NCBI GenBank assembly: GCA_041661275.1
Contig: JBAZUU010000004.1
Span: 7,480-71,479, forward strand
Direction: 5' to 3'
DNA: 64,000 nt
Source: Parcubacteria group bacterium
GTDB lineage: Bacteria; Patescibacteriota; Minisyncoccia; Moranbacterales; UBA2206
Shown: one piece after another, positions 1 to 64,000 of the stretch
Numbering within the stretch: position 1 is the stretch's first letter
How the letters are laid out: the number at the start of each line of letters is the position of its first letter
Program-made: the position numbers and the translations under genes
The notes under the pieces: generated by a model
The model's input: only the letters and a program-made list of their open reading frames with translations
Told to the model about the DNA's origin: nothing
Database searches by the model: none

Positions 1-187
1 GATACCGCATTTATCGATTATCAGCATCAAAAACAGGAAAAAACAATGATAAGTGACGAAGAATTGGATAAAATTAAAAATGACAGAAAAGACGAGAAAA
101 AAACGAAAAAGCATGGATAAATATCTAAAAATGATGTATAATATAGTCCCTAAGAAAGAAGAAAGAATAAAGAAGTAAGAAGAAAGT

Positions 188-1384
188 ATGAAAAATATCT
201 TTTATTTTATTAAAGAAAATTACATTTTAGCCAGAAGGAGAAAAATTTCTTCTAAGATTGCTTTTTTGATTATTATTGTTGCTTCCATATCTGCCATAAC
301 AATAGTTAGAATTTATTATTCTCATCTTGTTTTTCCGGAGCCACAGGTAGTAAAAATTGAAAAAAAACCGGAAATAAAACCAGAGGAATGGAAATTCAAT
401 CCCCAGCCGTTTACAATGAAAGAACTAAAGACCCGCGGATGTGTGGCGGACGGAATTTTGTCTGATTACGGTAATGATAGTGAAAATTCCACAAAGCTTA
501 TTAATCGTTCACAATGCGTCTATCTCCACAGAGCCCTTGAAACCTGGGCGGCTCCGCCGGATTTTGAAAAAGCCCGGGAAATCATGAGGGATATCGACAA
601 AAAACATATAGTTTATGGTATGTTTATTGCCGAAGCTATAGACAAAAAAGCTGATTACTATTTTCCGGAGGAAGATAGAAATTTCAGATTCTCCGATATG
701 TGCCGGGGAAGCACGGACAACCGCTGGGGCGAACATACCTGCATTCCTTCGTTCAACAAGCAGGAATATCGCGATTATTTGAAAACAATAACCCATCAGG
801 CTATGGATTTGGGTATCCAGAGCTTTCTTTTCGGACAGATTTATCTCCAGGATCCGGAGGAAAGGAATAAGTCAGAGATATATGATGTTATGAAAGATAT
901 GAGGAAGTATGCCAGCAGCAAGCATATGCAAATTATCATCGGAGCGCAGACAAATAATATGACTAATCAGAAATATCTGGACGCCTTTGACTATATCGAA
1001 GGCGGCGTAGGAATAAACAATGGAGGGAATATCGAAGACGGGCCATGCCTTTCGACAAAGGGTAGTTGCTGGGCGCTTCTGTGGCATCCGAATTATGCGA
1101 GTCGCGCCAAGAATGTTTTTTTGCATCTTGACTGGAGCGGACTCTATTATGATGACATGAGTATATTTGCCCGGATGGATCAAAAGACACGAGTAAATAC
1201 CCTGAAACATCTTTATAACTATTTCACCATGCGCGATATGGGATTTATGATGCCGTATCTTGCCACTATTAATAAAAATGATGATGGGTGCTATGGTCCC
1301 AAAAAAAGATTTTATTCTCCGGATAATAAATATAGTTGTCAGGACGAAAATTTTATCTCGGACATTTTCCTTGGACGACTCTAA
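188..1384 (+). CDS. hypothetical membrane-anchored protein (N-terminal TM helix, Cys-rich extracytoplasmic domain)
   Basis: 398-aa ORF; hydrophobic stretch FLIIIVASISAITIV near the N-terminus; no family recognised. Confidence 0.45.
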   Translation: MKNIFYFIKENYILARRRKISSKIAFLIIIVASISAITIVRIYYSHLVFPEPQVVKIEKKPEIKPEEWKFNPQPFTMKELKTRGCVADGILSDYGNDSENSTKLINRSQCVYLHRALETWAAPPDFEKAREIMRDIDKKHIVYGMFIAEAIDKKADYYFPEEDRNFRFSDMCRGSTDNRWGEHTCIPSFNKQEYRDYLKTITHQAMDLGIQSFLFGQIYLQDPEERNKSEIYDVMKDMRKYASSKHMQIIIGAQTNNMTNQKYLDAFDYIEGGVGINNGGNIEDGPCLSTKGSCWALLWHPNYASRAKNVFLHLDWSGLYYDDMSIFARMDQKTRVNTLKHLYNYFTMRDMGFMMPYLATINKNDDGCYGPKKRFYSPDNKYSCQDENFISDIFLGRL

Positions 1385-1390
1385 AAATGC

Positions 1391-1419
1391 TGGACAAAGC
1401 GGCTTTAATATGCTATACT
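1391..1419 (+). promoter_or_regulatory. sigma70-like promoter (TGGACA-17-TATACT)
   Basis: -35 and -10 hexamers separated by a 17-nt spacer, read directly. Confidence 0.35.
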
Positions 1420-1445
1420 TGATATAGATAGAAAGGAGAAAAGGA

Positions 1446-1477
1446 GACGGGTGAGCCCGTCTTTTTGCTTTTTTTAT
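1446..1477 (+). terminator. GC hairpin plus T-run (gacgggtgagcccgtc + ttttt) about 25 nt after the putative start site; terminator or attenuator
   Basis: perfect 6-bp GC stem with a tetraloop followed by tttttgcttttttt. Confidence 0.5.
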
Positions 1478-1497
1478 GCTGAAAAATCAATAAAAAT

Positions 1498-2292
1498 ATG
1501 AAAACGCTCAAAATGGAAGTATGTATGCTTCCGTCGGGAAACAATAAAAAAATCAAAATAAAGAGAACATTTGAAGGACACTTCCCCGGCCTTATTTGGC
1601 ATATCTTTTCAGGTAGTATTGAAGCGTCTTTCCATGAATGGAAAATCCGATCAAACTGGTTTTGGGAATATTTGAAAAAAAATATAACACTGGAAAGACA
1701 TGTTTTGGAATCAGAAATCAGAATAGTCATTCTTATCTTTCTTAATATCATCGCTTTTTCCTGGATAGTGAACCAAAGGTTTTTTGTTATCAGTCTTCCA
1801 TATAATTATGCTTTTGGAGAAGAGGTAACTGATACAAAAATACCTTTTATCCCCAATGAAAATCCGGATCTGGCCGGAATGACCAGGCTTGATTCGGAAA
1901 GAAAAGATAACAATGATGAAAATAAAAATGAGGAAAGCCAGACAATTATCACTGAACTTAATAAATTAATTTCTTCCCAGGATGAAAGATGCCAGAAGGA
2001 TAAAGAGAATAAGGAGTGCACAGAACTATGCGTGAAAAATGAAGAGGAAATTATTGCTCAAATGAAGGCCGAAGAACGAAAAGGATGGGCTAAATATCTT
2101 TCCGGGAAGCCGAGATTATTGCAACCGAGCGCGCATATTTCCTGCGCTAAAGATACAAAAGGCGCGAGAAGGAGTGATACCAAGGGAAAACACAGAGATG
2201 AGGATTGTTGCCCGGATCCGGACGAATGGCCAAAGCCTGGTTGTCGTTATAGCGCGGCGGGACTGGCGCTTATGATGAAAGGACCAAAATAA
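1498..2292 (+). CDS. hypothetical protein (acidic, Cys-rich C-terminus)
   Basis: 264-aa ORF; start uncertain; no recognisable family. Confidence 0.35.
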   Translation: MKTLKMEVCMLPSGNNKKIKIKRTFEGHFPGLIWHIFSGSIEASFHEWKIRSNWFWEYLKKNITLERHVLESEIRIVILIFLNIIAFSWIVNQRFFVISLPYNYAFGEEVTDTKIPFIPNENPDLAGMTRLDSERKDNNDENKNEESQTIITELNKLISSQDERCQKDKENKECTELCVKNEEEIIAQMKAEERKGWAKYLSGKPRLLQPSAHISCAKDTKGARRSDTKGKHRDEDCCPDPDEWPKPGCRYSAAGLALMMKGPK

Positions 2293-2293
2293 G

Positions 2294-2923
2294 ATGAGAA
2301 AAAAAATAAAAAAATTTAAGGCAAATTTTCAAAAAGCTTTCTTGGCCAAGACCGAGAAGCTTTTTGCCATTCCTCATCCCAAAGACGCCATAAACATCCT
2401 CTATCTTTTTATGGTCTTTATGTCTTTTTCTTATGGAATACTAATATATATGGCCGGTCAAGCCATAGAGCACGAGAACTATAATGGTAACCCGAGTCCC
2501 CGGAATCCGGGGCTGGAAAGAAAAATAGGCAAGATGACCCACGGTTACCCGATAGAAAAAATGTCTCCTTACATTTCTGAAAAAGATAAAAAAGTAGCTA
2601 CATTTCTCATCGCTATTGGAAAGAAAGAAAGTAACTGGGGTAGGATTTCTCCTAAAAAAGATGGGCGGGAATGTTTCAACTACTGGGGCTATCGCGGTCA
2701 GGAAAATACAACGGCTTCCGGTTATTCCTGTTTCCGCAATCCCCAGCAGGCGGTGAATATTGTCGGCCAAAGAATTCAAGAACTAGTAGATCAGGATTTG
2801 GATACCCCGAGAAAAATGGCGGTCTGGAAATGTGGTTGGGATTGTTCTTGGGACAATCCGGCACAAGTGAGAAAGTGGGTCAGTGACGTCGACTTTTATT
2901 ATCAAAAAATTTACGTAGAATAG
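2294..2923 (+). CDS. hypothetical membrane or secreted protein, possibly a cell-wall hydrolase
   Basis: 209-aa ORF with an N-terminal TM segment; weak E-S-x-W-G-like motif (KESNWG); sits next to the amidase gene. Confidence 0.35.
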   Translation: MRKKIKKFKANFQKAFLAKTEKLFAIPHPKDAINILYLFMVFMSFSYGILIYMAGQAIEHENYNGNPSPRNPGLERKIGKMTHGYPIEKMSPYISEKDKKVATFLIAIGKKESNWGRISPKKDGRECFNYWGYRGQENTTASGYSCFRNPQQAVNIVGQRIQELVDQDLDTPRKMAVWKCGWDCSWDNPAQVRKWVSDVDFYYQKIYVE

Positions 2924-2954
2924 TTTTTCTACTGTTTTATGCTAGAATATTAGC

Positions 2955-3707
2955 ATGAATAAAAAATATATAATCATAATGATATGCGCCGTTTTAATTT
3001 TAGCTCCGGCGCTTTTTTTGTCCGCCAGCTGGCGGACAAAATGGGAAAAGAAAGTAGAGTTTAAAAAAATTCAAAAAATCACAGAAACGGATAATAATAT
3101 AACTTCGGAAAATACTGATTTGGAAAACTTACCGGAAAATAACTCGCCGGAGAATAATAACGATTCTTCTATCCGAGAAAATAAAGCCGCGCAAGAAAAT
3201 GATAATAAGATCGAAGATGAAAATAAAAAATCCGAACCAGTAAGTGTGGCTAAAATTACTAATAGGCTGGTCAGCTGGGGATATGAAAAGGCGGATTCGC
3301 GAAAAATTGATACAATCATTGTTCATTCGACATATAACATCACTTCAAGCGACCCATTTGATCTGGATGCTATCATTTATAAAGAATATAAGCCCTATGG
3401 CGTTTCACCTCACTATATCATCAATCGTGACGGAAAAATTTATCGTCTAGTTGAAGATAAAAATATTGCTTACCATGCCGGGGAATCCAAGATGCCTGAC
3501 GGCCGCACTGGCGTCAATAATTTTTCTATCGGCATTGAACTGGTCAATTCTAAAACTGCCAAGCCGACCGATGAACAATATGCTTCTTTAAAATATCTAA
3601 TTGGATATATTAAGGGCAAATATTCTATAAAATACACCCTTGGCCACAAGGATATCGCCTCCGGCCGCAAAGATGACCCGTGGAATTTTGATTGGGGGAA
3701 AATTTAG
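2955..3707 (+). CDS. N-acetylmuramoyl-L-alanine amidase (amidase_2/PGRP domain) with signal peptide or TM anchor
   Basis: C-terminal domain IDTIIVHSTYN...PHYIINRDGKIY...AYHAG...GIELVN resembles amidase_2 zinc-amidase motifs; N-terminal hydrophobic segment; low-complexity N/E-rich linker. Confidence 0.7.
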   Translation: MNKKYIIIMICAVLILAPALFLSASWRTKWEKKVEFKKIQKITETDNNITSENTDLENLPENNSPENNNDSSIRENKAAQENDNKIEDENKKSEPVSVAKITNRLVSWGYEKADSRKIDTIIVHSTYNITSSDPFDLDAIIYKEYKPYGVSPHYIINRDGKIYRLVEDKNIAYHAGESKMPDGRTGVNNFSIGIELVNSKTAKPTDEQYASLKYLIGYIKGKYSIKYTLGHKDIASGRKDDPWNFDWGKI

Positions 3708-3763
3708 AATAATAAAGCGGTTTAATTGTATTTTTACAGGCAGAGATAAATCATTGAAAGGGG

Positions 3764-4123
3764 GTGATAAACATGCCTATGAAAGAACAAATCAGGACGT
3801 CGAGAGGGCTAAATGTTCTAGCCGGTGTTTGGCTTATTATTTCGCCCTACATCCTGGGTTTTGCCAAAACTTCCGCTGCTACCAATGCTATAATCGTGGG
3901 AATTGTGGTGGGTATTTTGGCGCTTATCAGTGCAACTTCACCCGAATCGGCCATGTGGACAGGTTGGGTCAACATAATCCTGGGAGTTTGGATGATTATT
4001 TCACCTTTCATTTTGGGTTTTGTTGGTGGAGCGGTCGTTATGAATAGCATTATCTTGGGAATTATCGTTATCGCATTATCCGCTTGGAGCTCTTCGACGA
4101 CAGCCAAGTTGGGAACGGCCTAA
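3764..4123 (+). CDS. SPW-repeat membrane protein
   Basis: two repeats WLIISPYILGF / WMIISPFILGF within hydrophobic helices; strong SD (aagggggtgataaac) upstream. Confidence 0.55.
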   Translation: MINMPMKEQIRTSRGLNVLAGVWLIISPYILGFAKTSAATNAIIVGIVVGILALISATSPESAMWTGWVNIILGVWMIISPFILGFVGGAVVMNSIILGIIVIALSAWSSSTTAKLGTA

Positions 4124-4312
4124 GTCTTCTTTTCGCCTATGGGGGAAAAATTAAATCCCGTCGAAAGACAGGGATTTAATTTTGGTTATTTGAGTAATTT
4201 GCTAATTATATGAATTTTAGGGTAGAATAAAAAACCATTGGTTGAAATGAAAGTATATCGGAATTAAAAACCATGTTCTTTTCCATAAACCGAATCTCTA
4301 GGAGGGATTACG

Positions 4313-5845
4313 ATGAAAGATCCAAGAGTGGTGGTTATTGATCTCGGTTCTCAGTACACCCGAGTTATTGGACGTGCTTTAGGAGAGTTGGGCGTTCGCT
4401 CTGTAGTACTGAATGCACAGAAGGCGGAAAGCTGGATCAGAAGGGAGTGGCCAAAAGGTATCATTCTTTCCGGAGGAGACAGTAGCGTCTATGAAAAGAA
4501 TGCCATCTTTCCTCCAGAAATTATTCTCACATTAGGAGTACCAGTACTGGGCATCTGTTACGGGATGCAATGGATGGCTCATGTTCTCGGGGGAAAAGTT
4601 ATTCCCAGTCACGAGGACAAAGAATATGGCGAAGTAACGGCATGTTTTTATCCCAACCCTCTATTTTCTGGTCTGAAAGACAAAAGTGTTGTCTGGACCA
4701 GTCATGGAGACAGCGTGGCTGATGCTCCGCCAGGTTTTTCAGTGATTGCTAGGTCAAAAGAAACAGGAACTATTGCTGGCATGAGCAATAAAGCGCGAAG
4801 GCTTTGGGGGGTCCAATTCCATCCAGAAGTTACCCACACTGAATACGGGAAGGACATGCTTAGCAGGTTTCTTTTCAACATCTGCGGATGTGAAACGGAT
4901 TGGGAACCGAAAGATGCTATCGAAGAGGTGCGGGAAGAATTGCGCTCGCTGACACATCTCCGATTTGTGAGTGGTTTCAGTGGAGGGGTCGATTCAAGTA
5001 CGCTTGCTGCTGTGGTAGCTCCTGTTCTTGGAAATAATGTGAAAGTTTTTACCATCGACAGTGGCGCCTTGAGGGAAAATGAAATTCCTGAAATCCGTGC
5101 CAATGCTAAAGCAGCTGGCGTTCAGCTAAGAGTAGTCCATGCTGCCAGACGTTTTCAAAAAGGAATCGGGCACACCTCCGATGCTGAAACGAAACGGAAG
5201 AGATTTAGCCGGGTTTATGGTGAAATTTCCGCCGAGCAGGCCAAAATGTTTGGAGGTGATAAGCCACTGTGCTTCATCCAAGGAACGCTAGCTACGGACT
5301 TGATCGAGTCAGGCAAAGCTGGCGAGTCGGCGCTTATCAAAACCCATCACAATACCAGACTGAAGCTTCGGGATGTTCAACAGATCCATCCATTTCGACG
5401 ATTTTTCAAACATGAAGTTCGCGATTTGGCCCGGACACTAGGGTTACCTGTTTCTATCAGTGAAAGACAGCCCTTTCCTGGACCGGGACTGTTTATCAGG
5501 GTCTTGGGGAAACCACCAACATTAGACAAGCTAGTCTTGGCTAGGTGGGCTGATGCTAGGGTAGCCGAAGTTCTCATAAGAAAAGGCATCTACAATACTC
5601 TCTCCCAACTCGTTGTCGCCCTTGATTGTACTAAAAGTGTTGGCATCAAAGGAGATGCTCGAGCCTACGGCTATTCGATTCGGGTCCGGGCTGTCCAGAC
5701 GACCGATTTTATGACCGTGAAAGGTGTCCATTTTTCGGAGGAAATTGAGGATGAAATCGAGAGGGTGGTGACAAAGCACCCGCGTATTGTTCAAGTAGGT
5801 TTCTACCCGTGCAATAAACCGCCGGCAACGACCGAATTTGAATAG
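4313..5845 (+). CDS. guaA: GMP synthase (glutamine-hydrolysing)
   Basis: N-terminal class-I glutamine amidotransferase domain followed by an ATP-pyrophosphatase domain (SGGVDSS) and a C-terminal dimerisation domain; strong SD (ctaggagggatt). Confidence 0.9.
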   Translation: MKDPRVVVIDLGSQYTRVIGRALGELGVRSVVLNAQKAESWIRREWPKGIILSGGDSSVYEKNAIFPPEIILTLGVPVLGICYGMQWMAHVLGGKVIPSHEDKEYGEVTACFYPNPLFSGLKDKSVVWTSHGDSVADAPPGFSVIARSKETGTIAGMSNKARRLWGVQFHPEVTHTEYGKDMLSRFLFNICGCETDWEPKDAIEEVREELRSLTHLRFVSGFSGGVDSSTLAAVVAPVLGNNVKVFTIDSGALRENEIPEIRANAKAAGVQLRVVHAARRFQKGIGHTSDAETKRKRFSRVYGEISAEQAKMFGGDKPLCFIQGTLATDLIESGKAGESALIKTHHNTRLKLRDVQQIHPFRRFFKHEVRDLARTLGLPVSISERQPFPGPGLFIRVLGKPPTLDKLVLARWADARVAEVLIRKGIYNTLSQLVVALDCTKSVGIKGDARAYGYSIRVRAVQTTDFMTVKGVHFSEEIEDEIERVVTKHPRIVQVGFYPCNKPPATTEFE

Positions 5846-5957
5846 TCCTCGAAGAATTAAGTTGAGCTCTGGCAGGCTGCGACCCGCCAGAGCTTTTCTA
5901 TTTGCCAGACGGGTGTTATTTAAAGTAAGATTAGGTTATAAGTATACTATAAATCAT

Positions 5958-6557
5958 ATGAACATTTGCATTTTTGGCGCCAGTATTACTTATGGGTACT
6001 ATGACCAAAAAATGGGCGGATATGTCCAGAGAATTCGCCATTATCTTGAAAATAAAAATAAATTTGACGGTCAAATTTTTAATCTGGGAGTTTCTGGTGC
6101 TAGTACGAAAGATATACTGAAAAGATTCGACATTGAGGCAGAGGCAAGAAGGCCGGGATTAATTATTTTTTCTTTAAATACCAATGATACTCAATTTCTG
6201 ATTAAAGAAAATAAGCAAAGAGTGACAATTAAAGATTATGTAAAGAATATAAATGAGTTAATAAATAAAGCCAGAAAATTTACACCAAATATTATTTTCA
6301 TTGGAATCGCAGCAGTTAATGATAATAAAACCAACCCATTGCCTTGGGCAACTAACAAGGTTGTCGGAAATAAAACTATTGAAAAATATAATAATACAGC
6401 TATGAAGATATGCGAAAGAGGGAAAATAAAATTTATCAATCTTTATTCTGAAATGATCAATCTGGACTATAAATCAATGCTTTTTGATGGTCTTCATCCA
6501 AATGCCGAAGGCCATCAATGGATGGCGGAGAGAATAATTAAGGAAATAAATTTATGA
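5958..6557 (+). CDS. SGNH/GDSL-family hydrolase
   Basis: ICIFGASITYG (GDS-like block I) and DGLHPNAEGHQWMA (block V, DxxH); the ORF track begins earlier at 5838 and overlaps guaA, so I take ATG 5958 as the start. Confidence 0.65.
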   Translation: MNICIFGASITYGYYDQKMGGYVQRIRHYLENKNKFDGQIFNLGVSGASTKDILKRFDIEAEARRPGLIIFSLNTNDTQFLIKENKQRVTIKDYVKNINELINKARKFTPNIIFIGIAAVNDNKTNPLPWATNKVVGNKTIEKYNNTAMKICERGKIKFINLYSEMINLDYKSMLFDGLHPNAEGHQWMAERIIKEINL

Positions 6558-7087
6558 AAACATTGATTATTTCAGGTAGTCCAAGAAAGGGAAATACGGA
6601 ATTTATTCTTAGCAAAATCTACAAATCTCTCAGGGGAAATAAAGAACTTATCTTGCTCCGAAATAAAAATATTAAACATTGCTCCGGGTGTTTATATTGT
6701 GATGGGCATAAAAAATGCGCTATTCAGGACGACATGCAGGAAATATACAGAAAATTACTCAAAGCCGATTTAATTATCCTCGGTACTCCAAACTATTTTG
6801 ACAATGTGCCGGGGATAATGAAGGATTTTGTTGACAGAACTAATCCATTTTATGAAACTGACAAATTGAAAGGTAAAAAAGTTATTTCAATTGTTGTTGG
6901 AGGCGGAAAAGTCAATAACTCCAAACGGGTGGGCGAACAAGCCTTGAAATATTTTATAAATGGCCATCAAATGAAATCGGTGGGGAAATATTATTTTCAG
7001 GCATTATATCCCAAGGATATTGAAAATAATCCCGAAGCTATCAGCGAAGCGGGTAAAATTATTAAAAAAATTAACACAATAAGGTAA
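6554..7087 (+). CDS. NADPH-dependent FMN reductase / iron-sulfur flavoprotein (flavodoxin-like)
   Basis: MKTLIISGSPRKGNT motif and a CSGCLYCDGHKKC cysteine cluster; 4-bp overlap with the upstream gene. Confidence 0.6.
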   Translation: MKTLIISGSPRKGNTEFILSKIYKSLRGNKELILLRNKNIKHCSGCLYCDGHKKCAIQDDMQEIYRKLLKADLIILGTPNYFDNVPGIMKDFVDRTNPFYETDKLKGKKVISIVVGGGKVNNSKRVGEQALKYFINGHQMKSVGKYYFQALYPKDIENNPEAISEAGKIIKKINTIR

Positions 7088-7091
7088 ATGT

Positions 7092-7445
7092 ATGGGCATT
7101 AAAGTTGAATTTAATCCTGATCTGGCGCTTCGAGACATTTCGGAATATAAAAAAGGAAGCAGAAAAATTGAAGAATGCATTCCTGATCCATTGGAAGAAG
7201 GGAAAACATATGATTTTTTGAAAAAAGACCAGAGAAATTATTGGATATATGGAGAGATTCCACTGATTGAAACAAAAGGCAATGAAGTGCTTTCGCGTCC
7301 CAAAGCCAGTATCCAAATTTTGGAAGCGACGCATTTTTGCGTGGATGGTATTATGTATACCAAGGGGAAATATCAGGTTAAGGAAGTATTTAAAGATGAC
7401 GATATTCATTTTGAATGTTTTGATAAACTAGGAGTTAGAAAATAA
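7092..7445 (+). CDS. hypothetical protein
   Basis: 117-aa ORF packed tightly within the hydrolase gene run. Confidence 0.4.
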   Translation: MGIKVEFNPDLALRDISEYKKGSRKIEECIPDPLEEGKTYDFLKKDQRNYWIYGEIPLIETKGNEVLSRPKASIQILEATHFCVDGIMYTKGKYQVKEVFKDDDIHFECFDKLGVRK

Positions 7446-7449
7446 TTTT

Positions 7450-8088
7450 ATGAAAATAAAAGTAATCCTCTTTGATTTTGGGCGGGTCTTGGCGGATTTT
7501 GATTTTATGAATTTTGCAAGAATTGTTGAAAAATTTTCTCTTTTATCCGCGGAAGAAATAGTGAAAAAAACAGTGGATAATAAACCGATGTCCAGATTTC
7601 AAAAAGGGCAAACTAGCCCGATGGAATTTTTTAGGGAGATGAAAAAAGAATTGAAAATGTCAGGTATGAAATATCAACAATTTAAATTTGCCTGGAACGC
7701 AGTGCTGGTTCATCCGGATAAAAAAACAGAAAAAATACTTTCCAGGATTAAACCAGATGTGAAAATATTAATTTTGTCTACCAACGATGCTTTACATTGG
7801 GGAAAAGAAAACAAATACAAAATGGTCAAAAGATATTTTCCTCTTTCCTGCCAAAGAGTACTGTCTCACAAAGTCGGGGCAGAAAAACCAGAGCTTAAAA
7901 TATACAAAAAAGCGCTTGGCCGCTATAACATTCCCGCTTCGCAGACTCTTTATATTGATGACAATAGGACGTATCTGGAAGCGTTTCAAAAATTGGGCGG
8001 CAATACGATATATTACAGTTGTCGGCTGCATTCGTTTGATTATTTAACAAGGGAACTGAATGAGTTCGGGGTTTTGAATAAAAATTAA
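7450..8088 (+). CDS. HAD-superfamily hydrolase
   Basis: N-terminal motif I ILFDFGRVL (DxG variant) and C-terminal YIDDN motif. Confidence 0.65.
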   Translation: MKIKVILFDFGRVLADFDFMNFARIVEKFSLLSAEEIVKKTVDNKPMSRFQKGQTSPMEFFREMKKELKMSGMKYQQFKFAWNAVLVHPDKKTEKILSRIKPDVKILILSTNDALHWGKENKYKMVKRYFPLSCQRVLSHKVGAEKPELKIYKKALGRYNIPASQTLYIDDNRTYLEAFQKLGGNTIYYSCRLHSFDYLTRELNEFGVLNKN

Positions 8089-8098
8089 AATAACAAAT

Positions 8099-8377
8099 AT
8101 GGAAATAAAAAGTTTATTACAAACAAGCCGGGAAATTTGGGGCGGTAAAAAATTATCACTTGGAGAAATTATCGTCAGAACGGGAAAAATTTTTGGTGAT
8201 ATTTGTCGTTGGGAACGCGATGCCGCAAAAGACAAGGATACGCATACGGAAGAAGAAATAAAAAAGGAATTAGGGAATATGATATTTTGTACGATCAAAT
8301 GGTACGATGATTTGGGCTATGATCCGGAAGAATGCATCGAATTGGCCATTGAGTGTCAGAAGAATTTTAAAAAATAA
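8099..8377 (+). CDS. MazG-like nucleotide pyrophosphohydrolase domain protein
   Basis: 92 aa; LGEIIVRTGKIFGDICRWERD...EEIKKELGNMIFCTIKWYDDLG resembles the MazG/NTP-PPase EExxE helix pair. Confidence 0.5.
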   Translation: MEIKSLLQTSREIWGGKKLSLGEIIVRTGKIFGDICRWERDAAKDKDTHTEEEIKKELGNMIFCTIKWYDDLGYDPEECIELAIECQKNFKK

Positions 8378-8383
8378 CAAAAA

Positions 8384-8400
8384 CCCCCGTTTATAGGGGG
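8384..8400 (+). terminator. hairpin cccccgtttataggggg after the MazG-like gene
   Basis: 5-bp G/C stem preceded by an A-run; weak T-run downstream. Confidence 0.35.
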
Positions 8401-8498
8401 AATAGCCTATCCCTTGCGGGAGACCTGCCATACGGACAGTGTTCGGCTATTGCTAATCCTATTATAGCACATAATATCATCAGCCAGCGCTTTTTTAC

Positions 8499-8527
8499 TT
8501 GCGCGAGACAATTAGCAGTGGTATAAT
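8499..8527 (+). promoter_or_regulatory. promoter (ttgcgc...17...tataat) in front of the DUF3800 pseudogene
   Basis: consensus -10 TATAAT at 8522-8527 with a TTGCGC -35. Confidence 0.4.
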
Positions 8528-8554
8528 ATCACTATAGCTAATTATTTTTTAAAA

Positions 8555-9331
8555 ATGCCCACAAATAAACATTTTAGAGATATAAAAACTGGATTTTGCT
8601 TTCTTGATGAAACCGGACTCATTCATAGTGAACAGGATAGATTTTTTGCTCTGGGAATAATAAAATGTAATGATCCACAAAAATTATATAACAGGATAAG
8701 AAAGGTAAGAAGCAGATATAGATATGGCTAAGAACTAAAATGGTCTAATCTTGATCGAAAAATACGCTTTGATATAGCCAGAGAATTTGTTAATATATTT
8801 CTAACAGAGGACGCGAAATTTAATTGTATCATTCTTGATAAAAGTGAACTGGATTTTGAAAAATATTACGACAATAATCTATATAAAGTTTATAGGAATT
8901 TCACTATAGCTCTTTTGAAGTTAATTATCGGAAATAATCCTCAGGAAGTCCTAGTTGTTTTGGCTGATGATTATTTTTCTCCCGACGGAACCGACTTGGA
9001 AATTACGATTAAAAAATTCATTAATGATCACTATAAAAGGTTTGTTGTTGCTGGTGTATGTCAGATAAATTCCAAATGTTCAGATATTTTACAATTAACA
9101 GACTTACTTCTCGGAGCTATAGCCTATGATTTGAAAAAACAAAATAAACTAATAAAAAGGCAGACTGAATATAAAAGAAAATTTTTGAACTTTTTATATC
9201 AAAAACTGAAAATAAAAAAATCTTTTTTCAAAAATGGATTCGGTTTTAATACGAGAAATTATGTTCTGTCGGGAGATAAAATTAGAGCAACCATTTTTGA
9301 TTACCGCAGATCCAAGAGGAGGCGAAAATAA
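8555..9331 (+). pseudogene. DUF3800-family gene disrupted by frame changes and in-frame stops
   Basis: N-terminal part GFCFLDETG in frame 2 ends at TAA 8705; the middle segment ELKWSNLDRK... is in frame 1 (8731-8886); the C-terminal part ...CQINSKCSDILQLTDLLLGAIAY (DUF3800 DSKxSxxLQLADLLAGA-like motif) is back in frame 2 (8882-9331). Confidence 0.5.
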
Positions 9332-9477
9332 AAAACAAGCCATGGCCCATAACGGGCGACGCTTGTTTTTCGCAGGCATTATGAATAATAACACCTGCAA
9401 CAAGAATAGCAGATATATCCTATCTTGTCAACAATTAATACCAGGGCCAGATAATAATTATTTCAGGCGAATAGTTA

Positions 9478-9734
9478 TGAAACTGATTATAAATATCAAC
9501 GATAACAAAGTAAGGGCGATTTTGGCGGAAAAAGGGAAAAATATTGATGAGAAAGGTTTTGATTTGGACAATAATTTGTCGGAAAAGCTTTTGCCAACAG
9601 TTGATAAGGTTCTAAAAAGGCATAAATTAGAGCCAAAAGACTTGAAAAAGGCGGAGTTAGAGTGTAATGTGCCGGATTCCTATACTACATATAGGATAGC
9701 GAAAGCGGTAGCGGACGCTTTGAATTGGAAATAA
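9478..9734 (+). CDS. short TsaB/YeaZ-like N-terminal domain protein (about 85 aa)
   Basis: MKLIININ...LLPTVDKVL...DL...PDSYTTYRIAKAVADAL follows the TsaB N-terminal pattern but stops after about 85 residues; the ORF track starts it at 9234 within upstream sequence that looks non-coding. Confidence 0.35.
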
Positions 9735-9739
9735 CCCCC

Positions 9740-9767
9740 TTGACAGAAATCGGAAAGTCTTTATACT
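9740..9767 (+). promoter_or_regulatory. candidate rpoB promoter (TTGACA-16-TATACT) about 220 bp upstream of the start
   Basis: consensus -35 TTGACA with a near-consensus -10. Confidence 0.35.
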
Positions 9768-9984
9768 TAGAACTACACACTAATCTTGACAAAAAATACG
9801 GGTGGAAAAACTTCATAGGAAATAAATATAAATGCATGAAAGACTGCACCTCAGTTGCGTGTCTTTTGATTTTGTTGTCTGCGGCGATACCAAAAATATT
9901 GCCAATTCATATAAATTAACCATCTTTAATATTTAGCCGTATTCGCGCGTAAATGTCCCTAGATTTTCAGCGGACTAGCGTAAA

Positions 9985-12900
9985 TTGTGGCATAAAACAT
10001 TCATGCTTAAAGTTGACAAAAAGCTCAAAGTAAAGAGTACTTTTGGAGCGCAATCATCTCTCGCCAAGCGAAAATTCTTCAAACCGATGTTGATGGTGTC
10101 TCTCCCAAACCTCATCGAAGCCCAAATCAATTCCTATGATTGGCTGCTTGAAGAGGGGATAAAAGAGCTTTTTGAAGAAGTGAATCCTATCAAGGACTTT
10201 ACGGAAAAAGACCTGGAACTATCTCTCAAGGACTATTATCTGGACGATCCGAAATACGATGAGGTGACAGCCAAAAGCAAGAATATTTCATATGAAGCGC
10301 CATTGCGTGCCAAAGTTCAGTTAGTCATCAAAAAGACCGGCGAGATAAAAGAGCAGGAAATATACCTGGGCGATTTTCCTTTGATGACCGATCGCGGAAC
10401 TTTCATTATTAACGGTGTGGAAAGAGTGGTGGTTAGCCAGATCATCAGAAGCCCCGGTGTGTTTTTCACTATGGATTATCAAAAAGGACGAAAACTTTTT
10501 GGAGCGAAAATTATTCCTAACCGTGGAGCCTGGCTGGAAATGGAAACTGATCTTGACGGAGCAATATCCGTGAAGATCGACCGCAAAAGAAAAGTGCCGA
10601 TAACCTCGCTTTTGCGGGCTTTTGGCTATTCTACCGACAAAGAATTGGTGGATCTTTTTGCCGATGTGAACAAGGGCGAAGTTAACCATATCGAAGCTAC
10701 TATTGCCAAAGATACAGCTAAAAACCAAGGAGAAGGATATAAGGAAGTATATAAAAGAATACGACCGGGCGATCTAGCGACAGAATCCAATGCCAAATCA
10801 GTCATTGATTCTATGTTTTTCAACTTTGAAAAATATGACTTTGGATCAGTTGGGCGATATCGTCTCAACCAAAGATTGGAACTGGACAAGCCGGATGATG
10901 AGGCGCACCGAGTGCTTACTCGAGAGGATTTGATTTTAATAATAAAAGAAATTATCAAACTTAATAATAATCCAATGGCGGTGGCTGATGATATTGATCA
11001 CTTGGGAAATCGTCGAGTCCGTTCTATTGGAGAACTAGTACAAAATAAATTGCGAGTAGGATTGGCCAGGACCGCTAGAAATATCAAAGACCGAATGAGT
11101 ACCTGTGATATCACGATTGTTGTCCCGGGCCAACTAGTCAATTCTCGACCAATAGCCGCTTCTATCAAGGAATTCTTCTCCTCTTCGCAGCTTTCTCAAT
11201 TTATGGACCAGGTCAATCCCTTGGCGGAGCTGGAGCATAAAAGAAGAATTTCGGCGATGGGACCAGGCGGACTTACTCGAGAACGAGCCGGATTTGAAGT
11301 GCGAGACGTACACAATTCCCACTATGGTCGCATTTGTCCAGTGGAAACTCCGGAAGGTCCGAACATTGGACTTGTCGGACACCTGGCGACATATACGAAA
11401 ATAAACGAATATGGATTTTTAGAAACGCCATATCTCAAAATTTATCATGAAGTGGAAAATAAAGAAGAAGTGCTTTTAAATAAAATTCTGGACGAGGCAG
11501 TGGCTGGAGGAAAACCGGGAACTATGATTGATGAAAAATTGGCTAAAGCTATTGTCAAAGAAAAATCCAAAAAAACTATAAAAATCCGTCCGTGGGTCTC
11601 TCATGAGATTGATTATATCAATGCTACCGTCGAAGACCGAAAAAGCATCACTCACGCCGGTGTCCCTATGGATGAGCATGGAAATATTCTGGCTGAAGCA
11701 GTGGGAGCGCGTGTTAAAGGACGAACAACTGAAATTGAAACGAAAAAATTGGATTACATTGATGTGTCAGCTAAGCAATGCATTTCTGTCGCCACCTCTC
11801 TTATCCCATTTTTGGAACACGATGACGCTAACCGAGCTCTTATGGGTTCCAACATGCAGCGTCAAGCAGTGTCTTGTGTGAAACCGGAAGCACCAGTTGT
11901 TGGAACAGGAATTGAGGACAAAGCAGCGGCCGATTCTGGGCAGGTGGTTATTGCTAAGATGGATGGTGAAATAGTGGAAGTGGATTCTGATCATGTGGTT
12001 GTCAAAGAAGCCGCGCCAGCCGGAGCAAAAAAGCCATATATCAAACGTGAATATCGCCTGCAAAGCTTTGTAAAATCCAACGCTTTTACCTCGATGAACC
12101 AGATTCCACGAGTGAAAAAGGGCGATGTAGTGAAAAAGGGGCAACTTTTGGCTGATGGTGCTTCAACTGACCATGGAGAGCTGGCGCTCGGACAAAATAT
12201 TTTGGTGGCTTTTATTCCCTGGGAAGGGTTCAACTATGAAGACGCTATCATAATTTCAGAAAAACTAGTGCAGGACGACCGATATTCCTCAATTCACATT
12301 GAAGACTTTTCTATTGATGTCCGTGACACTAAACTTGGACCGGAAATCGTCACACGTGACATCCCAAACATCGGAGAAGAACGTCTCAAAAACTTAGATG
12401 AAACTGGAATTATCCGCATTGGTGCCGAAGTTACTTCTGGCGATATTCTCGTTGGAAAAATTTCTCCGAAAGGTGAAGGTGATCTGACTTCGGAAGAGCG
12501 TTTGCTTCGAGCAATATTTGGCGAAAAATCAAGAGACGTCAAAGACTCATCGCTCTATCTGCCTCACGGCGAATATGGAAAAGTAGTGGATATCAAGATA
12601 TTTTCCCGTGAACAGGGCGACAAACTATCGACTGGTGTTATCCAACAGATCCAGGTGTCTGTGGCGCAACTCAAAAAAATATCGGTCGGTGACAAACTAG
12701 CCGGACGACACGGAAACAAGGGTGTTATTTCGAAAGTGGCTCCAGTGGAAGACATGCCGCATCTGGCGGATGGAACACCAGTGGATATGATTTTAAACCC
12801 GCTGGGAGTAGCCAGCCGTATGAACATTGGTCAGATTTTGGAAACCCATCTTGGCTGGGCAGCTTGGAAATTGGGATATAAAGCGGCGACGCCAGCCTTG

Positions 12901-13422
12901 GACGGAGTAACGGAAACTCAAATAAAGGAAGAATTGAAAAAGGCCGATTTGCCAGAATCCGGAAAAGTGAAACTGATAAACGGACGAACTGGTGAATATT
13001 TTGCCAACCCAGCTACAGTGGGAGTCATGTATGTCATGAAACTTCACCACCTGGTTGATGACAAGATTCACATGCGTTCTATTGGTCCATATTCTCTCAT
13101 TACCCAGCAACCTCTTGGTGGAAAAGCGCAGTTTGGCGGTCAGCGGTTCGGAGAAATGGAAGTATGGGCGCTTGAAGGTTATGGCGCTGCTTATACTTTA
13201 CAGGAAATGCTGACGATAAAATCCGATGATGTGATGGGACGTTCGAAAGCTTATGAATCAATCATCAAGGGAGAAATGATAAAGAGTCCTAATATCCCGG
13301 CATCTTTCCATGTGTTGGTTTCAGAATTAAAAGGACTTGGTCTTAATGTTGAGCTGATGGGAGAACAGAAAGTCAGAAATGAAAATGACATTGAACCAGA
13401 TGAAGATGTGACCCAGGCTTAA
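9985..13422 (+). CDS. rpoB: DNA-directed RNA polymerase subunit beta
   Basis: 1145-aa ORF with conserved RpoB blocks (KRKFF..., GDFPLMTDRGTFIINGVERVVVSQ, GPGGLTRERAGFEVRDVH, NMQRQAV). The exact start is ambiguous between 9985 and 10003. Confidence 0.95.
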   Translation: MWHKTFMLKVDKKLKVKSTFGAQSSLAKRKFFKPMLMVSLPNLIEAQINSYDWLLEEGIKELFEEVNPIKDFTEKDLELSLKDYYLDDPKYDEVTAKSKNISYEAPLRAKVQLVIKKTGEIKEQEIYLGDFPLMTDRGTFIINGVERVVVSQIIRSPGVFFTMDYQKGRKLFGAKIIPNRGAWLEMETDLDGAISVKIDRKRKVPITSLLRAFGYSTDKELVDLFADVNKGEVNHIEATIAKDTAKNQGEGYKEVYKRIRPGDLATESNAKSVIDSMFFNFEKYDFGSVGRYRLNQRLELDKPDDEAHRVLTREDLILIIKEIIKLNNNPMAVADDIDHLGNRRVRSIGELVQNKLRVGLARTARNIKDRMSTCDITIVVPGQLVNSRPIAASIKEFFSSSQLSQFMDQVNPLAELEHKRRISAMGPGGLTRERAGFEVRDVHNSHYGRICPVETPEGPNIGLVGHLATYTKINEYGFLETPYLKIYHEVENKEEVLLNKILDEAVAGGKPGTMIDEKLAKAIVKEKSKKTIKIRPWVSHEIDYINATVEDRKSITHAGVPMDEHGNILAEAVGARVKGRTTEIETKKLDYIDVSAKQCISVATSLIPFLEHDDANRALMGSNMQRQAVSCVKPEAPVVGTGIEDKAAADSGQVVIAKMDGEIVEVDSDHVVVKEAAPAGAKKPYIKREYRLQSFVKSNAFTSMNQIPRVKKGDVVKKGQLLADGASTDHGELALGQNILVAFIPWEGFNYEDAIIISEKLVQDDRYSSIHIEDFSIDVRDTKLGPEIVTRDIPNIGEERLKNLDETGIIRIGAEVTSGDILVGKISPKGEGDLTSEERLLRAIFGEKSRDVKDSSLYLPHGEYGKVVDIKIFSREQGDKLSTGVIQQIQVSVAQLKKISVGDKLAGRHGNKGVISKVAPVEDMPHLADGTPVDMILNPLGVASRMNIGQILETHLGWAAWKLGYKAATPALDGVTETQIKEELKKADLPESGKVKLINGRTGEYFANPATVGVMYVMKLHHLVDDKIHMRSIGPYSLITQQPLGGKAQFGGQRFGEMEVWALEGYGAAYTLQEMLTIKSDDVMGRSKAYESIIKGEMIKSPNIPASFHVLVSELKGLGLNVELMGEQKVRNENDIEPDEDVTQA

Positions 13423-13456
13423 TCTTAATTAGAATTAATTTTATTTATAACTTTTT

Positions 13457-16400
13457 ATGGAATCAATATCCAACACTAAAATAAGCGATTTTGACTCGGT
13501 GCGGTTGAAACTGGCTTCTCCTGAGGAGATCTTGACCTGGTCTCATGGAGAAGTGACAAAACCAGAAACGATCAACTATCGAACCCAGCGCTATGAAAAA
13601 GATGGGCTTTTTGACGAGCGTATTTTTGGACCATCACGGGATTGGGAATGTTATTGCGGAAAATACAAGAGAATCAGATATAAAGGGATAGTCTGCGACA
13701 AGTGCGGTGTAGAAGTAACTCGGTCAATTGTGAGACGGGAAAGAATGGGACATATAAAATTAGCTACGCCAGTTTCCCACATCTGGTTTTTGCGCGGAGT
13801 GCCATCAAAAATTGGCCTGGCTCTTGGAATGGGCGTGCAAGACTTGGAGCGGGTCATCTATTTTTCCAGCTATATCGTGCACAATGTTGATGAAGAGCAA
13901 AGAGAACGGGTAATGAATCAGCTGGACACAGAATTCAAAACTAAACAGAAAGAAATTGCCAAAAATTTTGGCGCCAACGAAAAAGAATTGAAAGAAAAAA
14001 CGGAAGAATTGAAAGGCGCTTACAAAACCCTGAAAGATGAGCTAAAAAGTCTTCATCGACTGAAAATTATTTCCGAAGTTGAGTATTTCAATCTTTCCAC
14101 CCGTTTTGGACAGGTCTTTACGGCGGGAATTGGAGCGGAATCTATTAGGAAAATTTTGGAAGGAATAGATCTCAAAAAAGAAGTAGATACTCTCAAAAAA
14201 GAACTTTTGAAAGAAGAAGTTTCCGACAAAAAGAAAATATTGAAAAGAATAAAGCTTTTTAAGGGATTTATAAACGCTGGACTGCATTTGGAATGGATGC
14301 TACCGATCGCTATCCCGGTTATTCCGCCGGATTTGAGACCAATGGTGGCGTTAGATGGTGGACGATTTGCTACGTCTGATCTTAATGATCTATATAGAAG
14401 AATCATCAACCGGAATAATCGCTTGAAAAAACTGATTGAAATCGGAGCGCCAGAAGTGATTACTCGAAACGAAAAAAGAATGTTGCAAGAAGCAGTGGAT
14501 GCACTTTTTGACAACAGTGCCAGACGCTCTCAAGTTTCCGTGGCCGCTTCAACTGGGCAAAGACGAGCGCTTCGTTCTCTTGCTGATACCCTAAAGGGAA
14601 AACAAGGACGATTTCGTCAGAACCTACTGGGAAAACGAGTAGATTATTCCGGACGATCAGTAATTGTGGTCGGACCAAAACTAAAACTTCATCAGTGTGG
14701 AATTCCGAAAAAAATGGGGCTGGAACTTTTCAAGCCGTTTATTATCAATAAACTGATCGAAAGAGAACTGGCATATAACGTGAGATCAGCCGGAAAAATG
14801 GTGGAAGCGGAGGCGGAAGAGGCCTATGACATCCTGGACGAGATTATTTCTCATCACTACGTTCTTCTTAACCGCGCTCCGACCCTGCACCGTCTGTCCA
14901 TTCAGGCTTTCCAGCCAGTGCTCATTGAAGGAAAAGCTATCCAAATTCATCCAATGGTTTGTTCAGCTTTCAACGCGGACTTCGATGGTGACCAGATGGC
15001 GGTACACGTTCCACTGACTGACAAAGCCAGGTGGGAAAGCGGCAATCTGATGCTTTCCGCCAAGAACCTTTTGAAGCCAGCGAGCGGCGATCCAATCACC
15101 ACTCCGACTTTGGATATGGTTTTGGGTTGCTATTACATCACTCACATCTCACCCAATGCCAAAGGAGAAGGAAAAATGTTTTCAACTTACGAAGAGGCGA
15201 TAATGGCGTGTGAATTGGGTCATGTCGATATTAGAGCCAAAATTAAGGTTTTGCATGACAATGAAGTTTTGGAAACTTCCATCGGAAGGATCAAGCTCAA
15301 TCTCATCATGCCCGAAGGATTTGAATATATTAATCACGAGATGACCAAGAAAGAATTGAAAGTGCTGGTAGCAAGAGTTCTAGAACTAAAAGGTCAGGAA
15401 GAAGCTGCTCAATTTGTGGACAGGATAAAAGACTTGGGATTTGAGTCGGTCACCAACTCCGGAATTTCTTGGGGGATGGACGACTTGATTGTGCCTGCAG
15501 GCAAAAAAGATATCATGATCGAAGCGGAAAAACAAGTAGAAACTGTCAAAAAGCAATATAATATGGGACTCCTGACTGAAGAAGAAAGAAAAGACAAGGT
15601 AATTGAGATTTGGAATGATTCCAAAAACAAAATTACTGATCTGGTGCGCGCCGGAATGGACAAAGAGGGTCCGGTATATTCCATGGTCTATTCCAAAGCC
15701 AGAGGTTCCGAATCAGTGGTGGTGCAGATGTCCGGAATGAAAGGTCTTATGGCCGGTCCAACCGGAGAAACGATCGAACTTCCGGTTAAGAGCTCTTTCA
15801 AAGAAGGACTGAACGTTTTGGAATATTTTATTTCTACTCACGGCGCCCGAAAAGGTATGGCTGACACCGCTCTTCGAACGGCGACTGCTGGATATCTGAC
15901 TAGACGCCTTGTTGACGTGGCGCAGGATGTTATTGTTCGGGAAAAAGATTGTCATGATAAAAATGGCGCTTTCATGTATAAAGAAGATTCTGATCGAATT
16001 GGCCAGAGCTTTGCCGCCAGGATCATTGGTCGTGTTCTTTTGGAAGACGCTGTTGATCCAAAGACCGGAGAAGTTGTCGCCGCTAAGGGTGATATGATTT
16101 CCAAGATTCAGGGTGAGCAAATTGAAAAAGCCAATATGGACAAATTGAAGGTTCGATCGATTATCACTTGCAAAACTGCCCGTGGAGTGTGCCAGAAATG
16201 CTATGGAATGGACTTAGGACGTGGACATTTGGTGGAAATCGGTCAAGCTGTCGGAATTGTAGCGGCGCAGGCCATCGGTGAACCTGGAACGCAGCTTACT
16301 ATGCGTACCTTTCACATCGGAGGAGTGGCCGGAACAGATATTACTCAAGGTCTTCCCCGAGTGGAAGAAATTTTTGAAGCCCGTCCGCCGAAAGGTGAAT

Positions 16401-17047
16401 CAGTTGTCAGTGAAATCGACGGGAAGGTTTTGGAAATTGAAAATGTCGACAAAAATATTATTGTCAAAATTGAAGCGACTGACAAAAACAAGACAATCAA
16501 AGAATATCAACTTCCAGCTGGAACAACGGTCAAGGTGGCCACTGGTGATTTGGTCGGAAAGGGATCGCAACTCAATGAAGGTCACATCGATCTTAAAAAA
16601 TATTATAAGATCACTGGCTGGGAAGAAGTTTGTCGCTATATCATTCGGGAAATTCAGGAAGTGTATGCATCACAAGGTGAAGGTATCAACGACAAACATA
16701 TTGAAATTATCATTCGTCAGATGTTTTCTCGCATTAATATTTTGACCGAAGGCGATAGTAATTTCTTGGTTGGCGACATCACAGAAATAGACGAATTTAA
16801 TGAAGAAAACACTCGCGTCAAAGAGCGAAATGGCGAAATGGCCAAAGGTGAAAAAATGCTTCTTGGAATCACCAAAGTGGCTCTTTCCACTGAAAGTTTC
16901 CTCTCTGCGGCGTCTTTCATGGAAACCGCCCGCGTGCTCATCAATGCGGCTGTTGCCGGCAAAGAAGACAAGCTGCGCGGTCTCAAAGAAAACGTCATCA
17001 TCGGAAAACTTATTCCAGCAGGGACAGGGTTTCGGAATATAAAGTAG
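13457..17047 (+). CDS. rpoC: DNA-directed RNA polymerase subunit beta'
   Basis: 1196 aa; zinc-binding CYCGKYKRIRYKGIVCDKCGVEV, catalytic NADFDGDQMAVH, and a conserved C-terminus. Confidence 0.95.
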   Translation: MESISNTKISDFDSVRLKLASPEEILTWSHGEVTKPETINYRTQRYEKDGLFDERIFGPSRDWECYCGKYKRIRYKGIVCDKCGVEVTRSIVRRERMGHIKLATPVSHIWFLRGVPSKIGLALGMGVQDLERVIYFSSYIVHNVDEEQRERVMNQLDTEFKTKQKEIAKNFGANEKELKEKTEELKGAYKTLKDELKSLHRLKIISEVEYFNLSTRFGQVFTAGIGAESIRKILEGIDLKKEVDTLKKELLKEEVSDKKKILKRIKLFKGFINAGLHLEWMLPIAIPVIPPDLRPMVALDGGRFATSDLNDLYRRIINRNNRLKKLIEIGAPEVITRNEKRMLQEAVDALFDNSARRSQVSVAASTGQRRALRSLADTLKGKQGRFRQNLLGKRVDYSGRSVIVVGPKLKLHQCGIPKKMGLELFKPFIINKLIERELAYNVRSAGKMVEAEAEEAYDILDEIISHHYVLLNRAPTLHRLSIQAFQPVLIEGKAIQIHPMVCSAFNADFDGDQMAVHVPLTDKARWESGNLMLSAKNLLKPASGDPITTPTLDMVLGCYYITHISPNAKGEGKMFSTYEEAIMACELGHVDIRAKIKVLHDNEVLETSIGRIKLNLIMPEGFEYINHEMTKKELKVLVARVLELKGQEEAAQFVDRIKDLGFESVTNSGISWGMDDLIVPAGKKDIMIEAEKQVETVKKQYNMGLLTEEERKDKVIEIWNDSKNKITDLVRAGMDKEGPVYSMVYSKARGSESVVVQMSGMKGLMAGPTGETIELPVKSSFKEGLNVLEYFISTHGARKGMADTALRTATAGYLTRRLVDVAQDVIVREKDCHDKNGAFMYKEDSDRIGQSFAARIIGRVLLEDAVDPKTGEVVAAKGDMISKIQGEQIEKANMDKLKVRSIITCKTARGVCQKCYGMDLGRGHLVEIGQAVGIVAAQAIGEPGTQLTMRTFHIGGVAGTDITQGLPRVEEIFEARPPKGESVVSEIDGKVLEIENVDKNIIVKIEATDKNKTIKEYQLPAGTTVKVATGDLVGKGSQLNEGHIDLKKYYKITGWEEVCRYIIREIQEVYASQGEGINDKHIEIIIRQMFSRINILTEGDSNFLVGDITEIDEFNEENTRVKERNGEMAKGEKMLLGITKVALSTESFLSAASFMETARVLINAAVAGKEDKLRGLKENVIIGKLIPAGTGFRNIK
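16989..17047 (+). repeat. 59-bp direct repeat, copy 1 (the last 17 codons plus stop of rpoC)
   Basis: identical to 18326-18384: aaaacgtcatcatcggaaaacttattccagcagggacagggtttcggaatataaagtag. Confidence 0.9.
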
Positions 17048-17084
17048 ATTTTAGCTGTTAGCTTATAGCTTTTAGGATAGAAAA

Positions 17085-17110
17085 AAGCCCCGGATTATCC
17101 GGGACTTTTT
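17085..17110 (+). terminator. rho-independent terminator after rpoC (cccgga-tta-tccggg + ttttt)
   Basis: G/C hairpin followed by a T-run. Confidence 0.6.
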
Positions 17111-17122
17111 AATAAGGAAAAC

Positions 17123-17151
17123 TTGACAAATCTTATAATTACTGATAAAAT
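17123..17151 (+). promoter_or_regulatory. promoter TTGACA-17-TAAAAT upstream of the ATPase gene
   Basis: consensus -35 with an AT-rich -10. Confidence 0.4.
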
Positions 17152-17184
17152 TGATAATGTAATCTCATAATTTATAATAATTAT

Positions 17185-18318
17185 ATGAATTATATCCCAA
17201 GATTAATAACAAGTTCCATAGAAAATCGCTTATTTAAGGGAAAAGTCATAATTATCTATGGTGCCAGACAAGTTGGAAAGACCACTTTGGTCAAGAAAAT
17301 TTTAGAAAAATACAGTTCAAGTGGCGATTATTTGAACTGTGAGTTATTATCCGTCCGAAAAGGGCTTTCGGAACCGGAAGCGGTCAAGTTGAAAAAGTTT
17401 CTTGGAAATTATAAAATCATTGTTCTGGATGAAGCTCAAAACATTCCCAATATTGGATTAATTCTCAAAATAATTGTAGATACTTACCCAGAACTGCAGA
17501 TTATTGCTACCGGCTCATCCAGTTTTGATTTAGCGCAAAAAATTTCCGAACCCATGACAGGAAGAACCTTTACTTTTATGCTTTATCCAATTTCGTTAAG
17601 AGAAATTAGACAAAAAGAAAATTTAATCGAAGTAGAGGCAAAACTGGAAAGTTTGTTAAGATTTGGAAGTTACCCGGAAATACTGACTCTAAGTGAAGGT
17701 GAATCCAAGGAGCGTCTCAACGAAATCGCGTCCAAATATTTATATAAAGATATTTTAAGTTTCGAAGGTCTTAAGAAGGCTGATGTTATAAGAAATCTTC
17801 TGGAACTTTTGGCTCTTCAGTTGGGCAATGAAGTTTCTTATAATGAATTGGCCACAAAACTTGGAATTGATCGGTTAACCGTTCTAAAATATATAAATAT
17901 CTTGGAACAATCATTTGTTGTTTTTCGTCTAAGGGCTTTCAGTCGAAATCTTCGAAAAGAGATATCCAAATCGGTTAAAATATATTTTTATGATTTGGGC
18001 GTCAGAAACAGTATAATTGAAAGCTATAACCGGCTAGATGTAAGAAACGACACTGGAGCGTTGTGGGAAAATTTTTGTATCGTGGAAAGAAAGAAAAATA
18101 ACGAAAGCGATTTCCGATTTGTGAATTCATATTTTTGGCGCACATATGATCAAAAAGAAATTGATTATATCGAAGAAAAAGACGGCCAACTTCGTGGATT
18201 TGAATTTAAATGGAACGCGAAAAAGGACATAAAATTACCAAAAGAGTTTATAAAAAGCTACAACGCGACGGTGGAAAAAGTTGATCCGGAAAATTATTGG
18301 AAGTTTTTGAAACTATAA
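17185..18318 (+). CDS. AAA+ ATPase with a C-terminal DUF4143 domain
   Basis: Walker A GARQVGKTT; Walker B IVLDEAQ; C-terminal region typical of DUF4143 proteins. Confidence 0.75.
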   Translation: MNYIPRLITSSIENRLFKGKVIIIYGARQVGKTTLVKKILEKYSSSGDYLNCELLSVRKGLSEPEAVKLKKFLGNYKIIVLDEAQNIPNIGLILKIIVDTYPELQIIATGSSSFDLAQKISEPMTGRTFTFMLYPISLREIRQKENLIEVEAKLESLLRFGSYPEILTLSEGESKERLNEIASKYLYKDILSFEGLKKADVIRNLLELLALQLGNEVSYNELATKLGIDRLTVLKYINILEQSFVVFRLRAFSRNLRKEISKSVKIYFYDLGVRNSIIESYNRLDVRNDTGALWENFCIVERKKNNESDFRFVNSYFWRTYDQKEIDYIEEKDGQLRGFEFKWNAKKDIKLPKEFIKSYNATVEKVDPENYWKFLKL

Positions 18319-18325
18319 CGCGCAA

Positions 18326-18384
18326 AAAACGTCATCATCGGAAAACTTATTCCAGCAGGGACAGGGTTTCGGAATATAAAGTAG
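18326..18384 (+). repeat. 59-bp direct repeat, copy 2 (a non-coding duplicate of the rpoC 3' end)
   Basis: exact copy of 16989-17047; followed by its own hairpin/T-run at 18386-18416. Confidence 0.9.
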
Positions 18385-18460
18385 CTTTTATGGAAAAAAC
18401 GACTTGGCTTATCGTCAGGTCGTTTTTGTTTTGTAGAGTAGTAGTTGACTACAATTCCTT

Positions 18461-18877
18461 ATGATGATACTATATCACTATAAAAACAAAATAATGAAAA
18501 AAGATTTTGTAAAGTGGCAATTAGAAAAAGAAATAATAAATAGCCGAAATAGAGAAATATATTTTCGCGAAAGGCAAATATGGTGGTGTAGCATCGGACT
18601 CAATATTGGTTATGAGCAGGATGGTAAAAATGAACGATTTGAACGCCCGGTTTTGATTTTGAAAAAGTTTAGTAAGGATTTATTTTGGGCTTTGCCAACC
18701 ACCAGCCAAAATAAAACAGGAGCCTATTATTACCAATATAACTATAACGGCAGAAAATACTCCATAATACTTTCGCAATTACGAGCATTGAGTAGTAAGC
18801 GATTATTGAGAAAAATAAGAAAACTGCGGGAAGACGACTTCGAAAAAGTAAAAACTTCCGTAAGAAGTTTGATATAA
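18461..18877 (+). CDS. MazF/PemK-family endoribonuclease toxin-like protein with no adjacent antitoxin
   Basis: RQIWWCSIGLNIGYEQDGKNERFERPVLIL matches the MazF/EndoA block (IYW.DL.P..G.EQ.G.RPVLI); the probable true start is ATG 18494; no antitoxin ORF in the 76-bp upstream gap. Confidence 0.5.
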   Translation: MMILYHYKNKIMKKDFVKWQLEKEIINSRNREIYFRERQIWWCSIGLNIGYEQDGKNERFERPVLILKKFSKDLFWALPTTSQNKTGAYYYQYNYNGRKYSIILSQLRALSSKRLLRKIRKLREDDFEKVKTSVRSLI

Positions 18878-19000
18878 AAAACGAAACCCTCCTTTCGGAG
18901 GGAATCTCGGAGCTTCGAATTGCTTCAAAGCCATTTGTAATGTAATACTACCACAGAGTCAATTTTATTGCAATAGCGGGTTTATTGTCCAGGTAAACCC

Positions 19001-19035
19001 TATTTTGTTGGTCTTTTCCCGCCGGGCGTGTATAA
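19001..19035 (+). promoter_or_regulatory. promoter (ttggtc-17-TATAAT) for the transporter gene
   Basis: consensus -10 at 19030-19035. Confidence 0.35.
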
Positions 19036-19057
19036 TTAGGACAAAATTGAAATTATT

Positions 19058-19915
19058 ATGGACCTAATTAATTCCTGGCAAGCCTGTTTAATACTTCTTT
19101 TGATCTTCGGAGTAATTTATATCCAGTTTTTTAAATATGCCGTTTCTGGCGCGAAAAAAGACGGGGCATCAACAGTGATTCTTGAAATAATGAGCGGGTT
19201 AGTTCTATTGATATTCATTCCATTTTTTCCATTAAAACTTCCCGCGGATATAAAACCATACCTACTTTTATTTTTAGCCTCCTGTTTTTATGCGTTAAAT
19301 GACAGACTCCAAACATCTGTAAGGAGAAATCTGGATGTATCTATTTTTTCTATTATGGGTCAGCTTTTTAGGGTGTTTTTAGTTCTCTACGGAATATTTC
19401 TTTTTGGTGAAAAAATAGCACTCAATCAAATAATCGGAGCGGCTATGATTTTTTTAGGAACAGCTCTGTTGTTCTATAAAAAAAAGCGATTTCAGCTTAA
19501 TAAATATGTATTATTTAGCGTCATTGCCTCGGCTTGTTTGGCAACAGCCCTTATTATAGATGTCGATATATCACGCGGATTTAACCTGCCCTTTTATATC
19601 ATAATTACCCTTTTTGTTCCAGCCATTATAATTTCAATTACTGGAAATATTTCCATTAGAGATTTGAAATTCGAATTTAATACCGATAGGCGCAAATACT
19701 ATATAATTGTTGGCGCAGCCTGGGCTCTTTCGATGTTATTTACCATCCGATCATTGCAACTCGGAAAAGTATCCCTGGTAGCCCCGCTTCAAACTTTGTC
19801 AGTTTTATTGAATGTGATTTTGGCATATTTTCTTTTGAAAGAAAGGGAAAATCTGTTAAAAAAGATTATTTTAGTTTGCATTATAACAGCAGGAGTATTT
19901 ATAATATTAAAATAA
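19058..19915 (+). CDS. EamA/DMT-superfamily transporter-like membrane protein (about 10 TM helices)
   Basis: 285-aa polytopic hydrophobic protein with a two-fold repeat architecture. Confidence 0.5.
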   Translation: MDLINSWQACLILLLIFGVIYIQFFKYAVSGAKKDGASTVILEIMSGLVLLIFIPFFPLKLPADIKPYLLLFLASCFYALNDRLQTSVRRNLDVSIFSIMGQLFRVFLVLYGIFLFGEKIALNQIIGAAMIFLGTALLFYKKKRFQLNKYVLFSVIASACLATALIIDVDISRGFNLPFYIIITLFVPAIIISITGNISIRDLKFEFNTDRRKYYIIVGAAWALSMLFTIRSLQLGKVSLVAPLQTLSVLLNVILAYFLLKERENLLKKIILVCIITAGVFIILK

Positions 19916-19919
19916 ATCT

Positions 19920-20333
19920 ATGAAATTATGTAGCGCGTGTCTTTTGGGAGTAAATTGCCGTTATGATGGAAAAAATAAGGCGAATGAGAAAGTTTTGGAA
20001 TTATCAAAAAAAGAAAAGTTGATTCCTGTTTGTCCGGAACAATTGGGCGGTCTTCCCACGCCAAGAACTAAATCAGAAATTTTAGATGGGAAAGTTATTA
20101 CTGAAAAAGGAGAAGACGTGACGGAGAAATTCCAAAAAGGAGCGGAGGAAACTCTCAAAATTGCCAAAGAAAATAATATTACCGAAGCGATTTTGAAACA
20201 AGAAAGCCCATCTTGTGGCTGCGGAAAAATTCATGACGGAACATTTTCAGGGAAAGTTATTGAAGATTGGGGGATTACAGTGGATTCATTAAGGAAGAAC
20301 GGAATAAAAGTTATTTCGGAGGAGGAAATATAA
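19920..20333 (+). CDS. DUF523 (YbbK-like) domain protein
   Basis: N-terminal SACLLGVNCRYDG and PVCPEQLGGLPTPR motifs characteristic of DUF523. Confidence 0.55.
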   Translation: MKLCSACLLGVNCRYDGKNKANEKVLELSKKEKLIPVCPEQLGGLPTPRTKSEILDGKVITEKGEDVTEKFQKGAEETLKIAKENNITEAILKQESPSCGCGKIHDGTFSGKVIEDWGITVDSLRKNGIKVISEEEI

Positions 20334-20347
20334 AGAGGATAAAAAAT

Positions 20348-20836
20348 ATGATTCTAGCGCATACAATTGTCGGTGTGGCGGCGGGGAATTATTTTGGACA
20401 TTTTTGGTATGTTCTTATTGGTTCCATATTCCCGGATATTGACCATATTTTCGTGCTCTTGAAAAACAAAATATTTTCGCCGAAAAGGATCATTGACACA
20501 CTACGTTTTGAGAAAAAATATAATTTAAGCTTCAAGACAAAATATGTTCATTCTGTTTTTGGAGCGATTGTTTTCAGTTTACCGATAGCAGTTTTTGACG
20601 TAGAGGGAGCAGGATATTTCTTTTTGAGTTATCTCGGACATCTAGCCATGGATTATCCAGACTATGACGAAAAACAATATCTATATCCTTTAAAGATTAA
20701 ATTCCAAGGATTCTGGCCGATTTTCTCTAGGCAGGAGATCCTCCTTACGTTATGTCTTGTCGTTTTTCTTTTTATTAATTTAAATAATTATTTACGTAAT
20801 CCCGCCAGCCGTGATGAGCTGGTTTTTTGTACTTGA
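20348..20836 (+). CDS. membrane-bound metal-dependent hydrolase-like protein (DUF457/YdjM-like)
   Basis: hydrophobic protein with a PDIDH motif; the ORF track start at 20267 overlaps the previous gene, so I take ATG 20348. Confidence 0.4.
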   Translation: MILAHTIVGVAAGNYFGHFWYVLIGSIFPDIDHIFVLLKNKIFSPKRIIDTLRFEKKYNLSFKTKYVHSVFGAIVFSLPIAVFDVEGAGYFFLSYLGHLAMDYPDYDEKQYLYPLKIKFQGFWPIFSRQEILLTLCLVVFLFINLNNYLRNPASRDELVFCT

Positions 20837-20867
20837 GGTTGATGTATAAGCCAAATTGTAGTATATT

Positions 20868-21266
20868 ATGATTATGGGAAAATATGAGGCGAAAATTCCT
20901 GAAATAAAGGAAAGAATAGTCAAAGAAATCGATCCGGAGAAGATTATTCTTTTCGGTTCTTACGCTTGGGGAAATCCAACCGAAGATAGCGATGTCGATT
21001 TATTTGTCGTGAAAAAAAGCTCTGAAAAGAGACTTGAACGGCAGAGGAAATTGAGAAAAATTCTTTTTGATAGTATTAGTGGTAATTTCCCCGCAATGGA
21101 TATTCTCGTGTATACTCCAGAAGAGACTGAAAAAAGTGTCAACGAGCATAAAAATCTTTTTATAGAAGATATCTTGCGTCATGGAAAAACTATTTATACC
21201 AAGCCAAAAAGTGCGTTCAATGTAAAGCTTCCTGCAAGGCCGTTAACTATTCTACATGAATCATAA
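20868..21266 (+). CDS. nucleotidyltransferase (MNT/Pol-beta superfamily) - antitoxin-like
   Basis: ILFGSYAWGNPTEDSDVDLFVV (GSx9-13Dx[DE] nucleotidyltransferase signature). Confidence 0.7.
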   Translation: MIMGKYEAKIPEIKERIVKEIDPEKIILFGSYAWGNPTEDSDVDLFVVKKSSEKRLERQRKLRKILFDSISGNFPAMDILVYTPEETEKSVNEHKNLFIEDILRHGKTIYTKPKSAFNVKLPARPLTILHES

Positions 21267-21268
21267 TT

Positions 21269-21658
21269 ATGATAACAGAATACGTTAAAAATTGGTTCAA
21301 GCGTGCAGATGAGGATTTAGAGCTTATAGAAATATTATTAAAAGAGGAGTCTTTTTCTCCTAATCCTGTTTGTTTTCACGCTGAACAAGCGGCGGAGAAA
21401 TACCTAAAAGGGTTTTTGGCTTATCGTGATTTGCACGTAAGAAAAATTCATGATTTGGAGATTCTCATTGAAGACTGCGAAAAAATTGATCAGACTTTTA
21501 AAATATTGCAAGATAGCGCGAAATCATTAAATCAATTTTATATTGAGTCGCGTTACCCTGATGATTACATAGAATTTTCAATTCAGGATGCTGAAGAGGC
21601 CTACGAAGCGGCGAAGAAAATTAAGGACTTTGTGCTATCAAAAATAAAAAATTTTTGA
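21269..21658 (+). CDS. HEPN domain protein - toxin-like partner of the MNT gene
   Basis: FHAEQAAEKYLKGFL helix and ESRYP motif typical of HEPN proteins that pair with minimal nucleotidyltransferases; 2-bp intergenic gap. Confidence 0.65.
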   Translation: MITEYVKNWFKRADEDLELIEILLKEESFSPNPVCFHAEQAAEKYLKGFLAYRDLHVRKIHDLEILIEDCEKIDQTFKILQDSAKSLNQFYIESRYPDDYIEFSIQDAEEAYEAAKKIKDFVLSKIKNF

Positions 21659-21674
21659 TTATTGCTACCAGAAT

Positions 21675-21703
21675 TTGACTTTTCCGCCGAATGGGTGTAT
21701 AAT
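21675..21703 (+). promoter_or_regulatory. consensus sigma70 promoter TTGACT-17-TATAAT
   Basis: read directly; a second copy of the module at 1391-1477. Confidence 0.5.
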
Positions 21704-21720
21704 AGATGTATAGTAAAAGA

Positions 21721-21743
21721 ACGGGTGTCAGCCCGTCTTTTTT
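21721..21743 (+). terminator. GC hairpin acgggtgtcagcccgt + tttttt about 18 nt after the predicted start site; attenuator or sRNA terminator
   Basis: nearly identical to the hairpin at 1446-1461. Confidence 0.45.
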
Positions 21744-21807
21744 ATTTAATTAATAAAAAACCTCATATCTTAGCGAAAATCGCTGATTTATAGGGGGAAA
21801 AACAAAA

Positions 21808-22023
21808 ATGACTGACGAAACACAAGTCCCTATCGCTCCTACTCCAGCGGAACCGGAAGTCCCTTCTACTGAAGGAGGAGACGGGACTCCGGCTGAGGAC
21901 TGCCCTCACTGTGGCAAGCGAGCAGAAGAGGAAGCGGAGTCTAACGAGCTAAACATGGCGATTCTTATCGCTTTAGTACCGGCTCTGACCATCACTCTTT
22001 TTTCCAACTTAGGATTGTTCTAA
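21808..22023 (+). CDS. small hypothetical protein (CPHC motif, C-terminal TM helix)
   Basis: 71-aa ORF with an SD-like ggggga upstream. Confidence 0.35.
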   Translation: MTDETQVPIAPTPAEPEVPSTEGGDGTPAEDCPHCGKRAEEEAESNELNMAILIALVPALTITLFSNLGLF

Positions 22024-22217
22024 GAGAAAAAATAAATCTTCAAGTCAAAAAGGCGGATTAATTTCGGCCTTTTTGATTTTCCTCAAAAGACAAAAATCAT
22101 TATCTTCCTCTCCCTTTGGGAGAGGATGTCTGTCAAAGTTTTTACGAAGTAAAAATTTAGGCGGACAGGAGAGGGAGGGACTTTTGATTTTTTATCAGAC
22201 TATGTTAAAATACTCGT

Positions 22218-24572
22218 ATGGGACGGAAGAAAAAAAATAAAGACGCTGAAAACGGATCCTCCTTGGACAAGCCGCAGGAGGGAAAAAGCAAAATAAAACT
22301 CAATATCGCGGGGGAGGCTAAGAGGAGCGCAGTGGCGGTCTTTTTGTTTGCGTTAGCTTTAGTCATGATCTTGGGATTTTTAGGCTCTTCCGGGGTAGTG
22401 GGAGAAAAATTAAGCAGGTACAGCGGGTTCGCACTCGGCTGGGCCAAGTTTATATTCCCTCTTTTTCTTGTAATCGCTGGAATTGTGCTTCTTTTCAGAA
22501 AGGAGAAATCTTTTTATGTAACTAAACTCCTGGGACTGGCGCTTACTCTTTTGGCGCTGGTCAGTTTTTTCCATTGGCTCTATGATACGTCAAAAATGTC
22601 CGAAGCGGCTGCGGCCGGTCTTGGCGGCGGATATTTGGGATATGCCATGGCCTATATCCTCACTAAGTATTTAGGAACATATGGCAGTCTGGTCATTATT
22701 GTAATGCTGTTTTTTATCGGAATTATCGTCGCTTTCAATTTTTCGATAATTTCGCCCCTGGAAAAATTACGCAAAAAAGAGGAAGGAGAAGAAAAGCCGG
22801 AGGAAACTACTTTGCCGCAAGAACCGGTTGTAGCTCCAGTGGAAATTTCTGAAGAAGCAAAAAAAGAGAATGAAGAAAAAGCGGATTTGGAAAAGAGCAA
22901 TATTTCTAAAATTGAATTTGTGGAAGGTCCGGATCAATTTGTTTCATCAGCGCTTTCGGCCGGATCGGGCGATGAATCAAAAGGAAATATAGGATTCGGG
23001 CGAAAAACTGTCGGAGTATCAGGAAAAAGAAGTATGAAAAACAAATGGCTTTTCCCACCCCTCGATCTTTTGGAAGAAAGCACTGGAGTGGCCAAAGGAG
23101 GAGATGTGGAAAAAAATGCGGAAATAATCCAAAAAACTCTCCATAATTTCGGGATAGAAGTGGAAAAAGGCGAGATAAAAACAGGACCGGCTGTGACGCA
23201 ATATAGTTTTCGGCCGGCCATTGGGGTAAAAATTTCCAAGATTCTGGCGCTACAAAATGATTTGTCTTTGGCTCTCGCCGCCCATCCCATTAGAATTGAA
23301 GCTCCGATTCCAGGAAAATCTTTGGTCGGAGTAGAAGTGCCAAACAAAGTAGCGGCTATTGTTCGATTGAAAGAAATTCTGGAAACCCAGGAATTTAAAT
23401 TCAGAAAATCAAGCCTGACTCTGGCTCTCGGAAAAGACGTCAGTGGCTCTCTGACATTTGGAGATCTTTCCAAAATGCCCCATCTACTCATTGCCGGAGC
23501 GACTGGAACAGGAAAATCAGTTTGCATCAATTCCATTATCACTACGCTTCTTTATGAGAACTCACCGGAAGATCTGAAATTTATTATGGTTGATCCAAAG
23601 CGCGTGGAGCTTTCACTATATAATGGTATACCACACCTTCTTTCCGGTGTAATCGTAGAAAATGGGAAAGTAATAAACGCGCTCAAATGGGCGGTGGGAG
23701 AAATGGAAAGAAGATATCGCCTGTTGCAAGATGCCGGATCGCGCGATATTGCTTCATATCAGGAAAAATCTCGTGCGGGAAAAAAGAAAAGGATAACTGA
23801 TCCGGAATCGGGAGAGATTCACGAAGAAGAATTGGAAAATTTGCCATATATTGTTATTGTGATTGATGAACTGGCCGATCTTATGGGCAGCCACGGCAAA
23901 GAAGTGGAAGGAGCGGTAGTGCGTCTGGCGCAAATGGCCAGAGCTGTCGGCATCCATCTCATCATTTCTACCCAACGTCCGTCTGTCGAAGTTATCACCG
24001 GGCTCATCAAGGCTAATATTACGACTCGCATCGCTTTTCAGGTGGCCACTCAAATTGATTCCAGAACTATTCTTGATATGGGTGGCGCGGAAAAACTTTT
24101 AGGAAATGGTGATCTCTTGTATCTCTCTGCCACTTCGCCCAAACCGAAAAGAATCCAGGGAATATTCGCCAGTGAATCAGAGGTGAAGCGAGTGGTGAAA
24201 TTCGTGAAAGGCCAAAGGAAGGAAGAAACGCCGGATGAGGAAGAAATGTCTCCGGCTATGTTTGAGAAAAAATCCAACATATTGGAATTTAACGACACGG
24301 CTGATGGCGGATCAGAAGACGAACTTCTGGAGGCGGCCAAGGCAGAAGTAATCCGGGCTAAAAAAGCTTCTGCTTCACTTTTGCAAAGAAGACTGCGTGT
24401 CGGATATGCGAGAGCGGCAAGACTTCTGGATATATTGGAAGAAAAAGGGATAGTTGGTCCGTCTGACGGAGCGAAGCCGAGGGAAGTCTATGCAGCAGAC
24501 ACTCAAAATGCAGAAGTAAATTATGAAAATCCGACAGAGGACCAAGGGACGAGAGATAAATGGAATCTATAG
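22218..24572 (+). CDS. ftsK: DNA translocase FtsK/SpoIIIE
   Basis: N-terminal TM helices; motor domain with Walker A GATGTGKS; Walker B VIVIDELADLM; C-terminal gamma wHTH. Confidence 0.9.
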   Translation: MGRKKKNKDAENGSSLDKPQEGKSKIKLNIAGEAKRSAVAVFLFALALVMILGFLGSSGVVGEKLSRYSGFALGWAKFIFPLFLVIAGIVLLFRKEKSFYVTKLLGLALTLLALVSFFHWLYDTSKMSEAAAAGLGGGYLGYAMAYILTKYLGTYGSLVIIVMLFFIGIIVAFNFSIISPLEKLRKKEEGEEKPEETTLPQEPVVAPVEISEEAKKENEEKADLEKSNISKIEFVEGPDQFVSSALSAGSGDESKGNIGFGRKTVGVSGKRSMKNKWLFPPLDLLEESTGVAKGGDVEKNAEIIQKTLHNFGIEVEKGEIKTGPAVTQYSFRPAIGVKISKILALQNDLSLALAAHPIRIEAPIPGKSLVGVEVPNKVAAIVRLKEILETQEFKFRKSSLTLALGKDVSGSLTFGDLSKMPHLLIAGATGTGKSVCINSIITTLLYENSPEDLKFIMVDPKRVELSLYNGIPHLLSGVIVENGKVINALKWAVGEMERRYRLLQDAGSRDIASYQEKSRAGKKKRITDPESGEIHEEELENLPYIVIVIDELADLMGSHGKEVEGAVVRLAQMARAVGIHLIISTQRPSVEVITGLIKANITTRIAFQVATQIDSRTILDMGGAEKLLGNGDLLYLSATSPKPKRIQGIFASESEVKRVVKFVKGQRKEETPDEEEMSPAMFEKKSNILEFNDTADGGSEDELLEAAKAEVIRAKKASASLLQRRLRVGYARAARLLDILEEKGIVGPSDGAKPREVYAADTQNAEVNYENPTEDQGTRDKWNL

Positions 24573-24575
24573 ATT

Positions 24576-25586
24576 ATGATAAACAGCGGTTTCACTAAAA
24601 AGAGAGTTGGCACAATGACATTGGGTGAAAAACTCAAGAAACTTCGCGCTGACAAACGAATTTCTCTTGGTGAAATTTCCCGAGTGACCAGAATCCAGAT
24701 AATATATCTTGAGAGCCTGGAAGAAGGCGACTATAATAGTCTTCCGGCTGATGTATATGTCAAAGGATTTTTGCGCTCTTACGCTGATTTTATGGGCGTA
24801 GAAGAAAAAGCGTTGGTCAAACTTTACGAGAAAGAGAGAGGGATAAAAAATCATCTGGAAAGAAGCAAAAACCCTCAAAAAGAAAAGAAAAAAGAGCCCA
24901 TTAGCATTTCTTCTTTTGTTTTTACTCCTAAAAAAATAGTCCTGGTCAGTTCAGTGCTCCTTGTTTTTCTCGGAGTTTTTTATCTTTATCGGGAAATAGG
25001 TTCTTTTGCTGACAGTCCAAGACTTCTCATTTTGAGTCCGCAAGCTAATGCGGCAGTGGACGGAAATTCAGTGACGGTGGAAGGAGTGACTGATAAGGAC
25101 GCCAAACTATTTGTCAACGATCAGCCAATCCTGGTTAACGACGATGGAAAATTTCGCGAAACGATAACGATGCAGCCGGGAGTTAGCACGATAAATGTTA
25201 AATCGGTCAATAAATTCGACAAGGAATCGGTAGCCAGCGTGACAGTGAAATCGGGATCAGGGGAAGAAGTGGCTGGGGAGATGGACGTAAATGGTAATGG
25301 AGAAAACAATACAGACGGCTCCAAAAATAATGATGAAATTAATATGGAACTTCGAGTCGATCCCGGTCCGGTCTGGCTTTCAGTGGAAGCTGACGGCAGT
25401 CTGGTTTTTTCCGGAACGATGCTCACCGGCGCTACCCAAACTTTCAAAGGCAATGATAAGATTGTCATCAATTCCGGCAAAGGAAATGCAACATTCTTGA
25501 AGTTCAATGGAAAAGACATCGGGCCGCTTTCACAAGATCCGGGAGCAGTGAGGGGGGCGACGTTTAATAAGGACACTAAATATTAG
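24576..25586 (+). CDS. rodZ: RodZ-like cytoskeleton protein (XRE-type HTH + TM + C-terminal DUF4115-like domain)
   Basis: N-terminal LGEKLKKLRADKRISLGEISRVTRIQIIYLESLEEGDY HTH region; single TM helix; beta-rich C-terminus. The start could instead be ATG about 24615. Confidence 0.5.
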   Translation: MINSGFTKKRVGTMTLGEKLKKLRADKRISLGEISRVTRIQIIYLESLEEGDYNSLPADVYVKGFLRSYADFMGVEEKALVKLYEKERGIKNHLERSKNPQKEKKKEPISISSFVFTPKKIVLVSSVLLVFLGVFYLYREIGSFADSPRLLILSPQANAAVDGNSVTVEGVTDKDAKLFVNDQPILVNDDGKFRETITMQPGVSTINVKSVNKFDKESVASVTVKSGSGEEVAGEMDVNGNGENNTDGSKNNDEINMELRVDPGPVWLSVEADGSLVFSGTMLTGATQTFKGNDKIVINSGKGNATFLKFNGKDIGPLSQDPGAVRGATFNKDTKY

Positions 25587-25589
25587 AAA

Positions 25590-25735
25590 GCGGTTGAATA
25601 GAAAATGGAAATTGGTTCAAGAGAATGGAAATTAGAAAACAGTAAATCCAACTTCTATTTTCTATTTTTCCAGAACTTATTTCTATTTTCCAATCAACTA
25701 ATTTCTAGTGGGGGAGTTGCCAAGTTTTTACATTA
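25590..25735. repeat. imperfect palindromic intergenic element (family F; related copy at 45811-45933)
   Basis: shares ttctaatttcc, gaaaatagaa and ggaaatt blocks with 45811-45933. Confidence 0.5.
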
Positions 25736-25786
25736 GTGATACAATATCACTGTAATACTAAACTAACCCTGCGGGGTAAAAATAAT

Positions 25787-26782
25787 ATGACGGAAAAAAA
25801 TGAGAAAGAATTGCAAAATGTTGTCGATGGAATAAAGGAGAAATTCGGCGACGGAGTAATCATGAAATTAGGGGACGTGAAAAAAGTAGACGTGGAATCT
25901 ATTCCGACCGGTTCTATCTCTCTTGACATCGCGCTCGGTATCGGCGGCATTCCTCGCGGGAGAGTAGTGGAAATTTATGGGCCAGAATCTTCCGGAAAAA
26001 CTACTTTAACTTTGCATATTATCGCTAACACTCAAAAAGCGGGCGGAGTGGCGGCGTTCATTGACGCGGAACACGCCCTTGATCCGGAATATGCCAAGAA
26101 AATTGGCGTCAATGTCAATGATCTTCTCATTTCCCAGCCGGACAATGGTGAGCAGGCACTGGATATCGTGGAAACCTTGGTTAGTTCGGGACAAGTTAAT
26201 ATAATCGTAGTGGACTCGGTGGCGGCGCTCGTTCCCAAAGCAGAAATCGAAGGTGATATGGGCGACCAGCATATGGGACGGCAAGCTCGGTTGATGTCGC
26301 AGGCTCTTCGCAAACTAACTTCTATCATTTCCAAATCTAATTGCACAGTTATTTTCATCAATCAAATTAGAATGAAAATTGGCATTGTTTTTGGCAATCC
26401 GGAAACGACCACTGGTGGAAACGCTTTGAAATTCTATTGTTCGGTGCGTATTGAAGTGAGGCGATCAGCGCAGATAAAAAAGGGTGAGGAGATCGTGGGC
26501 AATAGGACAAAAGTAAAAATTGTCAAAAACAAAGTAGCGCCACCATTTCGCACGACCGAATTTGACATTATGTATAACGAAGGCATTTCAGCCTCTGGTG
26601 ATGTCCTGGATACGGGCGCGAAATATGAAGTGATCGAGAAAAAAGGTAACTCATTCTCTTTTGGTGAAGTGAAACTGGGCGTAGGCCGCGAAGCCGCCAA
26701 ACAATTTTTGAAAGAAAACCCGAAGGTGATGAAAGAAATTACCAAAGAGGTTTACAAGAAATTGAAAGAGATTGAGGGATAG
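25787..26782 (+). CDS. recA: recombinase RecA
   Basis: GPESSGKTT Walker A and a conserved RecA core throughout; ATG 25787 matches the expected RecA N-terminus. Confidence 0.9.
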
Positions 26783-26799
26783 GAATAGTTTTTGTTTTA

Positions 26800-26824
26800 A
26801 AACCCGCCGGATTGGCGGGTTTTA
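26800..26824 (+). terminator. rho-independent terminator after recA (aacccgccgg-att-ggcgggtttt)
   Basis: GC stem followed by a T-run. Confidence 0.6.
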
Positions 26825-26896
26825 CCGAATAAGGATACTATCGAGGACTTTACTTGACATAATAAAAATAATTGTATATAATGGTAATATACAAAA

Positions 26897-27202
26897 ATGA
26901 AAATAAATCTTGCCCAGATTTCTGGTTTCGATTGGGATAAGGGCAATTTGAGAAAAAACAAAGATAAGCACGACGTGGATAACTTTGAATGTGAAGAAGT
27001 TTTTTTCAATAAACCCCTTTTTTTCGGTTTAGATAAAGCCCATTCACTTATGGAAGAAAGACGGTTTGTCTTGGGTATTACAGATGCAGGAAGAAAGTTA
27101 AGTCTTACTTTTACAGTAAGAAAAAGTTTAATAAGAATTATTTCTGCTCGGGATATGAGCAAAAAAGAACGCGAAAAATATGAAAGAAATCAAAAAATTT
27201 AG
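26897..27202 (+). CDS. brnT: BrnT-family toxin (DUF497 ribonuclease)
   Basis: FDWDKGNLRKNKDKHDVDNFECEEVF and RIISARDMSKKERE match conserved BrnT blocks. Confidence 0.7.
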   Translation: MKINLAQISGFDWDKGNLRKNKDKHDVDNFECEEVFFNKPLFFGLDKAHSLMEERRFVLGITDAGRKLSLTFTVRKSLIRIISARDMSKKEREKYERNQKI

Positions 27203-27455
27203 GCCGATTCCTAAATTCAAAAGTGAAAAGGAAGAGAGAAGATTTTGGGAAACGCATGATACGGTTGATTATATTGACTGGGATAAAGCCCAAGGGGGTG
27301 TTTTGTTTCCCAATCTGCGTCGTTCGACGCGGACGATCTCTTTGCGTTTAACGGAAAGCATGTATCAGGCTCTCAAAACAGAGGCAAATAAACAAGATGT
27401 GCCTTACCAGTCGTGTCTAAAAATGATTTTAGCCGAAAAACTAAAAAAATGCTAA
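27180..27455 (+). CDS. brnA: BrnA-family antitoxin
   Basis: FKSEKEERRFWETHDTVDYIDW...TRTISLRLTESMYQALKTEANKQDVPYQSCLKMIL matches BrnA/DUF4415; overlaps brnT by 23 bp. Confidence 0.7.
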   Translation: MKEIKKFRPIPKFKSEKEERRFWETHDTVDYIDWDKAQGGVLFPNLRRSTRTISLRLTESMYQALKTEANKQDVPYQSCLKMILAEKLKKC

Positions 27456-27456
27456 A

Positions 27457-27487
27457 AAACCCGCCAAAATTCCGGCGGGTTTTTTCT
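27457..27487 (+). terminator. rho-independent terminator after brnA
   Basis: cccgcc-aaaattc-cggcggg followed by ttttttc. Confidence 0.6.
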
Positions 27488-27571
27488 CGCCCTTTTTTCT
27501 TGCCTAAACTATTTTCGTCTGGTAAGATAGAAAAAGAACAAAAACCTCTTCGTGAGGTTTATTAATTAAAA

Positions 27572-27940
27572 ATGAAAAAAATATTCTACAACAAAGTCAT
27601 TAGAGATAGAATTCCTGATGTTATCAAGGAGTGGGGTGGAGTTTTTGAAATTAAGAAACTAAAAGGAATAGAATTTGAAAAAGAATTGATCAAAAAAGTC
27701 GGAGAAGAAGCTAGCGGACTTCTGGCGGCTAAAGATAGGAAGGAATTAATTTCCGAGTTGGCAGATGTTGTTGATGTTATCGAAGAAATTAAGAAGTTGA
27801 AAAAAATATCTACTTCTGAATTGAAAAAGGCTCAAAAAGCGGGCTTTGCCAAAAAAGGCGGATTTAAGAAGAAATTATTTCTAGTATGGTCATCGGATAC
27901 CGGATACAAAAGCAACGAGCGAAGGTATAAAAAAAGCTAG
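27572..27940 (+). CDS. small NTP pyrophosphohydrolase-like protein (PRA-PH / MazG-like all-alpha fold)
   Basis: NKVIRDRIPDVI...ELADVVDVIEEI resembles the PRA-PH-type NTP-PPase signature. Confidence 0.45.
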   Translation: MKKIFYNKVIRDRIPDVIKEWGGVFEIKKLKGIEFEKELIKKVGEEASGLLAAKDRKELISELADVVDVIEEIKKLKKISTSELKKAQKAGFAKKGGFKKKLFLVWSSDTGYKSNERRYKKS

Positions 27941-28060
27941 CCTCGACGGGCTGGTTTTTATTTGAGCAAGTTCTTGCCCAAAACATTTTTGTCTGGTAGG
28001 ATGAAATAAGTAAAAAAGCAACAATAAAATTGTTGACTAATATTAAAGAGGAGAAAAAAT

Positions 28061-28678
28061 ATGAAAAATGATCATCCTTCAAAGGAAAGAACGCTCGTCA
28101 TAATCAAGCCGGATGGCGTACAAAGAAGCCTTATCGGTGAGATCGTCAAACGCTATGAAAGGGTAGGTTTGAAACTTATTGCCATGAAAATGATGGTTGC
28201 CACTGAAGAAATGGCGACAAAACACTACTATGAAGTAGGTGGCGACGCGTGGCTCGAAGAAGTGGGCAGGAAAGCAGCAGCGGCCTATGAGAAGAAGGGA
28301 TTAAAATCTCCGTTTGCTACCTTCAAGGACAACGGCGTCGCTATTATGAAATCTAACGCCAAGTATTTGAGCTCCGGGCCGGTAGTGGCAATGATTTGGC
28401 AAGGCAATCAGGCGATTGGACTGGTGCGAAAAATTACCGGAGGGACAGAACCGCTCTCGTCTGATGTTGGAACGATCCGTGGTGATTATGCCATCGATAC
28501 CTATCAGATGGCTGACCTCGATCAAAGAAGCATCAGAAATCTGATCCATGCTTCCGGATCAATCGAGGAAGCGGAAAAGGAAATTCCTATTTGGTTTTCC
28601 GAGAAAGAAATTCTGAATTATAACCACATACAAGAAAAAATTCTGTATGACGTGAATCTTGACGGGATTTTGGAATAG
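28061..28678 (+). CDS. ndk: nucleoside diphosphate kinase (extended form)
   Basis: RTLVIIKPDGVQRSLIGEIV...; NIIHASGS-like catalytic His region (LIHASGSIEEAEKEI); about 60 aa longer than the typical 140 aa. Confidence 0.8.
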   Translation: MKNDHPSKERTLVIIKPDGVQRSLIGEIVKRYERVGLKLIAMKMMVATEEMATKHYYEVGGDAWLEEVGRKAAAAYEKKGLKSPFATFKDNGVAIMKSNAKYLSSGPVVAMIWQGNQAIGLVRKITGGTEPLSSDVGTIRGDYAIDTYQMADLDQRSIRNLIHASGSIEEAEKEIPIWFSEKEILNYNHIQEKILYDVNLDGILE

Positions 28679-29008
28679 TTTGCAGTTCCTTCAGGAGAAA
28701 GGAATTTAAAAATGAGCCAGAAGGTAGTTTATGTTAATTGGAAACGCAATGAAGGTTTTACCTGCGATGAATGCGGGCTGCCGGGCGATTCTCGAGATTC
28801 GCGTATAAGATTACGCAATGGACAAATAATGCGGCTGTGCATGGCTGGTGGACATGCTCAATTCGGGCGACGTAGCCGCAGCCGGCAAGGCAACGTTTGT
28901 CGTACCAATGCGGCTGGTGAAAGGTTGAAAAAGTAAATGCTCAACATTTCAAAACAAGCGCCAAAAAAGGCCTGGATTATTCCCGGCCTTGATTTTTTTC
29001 CAAGAAAA

Positions 29009-29176
29009 TTATTTCGACATCGTTTTCAGGCATTTGGTGCAGACTTTCTTCCGAACCCCGCCAATTTTTTTGCTTTGAAGATTGATAGCAAATTTTCGAA
29101 GAGTCTTGACATTGGAATGGCTGACTTGGTTTCCAGTTTGACTTCCTCTACCGCAGATATCACATACTCGACTCAT
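29009..29176 (-). CDS. rpmB: 50S ribosomal protein L28
   Basis: [29 protein letters not shown]... matches the L28 consensus (MSRVCQVTGK..GNNVSHSN). Confidence 0.8.
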
Positions 29177-29184
29177 GATCGTAA

Positions 29185-29260
29185 AACGCATAACGCATAA
29201 CGCATAACGTAAAAAGCAATAATTTGCGTTCCACGCTCCATGTTCTACGCTTCGCGACTA
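29185..29260. repeat. intergenic repeat family D (cataacg x3 ... gttccacgc...ctacgc)
   Basis: shares motif blocks with 39762-39836 and 62372-62451. Confidence 0.55.
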
Positions 29261-29327
29261 GTTGATTTATTACAAAATTTAGATTATCATAGTAAATGTT
29301 ATTTAGCAAGCCATTTGGCAGAAAACT

Positions 29328-30044
29328 ATGTCTAACGAAATCGTTTTAATTGCCTTTTATGTCATCATCCTTCTTTACTCGGTCATTTTGCACGAGGTTT
29401 TTCATGGTATTGTGGCGCTTTGGCTAGGCGATGTGACGGCTAAGTATGCCGGACGAATTTCAGCCAATCCTTTCAAACACATCGATCCTATGATGACCAT
29501 TCTCATGCCGATATTACTCCTTATTCTGACGGCTGGACATTTTGCTTTTGGTGGAGCGAAACCTGTCCCGTATAATCCATACAATCTAAGAAATCAAAAA
29601 TGGGGACCAGCTATGGTCGCCTTGGGCGGGCCGTTGTCCAATATCGTTATTGCTCTAGTCGCGGCAATAGTTGCTAAACTTATAGCCATCCCCGCTATGC
29701 TAAAGGTATCTATAATAAACGATTTTGGGGTTTTATATGGAAGCAGTCCTAATTGGACATCTCTCGCTCAATATATGCATGATTCATTGGGAGCAATATT
29801 TTTTGTTCTTCTCGTTATGATAATCATTTGGAATGTCCTTTTGGCGTTTTTCAATCTGATTCCCATTCCGCCACTAGATGGATCCAAAATCTTGTATGGT
29901 ATTTTTTCCATAAAAGTAGAGACTATGGCATTTCTGGAACAATTTGGCTTCATTTTTTTGATAGCGATCATATTTATTTTTGGCGGACTACTGAATCTAT
30001 TTTTGGTGTTCTTTTGGAATATCTTTTTAAGCATTGCCATATAG
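29328..30044 (+). CDS. M50-family (site-2 protease-like) membrane metalloprotease
   Basis: polytopic membrane protein with an HEVFHG (HExxH) motif in the first TM region. Confidence 0.55.
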   Translation: MSNEIVLIAFYVIILLYSVILHEVFHGIVALWLGDVTAKYAGRISANPFKHIDPMMTILMPILLLILTAGHFAFGGAKPVPYNPYNLRNQKWGPAMVALGGPLSNIVIALVAAIVAKLIAIPAMLKVSIINDFGVLYGSSPNWTSLAQYMHDSLGAIFFVLLVMIIIWNVLLAFFNLIPIPPLDGSKILYGIFSIKVETMAFLEQFGFIFLIAIIFIFGGLLNLFLVFFWNIFLSIAI

Positions 30045-30140
30045 CCATTAGTTGACAGGTATGAATATATCATTTATGATTATTCTGCTAGCCTCTGGGC
30101 GTGCTTTTTTATTAATGTTTGTAAATTAGAATAATATAAT

Positions 30141-30560
30141 ATGCCGACAATAAATCAGTTGAAAAGAAAAGCTCGGAAATCAGTGAAGAGTAAGAGTAAA
30201 ACTCCGGCTTTTAAGCATGTTTTCAATACTCTAAAAAATCGTCCAGTAGATGACAACAGCCCGTTCAAGCGCGGGGTTTGTGTCAAAGTTTCCACTACTA
30301 CTCCCAAAAAACCAAACTCGGCTCTCCGAAAGATCGCAAGAGTCCGCCTCACCAATGGAATGGAAGTCACTGCTTACATTCCTGGCATCGGACACAACCT
30401 CCAAGAACACTCAATTGTCATTATCCGCGGCGGAAGAGTAAAAGACCTTCCGGGCGTTAGATATCATATTGTTCGGGGAGTTCTCGATGCTTCCGGAGTT
30501 TCCAACAGAAAAAGAGGACGAAGTAAATATGGAGCTAAAAAGGAAAAATCTAAAGAATAA
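30141..30560 (+). CDS. rpsL: 30S ribosomal protein S12
   Basis: MPTINQL...[10 protein letters not shown]...conserved throughout. Confidence 0.95.
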
Positions 30561-30567
30561 TTGTAGT

Positions 30568-30677
30568 CTCTACGAATTACGAATTGGTACGAATGTAACG
30601 AAATACGAATAATCGTTAATAAGGACAATTTAAAAAATCAATCGTTCGTACATTCGTAAAGGTTCGTATTTCGTAGA
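30568..30677. repeat. 110-bp palindromic element of family B (tctacgaattacgaa...ttcgtatttcgtaga) between rpsL and rpsG
   Basis: long inverted repeat; near-identical copy at 43631-43742. Confidence 0.8.
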
Positions 30678-30695
30678 GAAATAATTTAAACAAAC

Positions 30696-31163
30696 ATGGC
30701 AAGACGTAAACGAATATTTGAAAAGCACGTAAAACCCGACACCAGGTACGGCAATCTTTTGGTTGGGAAGTTTATCAATAACATAATGAAGGATGGGAAG
30801 AGAACTACGGCAGAAATGATTGTTTATGGATCTTTTGATGAAATCCACAAGCGTACTAAGCGTGGAGGACTCAATGTCTTTGAGCAAGCTATCAAAAATA
30901 TTTCTCCTCTTGTCGAGCTGAAATCCCGCCGAGTTGGTGGCGCTAACTATCAAATTCCGGTTCCAGTCATCGGGGAGCGAAGAACAACTTTGGCTATTCG
31001 CTGGATAAAAGTGGCCATTTTGGCTAAAAAAGGCAAGGGGATGGCTCAAAAACTGGCCGATGAACTGATCGATGCTTCTAATAAAACCGGAGCTTCTATG
31101 AAGAAGCGAGAAGATGTGCACCGAATGGCAGACGCCAACAAGGCTTTCGCCCATTTTGCATAA
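30696..31163 (+). CDS. rpsG: 30S ribosomal protein S7
   Basis: conserved S7 sequence. Confidence 0.95.
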   Translation: MARRKRIFEKHVKPDTRYGNLLVGKFINNIMKDGKRTTAEMIVYGSFDEIHKRTKRGGLNVFEQAIKNISPLVELKSRRVGGANYQIPVPVIGERRTTLAIRWIKVAILAKKGKGMAQKLADELIDASNKTGASMKKREDVHRMADANKAFAHFA

Positions 31164-31172
31164 AATAAAAAT

Positions 31173-33260
31173 ATGGCTCGCCAATATCCAATTGAAAAGT
31201 ATAGAAATATAGGCATCATTGCTCATATTGACGCCGGGAAGACTACTACTACCGAGCGTGTTTTGTTTTACACCGGAATCACCCATAAGATCGGCGAAGT
31301 GCATGAAGGCGAGGCCGTTATGGACTGGATGGATCAGGAACGTGAGCGTGGGATTACCATCACTTCCGCCGCGACTACTTGTTTTTGGAAAGAACATCAG
31401 ATAAATATCATCGATACTCCAGGTCACGTGGATTTTACCGTGGAAGTGGAACGATCCTTGCGCGTCCTTGATGGCGGTGTAGTAGTTTTTGATGGCAAAG
31501 AAGGCGTGGAGCCGCAGTCGGAAACTGTCTGGCGGCAAGCGGACAAATATAACGTACCAAGAATTTGTTTTATCAATAAAATCGACAAAGAAGGAGCTGA
31601 TTTCTATTACGCCCTGCGTACTATTTGGGACAGACTGACTCCAAACGCTGTGGCCGTGCAAATTCCGATCGGTGAGCGAGGAGAATTTTCTGGAGTTGTT
31701 GATCTCATCAAAATGAAAGCCTATACATTCGACGGAAAGATGGGAGAAATCGTGGTAGAGGGAGAAATTCCAGCCGAACTTCTGGACAAAGCCAAGGAAT
31801 GGCGAGAAAAAATGGTGGAAAAAATTTCTGAAACTGATGACGCTCTAACTGAAAAATATTTGAACGGCGAAGAAATATCAATTGATGAAATCAAGAAAGC
31901 TCTTCGTCAGGCAGTTATTGACGTAAAACTAATCCCAGTCTTTACCGGCACCGCTCTTCGAAATAAGGGTGTGCAATTGGTTTTGGACGCTGCAGTTGAC
32001 TATTTGCCTTCTCCTACGGACGTTCCAGCTATCAAGGGATTTGATGTCGATGACCGCGAAAAAGAAGTAGAAATAAAGCCGATAGACGAAGCGCCTTTTG
32101 CCGCTTTGGCTTTCAAGGTGGCGACCGATCCATTTGTCGGACAACTAACATTTTTTCGAGTATATTCCGGAGTGTTGAAAGCCGGTTCATATATTCTCAA
32201 TTCTTCCAAAGGCGAAAAGGAGCGAGTAGGAAGAATTTTGCAGATGCATTCCAATCACCGTGAAGAAATCACTGAAATTTATTCCGGAGGAATCGGAGCT
32301 CTTGTTGGCATGAAAAATACGACTACGGGTGATACTTTGTGTGATCCTGAAAACCCACTGCTTTTGGAATCAATCACTTTTCCGGAACCAGTTATCCACA
32401 TTGCTATTGAACCAAAAACCAAAGCCGATCAGGAAAAGATGGGGCTGGCTCTTCGAAAACTTTCTGAAGAAGATCCGACTTTTAAAGTCAGGACTGATGA
32501 AGAAACTGGACAAACGATCATTGCCGGAATGGGTGAATTGCATTTAGATATTATTGTCGATCGAATGAAAAGAGAATTCAAGGTGGAAGCCAATATTGGT
32601 CAGCCGCAAGTAGCTTATCGGGAAACAATCAGGACAACTGCGGAAGCGGAAGGGAAATATATTCGTCAGACCGGTGGACATGGACAGTATGGTCATTGTT
32701 GGATCAGGGTAACTCCTCAAGAACCGGGAGCTGGTTTCCTCTTTGAAAATGAAATCAAGGGTGGAGTTATTCCTCAAGAATTTATCGCGCCGATCGGAAA
32801 AGGAGTGAAAGATGCGCTGGATAACGGAGTTTTGGCGGGATATCCGATGGTGGACATCAAAGCGGTCGTTTATGACGGGTCATTCCATGATGTTGACTCA
32901 TCAGAAGCGGCTTTCAAAATTGCCGGCAGTATGGCTTTCAAGGAAGCTGTGAGACGCGCCAAGCCAGTCATTCTTGAACCGATCATGCGCGTGGTTGTGA
33001 CAACTCCTGAAAACTTTATGGGTGATGTTGTTGGCGATTTAAATAGTAAGCGTGGAATAATCAAAGAAATGAACGACCGAGGAGAAGGCAACGCGCGCGT
33101 TAAAGAAATCGAATCAGAAGTGCCGTTGGCCTCGATGTTTGGATACGCCACTGCTCTTCGCTCAATGTCCCAGGGACGCGCCAATTATGTGATGGAGTTT
33201 GACCACTACGCTGAAGTGCCGAAAAACGTGGCGGAAGAGATTATGGGCGGGAAGAAGTAA
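31173..33260 (+). CDS. fusA: elongation factor G
   Basis: [13 protein letters not shown]; DTPGHVDF; conserved full length. Confidence 0.95.
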
Positions 33261-33325
33261 TAAGAATCATAAAACTTTCAATAAAAAAACAATCTCGTTT
33301 ATAGAGGTTGTTTTTTTGTCTAAAA

Positions 33326-33757
33326 TTATTTCGCCTCCATATCCGTTTGCATGATCGACATCAGTTCGCCCTCGGAATCTTTGAAAGCGGCAAACCAGCC
33401 GACTTTCGGGATGGCGGTTTTTTCCATGGTGATCTCTCCGCCGTTTTTCTTGATTTTTTCCACATACTCATCAATGTCGGGAACATCGATAGTCAGGACG
33501 TTTCGCGGCATATCGCTTTTTTTGCTCATTCCGCCGTTTATTCCCGGTTTCTTGTCATCTCCAGTCATCACCATCCAATATTCCATCTGACTCGAAGGAT
33601 CTTCCCATTTCTCAAGCTTCCAACCGAAGGTGTCGGAATAAAATTTAGACATCCGCTCCGGATCTTGGGCATATAAGTCGAAGTGCACTACTCGTGGCAT
33701 AGGTTTGTTTTTAATGGTTACACTTATACTACCAATTGTACCTGATAATAATTCCAT
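33326..33757 (-). CDS. VOC (glyoxalase/bleomycin-resistance) family protein
   Basis: 143-aa minus-strand ORF; RVVHFDLYAQDPERMSKFYSDTFGW...GINGGM... typical VOC fold motifs. Confidence 0.65.
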   Translation of the reverse strand: MELLSGTIGSISVTIKNKPMPRVVHFDLYAQDPERMSKFYSDTFGWKLEKWEDPSSQMEYWMVMTGDDKKPGINGGMSKKSDMPRNVLTIDVPDIDEYVEKIKKNGGEITMEKTAIPKVGWFAAFKDSEGELMSIMQTDMEAK

Positions 33758-33791
33758 TTACAACCAGCTTGATTTATGAAATGATAAGTTT

Positions 33792-34229
33792 ATGAAAAAG
33801 AAATCTATTGTCGTAGTTTTGGGAATAATTGAAAATGAAAAAGGGGAGGTTCTTCTTTCTCTTCGCAATGATCCGAAATTCGTCGGCGCCCATCTCAAAT
33901 GGGATTTTGTCGGCGGGAAAGTGGAGATGGGCGAATCTCTGGAAGAGGCGCTTTTGCGAGAAGCCAAAGAAGAATCTGGCTTCAAGGTAAAAATCAAAAA
34001 GATGCTTCCACATTGCATTCGAAAAAACTGGAAGCTTCCAAATCATTTTCTACACGTTCTTGTTTTTTGTTATGTTACGAAGAAACTGTCTGGAAGATTA
34101 TGCTCAAAAGACGCTAAAATTGATGGACTGAAATGGGTAAAACCAAAAGACGCACTGAAAATGGATCTTATCTTTTCGGCTCGCATTTTTCTTAAGCTTT
34201 ATCTGCAGGAAAAGGCCAGAATGAAATAA
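33792..34229 (+). CDS. NUDIX hydrolase
   Basis: NUDIX box GGKVEMGESLEEALLREAKEESG. Confidence 0.7.
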   Translation: MKKKSIVVVLGIIENEKGEVLLSLRNDPKFVGAHLKWDFVGGKVEMGESLEEALLREAKEESGFKVKIKKMLPHCIRKNWKLPNHFLHVLVFCYVTKKLSGRLCSKDAKIDGLKWVKPKDALKMDLIFSARIFLKLYLQEKARMK

Positions 34230-34425
34230 AAAGGGGCATTAATTGTAGTAATGTCTGCAAAAGCCTTCCTAATCTGGTGGTATCTGGGTAGCGTAAAAGT
34301 TATTCAGGTATCAATGTAAAGCTCTTCACTTATGCAATTAAAGATTAGTATAGTGAAGAGAAAAATAACCACAGCAGCTATAAGTTGGTGTGGGGTTTTT
34401 TAATTATGGGAACGATTTTGGAAAT

Positions 34426-34453
34426 GAAAAAGACTCCAGCTGGAGTCTTTTCG
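34426..34453. terminator. bidirectional hairpin terminator (agactccagctggagtct flanked by A and T runs)
   Basis: perfect palindrome with aaaaag on the left and ttttcgg on the right. Confidence 0.5.
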
Positions 34454-34476
34454 GGTGGTCGTGGCCAAGTCGACTT

Positions 34477-34668
34477 TTAAGGAATGGTTTGTCCTTTGGG
34501 CAATGGGGGATATGGTCCGCCAAGAACATAATCTTCGGGAAAACTTCTCTTCATTTCGTCTCCCTCCCTTTGAGCGTCAAGAACTGACTGTACCTCCGCT
34601 TCGGTAGGAACAAACCAATCTGGTGCGGCTTTTGCCCTCGAATCTTTTCTCTCATTGTCGTACGGCAT
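34477..34668 (-). CDS. small hypothetical protein (63 aa)
   Basis: strong SD gaaggagggatt directly upstream of ATG on the minus strand; a terminator lies downstream. Confidence 0.45.
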   Translation of the reverse strand: MPYDNERKDSRAKAAPDWFVPTEAEVQSVLDAQREGDEMKRSFPEDYVLGGPYPPLPKGQTIP

Positions 34669-34835
34669 AATCCCTCCTTCGCACTTTGCGCGTAAGTTTA
34701 AGATGGTGTACTGATTAAATTAGAGCAGCTTGTGATTTTTATGTCAAATTTGTAAAATTTGTAATAAATATTGACATAATAATTATGTTAAGTTAATATT
34801 CTTCTATAAGTAAAAAGAAATTTACTTTTACGATT

Positions 34836-35114
34836 ATGTTAGATAAAAAGTTGAAAGAAGCACTGGATCTTTTGGGCGGAAAAGCCATTTTGAAGGATCA
34901 GGATCAGTACTATGTGCTTTTGTCCCTTAGGGAATTCAAGAAGATCAGGCAAGATGGCATATCGGGCTTGACAAAGCAAGAGTTAGTTGATAAGATAAAC
35001 AACGATATCGCTTCCTGGAAATTTGCCCAAGAAGACGACAAAATTGATGAAATGGTGCTGGGCGAAATTGCTGACATCAAGGATGAAGAGATAATCTACG
35101 AGAAAACAGTATAA
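34836..35114 (+). CDS. small hypothetical acidic protein (92 aa)
   Basis: TTGACA-17-TAATAT promoter about 70 bp upstream; no recognised family. Confidence 0.35.
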   Translation: MLDKKLKEALDLLGGKAILKDQDQYYVLLSLREFKKIRQDGISGLTKQELVDKINNDIASWKFAQEDDKIDEMVLGEIADIKDEEIIYEKTV

Positions 35115-35263
35115 ATCCTTGCCAAGATTCAATATTTAGTCTACACTTAATTTTGTGGATATAATAAAATTTAATAATAAAATTCGTAAATCTTACGAAG
35201 CCGGTCTTTAATTCCGGCGTAAAATTCGCCTCTTCGGCGAACCGTAGGTTACGCCAAAAAACT

Positions 35264-36457
35264 ATGGCAGCAGAAAAATTCGAAAGAACTAAACCCCATG
35301 TCAATGTCGGCACAATCGGCCATGTTGACCATGGAAAAACCACTCTAACAGCGGCTATTCTTCATGTCTTGAGTTTCAAGGGCATGGCAAAGCCCAAGGG
35401 AGTGGATGAGATCGACAAGGCTCCTGAAGAAAGAGAGCGCGGAATCACCATTGCCACCGCTCACTGCGAATATGAATCCGACAAGCGTCACTATGCGCAC
35501 GTAGACTGCCCGGGACACGCTGACTACATCAAAAATATGATTACTGGAGCGGCTCAAATGGACGGCGCTATCCTTGTAGTTGCTGCTACTGACGGTCCTA
35601 TGCCTCAGACTCGAGAACACATCTTGCTGGCTTATCAGGTAGGTGTTCCGGAAATTGTAGTGTTTTTGAACAAAGTTGATATGGTTGATGATCCGGAGCT
35701 GATTGATTTGGTGGAAGCGGAAGTGCGAGAACTTTTGACTAAATACAACTTCGATGGTGAAAACGCCAAAATTATCCGCGGGTCAGCCTTGAAAGCTTTG
35801 AATTCCAAGAGCGCTGACGATCCTGATGCCAAACCGATTTTTGATCTGATGGCGGCACTCGATGAAAAAATCCCTGAACCGGTTCGCGATACTGACAAGC
35901 CATACCTGATGCCGATTGAAGATATTTTCTCCATTGAAGGTCGTGGAACAGTAGTAACCGGAAGAATCGAAAGAGGAACAGTGAACGTCAACGAAGAAGT
36001 GGAAATTGTTGGGCTGAAACCAACAACCAAAACTACTGTTACCGGAATCGAAATGTTCAATAAAACCCTGGACAAGGGAACAGCCGGAGATAACGCAGGG
36101 GTTCTTCTTCGAGGAACTAAAAAAGAAGATGTGGAAAGAGGACAAGTTTTGGCAAAACCCGGTTCTATCACTCCTCATACTGAATTTGAAGCAGAAGTAT
36201 ATATCCTGACCAAAGAAGAAGGTGGACGACACACTCCATTTTTCAAGGGATATAAGCCGCAATTCTATGTTCGAACGACCGATGTTACAGGAGAAGTGAT
36301 GCTTCCGGAAGGAACTGAAATGGTTATGCCTGGAGACACTGTGAATTTCAAAGTGGTTCTTGGAGCGCCAGTGGCTATGGAAGAAGGAATGAGATTTGCT
36401 ATCCGCGAAGGTGGAAAGACTGTCGGCGCCGGAGTGGTAACCAAGATTGTAAAATAA
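35264..36457 (+). CDS. tuf: elongation factor Tu
   Basis: [10 protein letters not shown]; DCPGHADY; NKVD; conserved throughout. Confidence 0.95.
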
Positions 36458-36469
36458 GTTTATTCTTAG

Positions 36470-36496
36470 CCCTGTCGCTCGCGAGCGACAGGATTT
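36470..36496 (+). terminator. rho-independent terminator after tuf (cctgtcgctcgcgagcgacagg + atttt)
   Basis: perfect GC-rich palindrome. Confidence 0.6.
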
Positions 36497-36528
36497 TAGA
36501 GTAAAGTTAGGTTATATTAAAAATTAGA

Positions 36529-36858
36529 ATGGCTATCAAAAAGGAAGAAGAAGTAAAACCGAGAATTCGGATCAAAATCAAGGCGTACGACCATAAGATC
36601 ATTGACCAATCAGCCAGACAGATTGTGGAGAATGCCGAGCGAACTGGGGCCAGTGTTACTGGGCCGGTTCCTTTGCCTACCGAGATCAGAAAAGTGACGG
36701 TCAACAAATCAACTTTCGTGCATAAAGATGCGCGGGAGCAATACGAGATGAGAATTCACAAGAGATTGATAGATATAACTAGCCCTACTCCAAAAACAAT
36801 TGACAATCTGACCAATCTAGATCTTCCGGCCGGAGTGGATGTGGAAATAAAAATGTAG
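36529..36858 (+). CDS. rpsJ: 30S ribosomal protein S10
   Basis: conserved S10 sequence ([17 protein letters not shown]...). Confidence 0.95.
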
Positions 36859-36937
36859 GTTACGAAATACGAAATCTGGTTTAAGTCCAAAGATTAAAAT
36901 CGGAGGATACTAAGCTGGCAATAAGTAATCGGGTAAT

Positions 36938-36988
36938 CATAAGCCCGGATATAATTGCGAGGCTTATGGATATCCGTTTTTTATTTTA
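36938..36988 (+). promoter_or_regulatory. hairpin plus long T-run between rpsJ and rplC (candidate intra-operon attenuator)
   Basis: tcataagcc...ggcttatgg stem followed by atatccgttttttatttt. Confidence 0.35.
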
Positions 36989-36993
36989 CTAAA

Positions 36994-37551
36994 ATGACCA
37001 AGTTTATATTAGGAAAAAAACTAGGAATGACAACGATTTTTACGGATCAGGGAGCGCAAAATGTGACTCTCGTTCTATGTTTGCCTAACAAAATTTCCAA
37101 GACGAGAACAGTGGAAAAAGACGGATACAGCGCAACGCAGGTGGAAATCCAGAAAACTAAAAATAAAGTTTTCACAAAGGAATTCCGAACAGAGGAAAAA
37201 ACTGAAGAGGAAATAAAAGTTGATGTGTCTGCTTTTGAAATAGGTGATATGGTGAAAGTCAGCGGAATAACCAAAGCCAAGGGCTTCCAAGGAGTCGTTA
37301 AGAGACATGGGTTCAAGGGTTCTCCAACATCGCACGGACACAAGCATGATGTGCGTGCCCCGGGCTCTATCGGTTCCGGGTTTCCCGAGCATGTGGTAAA
37401 AGGAAAAAGAATGGCCGGCCGAATGGGAGGAGAAAGGGCGACTACAAAGAATATTAAGATTGTTTTTATAGATAAAGAAAAAAATATGCTTGGGATCAAA
37501 GGCCCAGTGCCTGGCATTCCGGGGAATATTGTGGAGATTAGAAGTGTTTAG
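36994..37551 (+). CDS. rplC: 50S ribosomal protein L3
   Basis: MTKFILGKKLGMTTIF start; the ORF track begins earlier at 36955 inside the hairpin. Confidence 0.9.
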   Translation: MTKFILGKKLGMTTIFTDQGAQNVTLVLCLPNKISKTRTVEKDGYSATQVEIQKTKNKVFTKEFRTEEKTEEEIKVDVSAFEIGDMVKVSGITKAKGFQGVVKRHGFKGSPTSHGHKHDVRAPGSIGSGFPEHVVKGKRMAGRMGGERATTKNIKIVFIDKEKNMLGIKGPVPGIPGNIVEIRSV

Positions 37552-37576
37552 CTCGGATACTTTTTATTTTTTGATT

Positions 37577-38212
37577 ATGAAAATCAAAGTATATAATTTA
37601 CAAGGAAAACCGGTTAAAGATATTGAATTATCCGATTCTGTTTTTGGATTGCCTCTTAATGCCGATCTGGTGCATCAGGTAGCGATGGCTATAACCGGAA
37701 ATATGCGACAAGTATTGGCGCACACCAAAAACAGAGGAGACCGAGCAGGAAGCGGAAAAAAACCCTGGAAACAGAAGGGAACGGGACGAGCGAGAGTCGG
37801 ATCAGTCAGAACTCCAGTTTGGCGAAAGGGAGGCGTGGCCTTCGGTCCAAGGTCGGATCGAAACTTCAAAAAGAAAGTGAATAGAAAAATGAATGCCAAA
37901 GCGATTGCTATGGTAATGTCTGGAAAAGTGAAAGATAAAGAATTGATTGTTGTTGATGATTTGGAAATGAATGAAAAAAAGACAAAAGAGATGGCTAAGG
38001 CTCTTATAAATTTGAAAATCAAGGGCAGAACACTTATGGCATATTCCGAAAAAGAAAAAGGCATGAGACTAGCCAGTAAAAATATCAAGAAAGTGGAAAA
38101 TACTCTAACCGCGCAACTCAATGTTCTCGATATGTTAAATAATAAATATCTGGTAATGAGTGTTGAATCTGTAAAATATTTAGAAGGAAAATATGGCAAA
38201 GGAAGTAAATAA
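37577..38212 (+). CDS. rplD: 50S ribosomal protein L4
   Basis: MKIKVYNLQGK... conserved L4 sequence; the track ORF begins at an upstream TTG. Confidence 0.9.
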   Translation: MKIKVYNLQGKPVKDIELSDSVFGLPLNADLVHQVAMAITGNMRQVLAHTKNRGDRAGSGKKPWKQKGTGRARVGSVRTPVWRKGGVAFGPRSDRNFKKKVNRKMNAKAIAMVMSGKVKDKELIVVDDLEMNEKKTKEMAKALINLKIKGRTLMAYSEKEKGMRLASKNIKKVENTLTAQLNVLDMLNNKYLVMSVESVKYLEGKYGKGSK

Positions 38213-38504
38213 AACTGAAAAAATCGCATATAGAATCCTGGTCGAACCCTGGATTACTGAAGAAGCTACCAGAATTGGCGAGCTTAATAAATATATTTTC
38301 AAGGTGGCTAAAGGTGCTGATAAGAAAGAGATTAAAAAAGCGATCGAAGAAATATATGGCGTGACAGTTTTGTCAGTAAATACGGTCACTATTCCGGCTA
38401 AAAAAAGAATGCGTGGAGCAAAGGCTGGTTGGAAAACAGGACACAAAAAAGCGATAATCACCGTGAAAGAGGGAGATAAGATAGAATTGTTTGAGAACAA
38501 ATGA
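38193..38504 (+). CDS. rplW: 50S ribosomal protein L23
   Basis: conserved L23; overlaps the rplD end by 20 bp; ends with TGA. Confidence 0.9.
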   Translation: MAKEVNKTEKIAYRILVEPWITEEATRIGELNKYIFKVAKGADKKEIKKAIEEIYGVTVLSVNTVTIPAKKRMRGAKAGWKTGHKKAIITVKEGDKIELFENK

Positions 38505-38565
38505 CGCGTAGCGTCATCCTGAGCGGAGTCCTGCTGAAAAGCAGGACGAAGTCGAAGGATCTAGT
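38505..38565. repeat. family A hairpin element, short form (half-unit), between rplW and rplB
   Basis: atgacgcgtagcgtcat palindrome + cgtcatcctgagcg + tcctgctgaaaagcagga hairpin + gaagtcgaaggatct. Confidence 0.8.
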
Positions 38566-38578
38566 ATAGGAAAATATT

Positions 38579-39412
38579 ATGGCAATTAAAGTATACAAAA
38601 GAAATACAGCCGGAAGACGCAATATGTCAGTTGTGAAAGTTGATTATGTGACGAAAGGCAAGCCGGAGAAATCACTTTTGGCTAAGATAAATGAAAAGGC
38701 CGGACGATCTCATGGAACTATTTCCGTCCGTCACCAGGGCGGTGGAGCCAAGAGACGATATCGAATGGTTGATTTCATGCAGGATAAGCTTGGTGTTCCG
38801 GGGAAGGTGGCGGCTATCGAAAAAGATCCGAACCGCAGCGGATTTATCGCTCTAGTGCATTACAAAGACGGAGAAAAAAGATACATTTTGGCTGTTGAAG
38901 GAATGCGAGCTGGACAGGAAATTGTAGCTGACCAAAATGCGCCGATAAAAATTGGAAACAGAGCTAAAGTTAAAAATATTCCAGTGGGAACTATCATTTC
39001 TAATGTCGAACTATTCCCAGGGCGTGGCGGACAAGCGGTGAGAAGCGCAGGATCAGGCGCTATGCTGACAGCAGTAGATGAAAAGATGGCGCAGATAAAA
39101 CTAGCATCAGGTGAAATTAGAATCGTGAGTATTGATTGCTACGCGACCATTGGACAGGTGAGCAATTTTGAACATAGCGCAGAAACTATCGGAAAAGCCG
39201 GAAGAAAAAGACATATGGGTGTGCGACCATCAGTGCGTGGATCAGCAATGAACCCAGTTGACCATCCACATGGCGGAGGTGAAGGAAGGCAAGGAATCGG
39301 CCTCAAGCATCCGAAAACTCCGTGGGGCAAACCGGCATTAGGAAAGAAAACCAGGAAGAAAAAGAAGTATAGTAATAAATTTATAATTAGCCGAAGACAG
39401 AAGAGGAAATAA
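38579..39412 (+). CDS. rplB: 50S ribosomal protein L2
   Basis: conserved L2 sequence. Confidence 0.95.
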   Translation: MAIKVYKRNTAGRRNMSVVKVDYVTKGKPEKSLLAKINEKAGRSHGTISVRHQGGGAKRRYRMVDFMQDKLGVPGKVAAIEKDPNRSGFIALVHYKDGEKRYILAVEGMRAGQEIVADQNAPIKIGNRAKVKNIPVGTIISNVELFPGRGGQAVRSAGSGAMLTAVDEKMAQIKLASGEIRIVSIDCYATIGQVSNFEHSAETIGKAGRKRHMGVRPSVRGSAMNPVDHPHGGGEGRQGIGLKHPKTPWGKPALGKKTRKKKKYSNKFIISRRQKRK

Positions 39413-39421
39413 TTTAAGTAT

Positions 39422-39760
39422 ATGACAAGAAGTTTGAAAAAAGGGCCATATATAGATGAAAGGCTCATCAAAAAAGTTAAGGATAAAAAGCCTGGAGATC
39501 GTACACCGATCAAGACTTGGGCGAGGGCGGCTGTCATTTCTCCTGAAATGGTAGGACATACCTTTGCTGTGCATAATGGAAAGATTTTTATTCCGGTTCT
39601 CGCGACAGAACAGATGGTGGGGCACAGGTTAGGAGAGTTTTCTGCGACCAGAAAATTTGTCCGGCACGGAGGAAAGATGCAGAAGGAACTGGAAATAGCG
39701 GCTAAGCAAAAAGAGGTGGAAGCGTCGAAAGCGACCAAGGCCGAACCGGCGAAGAAATAA
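39422..39760 (+). CDS. rpsS: 30S ribosomal protein S19
   Basis: conserved S19 with a K/E-rich C-terminal tail. Confidence 0.95.
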
Positions 39761-39761
39761 A

Positions 39762-39836
39762 TCGCATAACACATAACACATAACACATAACATCGGATTC
39801 GTATTTTGTTCCATGTTACGTGCTACGGGTTACGTG
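39762..39836. repeat. intergenic repeat family D (cataacacataac x4 ... gttccatgttacgtgctacgggttacgtg) abutting the rplV start
   Basis: same block structure as 29185-29260 and 62372-62451. Confidence 0.55.
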
Positions 39837-40412
39837 ATGAATATGAAAGTTACAGCAAAACTAGACAATTTGCGAATAGCTCCCAGAAAGACTAAGCTGG
39901 TGGCTGATCTCATCAAAGGACTCGACACGAAAGTGGCTCTTGATCAGTTGGATATGGAAGTAAAAAGAACTAGCCCCTATATGAAAAAATTGCTTTTAAG
40001 CGCTGTGGCTAACGCAGAAAATAATTTTGGTTTAGATAAGGACAATCTATACGTAGAAGATGTTGTTATCGGGGCAGGCCCGATACTCAAGCGTTGGATG
40101 CCAAGAGCCTATGGCCGCGCGGCGCAAATTTTGAAAAGAACATCAAAAATTACCATAGTTCTCGAAGAAAGAGTCGAAGGCAAAGGCCGAAAAACTAAGG
40201 AAGAGATGGCCAAGATTATGGAGAAAAGGCTGAAAGACAAGAAAAAGGAAGAAAAAGAACGGGCGGAAGTTGAAGGCAAGGAACCCGCCTCGACTCGTGG
40301 AGACGATCACTCGTCGATGCGAGGCGGGGAAAAAGAAACGGAAAATATCAAAAAAGACAGTGGTGGAGGAAAAAGCTGGGGGAGTAAGATATTCAGAAGA
40401 AAGTCGATGTAG
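39837..40412 (+). CDS. rplV: 50S ribosomal protein L22 with a long K/E/G-rich C-terminal extension
   Basis: KLDNLRIAPRKTKLVADLIKG core; about 80 extra C-terminal residues. Confidence 0.85.
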   Translation: MNMKVTAKLDNLRIAPRKTKLVADLIKGLDTKVALDQLDMEVKRTSPYMKKLLLSAVANAENNFGLDKDNLYVEDVVIGAGPILKRWMPRAYGRAAQILKRTSKITIVLEERVEGKGRKTKEEMAKIMEKRLKDKKKEEKERAEVEGKEPASTRGDDHSSMRGGEKETENIKKDSGGGKSWGSKIFRRKSM

Positions 40413-40417
40413 GTTTA

Positions 40418-40508
40418 GTTAAAAAGTAAAAAGTAAAAGTTAAAAGTAAAGAAAAAATTAAACAGCTTCAAATATTTTGGACTTTTAATTTTTAACTTTT
40501 AACTTGAG
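40418..40508. repeat. AT-rich palindrome (ttaaaaagtaaaaagtaaaagttaaaagt ... acttttaatttttaacttttaa) between rplV and rpsC
   Basis: inverted repeat read directly. Confidence 0.5.
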
Positions 40509-40518
40509 CGAAGCGAAC

Positions 40519-41181
40519 ATGGGAAATAAAGTAAATCCAGTCGGACTTCGAATAGGAATAACTCAAGGCTGGAAGTCCAAGTGGTTTTCTAAAAAAGAAT
40601 ATAAGACTAATCTGCGGCAGGATCTGGAAATCCGTACTTTCGTCATGAAAAAATGGAAGAACGCTTCTATCGCTGAAGTGGAAATAGAAAGATCAGCTGC
40701 GGCTGTCAGAATTATTATCAAGACTGCCCGTCCCGGAGTTCTGATTGGTCGGGGAGGAAGTGGTATTGAAGATGTCAAAAAGCAGCTTCAGGATAAGTTT
40801 TTCAAAAGTAACAAGAAGTTGAATTTAAAAATAGAAGTGCAGGAAGTGAAGAATTTTGAAGAATCCGCGCAGCTTGTTGCTCAAAACGTGGCAGAACAGT
40901 TGGAAAAAAGAATGCCATTCAGAAGAGTGTTGAAAAGCATGCTGGAACAAGTGATGAAGAATAACACAGTAAAGGGAGTGAAAATAGAAGTGGCGGGTCG
41001 GCTTGGTGGCGCTGAAATGTCCAGGCGTGAGTGGTCAGCCAAAGGAACATTGCCTCTGCACACTCTGCGCGCTGACATTGATTTTGCCAGAACTACCGGA
41101 TATACCACTTATGGGACGCTGGGAGTGAAAGTTTGGATATACAAAGGAGAAGTATTTAATAAAGTTAAGACTGAAAGATAA
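40519..41181 (+). CDS. rpsC: 30S ribosomal protein S3
   Basis: [14 protein letters not shown]... conserved. Confidence 0.95.
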
Positions 41182-41186
41182 AACCG

Positions 41187-41597
41187 ATGTTGATGCCCAA
41201 GAAAGTAAAACATAGAAAGATTCAACGAGGCGGAGCGATCCGCGGGAATGCTAATCGTGGAAACACTTTGAGCTTTGGCAGTTATGGCCTGAAATCGTTG
41301 GAAGCGGGACTAGTTTCTTCAAGACAAATTGAGGCATCACGTCGCGCTATGACCAGATATATCCAGCGTGGTGGAAAAATTTGGATTAGAATATTTCCGG
41401 ATAAGCCGATGACTAAAAAAGGTGATGAAACTCCGATGGGAAAAGGAAAAGGATCTGTCGATCATTTTGTGGCAGTAGTAAAACCCGGAAGAGTGGTATT
41501 TGAAATGGACGGAGTAAAGAAGGAAATTGCAGTGGAAGCAATGAGACTAGCGGCCTATAAATTAAATGTAAAGACGAAATTTATCAGCAAGGAATAA
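41187..41597 (+). CDS. rplP: 50S ribosomal protein L16
   Basis: [15 protein letters not shown] conserved. Confidence 0.95.
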
Positions 41598-41608
41598 AAT
41601 TAAAAAGC

Positions 41609-41797
41609 ATGAAAGTAAAAGAATTAAGAGAAAAAGGAATAGAGGAGCTCAAAAAGCTTTTAGCGGAAAAGAGAGAAATTGTCCGAAAAGCCAGATTTGA
41701 TATGGCAACGAAGCAGGTGAAAAATAACCGTCAGAAAAGAAATGAGAAGAGAGATATTGCCAGAATTATCACATTAATAAAAGAGAAGAAACAATAA
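41609..41797 (+). CDS. rpmC: 50S ribosomal protein L29
   Basis: MKVKELREKGIEELKKLLAEKREIVRKARF conserved. Confidence 0.85.
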   Translation: MKVKELREKGIEELKKLLAEKREIVRKARFDMATKQVKNNRQKRNEKRDIARIITLIKEKKQ

Positions 41798-41798
41798 T

Positions 41799-42041
41799 AT
41801 GGAAAAGAATAATAATATTAGTGCTAAGAAAAAAGGAATTGTTGTCAGTGACAAAATGGCCAAAACCATTGTTGTGGCCGTGACTGAATTCAAGACTCAT
41901 CCCAAGTACAAGAAAAAATACAAATCAACCAACAGATATAAGGTTCATGATGAAGATAATAAGTATAAAGTTGGGGATGTTGTCGAGATCGTCCCGACTA
42001 AACCGATGAGCAAGGAGAAATTTTATAAAGTGACGACGTAG
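41799..42041 (+). CDS. rpsQ: 30S ribosomal protein S17
   Basis: conserved S17 sequence. Confidence 0.9.
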
Positions 42042-42096
42042 TCGTCATCCTGAGCGAAGTCCTGCTGAAAAGCAGGATGAAGTCGAAGGATCTATA
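42032..42096. repeat. family A hairpin element, short form, between rpsQ and rplN
   Basis: tgacgacgtagtcgtca palindrome + cgtcatcctgagcgaagtcctgctgaaaagcaggatgaagtcgaaggatct; nearly identical to 38505-38565. Confidence 0.8.
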
Positions 42097-42103
42097 CAAA
42101 TAT

Positions 42104-42469
42104 ATGATACAAGCAGAATCAAAACTAGTCGTAGCTGATAATTCTGGTGCCAAGATCATCGAGTGTTTCAAGGTGCTTGGCGGTTCAAGAAGGCGATATG
42201 CTGGTCTGGGTGATGTTATCGTGGCTTCCGTAAAGTCATCAGAACCTCGCGGAACAGTCAAAAAAGGCGAGGTAGTGAAAGCGGTGATAGTGAGACAACG
42301 AAAGGAATTTAGAAGAAAAGATGGTTCATATATCCGATTTGATGAAAATGCAGCGGTAATTGTTGACGGGAAAGATCCAAAAGGAACAAGAATTTTTGGG
42401 CCTATCGCGCGAGAATTGCGAGACCGGGGATATAGCAAGATAATTTCACTCGCTCCGGAAGTATTGTAA
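42104..42469 (+). CDS. rplN: 50S ribosomal protein L14
   Basis: [17 protein letters not shown] conserved; the ORF-track ATG at 42077 lies inside the repeat element. Confidence 0.95.
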
Positions 42470-42470
42470 T

Positions 42471-42552
42471 CTTTACTAATTACTAATTTTGTAAGAATAT
42501 ACCGATTGCGAATAAAGATTAGTATATTAGTATAAGATTCGTAATTAGTAAA
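42471..42552. repeat. family C palindromic element (ctttactaattactaatt ... aattagtaaag) between rplN and rplX
   Basis: near-identical copy at 44176-44262. Confidence 0.75.
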
Positions 42553-42572
42553 GAATAATTCATATTAAATTC

Positions 42573-42875
42573 ATGAAGATAAAAAAGAACGATATCGTGA
42601 TAATGCTTTCAGGAAAAGACCGCGGAAAAACGGGCAAGGTTTTGCGAGTGGTTGAGAAAGGAAAGGTTACGGTAGAAAATTTAAATACAGTCAAAAAACA
42701 TAAACGTCCCAGACGAGAAGGAGAAAAAGGTCAGCGAGTAGAAATCCCGAGATTGGTAGATATATCAAAAGTAGCGCTTGTTTGTCCGAAATGCGGAAAA
42801 GCGACAAGGATCGGCTATAAAATTTCAGGAGAGATAAAATCAAGATTTTGTAAAAAGTGTAAGAGTGAGATATAA
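42573..42875 (+). CDS. rplX: 50S ribosomal protein L24 with a C-terminal CxxC...CxxC zinc-ribbon tail
   Basis: KOW motif MLSGKDRGKTGKV; C-terminal CPKCGK...CKKCK. Confidence 0.85.
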   Translation: MKIKKNDIVIMLSGKDRGKTGKVLRVVEKGKVTVENLNTVKKHKRPRREGEKGQRVEIPRLVDISKVALVCPKCGKATRIGYKISGEIKSRFCKKCKSEI

Positions 42876-42879
42876 AATA

Positions 42880-43422
42880 ATGGAAAATATTCGAGAAAAA
42901 TATTATAAAAAAGCCCTGCCGACAATGAAAAAAGAATTCGGGCTCAAAAATGACCTGGAAGTTCCTAGAATCACCAAGGTGGTTGTTAATACTGGAATAG
43001 GAAAATTTATCAAAGACTCTTCTTCTGTTGAGGAAATTCAAAAAGCCTTGACCGCTGTTACAGGACAAAAAGCGATAATGGTGAAAACCAGAAAGTCTAT
43101 TGCCGGATTCAAGACAAGAGCGGGACTGGAAGTGGGAGTGAAAGTGACTCTTCGTGGTCCTCGAATGTGGAGCTTTTTGGAAAAATTAGTCGGAGCTGCT
43201 ATGCCTCGCATCCGGGACTTCAGAGGAATTAAGCTGACATCAGTGGATAGCAATGGTAATTTAAACATTGGCCTCAAAGAACATACGATTTTTCCGGAAA
43301 TTTTGCCGGAGTCAGTGAAAAATATTTTCAGTTTGCAAGTGAATGTTACCACTAACGTAAGAAATAGAGATATGGGAATAGCATTATTTAGAAATTTAGG
43401 TTTTCCAATAGAGCATAAGTAA
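42880..43422 (+). CDS. rplE: 50S ribosomal protein L5
   Basis: conserved L5 sequence. Confidence 0.95.
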   Translation: MENIREKYYKKALPTMKKEFGLKNDLEVPRITKVVVNTGIGKFIKDSSSVEEIQKALTAVTGQKAIMVKTRKSIAGFKTRAGLEVGVKVTLRGPRMWSFLEKLVGAAMPRIRDFRGIKLTSVDSNGNLNIGLKEHTIFPEILPESVKNIFSLQVNVTTNVRNRDMGIALFRNLGFPIEHK

Positions 43423-43444
43423 TAAGAAATAGTTGTTAAATTTT

Positions 43445-43630
43445 ATGGCAAAGAAATCCGTAGAAGCAAGAGCAAGAAAAAAACCGAAATTCTCAACAAG
43501 AATAGTCAGGCGCTGTTGGAAGTGCGGAAGAAAACACGGTTATCTTCGTCAGTTTGACATTTGCCGGATTTGCTTTCGGGAATTAGCCAGTACCGGTCAG
43601 ATTCCGGGAGTAAAAAAGTCCTCATGGTAG
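43445..43630 (+). CDS. rpsN: 30S ribosomal protein S14 type Z (61 aa, zinc-binding)
   Basis: [20 protein letters not shown] conserved. Confidence 0.9.
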
Positions 43631-43742
43631 TCTACGAATTACGAATTAGTACGAATGTAACGAAATACGAATAGTAGTAAATGTGACAAAAGTTAAATTC
43701 AATTATTGTTCGTACATTCGTAAAGGTTCGTAATTCGTAGAC
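43631..43742. repeat. 112-bp palindromic element of family B between rpsN and rpsH
   Basis: arms identical to 30568-30677 with a different loop. Confidence 0.8.
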
Positions 43743-43769
43743 CAAGAGATTAAATTAAACTAATCAAAT

Positions 43770-44171
43770 ATGGATAAAATTGCAGAAATGCTAACATCAA
43801 TAAGGAACGCCCAGATGGCCGGGCACAAGGAAGCGAAAATAAGCGCCTCCAAGTTGAAGTTGGCCGTGGCCAAGATCCTGGAAAAAGAAGGCTTTTTAGA
43901 ATTTGCCAATGTGGAGCAGGAAAATAATTTCAATGTGATAAAGGTCGGGCTGAAATACCATACGATCTCCCGGACAAAAAGGCTGCCGGCGATAAACGGA
44001 TTGGAAAGGGTGAGTAAAGAAGGACAAAGAGTATATATAAAGAAAAAAGACATAAGAAATGTAAAAAATAATTACGGTTTAGCTATTATTTCCACTTCCA
44101 AGGGCGTAATGACCGGAGAAGAATCTAAAAAACTCGGCTTGGGAGGGGAATATATATGTAAAGTCTGGTAG
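43770..44171 (+). CDS. rpsH: 30S ribosomal protein S8
   Basis: conserved S8 sequence. Confidence 0.95.
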   Translation: MDKIAEMLTSIRNAQMAGHKEAKISASKLKLAVAKILEKEGFLEFANVEQENNFNVIKVGLKYHTISRTKRLPAINGLERVSKEGQRVYIKKKDIRNVKNNYGLAIISTSKGVMTGEESKKLGLGGEYICKVW

Positions 44172-44175
44172 TAAT

Positions 44176-44262
44176 TCTTTACTAATTACTAATTTTGTAC
44201 GAATATACCAATTACGAATAAAAAAATTAGTATATTAGTATAAGATTCGTAATTAGTAAAGA
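44176..44262. repeat. family C palindromic element between rpsH and rplF
   Basis: copy of 42471-42552. Confidence 0.75.
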
Positions 44263-44291
44263 AAGAAATTAACTAAAAATCAGGAAATTAT

Positions 44292-44846
44292 ATGAGCAAG
44301 ATCGGCAGAAAATTAATAACTATTCCAGAAGGCGTGGAAGTCAAGATTGATGGACAAGTTCTGGAGGCTAAAGGTTCAAAAGGAACACTGTCTTTGATCA
44401 TTAACTCAAAAGCAAAGGTGGAAATTGAAGGCAAAGAAATAAAAGTTACCAAAGGCGACCTCGATGATTCTTCCAGAGAATCGGGAGCGGTTTGGGGACT
44501 GACCCGGTCGCTGGTAAATAATATAATCATTGGTGTGTCTCAGGGTTACCAAAAAAAATTAGAACTGCAGGGAGTAGGCTTTCGGATGAGTGTTCAGGGA
44601 AAGAAAATTGTTTTGGCGCTCGGTTTTTCTCATCCGGTAGAAAAGGAGATTTCTGAAGGACTCGAGGCAAAAATAGAAGAAAATAATGTTTTGAGCATTA
44701 CTGGAATAGACAAGCAAAAAGTTGGCCAATTTGCGGCCGAAGTACGATCTTTGAAACCTGTCGAACCATACAAAGGAAAAGGATTTAGATATCAGGGAGA
44801 AAAAGTAAGAAGAAAAGCGGGAAAGAAAGCGGCCACCGCGAAATAA
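44292..44846 (+). CDS. rplF: 50S ribosomal protein L6
   Basis: conserved L6 sequence. Confidence 0.95.
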   Translation: MSKIGRKLITIPEGVEVKIDGQVLEAKGSKGTLSLIINSKAKVEIEGKEIKVTKGDLDDSSRESGAVWGLTRSLVNNIIIGVSQGYQKKLELQGVGFRMSVQGKKIVLALGFSHPVEKEISEGLEAKIEENNVLSITGIDKQKVGQFAAEVRSLKPVEPYKGKGFRYQGEKVRRKAGKKAATAK

Positions 44847-44849
44847 AAC

Positions 44850-44931
44850 GATGCTAATCCACGAATAAAGGCGAATCTGCTAATCGCTAATTCGCAATTA
44901 GCGGATTAGTATATATTAGCAGATTAGCATC
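44850..44931. repeat. nested palindrome (gatgctaatc...gattagcatc) between rplF and rplR, related to family C
   Basis: perfect outer 10-bp inverted repeat and an inner ctaatcgctaatt/aattagcggattag pair; shares the gattagtatatattag core with family C. Confidence 0.65.
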
Positions 44932-44944
44932 ACTTGAAAAAATT

Positions 44945-45289
44945 ATGAAAAATAGTAGAAACAATTTAAGACTCCATAGAAAAAGGCGCATTCGAGCCAA
45001 GGTTTCCGGTACGGCTAAAAAACCGAGACTGGCGGTCTTTAAGAGTCTTATGAGTATCGAAGCCCAACTGATCGATGATGCGAAAGGAATAACTTTGCTT
45101 CACAGTCACAGCAAGAATTTGAAGATTAAAAACGGTATCGAGGGAGCTAAAAAAGTTGGGACGGATATTGCTAAAAAAGCTCTCGCTAAAAAGATCACTG
45201 AAGCGGTTTTTGATAGAGGCGGATATAAATATCACGGAAAAGTAAAAGCGGTGGCGGAAGGCGCGCGAGAAGGTGGACTTAAGTTCTAA
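44945..45289 (+). CDS. rplR: 50S ribosomal protein L18
   Basis: conserved L18 sequence. Confidence 0.9.
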   Translation: MKNSRNNLRLHRKRRIRAKVSGTAKKPRLAVFKSLMSIEAQLIDDAKGITLLHSHSKNLKIKNGIEGAKKVGTDIAKKALAKKITEAVFDRGGYKYHGKVKAVAEGAREGGLKF

Positions 45290-45306
45290 ATTATACGTTT
45301 ATATTT

Positions 45307-45810
45307 ATGGCGAGAGACAATAGCAGAAAATTTAAGGGAAAAAGAGAAAAGCCGGAATTTGACCAGAAGCTTTTGGATTTGGCGCGCGTTACCCGTGTGG
45401 TCAAGGGCGGAAGACGTTTTCGTTTTCGAGCGACCTTGGTTATCGGCAATAAGCGCGGCAAAGTAGGTGTCGGAGTCGGGAAGGGTGGAGATGTTTCTGA
45501 TGCTATCAAAAAAGCCTATGATGACGCCAGAAAGCATATGGTTATTGTTCCTATGAAGGATAATACTATTGCTCATGATATTTTCCATAAGAAAGGAAGC
45601 GCCAAGATTATGTTGAAGCCTGCTCACAAAGGAAGAGGAATAGTGGCTGGCGGAGCGGTGCGCGCAGTGGTAGAGTTTTCCGGAATAAAGGATATTGTTT
45701 CGAAATCACTCGGAACATCAAATAAGATCAATGTGGCGAGGGCTACTATTGAAGCGTTAGAGATGCTTAATTATTCAAGACTAAGAAAAATAAATCAGGA
45801 AGGAAATTAG
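45307..45810 (+). CDS. rpsE: 30S ribosomal protein S5
   Basis: conserved S5 sequence. Confidence 0.95.
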   Translation: MARDNSRKFKGKREKPEFDQKLLDLARVTRVVKGGRRFRFRATLVIGNKRGKVGVGVGKGGDVSDAIKKAYDDARKHMVIVPMKDNTIAHDIFHKKGSAKIMLKPAHKGRGIVAGGAVRAVVEFSGIKDIVSKSLGTSNKINVARATIEALEMLNYSRLRKINQEGN

Positions 45811-45933
45811 TTTATTGGAAATCAAAAATTAGTTCCAGAAATTGGAAAAGGGAAAATAGAATTTCATCTTTCCAGTTTCTAATTTCCTGAACCATTTTCA
45901 AATTTCTATTAAACTATTTTCTAAAAAATAATT
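45811..45933. repeat. family F imperfect palindromic element between rpsE and rplO (where rpmD/L30 would normally sit)
   Basis: related to 25590-25735. Confidence 0.5.
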
Positions 45934-46359
45934 ATGCAATTACATTCACTAAAATTAAAGATGAAGCGCAAAAAAAGAAAGACTATCGGACGTGGCGGGA
46001 AAAAGGGGACATATTCCGGAAAAGGAATGAAGGGACAAAAGGCGCGTAGCGGGGCTCACGTTAAACCTATGTTTGAAGGTGGACGTTCAACTTTGATCGA
46101 TCACATGAAAAAGAAACGAGGGTTCAGATCTCCTCATGCCAAAAAAGTGATCGTGAAATTGTCGGCAATCGACAAAAAATTTAAGGATGGGGACGAGATT
46201 AATGCCGAGGCTTTGATAAAAGCAGGTTTAATTGATAAGATAGAGGCGAGGAACGGAATTAAAATCCTGGGTGGCGGAAAAGAGACAAGCAAAAAATTCA
46301 CTTTTGATAAGAAAATATTTCTTAGCGGTTCTGTTTCAAAGTCCCTAAAGAAAGCATGA
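45934..46359 (+). CDS. rplO: 50S ribosomal protein L15
   Basis: conserved L15 sequence. Confidence 0.9.
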   Translation: MQLHSLKLKMKRKKRKTIGRGGKKGTYSGKGMKGQKARSGAHVKPMFEGGRSTLIDHMKKKRGFRSPHAKKVIVKLSAIDKKFKDGDEINAEALIKAGLIDKIEARNGIKILGGGKETSKKFTFDKKIFLSGSVSKSLKKA

Positions 46360-47633
46360 AAGAAAAATTAATCCAAATATTTAAAATTCCAGAGTTGCGG
46401 AATAAGATATTTTTTATTCTAGCTCTTTTGGTTGTCTTCAGATTGGCTGCCAATGTTCCTATTCCTGGAATTGATCAAGAGCGCCTCAAATCTTTCTTTC
46501 AAGGCAATGAATTTTTCGGACTTCTTAATATGTTTTCTGGCCGCGGGCTCTCCAGTATTTCTATCGTGATGCTTGGAGTCGGTCCATACATCACTTCTTC
46601 CATCATCATGCAGCTTTTGACCATGATCTTCCCGAGACTTGAGCAAATATACAAAGAAGAAGGAGAAGCAGGCAGACAAAAATTCAATCAATATACACGT
46701 TGGATCACTGTGCCATTGGCTGCTATGCAGACTTTCGGAATGATCGCTCTTTTCCGGTCACAGGGAATAATCGCAACACTTTCAGCGTTTGATATGGCAA
46801 CAATGATAACTATCGCAGTCGCTGGAACGATATTTCTTATGTGGTTAGGAGAACTGATCACCGAAAAAAACATTGGCAATGGTGTGTCGCTCATCATCTT
46901 TGCCGGAATAGTTTCCGGCATTCCTTCATCTATTGCCCGACTTTTTGCGACGTCTGATTCTTCCAAGCTTTTTTCCTATCTTATTCTGGGAGCGATTGTC
47001 ATTTTGGCTATCGGAGCAGTGGTTTATGTGACCGAAGGACAGAGAAATATTCCGGTGGCTTATGCCAAAAGGATACGGGGAAACAAGATGTATGGTGGAA
47101 CCTCCACGCATCTTCCTCTTCGCATCAATCAGGCCGGAGTAATTCCGATAATTTTTGCGCTTTCTATCATGCTTTTTCCCGGAATGATCGCCAATTTTTT
47201 GGCGACCAAATATTCCGGCGCGGCTATCGCGGGGATCGCTTCAAAAGCGGCAATCATTCTTTCTCCGACTTCCTGGGTCTATTGGCTTCTTTATTTCTTG
47301 CTGGTAGTCGCTTTTACCTATTTTTATACAGCTGTTGTCTTTGATCCTAATAAAATATCAGAAAGTCTCCAGAAAAACGGAGGGTATGTTCCCGGAATCC
47401 GTCCCGGAAAAAATACGGCCGAATATCTCTATCGCATTATGAACCGAGTTACCCTTTCCGGCGCGGCTTTTTTGGGACTCATTGCTGTTTTGCCATTCAT
47501 TGTCCAAAGTTTCACCAGTATCGGACAGATCTCCATCGGCGGCACCGGACTTTTGATTGTTGTATCCGTTGTCATTGAAACAATGAAACAGATTGAAGGA
47601 CAACTTGTCATGCGTGATTATGAAGGGTTTTAA
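46356..47633 (+). CDS. secY: preprotein translocase subunit SecY
   Basis: 10-TM architecture with conserved SecY blocks. Confidence 0.95.
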   Translation: MKEKLIQIFKIPELRNKIFFILALLVVFRLAANVPIPGIDQERLKSFFQGNEFFGLLNMFSGRGLSSISIVMLGVGPYITSSIIMQLLTMIFPRLEQIYKEEGEAGRQKFNQYTRWITVPLAAMQTFGMIALFRSQGIIATLSAFDMATMITIAVAGTIFLMWLGELITEKNIGNGVSLIIFAGIVSGIPSSIARLFATSDSSKLFSYLILGAIVILAIGAVVYVTEGQRNIPVAYAKRIRGNKMYGGTSTHLPLRINQAGVIPIIFALSIMLFPGMIANFLATKYSGAAIAGIASKAAIILSPTSWVYWLLYFLLVVAFTYFYTAVVFDPNKISESLQKNGGYVPGIRPGKNTAEYLYRIMNRVTLSGAAFLGLIAVLPFIVQSFTSIGQISIGGTGLLIVVSVVIETMKQIEGQLVMRDYEGF

Positions 47634-47642
47634 ATTTTTTTT

Positions 47643-48293
47643 ATGAATATTGTTATTCTTGGTCCGCAAGGCAGCGGTAAAGATACGCAAGCGGAAAAAA
47701 TAGCGGAAAAATTCCATCTGGAAATCATTCATATGGGGAAGTTTTTGCGCGAAGTGGCGAAGCAGGATACGCCGCTTGGGAAAGAGGTGTATCATTACCA
47801 AAATGAGATAAACGAAATGGTGCCTTCACGGATTTTGAAAGAAGTTCTGCATATGAAAATTATGTCTTATTCCCGCGAGCAGGGAATTATGTTTGAGGGA
47901 GTGCCAAGAACTATGGATCAGGCTCTTTACTTTGATGAAGCAGTTTTGGAATCAGGCCGGAAGATCGATGCTGTAATCAACCTTAAATTGTCAGAGGAAG
48001 AAGCGGTCAAGCGAATTTCCATAAGAAGAATTTGTGAAAAATGCAAAAAACTATATATTTTAGGAAAAGATATAGAAGAGGGAGAAAATTGTCCTGATTG
48101 TGGTGGAAACATTATCCAGCGGATTGATGATACTGATGCGGGAATCAAAAAAAGACTAGAAGTATTCAATAAAGAAACTCTGCCGGTAATCGAGCATTAC
48201 AAAAAGAAAGGAAATCTGGTAGAAATAAACGGCGATCAATCGATCGAAAAAGTTTTTGAAGAAATTATTGGAAAATTAAAAAGCGTAGAGTAA
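47643..48293 (+). CDS. adk: adenylate kinase (zinc-lid form)
   Basis: GPQGSGKDTQ P-loop; LID with CxxC...CxxC. Confidence 0.9.
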   Translation: MNIVILGPQGSGKDTQAEKIAEKFHLEIIHMGKFLREVAKQDTPLGKEVYHYQNEINEMVPSRILKEVLHMKIMSYSREQGIMFEGVPRTMDQALYFDEAVLESGRKIDAVINLKLSEEEAVKRISIRRICEKCKKLYILGKDIEEGENCPDCGGNIIQRIDDTDAGIKKRLEVFNKETLPVIEHYKKKGNLVEINGDQSIEKVFEEIIGKLKSVE

Positions 48294-48436
48294 CCCGTCA
48301 TTCTGAGCGAAATGACGACGACGTTAGTCGGAGGAATGAAGTCGAAGAATCTGCCAAAAGTTAGCACTGGTGGTAATTTATAGTAGATCCTTCGACTACG
48401 TCCAATAAGAATTGGACTTCGCTCAGGATGACGTAT
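48294..48436. repeat. family A element, full-length (about 140-bp inverted duplication), between adk and map
   Basis: left arm cgtcattctgagcg...gaagtcgaagaatct; right arm agatccttcgactacgt...cgctcaggatgacg. Confidence 0.85.
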
Positions 48437-48440
48437 TATT

Positions 48441-49202
48441 ATGATTATTATTAAAACCCAGGAAGAAATAGAAAAAATGCGTGAAGGCGGGCATAAACTC
48501 GCCGAGATTATGGATGAGATTGGAAAAGCGGTTCGTCCCGGACAAAATACGCATGAAATTGATGAGCTCTCAAGACGGCTCATTTTTGATATCGGCGGTA
48601 TTCCCATTTTTGAAGGCTATGGAGGTCCCGAAAATCCCTATCCGGGCGCTGTCTGCGCGTCTATTAATCATGAGGTGGTTCATGGTATTCCCCGGAAGGA
48701 TAGAATTTTAAAAGAAGGTGATGTCTTGAAAATCGATATCGGGATGAAATACCGAAACCTCATCACTGATATGGCGCGCACATTTCCTGTCGGAAAAGTA
48801 TCGCCGGAGGCGTGGAAGCTGATGAAAGCGACGAGAGAGAGTCTGAACATGGGGATTAGCAAACTTAAAGCCGGTGCTAAATTGTCAGAGTATTCCCAGG
48901 CTGTCGAAAGTTATGTCCGCGCCAATGGATTTTCTGTCATTCGGGAACTGGTCGGGCACGGAGTGGGATATGAGCTTCACGAAGATCCGCAGATCCCTAA
49001 TTATACATCCAATGCGAAAGATATAATTTTGAAAGAAGGAATGACGCTGGCACTTGAACCGATGATAAACGTAGGGACAGAAAAGATAAAGTTGCAAAAA
49101 GACGGTTGGACATATGTGACGGCGGATGGAAAATTGTCCGCGCATTTTGAAGATACGATTGTCATAACTAAGGGCGGGGTGGAGATACTAACTAGAAAAT
49201 AA
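48441..49202 (+). CDS. map: methionine aminopeptidase type I
   Basis: conserved MetAP motifs. Confidence 0.9.
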   Translation: MIIIKTQEEIEKMREGGHKLAEIMDEIGKAVRPGQNTHEIDELSRRLIFDIGGIPIFEGYGGPENPYPGAVCASINHEVVHGIPRKDRILKEGDVLKIDIGMKYRNLITDMARTFPVGKVSPEAWKLMKATRESLNMGISKLKAGAKLSEYSQAVESYVRANGFSVIRELVGHGVGYELHEDPQIPNYTSNAKDIILKEGMTLALEPMINVGTEKIKLQKDGWTYVTADGKLSAHFEDTIVITKGGVEILTRK

Positions 49203-49341
49203 CCGTCATTCTGAGCGGAATCGAGTCCGTTAGGACGAGATGAAGTCGAAGAATCTGCCAAAGGTTAGCACTTGTGGTAAATTATAGTAGATCCTTCGAC
49301 TACGTTCGGATAAAATCCTCACTACGCTCAGGATGACGGGA
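49203..49341. repeat. family A element, full-length
   Basis: central region nearly identical to 48294-48436 (gccaaaggttagcacttgtggtaaattatagta). Confidence 0.85.
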
Positions 49342-49432
49342 AAAAGAGAATAAAAAAACACCCGGGAGTTTCCACGATTACGATGTAACGTGTGAAAACC
49401 CGCCGGGGTAGATGGTTTTCCGCCGTGAAATT

Positions 49433-49816
49433 TCAACGGCGATTCCAATATGGAGGTCGAGGGACGCTGTGAGTTATCTCGCATCCGTCAGGGAATACAA
49501 GAGTAACATCATCGCAGGGTATTGGGGATTTCGGCCAAGGCATTGGCTTTCTCCATTGTCCAGTAAGATTTTCCCACCAGACATTTCTCTTTAAGAACGA
49601 CCCCCATCTGGTGAGTTGATAGATCACCACGAGACCGCCCACGATTCCGGGCAGTAATTTTACGATAATCGGCCACGTTGCGACATCGGGTGAAGTGAAT
49701 GCCTCCCAGGAGATCTTCACAAAATAGATGCCCAACAGAACGACTCCAAATTCTACCCAGAATCCCTCATCTTTGCTTTCTTTAATGTGCTGATTTTTTT
49801 TCACTGATTCCTCCAA
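49433..49816 (-). CDS. hypothetical membrane protein
   Basis: 127-aa minus-strand ORF with two hydrophobic helices. Confidence 0.4.
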   Translation of the reverse strand: MEESVKKNQHIKESKDEGFWVEFGVVLLGIYFVKISWEAFTSPDVATWPIIVKLLPGIVGGLVVIYQLTRWGSFLKRNVWWENLTGQWRKPMPWPKSPIPCDDVTLVFPDGCEITHSVPRPPYWNRR

Positions 49817-49918
49817 GCATGTGGTTAAAACCGTTAAAACTTGTGAAAATCAGAACCGATCTCTCATCTGCCAACTAACCTACTATTATACTACAATTAT
49901 CACAAAAAATCAATACCT

Positions 49919-50380
49919 ATGTCAAATGAGCCTGAAATAAGCCACATTTTGGGGGTAGATTATGGCCGAGCCAAAATTGGCCTGGCCATGGCCGACAGTG
50001 AGACTCGGATGGCTTTTGTCTATGGGACAATTGAAAATAACAAGGGATTATTTCGAAAACTGGCGGAAATCATCGAAAAAGAGGGCGTAACAAAAGTGAT
50101 TGTTGGCGTGCCCGGGTTTAGGAATCAGGGAGATGAGGCTCGCCTCGATTCGACGAGACGCCTCATCGAGTCGAAGCGGGGTAATCAGGAGATTTATAGG
50201 GGGTTTGGCGAAACGCTTAGGAAAAATTTACCCGGAGTAGAAATTGTTTTTGTTGATGAAATGTTTACTACCAAGATGGCGCAGGACAATCTGAAAGAGA
50301 CGGGAATGAAAAATATTCAGAGGTCAGATGACAAGGAAGCAGCGAGGATAATTTTGCAGAGCTGGCTAGATTCTAAATAA
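49919..50380 (+). CDS. ruvX: Holliday-junction resolvase-like nuclease YqgF/RuvX
   Basis: ILGVDYGRAKIGLAMAD N-terminus and VIVGVPGF motif. Confidence 0.7.
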   Translation: MSNEPEISHILGVDYGRAKIGLAMADSETRMAFVYGTIENNKGLFRKLAEIIEKEGVTKVIVGVPGFRNQGDEARLDSTRRLIESKRGNQEIYRGFGETLRKNLPGVEIVFVDEMFTTKMAQDNLKETGMKNIQRSDDKEAARIILQSWLDSK

Positions 50381-50516
50381 CACCGTCATTCCGAGCGGAA
50401 TCCGCTTTAAGCGGATGAAGTCGAAGAATCTGCTAATTAATATTACTAGTGCTATTTGTAAGTAGATCCTTCGACTTCGTTCGGATAAAATCCTCACTTC
50501 GCTCAGGATGACGGGC
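50381..50516. repeat. family A element, full-length
   Basis: same arms as the other full-length copies; loop differs. Confidence 0.85.
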
Positions 50517-50591
50517 CTATTGTATGTTTTGAAAAAACACGAATTATGTTACAATTGAACTACGAAATAACCATTAATCATATAAAAGAAA

Positions 50592-51359
50592 ATGGAAAAT
50601 AAACCATATCTGTCTGTTGTCTTCTCTGCGTACAATGAGGGTGGCAGAAAAGGAGAGGAATTAAGAAAAAATCTTGAAGAAATAGGAAAATATTTAGGAG
50701 AAAAACAAATCTCCTATGAAGTTGTCGCGATAAATGACGGGTCAAAAGACAACACCGTAGAGGTTTTGAAAGAACTCTCTCCTTTGGTTAGCAAGCTGGA
50801 AATTATTGATCGCAAAGAAAATAGAGGAAAATGGTATTCTTTGCGTGAAGGATTTTTAAAAGCCAGGGGAAAATATAGATTATTGGTAGATGCTGATGGA
50901 GCAACATCGATCACTAATATGGAAGGTTTTTGGTCACACATGGAAAAAGGGGAAGATATTATCATTGGATCAAGGGATTTAAGTGAATCAAAAATAGAAA
51001 AACATCAACCAAGATGGAAAGAGATTATGGGCGATGCTGGCAACCTGCTCATCCAATTTATGCTAGGACTTCGAGGGATAAAAGACACTCAATGCGGTTT
51101 CAAGGTAATTTCCGAAAAAGCAACAAATGATATTATTACTCGAATGAAAGTGGATAGATGGGGCGGGGATTTTGAAATGATGGCTCTCGCTCGGAAGCTT
51201 GGATATAAATTTGTGGAAGTGCCGGTAGTTTGGGTGGATGCCGGCCAGAGCTTGGTTGGAGCAAAGGGTCTCGGTGGTTACGGCTCAACTCTCAAAGAGC
51301 TTTTTCAGGTGAAGCTGAATATGATGATGGGTAGATACCATCTACATAAGAAACAATAA
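50592..51359 (+). CDS. family-2 glycosyltransferase (dolichyl/polyprenyl-phosphate sugar transferase-like)
   Basis: LSVVFSAYNEG, VVAINDGSKDNT, LVDADG (DxD) motifs. Confidence 0.75.
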   Translation: MENKPYLSVVFSAYNEGGRKGEELRKNLEEIGKYLGEKQISYEVVAINDGSKDNTVEVLKELSPLVSKLEIIDRKENRGKWYSLREGFLKARGKYRLLVDADGATSITNMEGFWSHMEKGEDIIIGSRDLSESKIEKHQPRWKEIMGDAGNLLIQFMLGLRGIKDTQCGFKVISEKATNDIITRMKVDRWGGDFEMMALARKLGYKFVEVPVVWVDAGQSLVGAKGLGGYGSTLKELFQVKLNMMMGRYHLHKKQ

Positions 51360-51521
51360 AAAAGCGAGAAACCCCGCACCAAATTCCAGTATAGATTTGC
51401 TTAGTGTATAGTTGAGTGTGCGTGGTCGCCTGCGGCTTAAAATAGAAATAAAAAATAGTCTTTCGAGCGAATTGGTGCGGGGTCTCATTTTTGTAACCAC
51501 TCGCCAAGCTCGCGGACAAAA

Positions 51522-52541
51522 ATGGAAAAGGAGACAAAAAAACAAAAAAATTCAGAGCTGCGCCAAGATATTGTGACGGGGGATTGGGTGGTAATTTCTA
51601 CCGCTCGAGCCAAACGTCCGAAAGAGTTTGCGGAACATGGGCGTGAGCCGGTCATTGAAGATCCGGACAAGGTTTGCATTTTCTGTCATCCGGAGGAAAC
51701 CGGACAGGAAAAAGATGTTTTGATATACCAAAACGCGGATGGCGACTGGAGTCTTCGCGTTATTCCCAATAAATTTCCGGCTTTTTCCCGTCCTGTTGGC
51801 GGGCTTATGAAACATAAAGAGGAGGGACCGTATTTTCATATGGATGCTATCGGTTATCATGAAATTATCATCACCCACGACCATAAGAAGTCGTTGGCGC
51901 AATTGGATAAATATCGCGCAGCCGAAGTTGTTGACGCTTACCAGGACAGGTACATCGATCTCATGAATAAAAAGAGCGTCAACTATATCGAGATTTTTCA
52001 CAATCATGGCAAGGAAGCGGGAGCTTCTGTCGGTCATCCGCATTCACAATTAGTGGCTATTCCCGTCATCTCGCCATATATCAAGGGCGAGCTGGACGGC
52101 GCGGAAGAATATCATAAAATGAACAAAGCTTGCGTCTATTGCGCGATGCTCGAGTGGGAACTGGAACATAAAAAAAGAATAATTTTTGAAAACGATTCAT
52201 TTGTCGCTTTTTGTCCTTTCTCCTCGCGTGCGGCATTTGAAGTCTGGGTGATGCCCAAAAAACATAAACCATATTTTGAAAGGACGTCAGTTGACGACAA
52301 AGTACTGGCGGGAGAAACATTGCAGGTGGCGCTTAGCAAAATTTTCAAGGGATTAAATGACCCGCCATATAATTTTTATATGCACACCGCGCCCTGCGAC
52401 GGCAAAGATTATCCACATTACCACTGGCATATAGAGATTTTGCCGAGAATGTCCACATGGGCAGGGCTGGAATATTCAACCGGCATTGAAATCTCAACTA
52501 TTGAACCGGAGGAAGCGGCCAAGTTTCTAAGAGAGAATTAA
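51522..52541 (+). CDS. galT: galactose-1-phosphate uridylyltransferase
   Basis: CxxC zinc site CIFCHPEE and HPHSQL active-site motif. Confidence 0.8.
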   Translation: MEKETKKQKNSELRQDIVTGDWVVISTARAKRPKEFAEHGREPVIEDPDKVCIFCHPEETGQEKDVLIYQNADGDWSLRVIPNKFPAFSRPVGGLMKHKEEGPYFHMDAIGYHEIIITHDHKKSLAQLDKYRAAEVVDAYQDRYIDLMNKKSVNYIEIFHNHGKEAGASVGHPHSQLVAIPVISPYIKGELDGAEEYHKMNKACVYCAMLEWELEHKKRIIFENDSFVAFCPFSSRAAFEVWVMPKKHKPYFERTSVDDKVLAGETLQVALSKIFKGLNDPPYNFYMHTAPCDGKDYPHYHWHIEILPRMSTWAGLEYSTGIEISTIEPEEAAKFLREN

Positions 52542-52542
52542 C

Positions 52543-53022
52543 ATGCACGATTTTATTATCAATCTTTTTACCGGCTTCCCAAAAGAGCTGGCTACATTTC
52601 TCATAGCTATCATTCCTGTCACGGAACTGCGAGCGGCCTTGCCGTTGGCCTATAAAGTTTATGGACTTTCCGCTTTCTGGTCATGGTTCTATTCTGTTGC
52701 CGGCACTTTTTTTGCCATGGTAATAATTGTCATTCTTTTGGATCCGATAGCTCAATTTTTATCAAAATATATAGGATTTTTTAGGAAATTCTTTGAGTGG
52801 CTGTTTGAACATACGAGGCGCCGTGCTAATGGGAAAATGGAAAAATATGGAGAATGGGCTATTTTTATTCTGGCGGCAACACCTATTCCGCTTTTGGGCG
52901 GAATGACAGGAGCGCTCGCGGCTTTTGTTTTCGGAGTTCCCTTGAAAAAGTCGCTCCCGTTGCTATTATTTGGTACAATAGTATCAGGTCTAATCGTATT
53001 GGGTATCACGGTATATTTATAA
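52543..53022 (+). CDS. small membrane protein (COG2426-like putative small multidrug-export protein)
   Basis: 159 aa, 4-5 TM helices. Confidence 0.4.
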   Translation: MHDFIINLFTGFPKELATFLIAIIPVTELRAALPLAYKVYGLSAFWSWFYSVAGTFFAMVIIVILLDPIAQFLSKYIGFFRKFFEWLFEHTRRRANGKMEKYGEWAIFILAATPIPLLGGMTGALAAFVFGVPLKKSLPLLLFGTIVSGLIVLGITVYL

Positions 53023-53025
53023 ATT

Positions 53026-53790
53026 ATGGATAAATTAGTTGTTGGAAATATGAAGATGAACTTATTGTCTCCCGTTGAACGCGAGAGATACCTTGAGAAT
53101 TTCAAAAAAGAATTAGGAACAAAAAAATTCGGGAGAACAGAACTGATTCTTTGTCCTTCATACGTCCATCTCGAAAATTTTAAAAAGGAATTGGGAAAAA
53201 AAGTTAATATTGGAGCGCAAAATATGTTTTGGAAAAAAGAAGGCGCGTTTACCGGAGAGATATCGCCGGTTATGATAAAAAATCTCGGTTGTGATTATGT
53301 AATTATCGGGCACAGTGAAAGAAGAAAATATTTTTGCGAAACAGACGAGGAAATAAATTGCAAAATAATCGAAGCTTTGAAAATCGGACTTAAACCTATA
53401 GTATGCGTAGGGGAATCAAGCGTGGAAAAGGATATGAATGAAACTCTCAATGTGATTACCAGGCAATTGAACGAATCCCTGGCTAATATTGGTCGGACAA
53501 AAATAGAAAATATTACCATTGTCTATGAGCCGGTTTGGGCGGTGGGAACGGATGATATTCCGACAATTCACGAAATTATGGAAGCCAGACTCCTCATCCG
53601 AAAAATCCTGGTGGCTAATTTTGACAAAAAATACGCCCAGAACGTAAAAATACTCTATGGCGGATCAGTAAACTCTAAAACAGTGAAAGAAGTTTGTATC
53701 GAACCGGGAATGGATGGAGTGTTGATAGGGCGGGAGAGCTTAATACCGTATGAACTTATTAAAATAGCTCAAATTATTAATGAAGGATAA
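53026..53790 (+). CDS. tpiA: triosephosphate isomerase
   Basis: VVGNMKMN..., IIGHSERR, GESS, YEPVWAVGTD, YGGSVN motifs. Confidence 0.85.
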   Translation: MDKLVVGNMKMNLLSPVERERYLENFKKELGTKKFGRTELILCPSYVHLENFKKELGKKVNIGAQNMFWKKEGAFTGEISPVMIKNLGCDYVIIGHSERRKYFCETDEEINCKIIEALKIGLKPIVCVGESSVEKDMNETLNVITRQLNESLANIGRTKIENITIVYEPVWAVGTDDIPTIHEIMEARLLIRKILVANFDKKYAQNVKILYGGSVNSKTVKEVCIEPGMDGVLIGRESLIPYELIKIAQIINEG

Positions 53791-53914
53791 CAGGTTTAAA
53801 ATTTTTGAATTTTTAATTTTATAATTTTGTAAATAAATCCAAATTTTTAATGTTTAAACATTTGGAAATTAAAAATTATTTAAAAATTAAAAATTACAAA
53901 ATTAAAAATTTTGT
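53791..53914. repeat. AT-rich palindromic spacer between tpiA and fba, centred on gtttaaac
   Basis: inverted repeats of aaaattaaaaatt-type words. Confidence 0.5.
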
Positions 53915-54781
53915 ATGATAACTTCAGTCAAAGAAATATTAACTAAAGCCAGAGAAGGTGGTTATGCCGTCGGGGCTTTTAATACGGTCAACTTGGAAAC
54001 AACGCGTGCCATCGTTGAAGCGGCGCAGGAAATGAGATCGCCGGTCATCATTCAGATCACCGAGAAAACTATGGAATATGCCGGAGGACGGCTCATATAC
54101 CATTTAGTTAAGAATGACGCGGAATTCTATGCTCCGGAAATTCCCATTGGCATTCATCTGGATCATGGAAGGAGTTTTGAAATAATCCAACGGGCTGTTG
54201 CTATCGGTTTCACATCCGTCATGTATGACGGATCAAGAAAAAAATATGAGGATAATTTGGAGATTACCAAAAAGGTAGTTGATTTTTGCAAGGAAAAGGG
54301 CGTTAATGTTCAGGCGGAACTAGGGAGTGTGCCATATCTTGGTGAAATGGGAATGGGGGAAGTAAATTGGGAAGAATATATGACCGATCCTGGTCAAGCC
54401 AGTGCTTTTGTCAAAGAAACCGGAATTGATGCGTTGGCAGTGGCTATCGGCAACGCTCATGACTTTTTCAAAGAAAAAGAAGTCCCTGATTATGCCAGAC
54501 TGGAAATGATAAACAAAAATTGCGGGAATCTTCCACTTATCCTTCATGGGGCATCAGACTGGGAAAATGGGCGGGTAAAAGAAGTAATAAACCGAGGAGT
54601 GGCTTGTTTTAATGTGGACACGGCTATCCGGTTGTCTTTTATAAATAATCTTATCAATTCAGTCCGGAATCAGGGCAATGTATCCTTTGATATCAGAAAG
54701 CTCCTGGGGGAATCGAGAGATGCTGTGAAAGATATAGTGAAGAAAAAAATAAAGTTTTTTGGAAGTGACGGAAAAATATGA
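53915..54781 (+). CDS. fba: class II fructose-bisphosphate aldolase
   Basis: GGYAVGAFN..., IHLDHG, ILHGASD motifs. Confidence 0.8.
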   Translation: MITSVKEILTKAREGGYAVGAFNTVNLETTRAIVEAAQEMRSPVIIQITEKTMEYAGGRLIYHLVKNDAEFYAPEIPIGIHLDHGRSFEIIQRAVAIGFTSVMYDGSRKKYEDNLEITKKVVDFCKEKGVNVQAELGSVPYLGEMGMGEVNWEEYMTDPGQASAFVKETGIDALAVAIGNAHDFFKEKEVPDYARLEMINKNCGNLPLILHGASDWENGRVKEVINRGVACFNVDTAIRLSFINNLINSVRNQGNVSFDIRKLLGESRDAVKDIVKKKIKFFGSDGKI

Positions 54782-55221
54782 TGACGGTTGAGAAAATATT
54801 ATTAGAGTTTGATCCAGAAATAAAAAATCTTCTGCCGGCGCTGAAAAAGATCAGCGCTGGTTTTGGCTATATCTCACAAAATGACGCCCAAAAATTGGCT
54901 GAATATTTTTCTGTCCCACTTTCTCGCGTTTTTGAAACGGCATCTTTTTATGATGAGATAAAAACTAAAAAGCAACCCGACCTGGTTATTCAAGTATGTT
55001 CCAGTGTCAATTGCGCAGTGAGTAAGTCTTTTGAAATAGTGAGTAAAATAGAAGATTATTTTAAGATAAAGGCGGGAGACGAGTTTGATCAGAAAGTAAG
55101 ATTGGAAGTGATGAGTTGCTTGGGGCAGTGCGGGGAAGGGCCGGTAGTGGTTGTTAATGATAAAGTATATACTAATGTGACAAAAAGTTCGGTGGCGGGG
55201 GTTTTGGAAGAGTGGGCATAG
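54778..55221 (+). CDS. hoxE: NuoE/HoxE-like [2Fe-2S] thioredoxin-fold subunit
   Basis: CSSVNC...C...CLGQCGEGP cysteine pattern; 4-bp overlap with the fba stop. Confidence 0.6.
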   Translation: MMTVEKILLEFDPEIKNLLPALKKISAGFGYISQNDAQKLAEYFSVPLSRVFETASFYDEIKTKKQPDLVIQVCSSVNCAVSKSFEIVSKIEDYFKIKAGDEFDQKVRLEVMSCLGQCGEGPVVVVNDKVYTNVTKSSVAGVLEEWA

Positions 55222-55358
55222 CGTCGTCATTCTGAGCGGAATGAGACCTTTGGTCGAATGAAGTCGAAGAATCTACCAAATAATATTACCGGTGATAATT
55301 CCTGGTAGATCCTTCGACTACGTCCCAATAAGAATTGGGACTTCGCTCAGGATGACGG
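55222..55358. repeat. family A element, full-length, between hoxE and hoxF
   Basis: arms identical to the other copies. Confidence 0.85.
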
Positions 55359-55377
55359 TTTTTTGTTAAATTATTAA

Positions 55378-56607
55378 ATGAATAATACTAAAATAATCAC
55401 TAAACACTGGGGTCGGATAAATCCTCTCAAAATCGAGGACTATGTTGCTATTGGCGGATATAAAGCTCTTAAAAAATATATCCGCGATATGGATGCGGAA
55501 AGGGCGATAGGAGAAATAAAAAAATCCGGACTTTGCGGAAGGGGTGGGGCAGGTTTTCCGACAGGCAATAAATTGGAAATAGTAGCGGAAAAAAACGGAA
55601 CGAAATATTTTATCTGTAATTTGGACGAATCAGAGCCGGGAACATACAAAGATCGGGCGATTGTTGATAATAATCCACACAGTTTGATTGAGGGAATAAT
55701 AATTTCAGCGCTTATTATTGGAGCAAAAAGGGCGATTATATATATTAATGGTCGATATATCAAACAGAAAGAAATATTGGAGATAGCCGTAGAACAAGCA
55801 GGAAAATATAATTTTCTAGGCAAAGGAATAATTGGATCTTGTTATGACCTGGGGATAGAGATATTTTCCGGCGCTGGCGCTTATATTTGTGGAGAAGAGA
55901 CAGCTCTCATTAATTCCATTGAAGGCAATCGTGGCGAACCGAAATCCCGTCCACCATATCCGACAGACGCGGGGCTTTTTGGAAAACCAACGGTTATCAA
56001 TAATGCGGAAACTATAGTAAATATTCCCTGGATAATAACGAACGGCGGGGAAAAATATGCTGATTCGGGCGGGGAAAAATTATATATCTTAGGCGGAAGC
56101 GTAAAAAAACCCGGGGTTTATGAGGGTTCAGTGGGAATAACTATTCGCCAAGCGATAGAAAAAATGGGCGGGGGATTAAAAAAAGGAAAAGAATTCTGGT
56201 TTGCGCAAATTGGTGGCGCGTCAGGAAGATTAATTTTAGGAAATGAATTGGATTGTGTGTTAGATTACGATCGGGTGTCTGCAGAGACGCCCCGACGGGG
56301 CGTCTCTATAATGCCAATCGGTTCCGGTTCTATCTTGGTCATTGATAAAACTGTCGACATAAAAGATCTGCTATTATCCTGGACAACATTTTTTCGCTAT
56401 GAATCATGCGGAAAATGCGTACCATGTCGCGAAGGGACATTTCGACTGTGGGAAATAGCCAAACGGATGCAAGACGGAGAAATCACCGAACGCGATCAAA
56501 AAGCCATTCCGGAAATCATTTGGACATTGCAGAATACGACATTTTGTCCTCTGGGCAAATTCGCCGCGACAGCATTTTCGGATGTAATGGAAAAAAAGTT
56601 AATATAG
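55378..56607 (+). CDS. hoxF: NuoF/HoxF-like NAD(H)-binding FMN / 4Fe-4S subunit
   Basis: GRGGAGFPTG FMN site and ESCGKCVPCREG 4Fe-4S motif. Confidence 0.8.
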   Translation: MNNTKIITKHWGRINPLKIEDYVAIGGYKALKKYIRDMDAERAIGEIKKSGLCGRGGAGFPTGNKLEIVAEKNGTKYFICNLDESEPGTYKDRAIVDNNPHSLIEGIIISALIIGAKRAIIYINGRYIKQKEILEIAVEQAGKYNFLGKGIIGSCYDLGIEIFSGAGAYICGEETALINSIEGNRGEPKSRPPYPTDAGLFGKPTVINNAETIVNIPWIITNGGEKYADSGGEKLYILGGSVKKPGVYEGSVGITIRQAIEKMGGGLKKGKEFWFAQIGGASGRLILGNELDCVLDYDRVSAETPRRGVSIMPIGSGSILVIDKTVDIKDLLLSWTTFFRYESCGKCVPCREGTFRLWEIAKRMQDGEITERDQKAIPEIIWTLQNTTFCPLGKFAATAFSDVMEKKLI

Positions 56608-56630
56608 GTCATATTCGTTGTATAAGACAT

Positions 56631-57647
56631 ATGGAAATATTAATCAACAAAAAAGCTTACCAAGCGCAGGAAGGAGAAATGATTCTCGATGTTTGTCGGC
56701 GGGAAAATATCAGAATCCCAACTCTTTGTGCGTTTGAAGGTTTACCAAAAGAAGCAGTTTGCCGACTGTGTCTCGTGGAAATTAATTTGGCGGATAAGCT
56801 TGTTCCGTCTTGCGCTTTTCCAGTTTGTGAAAAGTTAGAAGTGACGACAGAAAGCGAGAAAATAAAAAAAGCGCGAGAAGTAAATCTTGAACTTTTATGG
56901 TCGGATCATGCCGGAAAATGCGTGAAATGCAAGAAAAATCGGATGTGCGAGCTGCAGTCGTTGGCAGAAGAATATAAAATAGATAATTTCCATTTTGTGC
57001 CTCGAAGAGAAGATTTAACCAATGCGGAAGAGTTGGATTTATTGAAAGATAATAAGATAAGAGTAGTAGTGGAAGAGGAAAATCCATGCATTGCTCGGAC
57101 GACAGAATTTTGTGTGGAATGTCGCAGATGTATAAACATTTGTCCAGATAAAGCTTTCGGGTTCAACCATCGTGCTGGGGACGGGGTTGTCGGAACGCCA
57201 TACGAAAAAACGTTAGATTGCAGCTTTTGCGGCGAGTGTGTGCGTGTTTGTCCTGTGGCAGCACTTACTGATAAAAATAATTTTTCTAAGATTATAGAAG
57301 ACTTGGATGATATGAAAAAAATGGCGGTGGCGCTTGTTGCTGAGGGTATGGAAGAAAAAATTAATACGATGCTAAAATATACAGAAATTGCCATTGAGGC
57401 GAAAGAGGTTTTGAAAAAACTGGGCTTTGAAAAAATATTTGATTTTACTGAAAAGGACGATGAAGATGAAGGGCTGGATGAATTTAAGGATCAATTAGCC
57501 AAAAAGGAAAAAATTAATTTGGAAAATATAGTATTGTTTTATATTTCTGATAATATTTCGCTCAAAAAAGAAAAAATAGCCAATCTGGATCATATTTTAA
57601 CTGACAGAGAAGTGGCGAGACTGGCGAGAGATAGGAAAATAATTTAA
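56631..57647 (+). CDS. hoxU: NuoG/HoxU-like iron-sulfur subunit ([2Fe-2S] and [4Fe-4S] clusters)
   Basis: N-terminal 2Fe-2S pattern C...CRLC...C and later CxxCxxC(x)nCP motifs; start taken at ATG 56631 (the track ORF begins inside hoxF). Confidence 0.7.
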   Translation: MEILINKKAYQAQEGEMILDVCRRENIRIPTLCAFEGLPKEAVCRLCLVEINLADKLVPSCAFPVCEKLEVTTESEKIKKAREVNLELLWSDHAGKCVKCKKNRMCELQSLAEEYKIDNFHFVPRREDLTNAEELDLLKDNKIRVVVEEENPCIARTTEFCVECRRCINICPDKAFGFNHRAGDGVVGTPYEKTLDCSFCGECVRVCPVAALTDKNNFSKIIEDLDDMKKMAVALVAEGMEEKINTMLKYTEIAIEAKEVLKKLGFEKIFDFTEKDDEDEGLDEFKDQLAKKEKINLENIVLFYISDNISLKKEKIANLDHILTDREVARLARDRKII

Positions 57648-57711
57648 AAGTACCCTCTCTGTCAGTCGAAGACGACTGACATCTCTCCCGAAGGGAGAGA
57701 GGGAAACGCTT

Positions 57712-57936
57712 ATGTGTTTAACAATTCCCAAAAAAGTAGTAGAAATTACGGGCGATGAGGTTGTCGTAGAACTTCCTAATGGCGATAGACAAACTGTGAA
57801 AAGTATAGTAGATTTAGGTGTCGGCGATTTTTGTTTAACGCAGCAAAATGTCGCAATCTATAAGCTAGACCAAAAAGAAGCTGAAGAAGTCCTGGGGCTT
57901 TTTCAAAATAGGGAGGGAAATAATAATGGACAATAG
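57712..57936 (+). CDS. hypC: HypC/HupF-family hydrogenase maturation chaperone
   Basis: N-terminal MCLTIP (the MC(L/I)(A/G)(I/V)P signature); about 74 aa. Confidence 0.75.
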   Translation: MCLTIPKKVVEITGDEVVVELPNGDRQTVKSIVDLGVGDFCLTQQNVAIYKLDQKEAEEVLGLFQNREGNNNGQ

Positions 57937-58381
57937 CGGACTGAAATTATTATTGTACTTTGGTTACGGCGCTATGCTTAAGGGGCTTTGTAGTGACGGT
58001 GTCAATGAGGATTTTCACCAAAAAGCGCTGAAATATTTTGATGGCGACAGTTCTCTCGAGAACGATATCGCTGACGATGTTTATGTGGAGTTTCCTCATG
58101 CCACTCGGCGATTGATCGAGATGTCCAGAGAGAAGAACATTGATCGGTTCTCTGGAGAAAATGTTCATAGCTACGTCTATGAGATCCATGGACGCGAGGT
58201 CTTGCCGTCATGTGCAGTTCTATCGGGCAGGGTCAAAAATGTCTTTTCTGACAAGAAGATTGTCGAGATTGAACGGGATAAGGAGATTTTTGAGATCAAT
58301 TATCTTCTTTCGCTCGAAAGCACTTTCAGTATCGGCGATGAGGTGTATTTCCATCAAGGATGGCTTATCCCGAAAAAATAG
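57926..58381 (+). CDS. hypothetical protein inside the hydrogenase cluster
   Basis: 151-aa ORF overlapping the hypC end by 11 bp; no recognised family. Confidence 0.4.
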   Translation: MDNSGLKLLLYFGYGAMLKGLCSDGVNEDFHQKALKYFDGDSSLENDIADDVYVEFPHATRRLIEMSREKNIDRFSGENVHSYVYEIHGREVLPSCAVLSGRVKNVFSDKKIVEIERDKEIFEINYLLSLESTFSIGDEVYFHQGWLIPKK

Positions 58382-58454
58382 CACTTGAGCTTAGAAAAGC
58401 GGAGAATGGGAATCTCCGCTTATTTTTTTCCCAAATTTATGATAAAATTAGGAT

Positions 58455-59318
58455 ATGATCAAAAAAATTGCTAAAAAAACAAAAAAAGCTGCAGGTGCAA
58501 AGGTCGCCAAAAAGAAGGTGGCAAATATCAAGGTCGTGGAGAAGGGTAGCCACGAGAAAAAACCAAAAGTGGCTATTATCAGCCTTACGTCTTGTGAGGG
58601 ATGTCAATTCGCGCTTCTTGATTTAGGGCAAAGATTTTTGGATCTGGCGGAGAAAATTGAAATGGTGGATTTTAGGCTTTTGGAAGATGAAGAAGATCCG
58701 GGAATGGATTTGGATTTGGTACTCATAGAGGGCAATCCAGTAACAGAGGATAACATGAAGACGCTTCTGGCGGCCAGAAAAAGATCAAAACTCCTGGCAG
58801 CCCTTGGAAATTGCGCGGCTATGGGTGGGATACCGGAGATTAAAAATTATCAGGAAGGTAAAAATACCATAAAACATGTCTATCGATATTTGCAGGGGAT
58901 ATATAATCCGGAAATAAAAGAAATTGATAATTTTGTTAAAGTGGACTTCATTTTTCCTGGATGCCCGGTTACCGGAGAGGAATTTTTGAAATATATTCCG
59001 GAATTACTCGCGGGTAATATCCCAACCATTCCTGACCAGCCAGTCTGCGTAGAGTGTAAAAAACGTGGCAATCGATGCTTACTCTTAGATAAAAAACCTT
59101 GTTTTGGCCCGATGATTTTGGGCGGGTGCGACGCTGTTTGCCCGACATCGCGTATGATGTGTCAGGGTTGTCGAGGGTTGCGTCCTGGCGGAAATGTGAA
59201 AGCAATGAAAGCGACTCTTAAAACCATGATGAGTGACGCGGAATTTGAAAATACAACGGAAATTTATGGCTTGCGTGATGATATAGAAGAAAGGGAGAGA
59301 AAACAAAGAACAGTGTAA
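58455..59318 (+). CDS. hoxY: [NiFe]-hydrogenase small subunit (HoxY/delta-like) with a Lys-rich N-terminal extension
   Basis: AIISLTSCEGCQ proximal cluster motif; GNCA..GG; C-terminal Cys ligands. Confidence 0.75.
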   Translation: MIKKIAKKTKKAAGAKVAKKKVANIKVVEKGSHEKKPKVAIISLTSCEGCQFALLDLGQRFLDLAEKIEMVDFRLLEDEEDPGMDLDLVLIEGNPVTEDNMKTLLAARKRSKLLAALGNCAAMGGIPEIKNYQEGKNTIKHVYRYLQGIYNPEIKEIDNFVKVDFIFPGCPVTGEEFLKYIPELLAGNIPTIPDQPVCVECKKRGNRCLLLDKKPCFGPMILGGCDAVCPTSRMMCQGCRGLRPGGNVKAMKATLKTMMSDAEFENTTEIYGLRDDIEERERKQRTV

Positions 59319-59328
59319 CCGTAGCCTA

Positions 59329-59380
59329 TTAGAGGTCGGACCTCTAAAGCGTTAAGGCTCATTAGAAATCCGACCTCTAA
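59329..59380. repeat. palindrome ttagaggtcggacctctaa plus a partial second copy (terminator-like) after hoxY
   Basis: perfect 9-bp arms. Confidence 0.5.
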
Positions 59381-59400
59381 GACACGAGTAAATTGCTACT

Positions 59401-60339
59401 ATGAAAAAGTTTTTCCAATACTTAATATTAATCATCCTGATTTCTATATCAGGAATAATCCTTACCAACCGGGAACCCTCTCGCGTTTTTTTTCAGAAAG
59501 TGAGAAGGACGTATATCGAAAAACCATGCACCAAGCCGATAAAATATTCCATCGGCAATGTTGATTCCAGATTCAACATAACGCAAGCCGATCTTCAAAA
59601 TACAATTCTGCAGGCGGAAAATATATGGGAAAAACCGATTGGACGAAATTTATTTGAGTATGATCCAAACTCCCAGTTTAAAATAAATTTGGTTTATGAC
59701 GACCGGCAGGAAAGGACGCAGGAATCAGCGAAGCTGGAAAACACACTTGGGAAACTGGAAAGTTCGCACGAACAAATTATCGGCCAGTATAATAATTTAA
59801 GCAGCGCGTATAAAAAAAGGCTGGATGCCTACAATAAGGCGGCGGCTGACTATGAAAAACAGCTTAAAAAATATAATGACGAAGTGGATTCCTGGAACAA
59901 AAAGGGCGGAGCGCCACCAGACGTGTACGATAATTTGAAAAAAGAAAAAAAAGATTTACAGGATACTTTTTCCACTTTGGAAAAAGAAAGAAAAGTGGTC
60001 AATAGTCTCATCGGCCAGACTAATAATCTGGTAGAACAAGAAAAAAATATTGTTAGCAATTACAATTCCAACCTTTCCAGCTATCAAAATAAATATGGTG
60101 AGCCGGTTCAGTTCGACAAGGGAGTTTATGACGGAACAAAGATCGATATTTTCCAATTCAATGAAATTGGCGATTTGCGCCTGACTATTGCTCACGAATT
60201 TGGCCATGCTTTGGGAATTGACCATCTCGAAAATCCGCAATCACTCATGTATTATCTGATGGGCGAGCAGGATCTATCTAATCCACAACTTTCAACGGAA
60301 GATATCGCGGCACTGAAAGACGTATGCAATACAAAATAG
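59401..60339 (+). CDS. secreted or membrane-anchored zincin metalloprotease (matrixin-like HEFGHALGIDH) with a coiled-coil region
   Basis: N-terminal TM/signal sequence; heptad-rich middle; HExxHxxGxxH zinc motif followed by a Met-turn-like LMYY. Confidence 0.55.
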   Translation: MKKFFQYLILIILISISGIILTNREPSRVFFQKVRRTYIEKPCTKPIKYSIGNVDSRFNITQADLQNTILQAENIWEKPIGRNLFEYDPNSQFKINLVYDDRQERTQESAKLENTLGKLESSHEQIIGQYNNLSSAYKKRLDAYNKAAADYEKQLKKYNDEVDSWNKKGGAPPDVYDNLKKEKKDLQDTFSTLEKERKVVNSLIGQTNNLVEQEKNIVSNYNSNLSSYQNKYGEPVQFDKGVYDGTKIDIFQFNEIGDLRLTIAHEFGHALGIDHLENPQSLMYYLMGEQDLSNPQLSTEDIAALKDVCNTK

Positions 60340-60384
60340 TTTTTTGCCAAAGCCGCTTCCTTATGTTAACGTTAGATTAGAATC

Positions 60385-60702
60385 ATGTGGCTTTTTTTGT
60401 TTGGCTCAAATCTTAGAGGGGGAGGACTAATGTCAAACGGGACAGAAGTCTTTAGTTCTTTTTCGGAATTGCAAAAAAAATGGGGCGCGATTAAGCATAT
60501 GACGTCAGTGTGTCCCAATAATTGCAGGGGGAAAACGATTGAGGAGATTCGTGATGAAATGATAAGTGGCTCTGATTTCGCAATCAGCAAAAAAATACCT
60601 TTCGTCCAGTCAGGGGGAAAAATAACAAGAGCTGATGATAATTGCGAAATTAACCCAGTAGTTCACGAAAGAGTTCTTTTTCTTCTTTTTAAAAGGCCAT
60701 AA
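60385..60702 (+). CDS. hypothetical small protein
   Basis: ORF of 105 aa (or 90 aa from ATG 60430); hairpin/T-run terminator at 60726-60758. Confidence 0.25.
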   Translation: MWLFLFGSNLRGGGLMSNGTEVFSSFSELQKKWGAIKHMTSVCPNNCRGKTIEEIRDEMISGSDFAISKKIPFVQSGGKITRADDNCEINPVVHERVLFLLFKRP

Positions 60703-60834
60703 CCAACAACTGTTTTCTAGGCAGGGGAATCTCATTGGGTTTTCCCTGCTTTTTTATGATATAATAGCTTAAGTGGTTGCTAACAAACTTTTTCGCATTT
60801 TCGTACGTTCGTATTAATTTCGTAGTTCGTAACT

Positions 60835-62094
60835 ATGCATATAAAAATAAATCACATCGCCAAAATGGAAGGACACGCTGGGTTTATGGCGAGTGTTCTT
60901 GGCGGTGATGTAAGATCAGCCAAAATCGAAGTGCAAGAGGGGATCCGGCTTATCGAAGGAATTCTTATTGGACGCCACTATAAAGATATGCCAATTGTCG
61001 CGCAAAGGATTTGCGGGATCTGTCCGGTGGTGCACAATCTCACTGCCATAAAATCCCTGGAAAACGCTATGGGCGTAACCGTTACTGCTGAAACGGAAAA
61101 GCTGCGAACCCTTATGGAACTCGGGCAAATTATCCATTCCCACGCGCTTCATCTTTTTTTCTTGTCCCTGGCTGATTTTTTGGATATCGATAATGATATA
61201 AAACTGGTAAAAAAATATCCCGAAGAAACAAAAGCCGCGGTGAGAATTCGCGAATACGGCATGGAAATCATAAAAATTATTGGCGGACGAGTGGTTCATC
61301 CTCTCACTAATGAGGTGGGCGGATTTAAAAAGGCGCCAGATAAGGAAGAGCTGAAAAAATTATTGAATAATTCCGGAGAAATTTTAAAAACAGCACTGGA
61401 GTTAGGAAAATTTTTCAAGACTATAAAATTGCCGGAATTTTCAAGAGAAACGGAATATATATGCCTCACGAAACAAGGTGAATATGCTGTTTATGGCGGA
61501 GATATCGCGTCATCTTCCGGAAAAATAATTCCAGTTGAGAAATTCGAAAAGGATTTTTCTGAACTGGAGAAGCAGCAAGAAGTGATTAAAAAAGTAGAGC
61601 ATAATGGTCAAAGTTATATGGTAGGGGCAATTGCCAGGGTTAATATCAATAAAAATAAATTACGGGAAAATGCTCACGGATATCTAAATAGTTTAGGCTG
61701 GAAATTTCCCAATTACAACCCATTTAATAATATCCTGGCGCAGATGACCGAAGTCGTCCATTCAGTAGAAGAAAGTCAGCGTATCGTTAGAGAGCTTTTA
61801 AATATGGATCTGGAAAGAGTAGTTACTACGGAATATAAGATTCGTGCCGGAATAGGAGTGGCAGCAGTGGAAGCGCCACGAGGAACGCTATACTATCATG
61901 TAGAGGTGGATGACAAAGGCTATGTCAAAAACGTCAATATCATCACGCCAACCGCGCAATTTCTGGCTAATCTCGAAGATGACATCGCCGAATATATTCC
62001 CAAAATTATGGGATTGGGAGACAGTGAAAGACAAAGAAAACTGCGCGGATTTATCCGGGCATACGACCCGTGTATAAGTTGCGCTGTGCACTAA
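60835..62094 (+). CDS. hoxH: [NiFe]-hydrogenase large subunit (HoxH-like) ending exactly at the terminal His of DPCxxCxxH
   Basis: N-terminal RICGICPVVH and C-terminal DPCISCAVH-stop nickel-ligand motifs. Confidence 0.85.
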   Translation: MHIKINHIAKMEGHAGFMASVLGGDVRSAKIEVQEGIRLIEGILIGRHYKDMPIVAQRICGICPVVHNLTAIKSLENAMGVTVTAETEKLRTLMELGQIIHSHALHLFFLSLADFLDIDNDIKLVKKYPEETKAAVRIREYGMEIIKIIGGRVVHPLTNEVGGFKKAPDKEELKKLLNNSGEILKTALELGKFFKTIKLPEFSRETEYICLTKQGEYAVYGGDIASSSGKIIPVEKFEKDFSELEKQQEVIKKVEHNGQSYMVGAIARVNINKNKLRENAHGYLNSLGWKFPNYNPFNNILAQMTEVVHSVEESQRIVRELLNMDLERVVTTEYKIRAGIGVAAVEAPRGTLYYHVEVDDKGYVKNVNIITPTAQFLANLEDDIAEYIPKIMGLGDSERQRKLRGFIRAYDPCISCAVH

Positions 62095-62098
62095 AATT

Positions 62099-62371
62099 AT
62101 GCATGATTTTATGTTAGCCAAGGAAATAATAGGCAAACTTAGTGAGGTTGCCTTCAGTAAAAAACTTTCTCGCATCAAGAAAGTCTATGTTGAAATTGGG
62201 CAGATCACTATGGCTCATGATGATCATCCGGAACATACAGAAGATATTTCCATCGAAAACCTGCAATTTGGCCTGAAAAGTATTGCTAAAGATGGAATTT
62301 TCAAAAATACGGAGTTTTTTATTACCAAAGTGCCGGGCGACAATTGGAAAATAGTGGATATCGAAGTATAA
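62099..62371 (+). CDS. HypA-like protein lacking the zinc-finger CxxC pairs (N-terminal metal-binding domain only)
   Basis: starts MHDFMLAKEII... like the HypA MHE motif and helix, but has no cysteines. Confidence 0.4.
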   Translation: MHDFMLAKEIIGKLSEVAFSKKLSRIKKVYVEIGQITMAHDDHPEHTEDISIENLQFGLKSIAKDGIFKNTEFFITKVPGDNWKIVDIEV

Positions 62372-62451
62372 TAGAATCGCATAACGCATAACGTAAAACG
62401 CGTAACGACAATAATCCGTTCCACGCTACGCGCTCTACGTTCCACGATAAT
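62372..62451. repeat. intergenic repeat family D abutting the gap start codon
   Basis: cgcataacgcataacg...cgtaacg...gttccacgctacgcgctctacgttccacg. Confidence 0.55.
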
Positions 62452-63447
62452 ATGAAAATTGCAATCAATGGTTTTGGGAGGATAGGGAGACCAAGTTTTA
62501 AAATTGCCTTTGCCAATGAGAATATGGAAGTGGTGGCGATAAACGATCTCACTGATCTGAAAACGGCCGCCCATCTTTTGAAATTCGATTCGACGTACGG
62601 CCGATATGACAAAGAAGTGACGATTGATGAAGAAAATTCGGAACTGATTGTGGATGGGACGAGGATCAAATTCTTTCAGGAAAAAGAAGCGGCCAAGCTT
62701 CCCTGGAAAGAATTGGGGGTGGATGTGGTTTTGGAATGCACAGGAGTTTATGAAACAAAGGAAAAATGCGCCGAACACATAAATGCGGGGGCGAAAAAAG
62801 TTGTTCTGTCCGCGCCGCCGAAAGATGACACCCCGGTGTATCTGATCGGAGTCAATGAAAATGAATATAATGATGAGGACGTGATTTCCAATGGCTCTTG
62901 CACGACCAACTGTCTGGCGCCGATGATTAAAGTTTTGGACGACAATTTTGGAGTAGAAAAAGGATTTATGACAACCACTCATTCATATACCAATGACCAA
63001 AGAGTGCAGGATCTGCCGCATAAGGATCTACGGCGCGCCCGAGCAGCAGCTTTGAATATTATTCCGACAACAACAGGAGCCGCTAAAACTGTCGGAAAAG
63101 TAATTCGACATCTCGAAGGACAACTGGATGGAATTTCTCTTCGCGTTCCGACACCGGTGGTTTCTATTGTTGATTTTATCTGCACCCTAAAAAAAGAGGC
63201 GAGTGCGGAAGAGATAAATAATGCTTTTTCTGAAGCGGCGAGTGGTGCTATGAAGGGGATCATGGCAGTGAGCGTTGATGATTGTGTCTCGATGGATTTT
63301 AAAAAAGATTCCAATAGCGCGATTGTTGATCTACAACTTACGATGGCCAATGGCAATCTGACCAAAGTGGTCGGTTGGTATGATAACGAATGGGGATATT
63401 CATGTAGGTTGGTGGAGATGGCGGAGTTTATCAGTCAGAACCACTGA
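62452..63447 (+). CDS. gap: glyceraldehyde-3-phosphate dehydrogenase
   Basis: INGFGRIGR NAD-binding motif and catalytic SCTTNCLAP. Confidence 0.9.
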   Translation: MKIAINGFGRIGRPSFKIAFANENMEVVAINDLTDLKTAAHLLKFDSTYGRYDKEVTIDEENSELIVDGTRIKFFQEKEAAKLPWKELGVDVVLECTGVYETKEKCAEHINAGAKKVVLSAPPKDDTPVYLIGVNENEYNDEDVISNGSCTTNCLAPMIKVLDDNFGVEKGFMTTTHSYTNDQRVQDLPHKDLRRARAAALNIIPTTTGAAKTVGKVIRHLEGQLDGISLRVPTPVVSIVDFICTLKKEASAEEINNAFSEAASGAMKGIMAVSVDDCVSMDFKKDSNSAIVDLQLTMANGNLTKVVGWYDNEWGYSCRLVEMAEFISQNH

Positions 63448-63464
63448 TTATCACTGATCAACAC

Positions 63465-63779
63465 GTGATTTCACTTGAAGAAATAAAAATAAAAATGAGA
63501 ATAGATGAAATAAAAAAAGAGGAATTTCTTTTGGGATTATTAGTGCCCGTCTTTATTGTTATTGGGGTTTCGCTTTTGAACATTTTCGATTTTCTTTATC
63601 TTTTTTTCCCACCACTTCTTATCATAGTATTTTTAATCACGCTTTTTTGGAAAAAATGGGGGACGACTGGGGGAATAATAGCATTCGTAGCTTTATCCTA
63701 TCTTGTTCATTGGTTTATTCCTATTTTTTGGGGTTGGATTATGGCGGATAACGAACTTATAAAACGCCTAATGAAATAA
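63465..63779 (+). CDS. small hypothetical membrane protein
   Basis: 104 aa, three hydrophobic helices. Confidence 0.35.
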   Translation: MISLEEIKIKMRIDEIKKEEFLLGLLVPVFIVIGVSLLNIFDFLYLFFPPLLIIVFLITLFWKKWGTTGGIIAFVALSYLVHWFIPIFWGWIMADNELIKRLMK

Positions 63780-63782
63780 AAA

Positions 63783-64000
63783 ATGTTTGATATATTAATA
63801 AAAAACGGAACAGTGATTGACGGAACAGGCAAGGCCATGTATCGAGCCGATGTTGGAATAAAAGAAGATAAAATATCAAAGATAGGGGAATTACACAACG
63901 AAAAAGGGCGCGTGGAAATAGAAGCTTATGGCAAAATGGTTTGTCCGGGCTTTATCGATGTCAACAATCACAGTGACACATACTGGCAATTATTTTTAGA
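63783..64000 (+). CDS. amidohydrolase-family protein (D-aminoacylase/dihydroorotase-like), 5' fragment; continues past the window
   Basis: MFDILIKNGTVIDGTG...PGFIDVNNHSD (HxH metal-binding start motif as NNH). Confidence 0.55.
   Translation, partial: MFDILIKNGTVIDGTGKAMYRADVGIKEDKISKIGELHNEKGRVEIEAYGKMVCPGFIDVNNHSDTYWQLFL

Follow-up and report, generated by a model that had tools for sequence, protein, structure and literature searches.

Long hairpins in ribosomal-protein operon spacers of a Moranbacteria bacterium, probable copies of a dispersed palindromic repeat from Patescibacteria

Two long hairpins, here called B1 and B2, occupy the spacers between rpsL and rpsG and between rpsN and rpsH in a 64,000-nt stretch of DNA (the window, i.e., the whole stretch that was analyzed) whose host is a Moranbacteria (CPR) bacterium. 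Judged from sequence comparisons, both are probably members of a dispersed, non-coding, copy-and-paste family of palindromic repeats in Patescibacteria that is similar in kind to MITE, REP, and ERIC elements. They amount to genomic “litter” within operons, not to a control switch for ribosomal proteins, because elements of this kind fill intergenic spacers in the genomes of many Patescibacteria (CPR) and their presence differs between close relatives. An earlier note on this DNA had left two explanations side by side, namely a mobile hairpin element that has colonized these spacers or a shared structured RNA that coordinates the translation of S7 and S8; the comparisons described here favor the first.

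Position and anatomy of the two hairpins

B1 occupies its spacer from 6 nt past the stop codon of rpsL to 16 nt ahead of the rpsG ATG. Pairing in B2 begins at the G of the TAG stop codon of rpsN, and this element ends 27 nt ahead of the rpsH ATG (Table 1). Both are real features found within 1–2 nt of where the earlier note had placed them, and Pfam confirms the flanking genes as those for S12, S7, S14, and S8. The inverted repeats proper span positions 30567–30597/30649–30679 in B1 and 43630–43659/43713–43742 in B2. When the spacers were folded as RNA, a check that the earlier note had proposed, the hairpins were recovered with −43.1 kcal/mol (z −8.4) for rpsL-rpsG and −48.4 kcal/mol (z −9.3) for rpsN-rpsH.

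Table 1. Coordinates of the two hairpins, their neighboring genes and leaders, and related arrays in the window
Feature	Description	Position	Strand	Method
Promoter-like site	TTGACA-17-TATGAT, 11/12 match, 5' of rpsL	30052..30080	+	
rpsL (S12)	5' neighbor of B1	30141..30560	+	Pfam
Copy B1	Complete palindromic element, rpsL-rpsG spacer	30567..30679	+	Inverted-repeat search, folding
B1 left arm	Five ACGAA-core heptads (TACGAAT TACGAAT tgg TACGAAT gtaACGAAA TACGAAT a)	30568..30610	+	
B1 loop	A/T-rich, ~51% identity with B2 loop	30611..30642	+	
B1 right arm	Four TTCGT-core units, complement of left arm	30643..30677	+	
rpsG leader	Unstructured, A-rich, 3' of B1	30680..30695	+	
rpsG (S7)	3' neighbor of B1	30696..31163	+	Pfam
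Sister family A, copy 1	rplN-rplX spacer; TACTAAT/ATTAGTA heptads mixed with TACGAAT/ATTCGTA	42467..42557	+	
rpsN (zinc-ribbon type S14)	5' neighbor of B2	43445..43630	+	Pfam
Copy B2	Complete palindromic element, rpsN-rpsH spacer	43630..43742	+	Inverted-repeat search, folding
B2 left arm	42/43 nt same as B1	43631..43673	+	
B2 loop		43674..43706	+	
B2 right arm	34/35 nt same as B1	43707..43741	+	
rpsH leader	Native (CAAGAGATTAAATTAAACTAATCAAAT), kept 3' of the B2 insertion	43743..43769	+	
rpsH (S8)	3' neighbor of B2	43770..44171	+	Pfam
Sister family A, copy 2	rpsH-rplF spacer	44175..44263	+	
Related hybrid hairpin	GCTAATC/CGAAT units, rplF-rplR spacer	44850..44931	+	
Solo right-arm-type array	TTTCGCATTTTCGTACGTTCGTATTAATTTCGTAGTTCGTAAC, without left-arm partner, abuts the start of the NiFe-hydrogenase large-subunit gene	60790..60834	+	

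Each arm is built from a repeated 7-nt unit, which reads TACGAAT in the left arm and ATTCGTA in the right, a feature that the earlier note does not mention; the unit spacings of 7, 10, 9, and 7 nt show no helical phasing. The family consensus reads (yy)CTACGAAT TACGAAT nnn TACGAAT nTACGAAT in its left part, followed by a variable loop, after which the right part reads ATTCGTAnATTCGTA nnn ATTCGTA ATTCGTAG(rr). Both arm motifs have exactly two occurrences in the window, while the expectation from 100 shuffles is zero. The arms of the two copies, which had been called identical, are near-identical, with a single difference in each arm (95% and 97% identity over slightly narrower arm windows), and their loops do differ as described. 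The description of the copies as perfect-armed was too strong, since B1 and B2 are imperfect palindromes with 84–87% complementarity within each element and stems that contain a 2x2 internal loop (UUGG/AAGG), G-U pairs, and one mismatch.

The promoter-like site upstream of rpsL would place B1 within a predicted rpsL-rpsG-fusA transcript. From this site and the operon positions, B1 is expected to lie inside the str transcript and B2 inside the spc transcript, so that both would be transcribed as imperfect mRNA hairpins with ~35–40 paired stem positions. Because such a hairpin would loop out the inserted sequence, it may be tolerated between tightly packed cistrons. The rpsH leader downstream of B2 agrees with the hairpin-free spacers of the relatives L019, L020, and L029 (...GAATCTAAATTAAAyTCAcAAAyT).

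The ribosomal-protein operons of the window contain ~12 long spacer hairpins that belong to several heptad-based families, and a third copy of the B1/B2 family lies upstream of metK in the same genome (L203:5373–5455). Five further assemblies of this genome (L201–L205) are 100% identical to the window and hold no strain-level variants. One independent contig of the genome stops inside the family A copies; hairpin families of this kind would explain assembly breaks. No tRNA or tmRNA gene was found in the 64,000-nt window.

Occupancy of orthologous spacers and turnover among relatives

The same spacers are mostly empty in related genomes. Among 35 Moranbacteria, the rpsL-rpsG spacer is at most 54 nt long in 23, and none carries the TACGAAT hairpin. 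The rpsN-rpsH spacer is at most 50 nt long in 42 of 68 relatives; the hairpin is present in only three (L012, L042, and L049), a half copy consisting of the left arm alone is found in L005, and the remaining 64 lack it. The earlier note had named relatives without the elements at orthologous spacers as the outcome that would point to a mobile element and not a regulator, and this is the outcome observed. Members of the same hairpin family occur instead at other positions, i.e., between rplN and rplX in L022 and L047 and between rpsH and rplF in L049, and a related ACGAAAT-type element, loop included, lies between rplN and rplX in L005 and L006 and between rpsH and rplF in L012. Many genomes show the same architecture built from unrelated heptads. 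Arrays of such type within ~20 kb were found in only 23 of 80 relatives, and the segment from the L3 to the L6 gene ranges from 6650 to 8118 nt in length.

L005 and L006 illustrate fast turnover: at 92% identity, the two genomes still have different hairpin content at ~8 or more spacers. Empty sites can be recognized in this pair (TAA-T-ATG versus a 92-nt insert; a 5-nt versus a 124-nt spacer), as can deletion remnants in which only the last heptamer is kept. Copies within one genome are homologous across arms and loop and carry genome-specific signatures (six copies in L049, four in L012). Taken together, these comparisons show that whole elements are copied, that gain and loss rapidly change the set of copies from one related genome to the next, that copies enter short intergenic spacers beside genes of any kind, and that they decay via point mutation and deletions that leave solo arms.

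The left-arm motif was found on at least 120 metagenome contigs. The gene families adjoining the copies are diverse: 108 downstream proteins fall into 135 Pfam families, and 92 upstream proteins into 114. Family members range from 65 to 125 nt in size with loops from ~0 to >100 nt, and a copy usually extends from just past the upstream stop codon up to the native leader or the next start codon. This placement is very regular (median 3 nt past the stop codon and 9 nt ahead of the start codon). Heptads are concentrated in spacers and nearly absent from coding sequence, and solo arrays occur in either orientation, some of them abutting start codons. Ribosomal-protein loci hold 15 of 120 copies among the contigs listed, a ~5-fold enrichment. 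The same heptad and unit spacing recur in deep lineages, where L2 reaches at most 58% and SecY at most 52% identity with its counterpart in any of 80 Moranbacteria. Viral contigs, phage records, and plasmid records gave no match, which leaves a phage or plasmid origin without support. The literature yielded no paper containing the 14-mer and nothing on CPR intergenic palindromes. The empty orthologous sites, the more than 100 unrelated neighboring families, and the turnover between 92% identical genomes thus support the proposal that a mobile hairpin has colonized these spacers.

The S7 and S8 proteins bind different rRNA motifs, so a single shared hairpin would hardly be able to mimic the two. 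This adds to the difficulty of reading B1 and B2 as an autoregulatory operator, i.e., a shared hairpin to which S7 and/or S8 bind to repress their own translation as in the str and spc operons of Escherichia coli, a reading that we reject as scarcely credible. Both copies do precede genes for rRNA-binding proteins, and B1 sits at the position of the E. coli S7 operator in the rpsL-rpsG spacer (PMC3616713), so that the claim of two classical autoregulatory positions stands for this copy; it fails for B2, as S8 in E. coli acts at an operator that overlaps the beginning of rplE and does not lie before rpsH (PMC3616713). The operators of E. coli ribosomal proteins are moreover limited to Gammaproteobacteria (PMC3616713), the hairpin is missing at rpsL-rpsG in all 35 relatives and at rpsN-rpsH in 64 of 68, its family is found upstream of >100 unrelated gene families, and Rfam gives no match above noise. 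The family is thus neither conserved at the operator positions nor specific to ribosomal proteins.

Tests for a selected RNA structure or DNA-binding sites

Across the family, there is no sign of selected RNA structure, because a sense-strand folding bias and compensatory covariation are both lacking and the two DNA strands fold equally well. Among 34 members that lie between co-directional genes, the better fold belongs to the sense strand in 16 and to the antisense strand in 17, and B1 folded as single-stranded DNA gives −24.9 and −24.3 on its two strands. At the variable heptad position, 17 G.A and 9 T.C mismatches stand against 4 compensated T-A pairs, with no significant compensatory covariation (Fisher p = 0.23). 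An asymmetry tied to the arm that matches the search pattern was also seen and is an ascertainment effect of that pattern. A scan of the whole window against Rfam at gathering score returned no matches, and permissive scans of both spacers returned at the elements only miRNA-precursor hairpins that are far below threshold (27–28 bits versus 83). An intrinsic transcription terminator, which would have a G+C-rich stem with a T-tract behind it, was considered and rejected: a terminator scan found no site at either hairpin, and both stems are followed by A-rich sequence without a T-tract. A shared structured RNA that coordinates S7 and S8 translation, the second explanation of the earlier note, is therefore not supported, as the hairpin is not conserved or specific to ribosomal proteins and shows no covariation, sense bias, or Rfam family.

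A broader version of the RNA explanation, in which the host selects the hairpin as a functional cis element for a conserved factor (a double-strand RNase or an RNA-binding protein) or as a purely structural one, is unlikely but draws on several observations. Placed between stop and start codon, such an element would set the stability of an mRNA segment or enforce or insulate translational coupling, with dispersal being secondary; ribosomes that terminate at the stop codon would unwind the foot of the stem and expose the stretch immediately before the following start codon. Within three genomes, the arms are 93–98% identical versus 51–80% for the loops, and complementarity runs ~3 variable nt past the conserved core at 78/54/50% versus 44/33/32% in the control. 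All four hairpins of families A and B in the window form the better fold on the sense strand, and a folded rpsL-rpsG spacer of E. coli has been proposed to help coupling (PMC3616713). The regular placement, the enrichment in ribosomal-protein operons, and the retention of the heptad across deep lineages would also fit. However, presence or absence varies between 92% identical genomes with remnants and solo arms, the same sites are empty in most relatives, the sense bias does not extend to the family, and arm changes are mostly uncompensated. Proximity to stop and start codons is expected from short native spacers alone, and in a synthetic-operon screen, structure right after the stop codon correlated negatively with coupling (reviewed in PMC12548453).

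Conservation of the arms in sequence, beyond pairing alone, could also be read at the DNA level, with the inverted heptad arrays as candidate targets of a DNA-binding protein (the ends of a transposon, iteron-like or nucleoid-associated sites, or regulator sites) and with their capacity to form a hairpin as incidental. The solo arrays in either orientation, some of them next to start codons, the loop lengths from ~0 to >100 nt, and the lack of strand bias are in line with such sites, and the closest published analogue, the TAACTGA heptamer direct repeats, has been proposed to consist of regulator sites (PMC4679880). Nevertheless, we consider this reading improbable: a candidate protein was not found, the 7, 10, 9, and 7 nt unit spacing is not helically phased, the unrelated heptads in the same architecture would demand many cognate proteins, and the solo arrays resemble deletion remnants. 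As a specific candidate, the Zur box was rejected, since the arms contain the Bacillus half-site TCGTAAT/ATTACGA but no contiguous 7-1-7 box is present in any sequence examined. The idea of an uptake signal was likewise rejected given the near absence of the heptad from coding DNA.

Several observations also stand against the mobile repeat reading itself. Arms that are conserved above loops are not predicted by purely neutral decay of dead copies, and the heptad across deep lineages would call for horizontal spread if the element were purely selfish. The enrichment in ribosomal-protein loci, the very regular placement, and the lack of a mobilizing gene and of target-site duplications weigh in the same direction. 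A possible, though doubtful, account sees in the hairpin not a passive MITE but a module, so far undescribed, that is spread throughout Patescibacteria and has its own conserved partner protein. Such a module might represent either the ends of a new single-strand mobile system that targets the nucleotides after stop codons without target-site duplication or a coupling or mRNA-processing device adopted by the host. In either form, it would explain the conservation of arms versus the drift of loops, the persistence of heptad and spacing across class-level divergence, the stop-to-start span, and the build-up in the most highly expressed operons of streamlined genomes.

Copying route, known repeats, and significance

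No transposase or other mobilizing gene was found beside any copy examined, and transposase families are absent from the most frequent families of neighboring proteins. At 68 element junctions, direct repeats of k = 2–8 nt were no commoner than in permuted controls, i.e., no target-site duplication was detected; an apparent “AAAGAATAA” duplication at L005:6867–6958 was rejected as part of a family A right end. As possible ends of an autonomous parent element, the loci examined contain 12 pairs of solo left and solo right arms, spaced 165–2489 nt. For the favored mobile repeat, the lack of target-site duplications together with the hairpin-forming ends would fit a single-strand route (HUH/RAYT/IS200-IS605-like) or recombination or template switching better than a DDE transposase.

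ERIC/IRU elements are imperfect palindromes of ~100–130 nt that lie in transcribed intergenic regions in either orientation and are variably present. The heptad family is similarly imperfect palindromic, lies in intercistronic spacers in either orientation, and varies among relatives, with a generic mRNA-hairpin action expected, and it shows the ERIC-like combination of an imperfect palindrome of ~100–130 nt, a probable location within transcription units, and variable presence. It probably differs from ERIC in sequence, as its organisms and its heptad motif are unrelated to the enterobacterial element, and it differs in its arms of 7-nt units, its Patescibacteria host, its many solo arms, and its widely varying loop lengths. 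REPs are 20–40 nt palindromes with a conserved 5' GT[AG]G that act as 3' mRNA stabilizers. Like the REP/BIME elements (RAYT, IS200/IS605-like Y1), the heptad family is extragenic, begins just past stop codons, lacks target-site duplications, and has genome-specific variants, but its members are far longer (65–125 nt). GTAG precedes both B1 and B2, and left flanks vary across the family.

Correia/NEMIS elements are MITEs with a TA target-site duplication whose RNA hairpins are double-strand RNase substrates. The heptad elements resemble these and other MITEs in being short, non-coding, dispersed, and presumably co-transcribed, with long terminal inverted repeats around a variable core, and multiple dispersed copies with terminal inverted repeats and a short non-coding core are indeed found; unlike in Correia/NEMIS, target-site duplications are lacking and the inverted repeats are internally repetitive. 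MIRUs are direct tandem repeats with small ORFs that preserve coupling; they likewise fill operon intercistronic spacers from stop to start codon, whereas the heptad elements are non-coding palindromes. Integron attC sites carry R''/R' core sites (RYYYAAC ... GTTRRRY) at the palindrome ends and lie between mobile cassettes; this identity was rejected, as the ends here read CTACGAAT ... ATTCGTAG and the flanking ribosomal-protein genes are in conserved order.

The TAACTGA repeats of Beggiatoaceae, Cyanobacteria, and Bacteroidetes, with 169 direct sets versus one indirect repeat (MacGregor 2015, PMC4679880), are also intergenic heptamer arrays, often a few nt from start codons and including ribosomal-protein operons, with a patchy phylogenetic distribution. 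The family described here has another heptamer and normally pairs with an inverted array into a long hairpin. TIGR-Tas arrays, which are known from CPR and phages, consist of tandem units with box C/box D motifs beside a Tas (Nop-domain) gene (PMC12045711), and were rejected as an identity because B1 and B2 are single and dispersed, lack TGATGA and CTGA, have ribosomal-protein neighbors, and have no Tas gene.

Any effect of the hairpins on expression would be generic, as for ERIC, REP, or Correia-type repeats, and not specific to S7 or S8. For instance, the upstream mRNA segment might be shielded from 3' exonucleases, which the mRNA-stabilizing role of REPs makes plausible, the stem might serve as a target for a double-strand RNase, or the degree of translational coupling might be altered.

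The genomes of CPR/Patescibacteria are regarded as small and streamlined, yet the ribosomal-protein operons of this window carry long spacer hairpins that vary among close relatives, in a group for which very few mobile elements are known. Once the family is recognized, its hairpins need no longer be misread in annotation as riboswitch- or operator-like regulators, and they provide strain markers that vary between closely related genomes. If they do function in mRNA processing or coupling, they would offer reduced genomes a cheap means of retuning operon stoichiometry.

The palindromes between rpsL and rpsG and between rpsN and rpsH

The repeat finder located two family B palindromes, B1 between rpsL and rpsG and B2 between rpsN and rpsH, where the earlier note had placed them; the flanking genes encode S12, S7, S14 and S8 according to Pfam. 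Their arms, described as perfect and identical between copies, are imperfectly paired and differ at one position in each arm (43-nt left, 35-nt right; 95% and 97% identity over narrower arm windows), whereas the loops do differ as claimed (~51% identity) and the outer flanks are unrelated. Each left arm is built of five ACGAA-core heptads (TACGAAT TACGAAT tgg TACGAAT gtaACGAAA TACGAAT) and each right arm of the complementary TTCGTA array, and the window holds exactly two occurrences of each 23-24-nt arm motif, against none in 100 shuffles. Folding, as had been proposed, predicts one long imperfect hairpin for each spacer RNA (-43.1 kcal/mol, z = -8.4 for rpsL-rpsG; -48.4 kcal/mol, z = -9.3 for rpsN-rpsH), and the two strands do so equally well when folded as single-stranded DNA (-24.9/-24.3 for B1, -26.6/-25.4 for B2).

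B1 begins 6 nt past the rpsL stop codon, leaving 16 nt before the rpsG ATG; in B2 pairing begins at the G of the rpsN TAG, and 27 nt separate its end from the rpsH ATG. Those 27 nt (CAAGAGATTAAATTAAACTAATCAAAT) match the entire hairpin-free rpsN-rpsH spacers of relatives (e.g., L019, L020, and L029: ...GAATCTAAATTAAAyTCAcAAAyT), which places B2 after the stop codon and ahead of the native leader. This conserved A/U-rich rpsH leader is common to Moranbacteria (also L031 and others), has no obvious Shine-Dalgarno sequence and may be the native initiation signal. Given the promoter-like site 5' of rpsL and the absence of terminator-like sites at either hairpin in a terminator scan, B1 and B2 appear to lie inside operon transcripts; they would be transcribed within the str and spc mRNAs, with the hairpins predicted to form in RNA.

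Features of the window and of other contigs (L202) of the same genome
Feature	Position	Context	Description
Promoter-like site	30052-30080	upstream of rpsL	strong, 11/12 matches
B1 inverted repeat	30567-30597/30649-30679	rpsL-rpsG	31 nt, 84% complementary
B2 inverted repeat	43630-43659/43713-43742	rpsN-rpsH	30 nt, 87% complementary
rpsH leader	43743-43769	after B2	A/U-rich
Solo right-arm array	60790-60834	abuts hydrogenase gene	
Family A copies	42467-42557; 44175-44263	rplN-rplX; rpsH-rplF	fill these spacers
Second repeat family	48294-48440; 49203-49340; 50381-50515; 55222-55360	adk-map and neighbouring spacers	~135-150 nt, multi-helix
Short relatives of second family	38512-38563; 42043-42094		
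Third repeat family	51360-51521	before rpoA	~160-220 nt
CATAACG/CATAACA arrays	29178-29223; 39761-39792; 62376-62407	three spacers	heptamers
Short-tandem-unit hairpins	25587-25700; 40413-40518; 45811-45933; 53791-53914; L202:12904-13086, 16402-16513, 16937-17101	nusG-rplK and rplK-rplA included	
CGAAT/ATTAG element	44850-44931		
rpoC 3'-end duplicates	16989-17053; 18326-18390	flank insert	last 65 nt, 98% identical
AAA_14/DUF4143 ATPase gene	17185-18318	insert between duplicates	
PemK/MazF-like toxin gene	18461-18877	follows	
ORF-poor stretch	8732-9233	between 58-aa ORF and 166-aa ORF without Pfam match	~500 nt, no ORF >=50 aa (simple gene call)

Occupancy and turnover in relatives

Scanning the window's L3 protein against one genome per species gave 80 loci (best match 77% identical), most of them titled Moranbacteria (Patescibacteria/CPR), in which orthologous spacers were found by tblastn. 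The rpsL-rpsG spacer measures at most 54 nt in 23 of 35 relatives, and none of the 35 holds a TACGAAT hairpin, with unrelated elements in some. For rpsN-rpsH, 42 of 68 spacers are at most 50 nt long; full TACGAAT hairpins were found only in L012, L042, and L049, and the left arm alone in L005. Family B occurs elsewhere, in rplN-rplX (L022, L047) and rpsH-rplF (L049), and a related ACGAAAT-type element, loop included, lies in rplN-rplX in L005 and L006 but in rpsH-rplF in L012. Any such heptad array was present at only 23 of the 80 loci, and the segment from L3 to L6 varies between 6650 and 8118 nt in length among relatives (7298 nt in the window), so that the load of spacer insertions is very uneven between genomes.

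The relatives L005 and L006, 92% identical across ~15 kb, differ in hairpin content at about eight spacers or more. TAA-T-ATG in L006 stands against a 92-nt insert at L005:6867-6958, a second empty site (TAA-AT-ATG) against a 66-nt insert, and the rpsH-rplF spacers compare as 5 nt versus 124 nt. Deletion derivatives in L006 retain only the last heptamer ('TAATTCGTAAG', 'TTAGTAGAGAA') of elements intact in L005, and solo arms are also among the differences.

The earlier note had left the choice between a mobile element and a shared RNA coordinating S7 and S8 translation to such a comparison, and its outcome favours mobility: mostly empty orthologous sites, non-orthologous copies beside unrelated genes, occupancy differences between near-identical genomes and decayed remnants lead us to read B1 and B2 as dispersed repeats. 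Autoregulation by S7 and S8 through the shared hairpin failed on both conservation and specificity and is highly improbable. S7 and S8 recognise different rRNA sites, which one identical hairpin cannot both mimic. The rpsL-rpsG spacer is indeed a classical operator position of E. coli, but rpsN-rpsH is not, as the operator for S8 there overlaps the rplE start (PMC3616713).

Dispersal, anatomy and companion repeats

Other assemblies of the window's genome (100% identical, with 17 kb extra) contain a third, shorter copy ~2.2 kb ahead of window position 1 (L203:5373-5455), whose loop is 8 nt long and whose right arm has three units. This copy precedes the start of metK, on the opposite strand, by ~30 nt within a divergent intergenic region, where no SAM riboswitch matched in Rfam at gathering score. 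Coding DNA holds almost no heptads (0 and 1 observed versus ~5 and 4 expected); they cluster in spacers (10 and 7 versus ~1).

The left-arm pattern TACGAATTACGAATN{2,4}TACGAAT matched at least 120 metagenome contigs but no viral contigs, and no match to family B was found in phage and plasmid records. Among the metagenome matches listed, almost all are intergenic, mostly between co-directional genes, with the exactly matching arm in either orientation (32 same, 41 opposite). Their downstream neighbours (108 proteins) span 135 Pfam families and their upstream neighbours (92 proteins) 114, for example type II/IV secretion, FtsX, glycosyltransferases, Mur ligases, and NusG, without a recurrent transposase; about 15 of the 120 loci listed are in ribosomal-protein or adjacent operons, a roughly 5-fold enrichment. 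Because L2 and SecY from the carrier contigs L087 and L096 share at most 58% and 52% identity with those of any of the 80 Moranbacteria, family B probably reaches beyond this lineage.

Within L049 (six copies) and within L012 (four), the copies align across both arms and the loop and show genome-specific signatures, indicating whole-element copying; arms are 93-98% identical versus 51-80% for loops (L049, L012, and window). Complementarity runs ~3 variable nt past the first heptamer (78/54/50% versus 44/33/32% in controls) and then falls to background, and element ends show no target-site duplication for k = 2-8. For 35 unambiguous co-directional cases, the median distance is 3 nt from the stop codon to the start of the palindrome (<=7 nt in 28) and 9 nt from its end to the start codon (<=14 nt in 25). 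Folding shows no strand bias across 34 family members flanked by co-directional genes (sense better in 16, antisense in 17). No significant compensation (Fisher p = 0.23) emerged from the pairs at the heptad's variable position (G-C 95, G.A 17, G.T 11, T.C 9, T-A 4).

Hairpins of several other repeat families occupy about a dozen window spacers. Family A, a sister of family B, combines TACTAAT/ATTAGTA heptads with TACGAAT/ATTCGTA ones. An independent assembly of the window's genome (L201, Logan SRR6484324; window 42526-44205) ends exactly inside both family A hairpins, which thus fragment short-read assemblies of the ribosomal-protein operon. The second family (ends CGTCATTCTGAGCG...CGCTCAGGATGACG, inner helix GAAGTCGAAGAATC/GATCCTTCGACT) reaches folding energies of -0.45 kcal/mol per nt, without a match in Rfam; the third, (A)TCCCGCACCAATTCC ... 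CGCCTGCGGCT ... GAATTGGTGCGGGAT.GCTCATTTTTG, fills rpsL-rpsG in L011, L030, L031, and L040 and also rpsN-rpsH in L030. CATAACG/CATAACA arrays, partly paired with degenerate complementary arrays, share the family B architecture with a different unit, and arms of repeated 6-8-mers recur with unrelated sequences (GAAAATAGAA-, AAAGTTA-, AAATTTT-, TACAAAA-, and ACAAATC-types). In L105, L199, L015 (rpsL-rpsG), and one window element, all left units are CGAAT and all right units ATTAG, giving a G.A mismatch per unit, which suggests that units are homogenised within one arm and not with the opposite arm. Separately, the rpoC duplication with its ATPase gene looks like an insertion that rebuilt the rpoC 3' end.

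Nature of the elements

From the observed anatomy, dispersal and turnover of family B, we consider it probable that B1 and B2 belong to a dispersed palindromic repeat family of the functional class of ERIC, REP/BIME, and Correia-type elements. The likeness to ERIC is in anatomy and context, not in sequence or host, and the closest published analogue of the heptamer arrays, the TAACTGA system (PMC4679880), has direct repeats whereas those of family B are inverted. In a feature-by-feature test, REP, MITE, TIGR, attC, terminator, and ribosomal-protein leader each failed at least one defining feature, and we found no description of family B in Rfam or the searchable literature.

Several features fit a purely passive element poorly: arms are held far more tightly than loops, heptad and spacing are kept across deep lineages, ribosomal-protein operons hold an excess of copies, and no mobilising gene was found beside them. 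For these reasons we allow a small chance that the hairpins are an RNA module selected by the host and a smaller one that they are binding arrays at the DNA level. As dispersed repeats, the palindromes would be tolerated by looping themselves out between stop codon and leader, and could influence mRNA stability, processing or coupling in a generic way. Published evidence on coupling is divided: folding of the rpsL-rpsG spacer in E. coli was proposed to help it (PMC3616713), and in a synthetic screen structure directly after the stop codon correlated negatively with it (reviewed in PMC12548453). A single-strand HUH-type or recombinational route of copying would fit better than a DDE transposase, because target-site duplications are absent and the ends are hairpins. 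The interest of family B lies in the abundance of such elements within core operons of CPR genomes that are supposed to be streamlined, and also in a mode of spread that would copy palindromes without target-site duplication.

Follow-up and report, generated by a model that had tools for sequence, protein, structure and literature searches.

Organisation of the repeat family in the window

The window, meaning the entire 64-kb stretch of DNA that was analysed, contains six repeat elements, located within ribosomal-protein operons, around adk, map and ruvX, and between hoxE-like and hoxF-like genes (Table 1). All six are intergenic and start 1–3 nt past a stop codon or overlap it. The four paired elements begin 2, 1, 3 and 3 nt after the stop, and the mini-hairpins preceding the two single units incorporate the rplW stop TGA (38502-38504) and the final rpsQ codons with the TAG stop (42039-42041), respectively. 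A first-pass annotation had described a hairpin family dispersed in operons directly after stop codons, with starts 1–3 nt from the stop, perfect mini-hairpins in the shorter copies and two near-identical loops. This description is borne out by ten units in six elements, the element coordinates proposed there are correct within 2–7 nt, and the near-identical loops correspond to the spacers of dimers 1 and 2. The accompanying claim that copies end just before the next start holds at four sites (16, 10, 7 and 20 nt) but fails at map/hyp (94 nt, the next gene being convergent) and ruvX/GT2 (78 nt).

Table 1. Coordinates of the repeat elements and associated mini-hairpins in the window.
Feature	Location	Position	Strand or units	Spacer	Details
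Mini-hairpin 1	5' of singlet 1	38502..38516	+		TGACGC-GTA-GCGTCA; from sequence, RNA and DNA folds
Unit 1, singlet	rplW/rplB spacer	38512..38562	+		covariance model 65.6 bits
Mini-hairpin 2	5' of singlet 2	42031..42047	+		TGACGAC-GTA-GTCGTCA; from sequence, ORF end
Unit 2, singlet	rpsQ/rplN spacer	42043..42093	+		regular-expression and covariance-model scans; rplN start 42104
Head-to-head dimer 1	adk/map spacer	48296..48433	48296-48352(+), 48385-48433(-)	48353-48384	
Head-to-head dimer 2	after map, convergent with hyp	49204..49338	49204-49256(+), 49289-49338(-)	49257-49288	
Head-to-head dimer 3	ruvX/GT2 spacer	50384..50513	50384-50431(+), 50464-50513(-)	50432-50463	spacer includes TAATATTAC
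Head-to-head dimer 4	hoxE-like/hoxF-like spacer	55225..55357	55225-55274(+), 55307-55357(-)	55275-55306	spacer includes TAATATTAC

The family is genuine and comprises exactly ten units of 48–57 nt with the layout CGTCATYCTGAGCG, a variable hairpin and G(A/T)AGTCGAAGRATCT. Two of these stand alone as singlets, and the remaining eight are arranged as four inverted pairs in which the CGTC ends face outwards and 32 nt separate the partners. By chance, 0.79 and 0.51 occurrences of the two conserved boxes would be expected in the window; each occurs 10 times, a count matched by 0/100 shuffles. The regular-expression scan and a filters-off covariance-model scan agree on the ten units, all of which score E <= 8e-12 in the latter, the next match lying at E ~0.5. 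The inner hairpins differ among the window copies and two elements occupy orthologous sites in the independently assembled relative L091, thus excluding the assembly artefact that had been considered initially.

Structure and conservation of the repeat unit

From 5' to 3' each unit consists of a CGTC tag (10/10 window units start with it), helix P1 (AT-CCT/AGG-AT), an internal loop, hairpin P2 and a short CT tail. The two covarying helices, P1 (ATYCT/AGRAT) and the variable P2, enclose an invariant purine-rich internal loop in which GAGCG-N-A lies opposite G-N-AGTCGA and which can be accommodated as a stack of tandem sheared G-A pairs plus G-C pairs. In unit 1, for example, P1 is formed by ATCCT/AGGAT and P2 by GTCCTGC-TGAAAA-GCAGGAC. 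The CGTC tag is able to pair with a nearby GACG in singlets and dimers, as it does in the mini-hairpin of singlet 1. The repeated module is a self-folding unit of ~50 nt, present ten times, and the 140-bp form is a head-to-head dimer of it, which replaces the earlier count of six copies including half-units. Left units of the window dimers carry ATTCT/AGAAT and right units ATCCT/AGGAT, each internally complementary. Since the two P1 versions differ yet remain self-complementary, it is the fold of the unit, and not a long hairpin, that has been preserved by selection or copying. The same T/C and A/G differences had been taken as G-U pairing kept by selection at the RNA level. They are instead compensatory inside each unit, and in the long hairpin they produce one G-U and one A-C mismatch whichever strand is considered, so that no strand-specific selection is indicated; the G-T to A-C asymmetry is weak.

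The covariation set contains 149 distinct units, drawn from the window itself, from its relatives and from metagenomes. Across these, pairing reaches 99.5% in P1 and 90% in P2, 12/12 pairs vary on both sides, and the observed covariation is attained by 0/500 shuffles. Sliding the 3' partners by 1–3 columns lowers pairing from 94.6% to 23–54%. The internal-loop bases are also invariant in 41 partner units outside the exact metagenome scan pattern, these having been retrieved with a covariance model built on the very same boxes. Structure prediction, as suggested in the first-pass annotation, gives dimer RNA structures of -60 to -66 kcal/mol, the adk/map dimer folding into a four-way junction (-66.2 kcal/mol, z = -9.9), and both strands fold about equally well as RNA and as DNA. 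The adk/map dimer shared between the window and L091 displays 90% identity, compared with 82% for the flanking map DNA and 71% for adk DNA, and its P2 changes are compensatory. Similarly, the L091 ortholog of unit 2 has a P2 altered by compensatory changes. The elements are constrained in both sequence and structure.

Presence and absence among related genomes

Empty sites were found in relatives, and presence varies between close relatives. L091, whose Map protein is 90% identical, lacks the rplW/rplB, map, ruvX and hoxE elements; the rplW/rplB site is also empty in L206. L205, L206 and the P0005 contig have no element at adk/map, the two genes being separated there by 18, 2 and 5 nt, respectively. 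No dimer occurs at the site corresponding to dimer 2 in L091, L092 or L205. L091 and L205 have no element at ruvX/GT2, where L092 and L206 carry unrelated repeats, and the hoxE-like and hoxF-like genes of L091, L205 and L206 overlap or lie 2–15 nt apart. Conversely, L091 carries a unit at rplB/rpsS and L206 a dimer at hoxU/hypC, both sites being empty in the window. The mini-hairpin of singlet 2 is also present in L091 and absent in L206, whose S17 end differs. With empty sites in syntenic relatives, and filled sites that are empty in the window, close relatives within the candidate phyla radiation (CPR) have gained or lost elements at different intergenic positions. The two dimers on either side of hyp and ruvX had been noted as bracketing this segment. 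Nothing points to a composite element: the hyp-ruvX arrangement exists without flanking units in L091, L092 and L205, and in L206 ruvX occupies the same place, again without flanking units.

Target-site duplications were sought at the boundaries of the six elements and none is visible; the flanks of the dimers (n=4) share no direct repeat. Filled-versus-empty comparisons at rplW/rplB, rplB/rpsS, adk/map and ruvX/GT2 similarly reveal none. Transposition is suggested only by the presence/absence patterns, which precise deletion or recombination could match as well.

Distribution in metagenomes

The boxes, with the same 29 specified bases, recur in tailed-phage contigs and in contigs from many phyla that span 29–73% GC, a cross-phylum identity that is partly an ascertainment effect because the boxes themselves served as the scan pattern. 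Taxa with the unit include Eggerthellaceae, Clostridia, Fibrobacter, Terriglobia and Bacteroidetes MAGs. Paired units in metagenome loci are predominantly head-to-head (27, with 1 tail-to-tail and 1 head-to-tail), and the covariance model adds more head-to-head partners. The spacer measures 32 nt in 4/4 window dimers and in L091, L099, L143, L171 and L206. Certain sequence versions of the hairpin recur in different genomes, and hairpin-less relatives of the unit have a 6-nt loop, CGAAGT.

The search for a mobilising enzyme was negative within the part of the genome inspected, which is the 64-kb window. A Pfam scan of 50 window ORFs, mainly the larger ones and those of the repeat region (~30 smaller or ribosomal-operon ORFs lay outside this set), detected no transposase. 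No recurrent ORF family was observed near units in ~200 loci, no recurrent transposase-like ORF in ~280 flanking loci, and no Y1-transposase-like match in 2.1 Mb of flanks by tblastn with an IS200 TnpA query, which is a weak test.

Origin and possible function of the elements

The repeats, here termed Family A, are best interpreted, with a probability of roughly 0.55, as non-autonomous palindromic repeats of the REP type which form REPIN-like dimers and represent a variant within the CGTC-tagged REP superfamily. A putative trans-acting, single-copy enzyme would recognise the folded unit on single-stranded DNA and copy units into new sites, a step modelled on the RAYT/Y1 HUH transposases that act on GTAG REPs. 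Insertions surviving in operons would sit directly after the stop codon and just ahead of the next start because ancestral operon spacers measure only 2–20 nt. Once inserted, the elements are predicted to be co-transcribed and to fold into very stable RNA structures which, by analogy with E. coli REPs, would most likely block 3' exonucleases and/or stall terminating ribosomes. Such an exonuclease barrier or ribosome stalling may tune the relative expression of adjacent cistrons.

It is rather unlikely, although worth serious consideration, that the unit acts primarily as a structured RNA, or as one nucleic-acid motif that binds a protein or is catalytic. The internal loop would then be the part that is active or recognised, and dispersal, for instance by phages or recombination, would be secondary. 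Such a unit might serve as a processing site between cistrons, as a ribozyme or as a site bound by a conserved RNA-binding protein. Two freely covarying helices around 13 invariant "unpaired" purine-rich bases form a pattern typical of functional RNAs. The persistence of the specified bases across GC contents and taxa, conservation above that of flanking coding DNA, the dense intergenic population of units in a tailed-phage structural operon and the orientation of the CPR singlets, all of which follow transcription, point in the same direction. Against this, the ascertainment effect applies to the cross-phylum identity, the two strands fold equally well, and one unit of each dimer is antisense, so that half of these units would be non-functional as RNA. 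In addition, Rfam contains no gathering-score match to the window or to 16 related loci, with only noise at E <= 10, and inspection by eye reveals no hammerhead, twister, pistol or k-turn consensus. The facultative presence of elements at essential operons of close relatives argues against an indispensable cis-regulator.

It is very improbable that the elements are just ordinary intrinsic terminators or attenuators with a coincidental similarity in sequence. The hairpins are strong and lie immediately past stop codons, and a six-T run directly follows the hoxE-like/hoxF-like dimer, but this is the sole T-run among the six elements, 0/6 are flagged by a terminator scan, and terminator-like sites in the region do not exceed those in shuffles. 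Elements also lie inside ribosomal-protein operons, where read-through is needed, and the same junctions exist in relatives without elements. Least probable of all is the MITE or Correia-like origin first proposed, in which deletion derivatives of a DDE-type insertion sequence move by cut-and-paste: the ~140-bp size, inverted ends, intergenic location and variable presence would fit, but 0/6 elements has a target-site duplication, the flanking loci offer no recurrent transposase-like ORF, and the "arms" are complete, independently folding units with differing P1 versions, found also singly and in other arrangements, rather than terminal inverted repeats.

Relation to known repeat systems

Correia elements have terminal inverted repeats of 26 bp, duplicate a TA target and contain an IHF site. 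Family A resembles these Neisseria MITEs in length (100–155 bp), inverted ends, gene-adjacent insertion and, as predicted here, co-transcription as hairpin RNA, but it shows none of those three features and its arms are self-folding units. In E. coli REP/BIME elements, hairpins likewise lie near stop codons in operons, and roles in mRNA stabilisation and translation stalling have been proposed (PMC12306157, PMC3733652). REPs located within 15 nt of the stop codon stall ribosomes and reduce translation (summarised in PMC12306157). These elements have a GTAG tag, simple hairpins and a known RAYT partner, in contrast with Family A, which differs in tag and sequence. Rickettsia palindromic elements are inserted in-frame in coding genes, whereas 6/6 Family A elements are intergenic and only the mini-hairpin of singlet 2 enters rpsQ.

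REPINs have a GTAG tag and rely on a RAYT gene with REPs on either side of it (Bertels & Rainey 2011, PMC3116915; PMC3337134). Family A shares with them a pair of inverted REP-like hairpins at a constant distance from each other, singlets beside doublets, a non-autonomous character, the absence of target duplication and hairpin subtypes recurring across genomes. It differs in the CGTC tag, GTAG being present solely inside box B (G(A/T)AGTC) in a subset of units, and in that neither the window nor the 2.1 Mb of flanks yielded a RAYT/Y1 gene.

The closest resemblance is to the CGTC-tagged REP superfamily (Di Nocera, De Gregorio & Rocco 2013, PMC3733652), of which Neisseria dRS3 and Rickettsia RPE-4/RPE-6 are members, so that the RPE-type comparison in the first-pass annotation pointed in the right direction. 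Both have a terminal CGTC, sometimes TGTC and also CCTC in the superfamily; of 150 aligned Family A units, 137 have C and 13 have T at position 1, whereas G2, T3 and C4 hardly vary. The stem similarly opens with A-T and T-A (A5-U80 in 145/149 and U6-A79 in 148/149 units). Head-to-head dimers with the tags outside, often heterodimers, dominate in both, superfamily spacers measuring 20–100 bp. Location is also shared, <=20 bp downstream of ORFs and between co-directional or convergent genes, as is the lack of a dedicated transposase gene close by.

The described CGTC families have 8–9-bp uninterrupted stems, 4–5-nt loops and a 3-nt unpaired tail with the consensus CCA (PMC3733652). In Family A, by contrast, next to five Watson-Crick pairs (ATYCT/AGRAT) come G-A, A-G and G-C, and the stack reaches 8 positions only when the tandem sheared G-A pairs are counted. 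The loop region spans 31–45 nt and contains the nested covarying P2 and the 13 invariant unpaired bases, and the tail is CT(A/G), with C in 148/150 and T in 145/150 units followed by A, G or T, which comes close to CCA without matching it exactly. CGTC repeats have been reported from Proteobacteria, Chlorobi, Bacteroidetes, Spirochaetes and Thermotogae (PMC3733652), compared with CPR, Acidobacteriota, Firmicutes, Actinobacteria, Fibrobacteres and phage contigs for Family A. The conservation of the boxes across GC contents of 29–73% and into phage contigs exceeds that of the usual lineage-specific REPs and could reflect a function of the motif itself.

Family A units and their genomic surroundings

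The boxes CGTCATYCYGAGCG and GAAGTCGAAGRATCT each occur 10 times in the 64-kb window, against 0.79 and 0.51 occurrences expected by chance, and ten occurrences of either box were reached by no shuffle of the window. The pattern scan and R1, a covariance model of the unit run over the window with filters off, agree on an identical set of ten units, all of which score at E <= 8e-12 with the next match at E ~0.5. The repeat family in the window is real, and its coordinates, arm consensus, mini-hairpins and near-identical spacers, as described in the first-pass annotation, were all correct on re-inspection. Pfam upholds the gene names near the units (rplW, rplB, rpsQ, rplN, adk, map and ruvX) and also supports, as further neighbours, a family-2 glycosyltransferase, HoxE/HoxF-like subunits of a NiFe hydrogenase cluster and a minus-strand hypothetical gene. 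The Map protein of the window displays 100% identity to a 'Parcubacteria group' MAG protein, its next-nearest relatives being Moranbacteria, which places the source among CPR bacteria. The reported insertion right after stop codons was confirmed, with the pairs beginning 2, 1, 3 and 3 nt past the adk, map, ruvX and hoxE-like stops, respectively. The companion claim, that each copy ends just before the next start, holds for four elements (7-20 nt) and fails for two, which lie 78 and 94 nt from the next gene. The singlets have an additional 5' mini-hairpin, in which an upstream (T)GACG pairs with the CGTC(A) tag. On the minus strand at 49345-49420, between the hypothetical gene 49433-49816 and the second dimer, a hairpin followed by a T-run, kept in three relatives (L091, L092 and L205), is probably the intrinsic terminator of that gene.

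Coordinates of Family A units and of other repeats (window positions unless a locus is named)
Feature	Position	Strand	Spacer	Detail
Singlet 1	38512-38562	+		Pattern scan, R1
Singlet 2	42043-42093	+		Pattern scan, R1
Inverted pair 1	48296-48352/48385-48433		32 nt	Pattern scan, R1
Inverted pair 2	49204-49256/49289-49338		32 nt	Pattern scan, R1
Inverted pair 3	50384-50431/50464-50513		32 nt	Pattern scan, R1
Inverted pair 4	55225-55274/55307-55357		32 nt	Pattern scan, R1
Mini-hairpin, singlet 1	38502-38516			TGACGC-GTA-GCGTCA; contains rplW TGA stop
Mini-hairpin, singlet 2	42031-42047			TGACGAC-GTA-GTCGTCA; overlaps rpsQ final codons and TAG stop
Unrelated palindromic repeats	30567-30690, 43630-43742, 42467-42557, 44174-44263, 44850-44931, 53795-53912
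Unrelated palindromic repeats	25627-25705 versus 45803-45887
L239 heterodimers (examples)	711-830, 1138-1251, 4229-4350, 4894-5013

Unit architecture and covariation

The repeated module is the unit of roughly 50 nt, laid out as CGTC, ATYCT, GAGCG-N-A, a variable hairpin, G-N-AGTCGA, AGRAT and CT. Inside one unit ATYCT is paired with AGRAT as helix P1, which reads ATTCT/AGAAT in the left units of the four pairs, except for one ATTCC/AGAAT, and ATCCT/AGGAT in the right units and singlets. Since the left and right versions are each self-complementary, the T/C and A/G arm differences noted in the first-pass annotation are compensatory within the unit. When the long hairpin of a pair is folded from either strand, these differences yield one G-U and one A-C mismatch; they are thus uninformative about strand-specific selection, and the earlier argument from G-U pairing for selection at the RNA level fails. 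The sequence of the inner hairpin P2 is wholly different from unit to unit and its pairing is always kept, with tandem G-A/A-G at P2 positions 3-4 in about a quarter of all units. Covariation was assessed on an R1 alignment of 150 units, 149 of them distinct, drawn from the window, from relatives and from metagenomes. Pairing in this set reaches 99.5% for P1 and 90% for P2, and 12/12 pairs display changes on both sides. The observed covariation was reached by 0/500 column shuffles, in an alignment that is model-fitted and composed of copies related to one another, and a shift of 1-3 columns in the 3' partners reduces pairing from 94.6% to 23-54%. The 13 bases of the internal loop (GAGCG.A and G.AGTCGA) are invariant, also in 41 units, mostly partners, which lie outside the exact metagenome scan pattern and were retrieved by a covariance model built on the same boxes. 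Judging from their order, the loop bases could stack as G-A, A-G, G-C, bulged U, C-G, G-A, N-N and A-G, which would make the unit an irregular rod and not an open loop.

The RNA folds predicted for the pairs are four-way junctions, in which the two A boxes form the outer stem, the two B boxes plus the spacer form the central stem and each unit contributes its P2 hairpin, with predicted energies of -60.6 to -66.2 kcal/mol on the plus strand (z-scores -7 to -10) and -53 to -65.5 kcal/mol on the minus strand. Both strands also fold well as single-stranded DNA, and folding therefore cannot separate RNA from DNA. G-T and A-C in P2 number about 30 to 15, and relative to ORFs the units show a modest bias in orientation after discounting the TGA inside the unit itself. 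Family A is not a general terminator, with a T-run after only 1/6 elements and none flagged by the terminator scan.

Occupied and empty junctions in CPR relatives

An exact look-up of the window's Map protein returned no entry, and syntenic loci of related CPR genomes were recovered via Map homologues. L091 (Map 90% identical) has the rpsQ-rplN singlet and the adk-map pair in common with the window, is without the rplW-rplB, map, ruvX and hoxE elements (hoxE and hoxF overlap there), and carries a unit at rplB-rpsS, a junction that in the window is a 9-nt spacer. L092 (Map 89% identical) has no Family A units. The empty sites for which a search had been proposed are present in relatives, the adk-map gap being 18 nt in L205 (Map 77% identical), 2 nt in L206 (76%) and 5 nt in the related contig P0005 (86%; gene coordinates only, no DNA). 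L206 has its own pair at hoxU-hypC, where the junction is empty in the window. The short empty junctions thus point to ancestral spacers of 2-20 nt, and the differences in occupancy to elements gained and lost at different junctions; placement between stop and start follows because so short a spacer leaves an insertion no other place. No direct repeats flank any of the elements, and the filled-versus-empty comparisons are equally without target-site duplication. The Correia-like MITE reading proposed at first is rejected, as target duplication is absent and the arms are self-folding units. Synteny in the relatives led us to reject copies A4 (49203-49341) and A5 (50381-50516) as mobilisers of the hypothetical gene and ruvX. 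At adk-map, L092 carries at 2726-2826 a sister-family doublet with boxes GTCATTACGAG/GTCATTGCGAG and the layout GTCATTACGAGCGAAGCGAAGTAATCTC ... GAGATTGCC-[hairpin]-CCTCGCAATGACA, which has the GTCAT...ATC frame of Family A with different P1 and loop sequences.

The adk-map pair is 90% identical between the window and L091, compared with 82% for map and 71% for adk in the adjoining coding DNA, and the changes in its P2 stem are compensatory substitutions plus one paired insertion. The P2 stems of the two rpsQ-rplN singlets are entirely different and both still pair. Purifying selection would account for this pattern of constraint, and so would homogenisation, with other members of the family as templates for copying.

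Intergenic hairpin repeats are a general feature of the source genome. Unrelated palindromic families (TACGAAT-rich, TTACTAAT-rich and AT-only) occupy other spacers in ribosomal-protein and neighbouring operons, and short tandem or direct repeats of the ATAACGCATAACG type lie in three window spacers (29178-29223, 39761-39792 and 62376-62407); the ruvX-GT2 spacer of L092 (4661-4760) is filled by a similar CGTAACGCATAACG-rich block. The final 65 nt of rpoC occur twice, with 98% identity (16989-17053 and 18326-18390). An ORF for an AAA_14/DUF4143 ATPase (17185-18318) lies between the copies and a PemK/MazF-like toxin ORF (18461-18877) follows, an arrangement that looks like a cassette which entered at the rpoC 3' end and regenerated the end of the gene.

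Distribution across taxa and phage contigs

When a single genome of each species was scanned using a pattern with the P1 triplets left free, the boxes were seen together with a P2 hairpin in Eggerthellaceae, Clostridia, Fibrobacter succinogenes and Terriglobia MAGs, and in many Acidobacteriota within a longer composite. This composite (Acidobacteriota loci within L001-L090, e.g. L006, L011 and L040) reads GTCATCCCGAGCG-[hairpin]-AGCGAGAGCCTGCCCTGAGCGAAGTCGAAGGGGATC, with a second, hairpin-less core CCCT-GAGCGAAGTCGA-AGGG nested within the outer P1. Tandem arrays of a 22-nt repeat, (GTCATCCTGAGCGAAGTCGAAG)n, in L005, L033 (a Gracilibacteria MAG) and L070 (Flavobacterium sp.) are the hairpin-less unit core repeated head to tail. 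Among the metagenome matches listed, units occur in contigs of 29-73% GC with the P1 variants ATTCT/AGAAT, ACCCT/AGGGT, ATCCC/GGGAT, ATTCC/GGAAT and GTCCT/AGGAC, and head-to-head pairs stand to the other arrangements as 27:1:1. R1 found diverged partners beside many seeming singlets. Certain P2 sequences recur across CPR-like contigs in the listed matches (e.g. L099, L142 and L180), as copied subfamilies would.

Units are also present in 76 IMG/VR contigs. L239 (3300031555_011079), which encodes endolysin, portal, scaffold, major head, tape-measure, tail and terminase proteins, has eight head-to-head heterodimers of a short unit form between these tailed-phage structural genes, each set within a longer spacer that is itself repeated and bears the motifs AAATGATCGTTTA / AAACGATCATTT. 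BLAST with one unit gave only chance matches in PLSDB plasmids and INPHARED cultured phages, where Family A is absent. The identity across phyla is partly an ascertainment effect, the boxes themselves having served as scan patterns; even so, exact box matches are strikingly numerous and widely spread across taxa.

Search for an associated gene or known motif

All-against-all clustering of the ORFs flanking units at about 200 genome and metagenome loci revealed no recurrent family within 2-2.5 kb, only local synteny groups, and at the viral loci recurrence is confined to phage structural genes. Pfam identified no transposase in the unit-dense loci L013 and L017 or among 50 window ORFs, and tblastn over 2.1 Mb with an approximate IS200 TnpA query, a weak test, gave no match. 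Rfam held nothing relevant for the window at gathering score, for 48200-50600 at E <= 10 or for 16 related loci, and a literature search for the box sequences returned chance primer matches only. Inspection by eye rejected the hammerhead (core CUGANGA...GAAA), the k-turn (the tandem G-A is without an adjacent 3-nt bulge), integron attC (the GTTRRRY/RYYYAAC boxes are missing) and boxA. The motif TAATATTAC, which matches the nine-nucleotide sequence at which the HUH Rep proteins of certain single-stranded-DNA viruses nick, lies near the central-hairpin tip in 2/4 dimer spacers (50438-50446 and 55281-55289). The window has 4 occurrences where 0.5 would be expected, in copies that are related, and the motif was set aside as evidence of a nick site, being common by descent among the copies and having variants in relatives.

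Proposed mechanism and significance

Family A is best read as a CGTC-tagged element of REP/REPIN-like type whose unit is unusually elaborate. Its units are structured, constrained and non-coding, are arranged in head-to-head heterodimers, are gained and lost at operon junctions without duplication, and are widely distributed, including in phage contigs. By analogy with the RAYTs of GTAG REPs, a trans-acting enzyme may recognise the folded unit on single-stranded DNA and copy it. The units would be co-transcribed within host operons, where very stable RNA structures beside stop codons could affect mRNA decay and translation termination, as E. coli REPs no more than 15 nt from a stop codon do according to the summary in PMC12306157. 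The main alternative is that the invariant internal loop by itself marks a functional motif, either RNA or protein-binding, a view kept alive by the conservation pattern of the unit and its occurrence in phage contigs. A bolder proposal, which we consider unlikely, is that the unit is an undescribed and very widespread functional nucleic-acid module with two freely covarying helices around an invariant GAGCG-N-A / G-N-AGUCGA internal loop. The unit occurs in CPR bacteria, Acidobacteriota, Firmicutes, Actinobacteria and Fibrobacteres, as well as among the structural genes of tailed phages. Were the proposal true, the conservation would stem from an RNA activity, as a ribozyme-like motif or processing site, or from recognition by a single conserved, putative enzyme that mobilises CGTC-type repeats.

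REP-type repeats are among the commonest non-coding elements of bacteria and, to our knowledge, the CGTC branch has neither a known mobilising enzyme nor a tested function. A REP/REPIN-like Family A extends this branch to tiny, gene-poor CPR genomes and phage contigs, and its information-rich unit, combining an invariant loop and a variable hairpin, provides a sharp search model. CPR genomes have only about 1,000 genes, a number small enough for phylogenetic profiling to reveal a putative mobilising enzyme. The filled-versus-empty sites in ribosomal-protein operons show that the most strongly conserved gene clusters tolerate insertions. Finding the enzyme or RNA function of the loop would explain a motif spread over many phyla, together with many spurious small ORFs in metagenome annotation; otherwise, Family A is still a clean case of REP-like elements shaping CPR operon spacers.

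Comparison with known repeat families

REPs fall into two superfamilies, GTAG-tagged and CGTC-tagged (Di Nocera et al., PMC3733652). The CGTC repeats, which include Neisseria dRS3 and Rickettsia RPE-4/RPE-6, have an unpaired CGTC end, 8-9-bp stems nearly always starting with complementary A-T, 4-5-nt loops and a 3-nt tail; they form mainly head-to-head dimers with the tags outside, frequently heterodimers, lie no more than 20 bp from the upstream ORF and have no dedicated transposase (PMC3733652). The likeness to RPE elements suggested in the first-pass annotation therefore stands through the place of RPE-4/RPE-6 in this superfamily (PMC3733652) and falls in that Family A is not an in-frame insertion. 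Family A resembles REPINs (PMC3116915, PMC3337134) in combining two inverted REPs with a fixed spacer, although the GTAG tag of REPINs is missing. In contrast to the CGTC-tagged REPs its loop size clearly fails to match, and its stem length arguably so, whereas it agrees with that superfamily in its tag, its A-T stem start, the type of dimer, its position and the absence of a transposase nearby.

Follow-up and report, generated by a model that had tools for sequence, protein, structure and literature searches.

Several ribosomal-protein spacers of an uncultured, ultra-small bacterium of the Moranbacteria type hold hairpin repeats of 80-110 bases that are built from heptamers. As these repeats come and go fast between related genomes, they give the impression of insertions that are tolerated, and not of a control element under conservation. 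The window analysed here is a stretch of 64,000 nucleotides in which three hairpins, designated C1, C2, and E, had been pointed out in an earlier note; a fourth, D2, absent from that note, was found in the same operon. We consider it probable that C1, C2, D2, and more distantly E are tolerated insertions of a dispersed, non-coding, and non-autonomous palindromic repeat of the REP/MITE-like kind.

The three elements of the earlier note were recovered where it had placed them and with the sequences it had given, and each of them folds as a long imperfect hairpin. C1 (42470-42554, plus strand), an 85-nt imperfect palindrome in the rplN-rplX spacer, lies directly 3' of the TAA stop codon and ends 18 nt upstream of the ATG; its predicted RNA fold has a free energy of -30.0 kcal/mol (z -8.6), and it scores 88 bits with the family-C covariance model (R1). 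C2 (44175-44263, plus strand) is an 89-nt imperfect palindrome in the rpsH-rplF spacer (-31.9 kcal/mol, z -9.4; 90 bits), which starts 3-4 nt past the stop codon and ends 28 nt upstream of the ATG. E (44850-44931, plus strand) is an 82-nt nested palindrome in the rplF-rplR spacer (-31.5 kcal/mol, z -6.2; 39 bits), with GCTAAT/ATTAGC units at a period of 8 nt. Pfam identified the flanking genes as those of L14/L24, S8/L6, and L6/L18, respectively. The inverted arms found by a repeat search were 42467-42502/42522-42557 for C1 (36 nt, 83% complementary), 44175-44213/44225-44263 for C2 (39 nt, 87%), and 44850-44890/44891-44931 for E (41 nt, 76%), and for each of the three RNA folds none of 200 dinucleotide shuffles was as stable. 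Comparison of the window with three independent assemblies (two ENA samples and one from JGI) gave no mismatch over C2 and E, and none over C1 in one of them, indicating that the elements are not an assembly artefact.

The fourth hairpin, D2 (43630-43742, plus strand; 113 nt, -45.7 kcal/mol, z -8.9; 51 bits), lies in the rpsN-rpsH (S14-S8) spacer, and its stem begins at the G of the TAG stop codon. Its units, TACGAAT and ATTCGTA, place it in the same superfamily as C. A sibling, D1 (30567-30681, plus strand; -43.1 kcal/mol, z -7.9; 45 bits), occupies the rpsL-rpsG spacer of the str operon, where the adjoining genes encode S12 and S7 according to Pfam; the arms of D1 and D2 are 86-92% identical in the repeat search. 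The description of the original three as lying in consecutive spacers was incorrect, since L24-L5, L5-S14, and S14-S8 intervene between the first and the second. The near identity of C1 and C2 was confirmed, 42470-42516 matching 44176-44222 at 94% and 42514-42555 matching 44222-44263 at 98%. Alignment z scores against shuffles were 17 for C1-C2, 5-6 for C-D, and 3-4 for C-E. By these sequence scores, the closest relative of C within the operon is D2, and the relatedness of E is weak: the shared GATTAGTATAT..ATTAG core noted previously is real, but E is a distant cousin by unit motif and no copy of C.

The elements measure 82-113 nt with stems of 30-45 pairs, contain 20-38% G+C without G-runs, and end in CT[CT]TAC...GTA[AG]AG; GTAG occurs inside the D stem only. 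In C and D, two units, a spacer of 4-5 nt, two further units, and a loop are followed by the mirror image, the units reading TAC[GT]AAT on one arm and ATT[AC]GTA on the other. Hairpins of the same class belonging to other families also occur in the window. One with GGAAATT/TTCTATT units (45811-45913, plus strand; 103 nt, 7-nt period) is located in the rpsE-rplO spacer and has a sibling at 25592-25699; another with AAAAGT[AT] units (40418-40503, plus strand; lag-7 autocorrelation 0.72) is located in the rplV-rpsC spacer and has a sibling at 53797-53913. Unrelated units found in the same genome include AAAAGTA, CATAACG, and GGAAATT. Altogether, about one in four intergenic gaps carries a long palindromic repeat, as do seven of the 17 gaps in what is the most conserved row of genes among bacteria. 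One-armed heptamer runs without a partner were also seen at 39761-39795, in the L6-L18 spacer of L086, and in the S14-S8 spacer of L087.

Further copies were sought both within and beyond this genome. Besides D1, a third D copy was found 2 kb to the left of the window (L208, 4800-4878), and a relative with TACAAAA units lies just outside it, so that the census over about 83 kb of the genome comprises two C, three D, one E, and one TACAAAA-type element, all of them intergenic; one D copy sits in a divergent intergenic region and not after a stop codon. A metagenome scan returned more than 118 stretches. Nine true family-C members were found between unrelated genes, such as LigA-GatC, ArgRS-glycosyltransferase, and solute-binding protein-PGI, and about half of them point each way relative to their neighbours; the elements are therefore not restricted to the spc operon. 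At least nine metagenome contigs besides this one carry copies of family C. All 11 members of the family that were aligned retain the fold, although covariation is uninformative either way, as the paired columns hardly vary. Both outcomes that the earlier note had named as refuting, a lack of other copies and a lack of fold conservation, are thus contradicted.

The distribution among relatives indicates rapid turnover. Where L6 is 78-88% identical, the orthologous spacers are either empty (6-30 nt) or the hairpins belong to other families and lie in other spacers. Between L14 and L24, L084 has 6 nt and L087 has 14 nt; between S8 and L6, L084, L085, L206, and L087 have 30, 24, 22, and 18 nt, respectively; and between L6 and L18, L085 has 9 nt and L087 has 17 nt. 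These lengths bear out the earlier statements that such spacers are normally short and that related palindromic elements enlarge them here. Conversely, 17 nt separate L18 from S5 in the window, whereas in L085, L086, and L087 this spacer contains hairpins of 96-126 nt from other families, including the AAAAGT[AT]-unit family in L085 and an E-like element in L086. Over 80 related genomes, 93 of 1202 spacers carry hairpins and 15 of the 17 spacer positions are occupied in one genome or another; 41 genomes have no hairpin in this operon, and a few have 5-8. Near-identical copies occupy different spacers within single genomes (four in L087, six in L027, and seven in L038). Because near relatives lack inserts at the orthologous sites, there is no indication of a regulatory role specific to the operon.

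Taken together, the near-identical copies at separate loci, the presence or absence at orthologous sites, and the lack of a conserved position argue for a dispersed repeat. When the stem is subtracted, the remaining spacer has a median length of 13.5 nt as compared with 11 nt for empty spacers, which points to pure insertion. In the mechanism that we propose, elements would spread to other intergenic spacers within a genome; they grow or shrink through slippage of whole units, and are gained and lost quickly between related genomes. Within the S10-spc-str rows, an element sits just past a stop codon and is almost certainly co-transcribed with the operon. The insert is predicted to fold into one long mRNA hairpin, the base of which would restore approximately the original distance from the stop to the next start. 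As the hairpin would fold out of the way, the gene row could keep working and the insertion be tolerated; if it also impeded 3'-exonucleases, offered a site of double-strand cleavage, or affected the mRNA in some other way, this would be incidental and would not account for its presence.

As regards the way in which copies are made, no consistent target-site duplication was found at C1, C2, D1, or D2 or at the copies in L007, L009, L029, and L035. TA or TAA flanks some of the L027 copies on both sides, no more than chance would produce in sequence so rich in A+T; filled and empty orthologous sites were too diverged to align, and no repeat was seen on either side of the elements. With this absence, an enzyme that recognises single strands or hairpins, or template switching, would fit better than a classical cut-and-paste transposase. 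Against the repeat reading stand the absence of a transposase or integrase gene from about 83 kb (Pfam tables of three stretches, and Pfam on ten atypical ORFs), the missing target duplication itself, and a modest copy density per family, with seven C/D/E-type copies in about 80 kb. Furthermore, genomes that share no more than 50-68% identity in S8 retain the C/D architecture, which implies a sequence-specific constraint that pure junk does not need; recognition by the copying enzyme would be one source of such a constraint.

The position of the hairpins between genes bears on a different explanation, namely that they are selected mRNA elements that block 3'-to-5' exonucleases and stabilise the upstream message, direct double-strand cleavage of a long transcript, or couple translation. 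In the last variant, the terminating ribosome would melt the 5' arm and free the 3' arm beside the next start codon. The median distance is 3 nt from the stop codon to the hairpin and 8.5 nt from the hairpin to the start codon, and significantly more hairpins are nearer the stop (59) than the start (21; p 2.5e-5), a bias that could reflect function beyond tolerance. Their stems are long enough for a double-strand-specific nuclease, the gene for RNase Y adjoins the window, and C1, C2, and D2 are more stable as sense than as antisense RNA (-30 vs -19, -32 vs -28.5, and -46 vs -35 kcal/mol, respectively). REP elements stabilise upstream mRNA and RNase III cuts Correia hairpins, both of which are established precedents. 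However, the empty spacers of near relatives and the 41 genomes without any hairpin show that no gene depends on them. Overall, the sense strand gives the better fold for 36 hairpins and the antisense strand for 27, with 238 vs 205 G-U pairs, and all seven L038 copies favour the antisense; without a general preference for the sense strand, nothing suggests that the mRNA fold itself is under selection. Family C also occurs in both orientations, and the D copy in the divergent region follows no stop codon. We therefore regard selection on the mRNA as a possible but unlikely explanation.

The conservation of architecture raises another possibility. The same complex arrangement recurs at non-orthologous sites of distant genomes, and AATTAC[N] heptamer arrays stand directly past stop codons in a Chloroflexota contig of 58% G+C. 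The hairpins with CT[CT]TAC...GTA[AG]AG ends, together with these related arrays, may represent an undescribed element that is recognised as a folded single strand by a dedicated protein and whose architecture is conserved across Patescibacteria. It would be either a hairpin-specific mobile element with an enzyme of its own, as yet unseen, or a switchable RNA device, in which 7-nt sites for a cold-shock or S1-type protein could toggle the hairpin between stop and start and so tune coupling or segment stability. A literature search, itself incomplete, found no paper on such elements in the Patescibacteria group. We consider this proposal speculative and unlikely.

The heptamer period invites an explanation by local origin without any mobile step, in which slippage would make heptamer arrays and a template switch would copy them inverted, the likeness between loci being due to the same process or to gene conversion. 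Autocorrelation across the 200 arms of 100 hairpins reached 0.43 at a lag of 7 nt and 0.39 at one of 14 nt, compared with 0.31 for shuffles, and the 7-nt period is general across families despite different unit sequences. For individual families, the 5' arm of C reaches 0.40-0.46 at lag 7, the 3' arm 0.46-0.51 at lag 8, and E peaks at lag 8. Whole-unit insertions and deletions between copies, as in L027, where one arm varies at its loop end by whole 8-nt units (0, 1, or 2 between copies), also suit slippage, as do the heptamer runs that have one arm only. According to Mrazek (2007), as cited in PMC4679880, heptanucleotides are the commonest long simple repeat in many bacteria, an excess put down to polymerase slippage. 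Nevertheless, the non-repetitive parts of copies at separate loci (loops, spacers, and ends) are 86-98% identical, and independent slippage would not yield one complex architecture at distant, non-orthologous sites. A purely local origin is accordingly quite improbable.

The TAC.AAT/ATT.GTA arrays might alternatively be protein sites, bound on RNA by cold-shock or S1-type proteins (about 7 nt per domain) or on the duplex by a DNA-binding protein, with the hairpin potential as a side effect. Six of the seven unit positions are near-invariant across the 11 family-C members, and the fourth is free to vary and, in 29 of 33 cases, does not pair with its counterpart in the stem; the AATTAC[N] arrays past stops in Chloroflexota fit as well. 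A precedent is CspB, which is reported to bind heptamer repeats with one protein per unit (PMC4679880). In family D, however, the fourth position forms matched G-C pairs, the other families use unrelated units so that a single sequence-specific protein cannot explain the class, and no candidate protein was identified. The probability that we assign to this explanation is very low.

Strong stem-loops between ribosomal-protein genes could finally be terminators or attenuators, or autoregulatory sites such as an operator for S8 or an L-protein. The spc operon of Escherichia coli is indeed regulated through an S8 site on its mRNA. A promoter and terminator scan called no terminator-like or promoter-like site inside the elements and no terminator-like site adjoining them; the sequences after the stems (ATAATTC, AAGAAAT, CCAAGAG, and ACTTGAA) contain no T-run, whereas the evident terminators of this genome are G+C-rich stems followed by T-runs. 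Rfam gave no match in the whole window at the gathering threshold, hence no leader, and nothing usable at E <= 1 on 41900-46000 and 48200-51600; D2 overlaps miRNA-precursor look-alikes that stay below threshold, with 28 bits against the 83 needed. Moreover, the distal genes would starve if the row contained seven to nine terminators, neither position nor sequence is conserved even among the relatives closest in L6, and the same elements stand between non-ribosomal genes. This reading is extremely improbable and close to refuted. Those as attC sites, CRISPR-like arrays, or TIGR arrays were rejected, as core sites, a spacer-repeat array, and associated genes are all absent.

If C1, C2, and their relatives are tolerated insertions of a dispersed repeat, as we favour, several consequences follow. 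Patescibacteria have small, tightly packed genomes, and such streamlined genomes can evidently still tolerate or harbour selfish repeats. The elements would serve as a natural experiment on the amount of structure that a translationally coupled operon absorbs between a stop and the next start, and would likely explain assembly breaks and spacer-length noise where ribosomal-protein genes serve as markers for binning and phylogeny. The 7-nt period shared by unrelated units, together with AATTAC[N] in Chloroflexota, bears on the long-standing question of why heptamers dominate the simple repeats of bacteria.

Among known systems, the attC sites of integrons are likewise imperfect hairpins (57-141 nt) that directly follow ORFs and in which one strand is marked by conserved mismatches. 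In the elements described here, the core sites RYYYAAC/GTTRRRY are absent and the ends read CTTTAC/GTAAAG, the adjoining genes belong to the fixed core set and keep their conserved order, unlike cassettes, and no integrase was seen. Correia (NEMIS) elements of Neisseria, ERIC, and other MITEs resemble them in size (about 100-150 nt), in their long inverted ends, in intergenic insertion, and in being co-transcribed, here presumably so, as mRNA hairpins that RNase III can cleave. They differ in making TA or other target duplications and in deriving from known insertion sequences, neither of which was observed; the duplication expected of a MITE derived from a DDE insertion sequence was not consistently present at the copies listed above. 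The TAACTGA heptamers of Beggiatoaceae, cyanobacteria, and Bacteroidetes are also intergenic, near starts, and patchy across phyla, and a post-transcriptional role via a single-strand-binding protein has been suggested for them (PMC4679880). They are direct repeats, however, with one 'indirect' set in 170, and consequently form no hairpin (PMC4679880).

The REP, BIME, and REPIN sequences of enterobacteria and pseudomonads (PMC3116915) are also similar. Like them, the elements are extragenic, imperfect palindromes, multi-copy and dispersed in the census of about 83 kb, and free of target-site duplication; both often lie between operon genes past the stop codon, are co-transcribed (by prediction in our case), and turn over quickly. 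Nevertheless, the elements are 82-113 nt long as against about 20-40 nt per REP, are A+T-rich with units of 7-8 nt, and have a lower copy density per family. They lack the short palindrome with a conserved GTAG head, and no gene for a RAYT (Y1) transposase appears in the Pfam tables of about 83 kb. The inverted GGGAATC heptamer arrays of Xanthomonas (Rehm et al. 2015, PMC4692102) have a 7-nt tandem unit, are intergenic, often form convergent pairs able to make a stem-loop, and vary in repeat length between related strains, all of which are features found here as well. Their units are G-rich, capable of forming quadruplexes, and arranged in perfect tandem runs, whereas ours are A+T-rich, with two plus two imperfect units per arm, a fixed spacer, and conserved ends and loops, and the whole element is copied between loci, inside ribosomal-protein operons. 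The elements nonetheless resemble these inverted heptamer arrays, with which the STRR heptamers of Calothrix and Nostoc are grouped.

The S10-spc ribosomal-protein gene row lies in the window, in this Patescibacteria genome. Pfam searches placed S17 (41799-42041), L14 (42077-42469), L24 (42573-42875), L5 between L24 and S14, S14 (43433-43630), S8 (43770-44171), L6 (44292-44846), and L18 (44945-45289), followed by S5 and L15, and found no L30 gene in this row. The three elements of the earlier note were found where it had placed them and were imperfect palindromes as described: C1 (42470-42554) in the L14-L24 spacer, C2 (44175-44263) in the S8-L6 spacer, and E in the L6-L18 spacer, the last with GCTAAT/ATTAGC units and an 8-nt period. 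C1 and C2, said to be near-identical, were indeed 94% identical over the 5' portion and 98% over the 3' portion. A repeat search indicated arms of 36-41 nt that were 76-87% complementary, and each RNA was predicted to fold into one long hairpin (C1, -30.0; C2, -31.9; E, -31.5 kcal/mol; z-scores of -8.6, -9.4, and -6.2, respectively), with none of 200 dinucleotide-preserving shuffles folding as well. The stretch was identical base for base with contigs from three different samples, indicating that the hairpins are not assembly artefacts. The nearest species-level relatives of this genome were Moranbacteria, with S8 identity of at most 68%.

The three spacers are not consecutive as had been stated, since the S14-S8 spacer intervenes between the first and the second. 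This spacer contains a larger hairpin, D2 (43630-43742; -45.7 kcal/mol, z -8.9), which was missing from that finding. Its sibling D1 (30567-30681) was found in the rpsL-rpsG spacer, and a third D copy 2.2 kb left of the window (4800-4878 of L208, the same genome's left flank), between divergent genes, upstream of metK and with no stop codon before it. In the right flank (L207), a hairpin of TACAAAA units with the C/D architecture occupied the NusG-L11 spacer 6.9 kb from the window (16408-16504). Hairpins of GGAAATT/TTCTATT units were also present in this genome, in the S5-L15 spacer, the position of the absent L30 gene (45811-45913), and in the RodZ-like/RecA and L11-L1 spacers (25592-25699; 16937-17101 of L207).

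A covariance model trained on 11 family-C sequences had five matches in all across the 64-kb window: C2 (90 bits), C1 (88), D2 (51), D1 (45), and E (39). Alignment z-scores against shuffles reached 17 within each family (C1-C2, D1-D2), 5-6 between C and D, 3-4 between C and E, and about 1 between E and D. In covariance-model matches from other Moranbacteria, C and D shared the ends CT[CT]TAC...GTA[AG]AG and one layout, in which two pairs of TAC[GT]AAT units, separated by a 4-5-nt spacer, lead to a loop and are repeated beyond it in mirror image. Together, these results place C and D in one superfamily. E is related to C, as the earlier note proposed, but more distantly. In the relative L086, the L18-S5 spacer held an E-like element.

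The elements are not specific to ribosomal operons. When public metagenome contigs were scanned for the family-C ends (TTACTAATTAC, 40-70 nt, GTAATTAGTAA), at least 118 stretches of two kinds were obtained. Nine among the matches listed were true family-C members with the full architecture, so that, together with the three D copies, the expectation of further copies elsewhere was borne out. Their sites among the matches listed included LigA/GatC, solute-binding protein/PGI, ArgRS/glycosyltransferase, two nucleotidyl-transferase genes, and positions after L11 and before RecO, in about equal numbers for each orientation relative to the flanking genes. The remaining matches listed were inverted AATTAC[N] heptamer arrays with unrelated centres, on contigs of 29-61% G+C. 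One of these, at 2420-2483 of L098 (a 58% G+C contig with a Der protein nearest to those of Anaerolineae/Chloroflexota), begins immediately behind the stop codon of der. Such arrays were seen outside Patescibacteria in contigs L098, L088, L094, and L100 and in OCZT01 contigs (L097, L102, L106, L113, L125, L157, and L160), the OCZT01 genome having at least seven array loci; at some loci, arrays stood on both sides of a terminator-like G+C hairpin with a T-run.

The orthologous operon was compared in 80 species-level genomes and five closer metagenome relatives (L6 78-88% identical; L084-L087 and L206), and the gene order was unchanged. As claimed, the spacers were otherwise short: the L14-L24 spacer, 103 nt in the window with C1, was 6 nt in L084 ('TAA AAATTT ATG') and 14 nt in L087; the S8-L6 spacer, 120 nt with C2, was 30, 24, 22, and 18 nt in L084, L085, L206, and L087, respectively; and the L6-L18 spacer, 98 nt with E, was 9 nt in L085 and 17 nt in L087. 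The S14-S8 spacer, 139 nt with D2, was 24-26 nt in L084 and L086, taking an earlier in-frame ATG as the S8 start in L084. Conversely, the L18-S5 spacer is 17 nt in the window but reaches 106 nt in L085, 126 nt in L086, and 96 nt in L087, and in all three it holds a hairpin, from a different family in each case. In L087, a further family occupied four spacers with one near-identical copy each, and six copies of this family were found in L027, a genome with only 62% S8 identity. Hairpins of at least 18 pairs occurred in 93 of 1202 spacers of the 80 genomes, at 15 of 17 spacer positions; 41 genomes had none and a few carried 5-8, the window's genome having seven. This is the distribution of elements gained and lost, unlike that of a conserved operator. 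The contig of the closest relative, L206 (L6 88% identical), ends at 992, 6 nt past the L6 stop at the L6-L18 spacer, which may be an assembly break due to a repeat there.

The arms have a 7-nt period. In 100 hairpins from 40 genomes, mean arm autocorrelation reached 0.43 at a lag of 7 nt and 0.39 at a lag of 14 nt, compared with 0.31 for shuffled arms; of 200 arms, 71 had their peak at 7 nt and 32 at 8 nt. The unit sequence depended on the family (TACGAAT, AAAAGTA, CATAACG, GGAAATT, AGCGAAC, and others), and slippage was evident as whole-unit differences between copies of one family; the six L027 copies had 0, 1, or 2 additional 8-nt units in the 5' arm, next to the loop, and an invariant 3' arm. 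Family C gave no covariation signal either way because its paired columns were nearly invariant. In 29 of 33 cases, its fourth unit base faced a non-complementary base on the other arm (G.A, T.C, or C.A; columns 15/85, 27/74, and 35/66 of alignment A2, corresponding to C1 42484/42540 and equivalents). Four matches were observed against about 11 expected from independent draws, among sequences related to each other, and this mismatch excess is only suggestive; family D has G-C at that position. Hairpins lay a median of 3 nt from the upstream stop and 8.5 nt from the next start, 59 being nearer the stop and 21 nearer the start (p = 2.5e-5; counted per genome, 25 and 8, p = 0.005). The spacer outside the stem had a median of 13.5 nt (18, 28, 31, and 16 nt for the four window elements), close to the median of 11 nt for empty spacers.

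Other features were also observed. A second repeat family, 'CGTCATYCTGAGCG...GAAGTCGAAGRATC', had no match in Rfam and was found at 38505-38578, 42042-42076, 48294-48440, 49203-49340, 50381-50520, and 55222-55360, in a short form in the L23-L2 and S17-L14 spacers (the latter copy also at the orthologous site of L084) and in a nested form that is longer (about 140 nt; about -66 kcal/mol). Another structured element, about 160-200 nt long (CCCGCACCAAATTCC ... GAATTGGTGCGGG ... TTTTTGTA.C.ACTCGC..GCTCGC.GACAAAA), a class other than the heptamer hairpins, occurred in intergenic spacers of several Moranbacteria, some of them ribosomal-protein spacers (window 51360-51521, this copy without an Rfam match; L005 3208-3377; L016 5447-5636, 5823-5994, and 7885-8089; L029 188-362; several in L056). 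A 65-nt direct repeat, 98% identical (16989-17053 and 18326-18390), is the duplicated rpoC 3' end; the AAA_14/DUF4143 ATPase gene between the copies (17185-18318) looks like an insertion at the rpoC end with target duplication. At 8555-9233, a 58-aa ORF that weakly matches DUF3800 and is followed by 500 ORF-free nt is probably a decayed gene.

Taken together, the elements are most likely a dispersed REP- or MITE-like palindromic repeat made of heptamer units. The repeat changes length by slippage and turns over fast, as the comparisons show; it would be copied from one intergenic site to another within the genome and, inside operons, be transcribed along with the neighbouring genes. The hairpin would loop the insert out and bring the stop and the next start back to their usual distance, which would account for the build-up of palindromic insertions, and of no other kind, in tightly coupled gene rows. 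No target duplication was found at the elements and no transposase in about 83 kb of this genome, which argues against a classical transposon. Because the architecture is conserved across distant genomes, something presumably recognises the sequence, the simplest candidate being a putative hairpin-specific single-strand enzyme, itself not observed.

A selected role in mRNA, as an exonuclease barrier, double-strand cleavage site, or enforced coupling, is possible as a secondary effect, but the patchy occurrence and the presence of both orientations speak against it as the reason for the elements being there. The transcribed strand had no consistent fold advantage (36 hairpins better in sense, 27 in antisense, 37 about equal; 238 and 205 G-U pairs, respectively). 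A purely local origin by slippage and template switching accounts for the 7-nt period and for one-armed runs (window 39761-39795; L086; L087), but cannot account for complex copies 86-98% identical at separate loci. CATAAC[AG] heptamer runs were seen at 39761-39795 (S19-L22 spacer) and 29178-29223, both without a partner arm, and at 62376-62451; a near-identical run in L013 (4659-4740; S8 63% identical) lies in the L14-L24 spacer with an imperfect partner arm. A protein-binding array would fit the invariance of six of seven unit positions but leaves many unrelated units uncovered. Readings of the hairpins as terminators or as ribosomal-protein operators are nearly excluded, the former by the lack of T-runs behind the stems and of terminator-like calls on any stem in a terminator scan (evident terminators of this genome being short G+C-rich stems followed by T-runs), the latter by the gain/loss pattern and the lack of an Rfam leader match. 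Rfam gave no family at threshold, its sub-threshold matches being plant/animal miRNA-precursor models that fit any long hairpin; promoter-like matches in the region were no more frequent than in shuffles, with none inside the elements.

MITEs such as Correia elements are among the nearest described systems, as are REP/REPIN elements (PMC3116915). The most specific match is the convergent GGGAATC arrays of Xanthomonas, which form 70-75 inverted, stem-loop-capable pairs of heptamer arrays (PMC4692102). Heptanucleotide repeats are in general excess in bacteria, ascribed to polymerase slippage in the passage of PMC4679880 that cites Mrazek 2007. Full-text literature searches yielded no description of such repeats in Patescibacteria. 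Unlike these known systems, the window elements are A+T-rich, combine conserved ends with a fixed 2+2-unit architecture, are copied between loci as entire elements, and lie directly behind stop codons in the ribosomal-protein operons of a streamlined genome.
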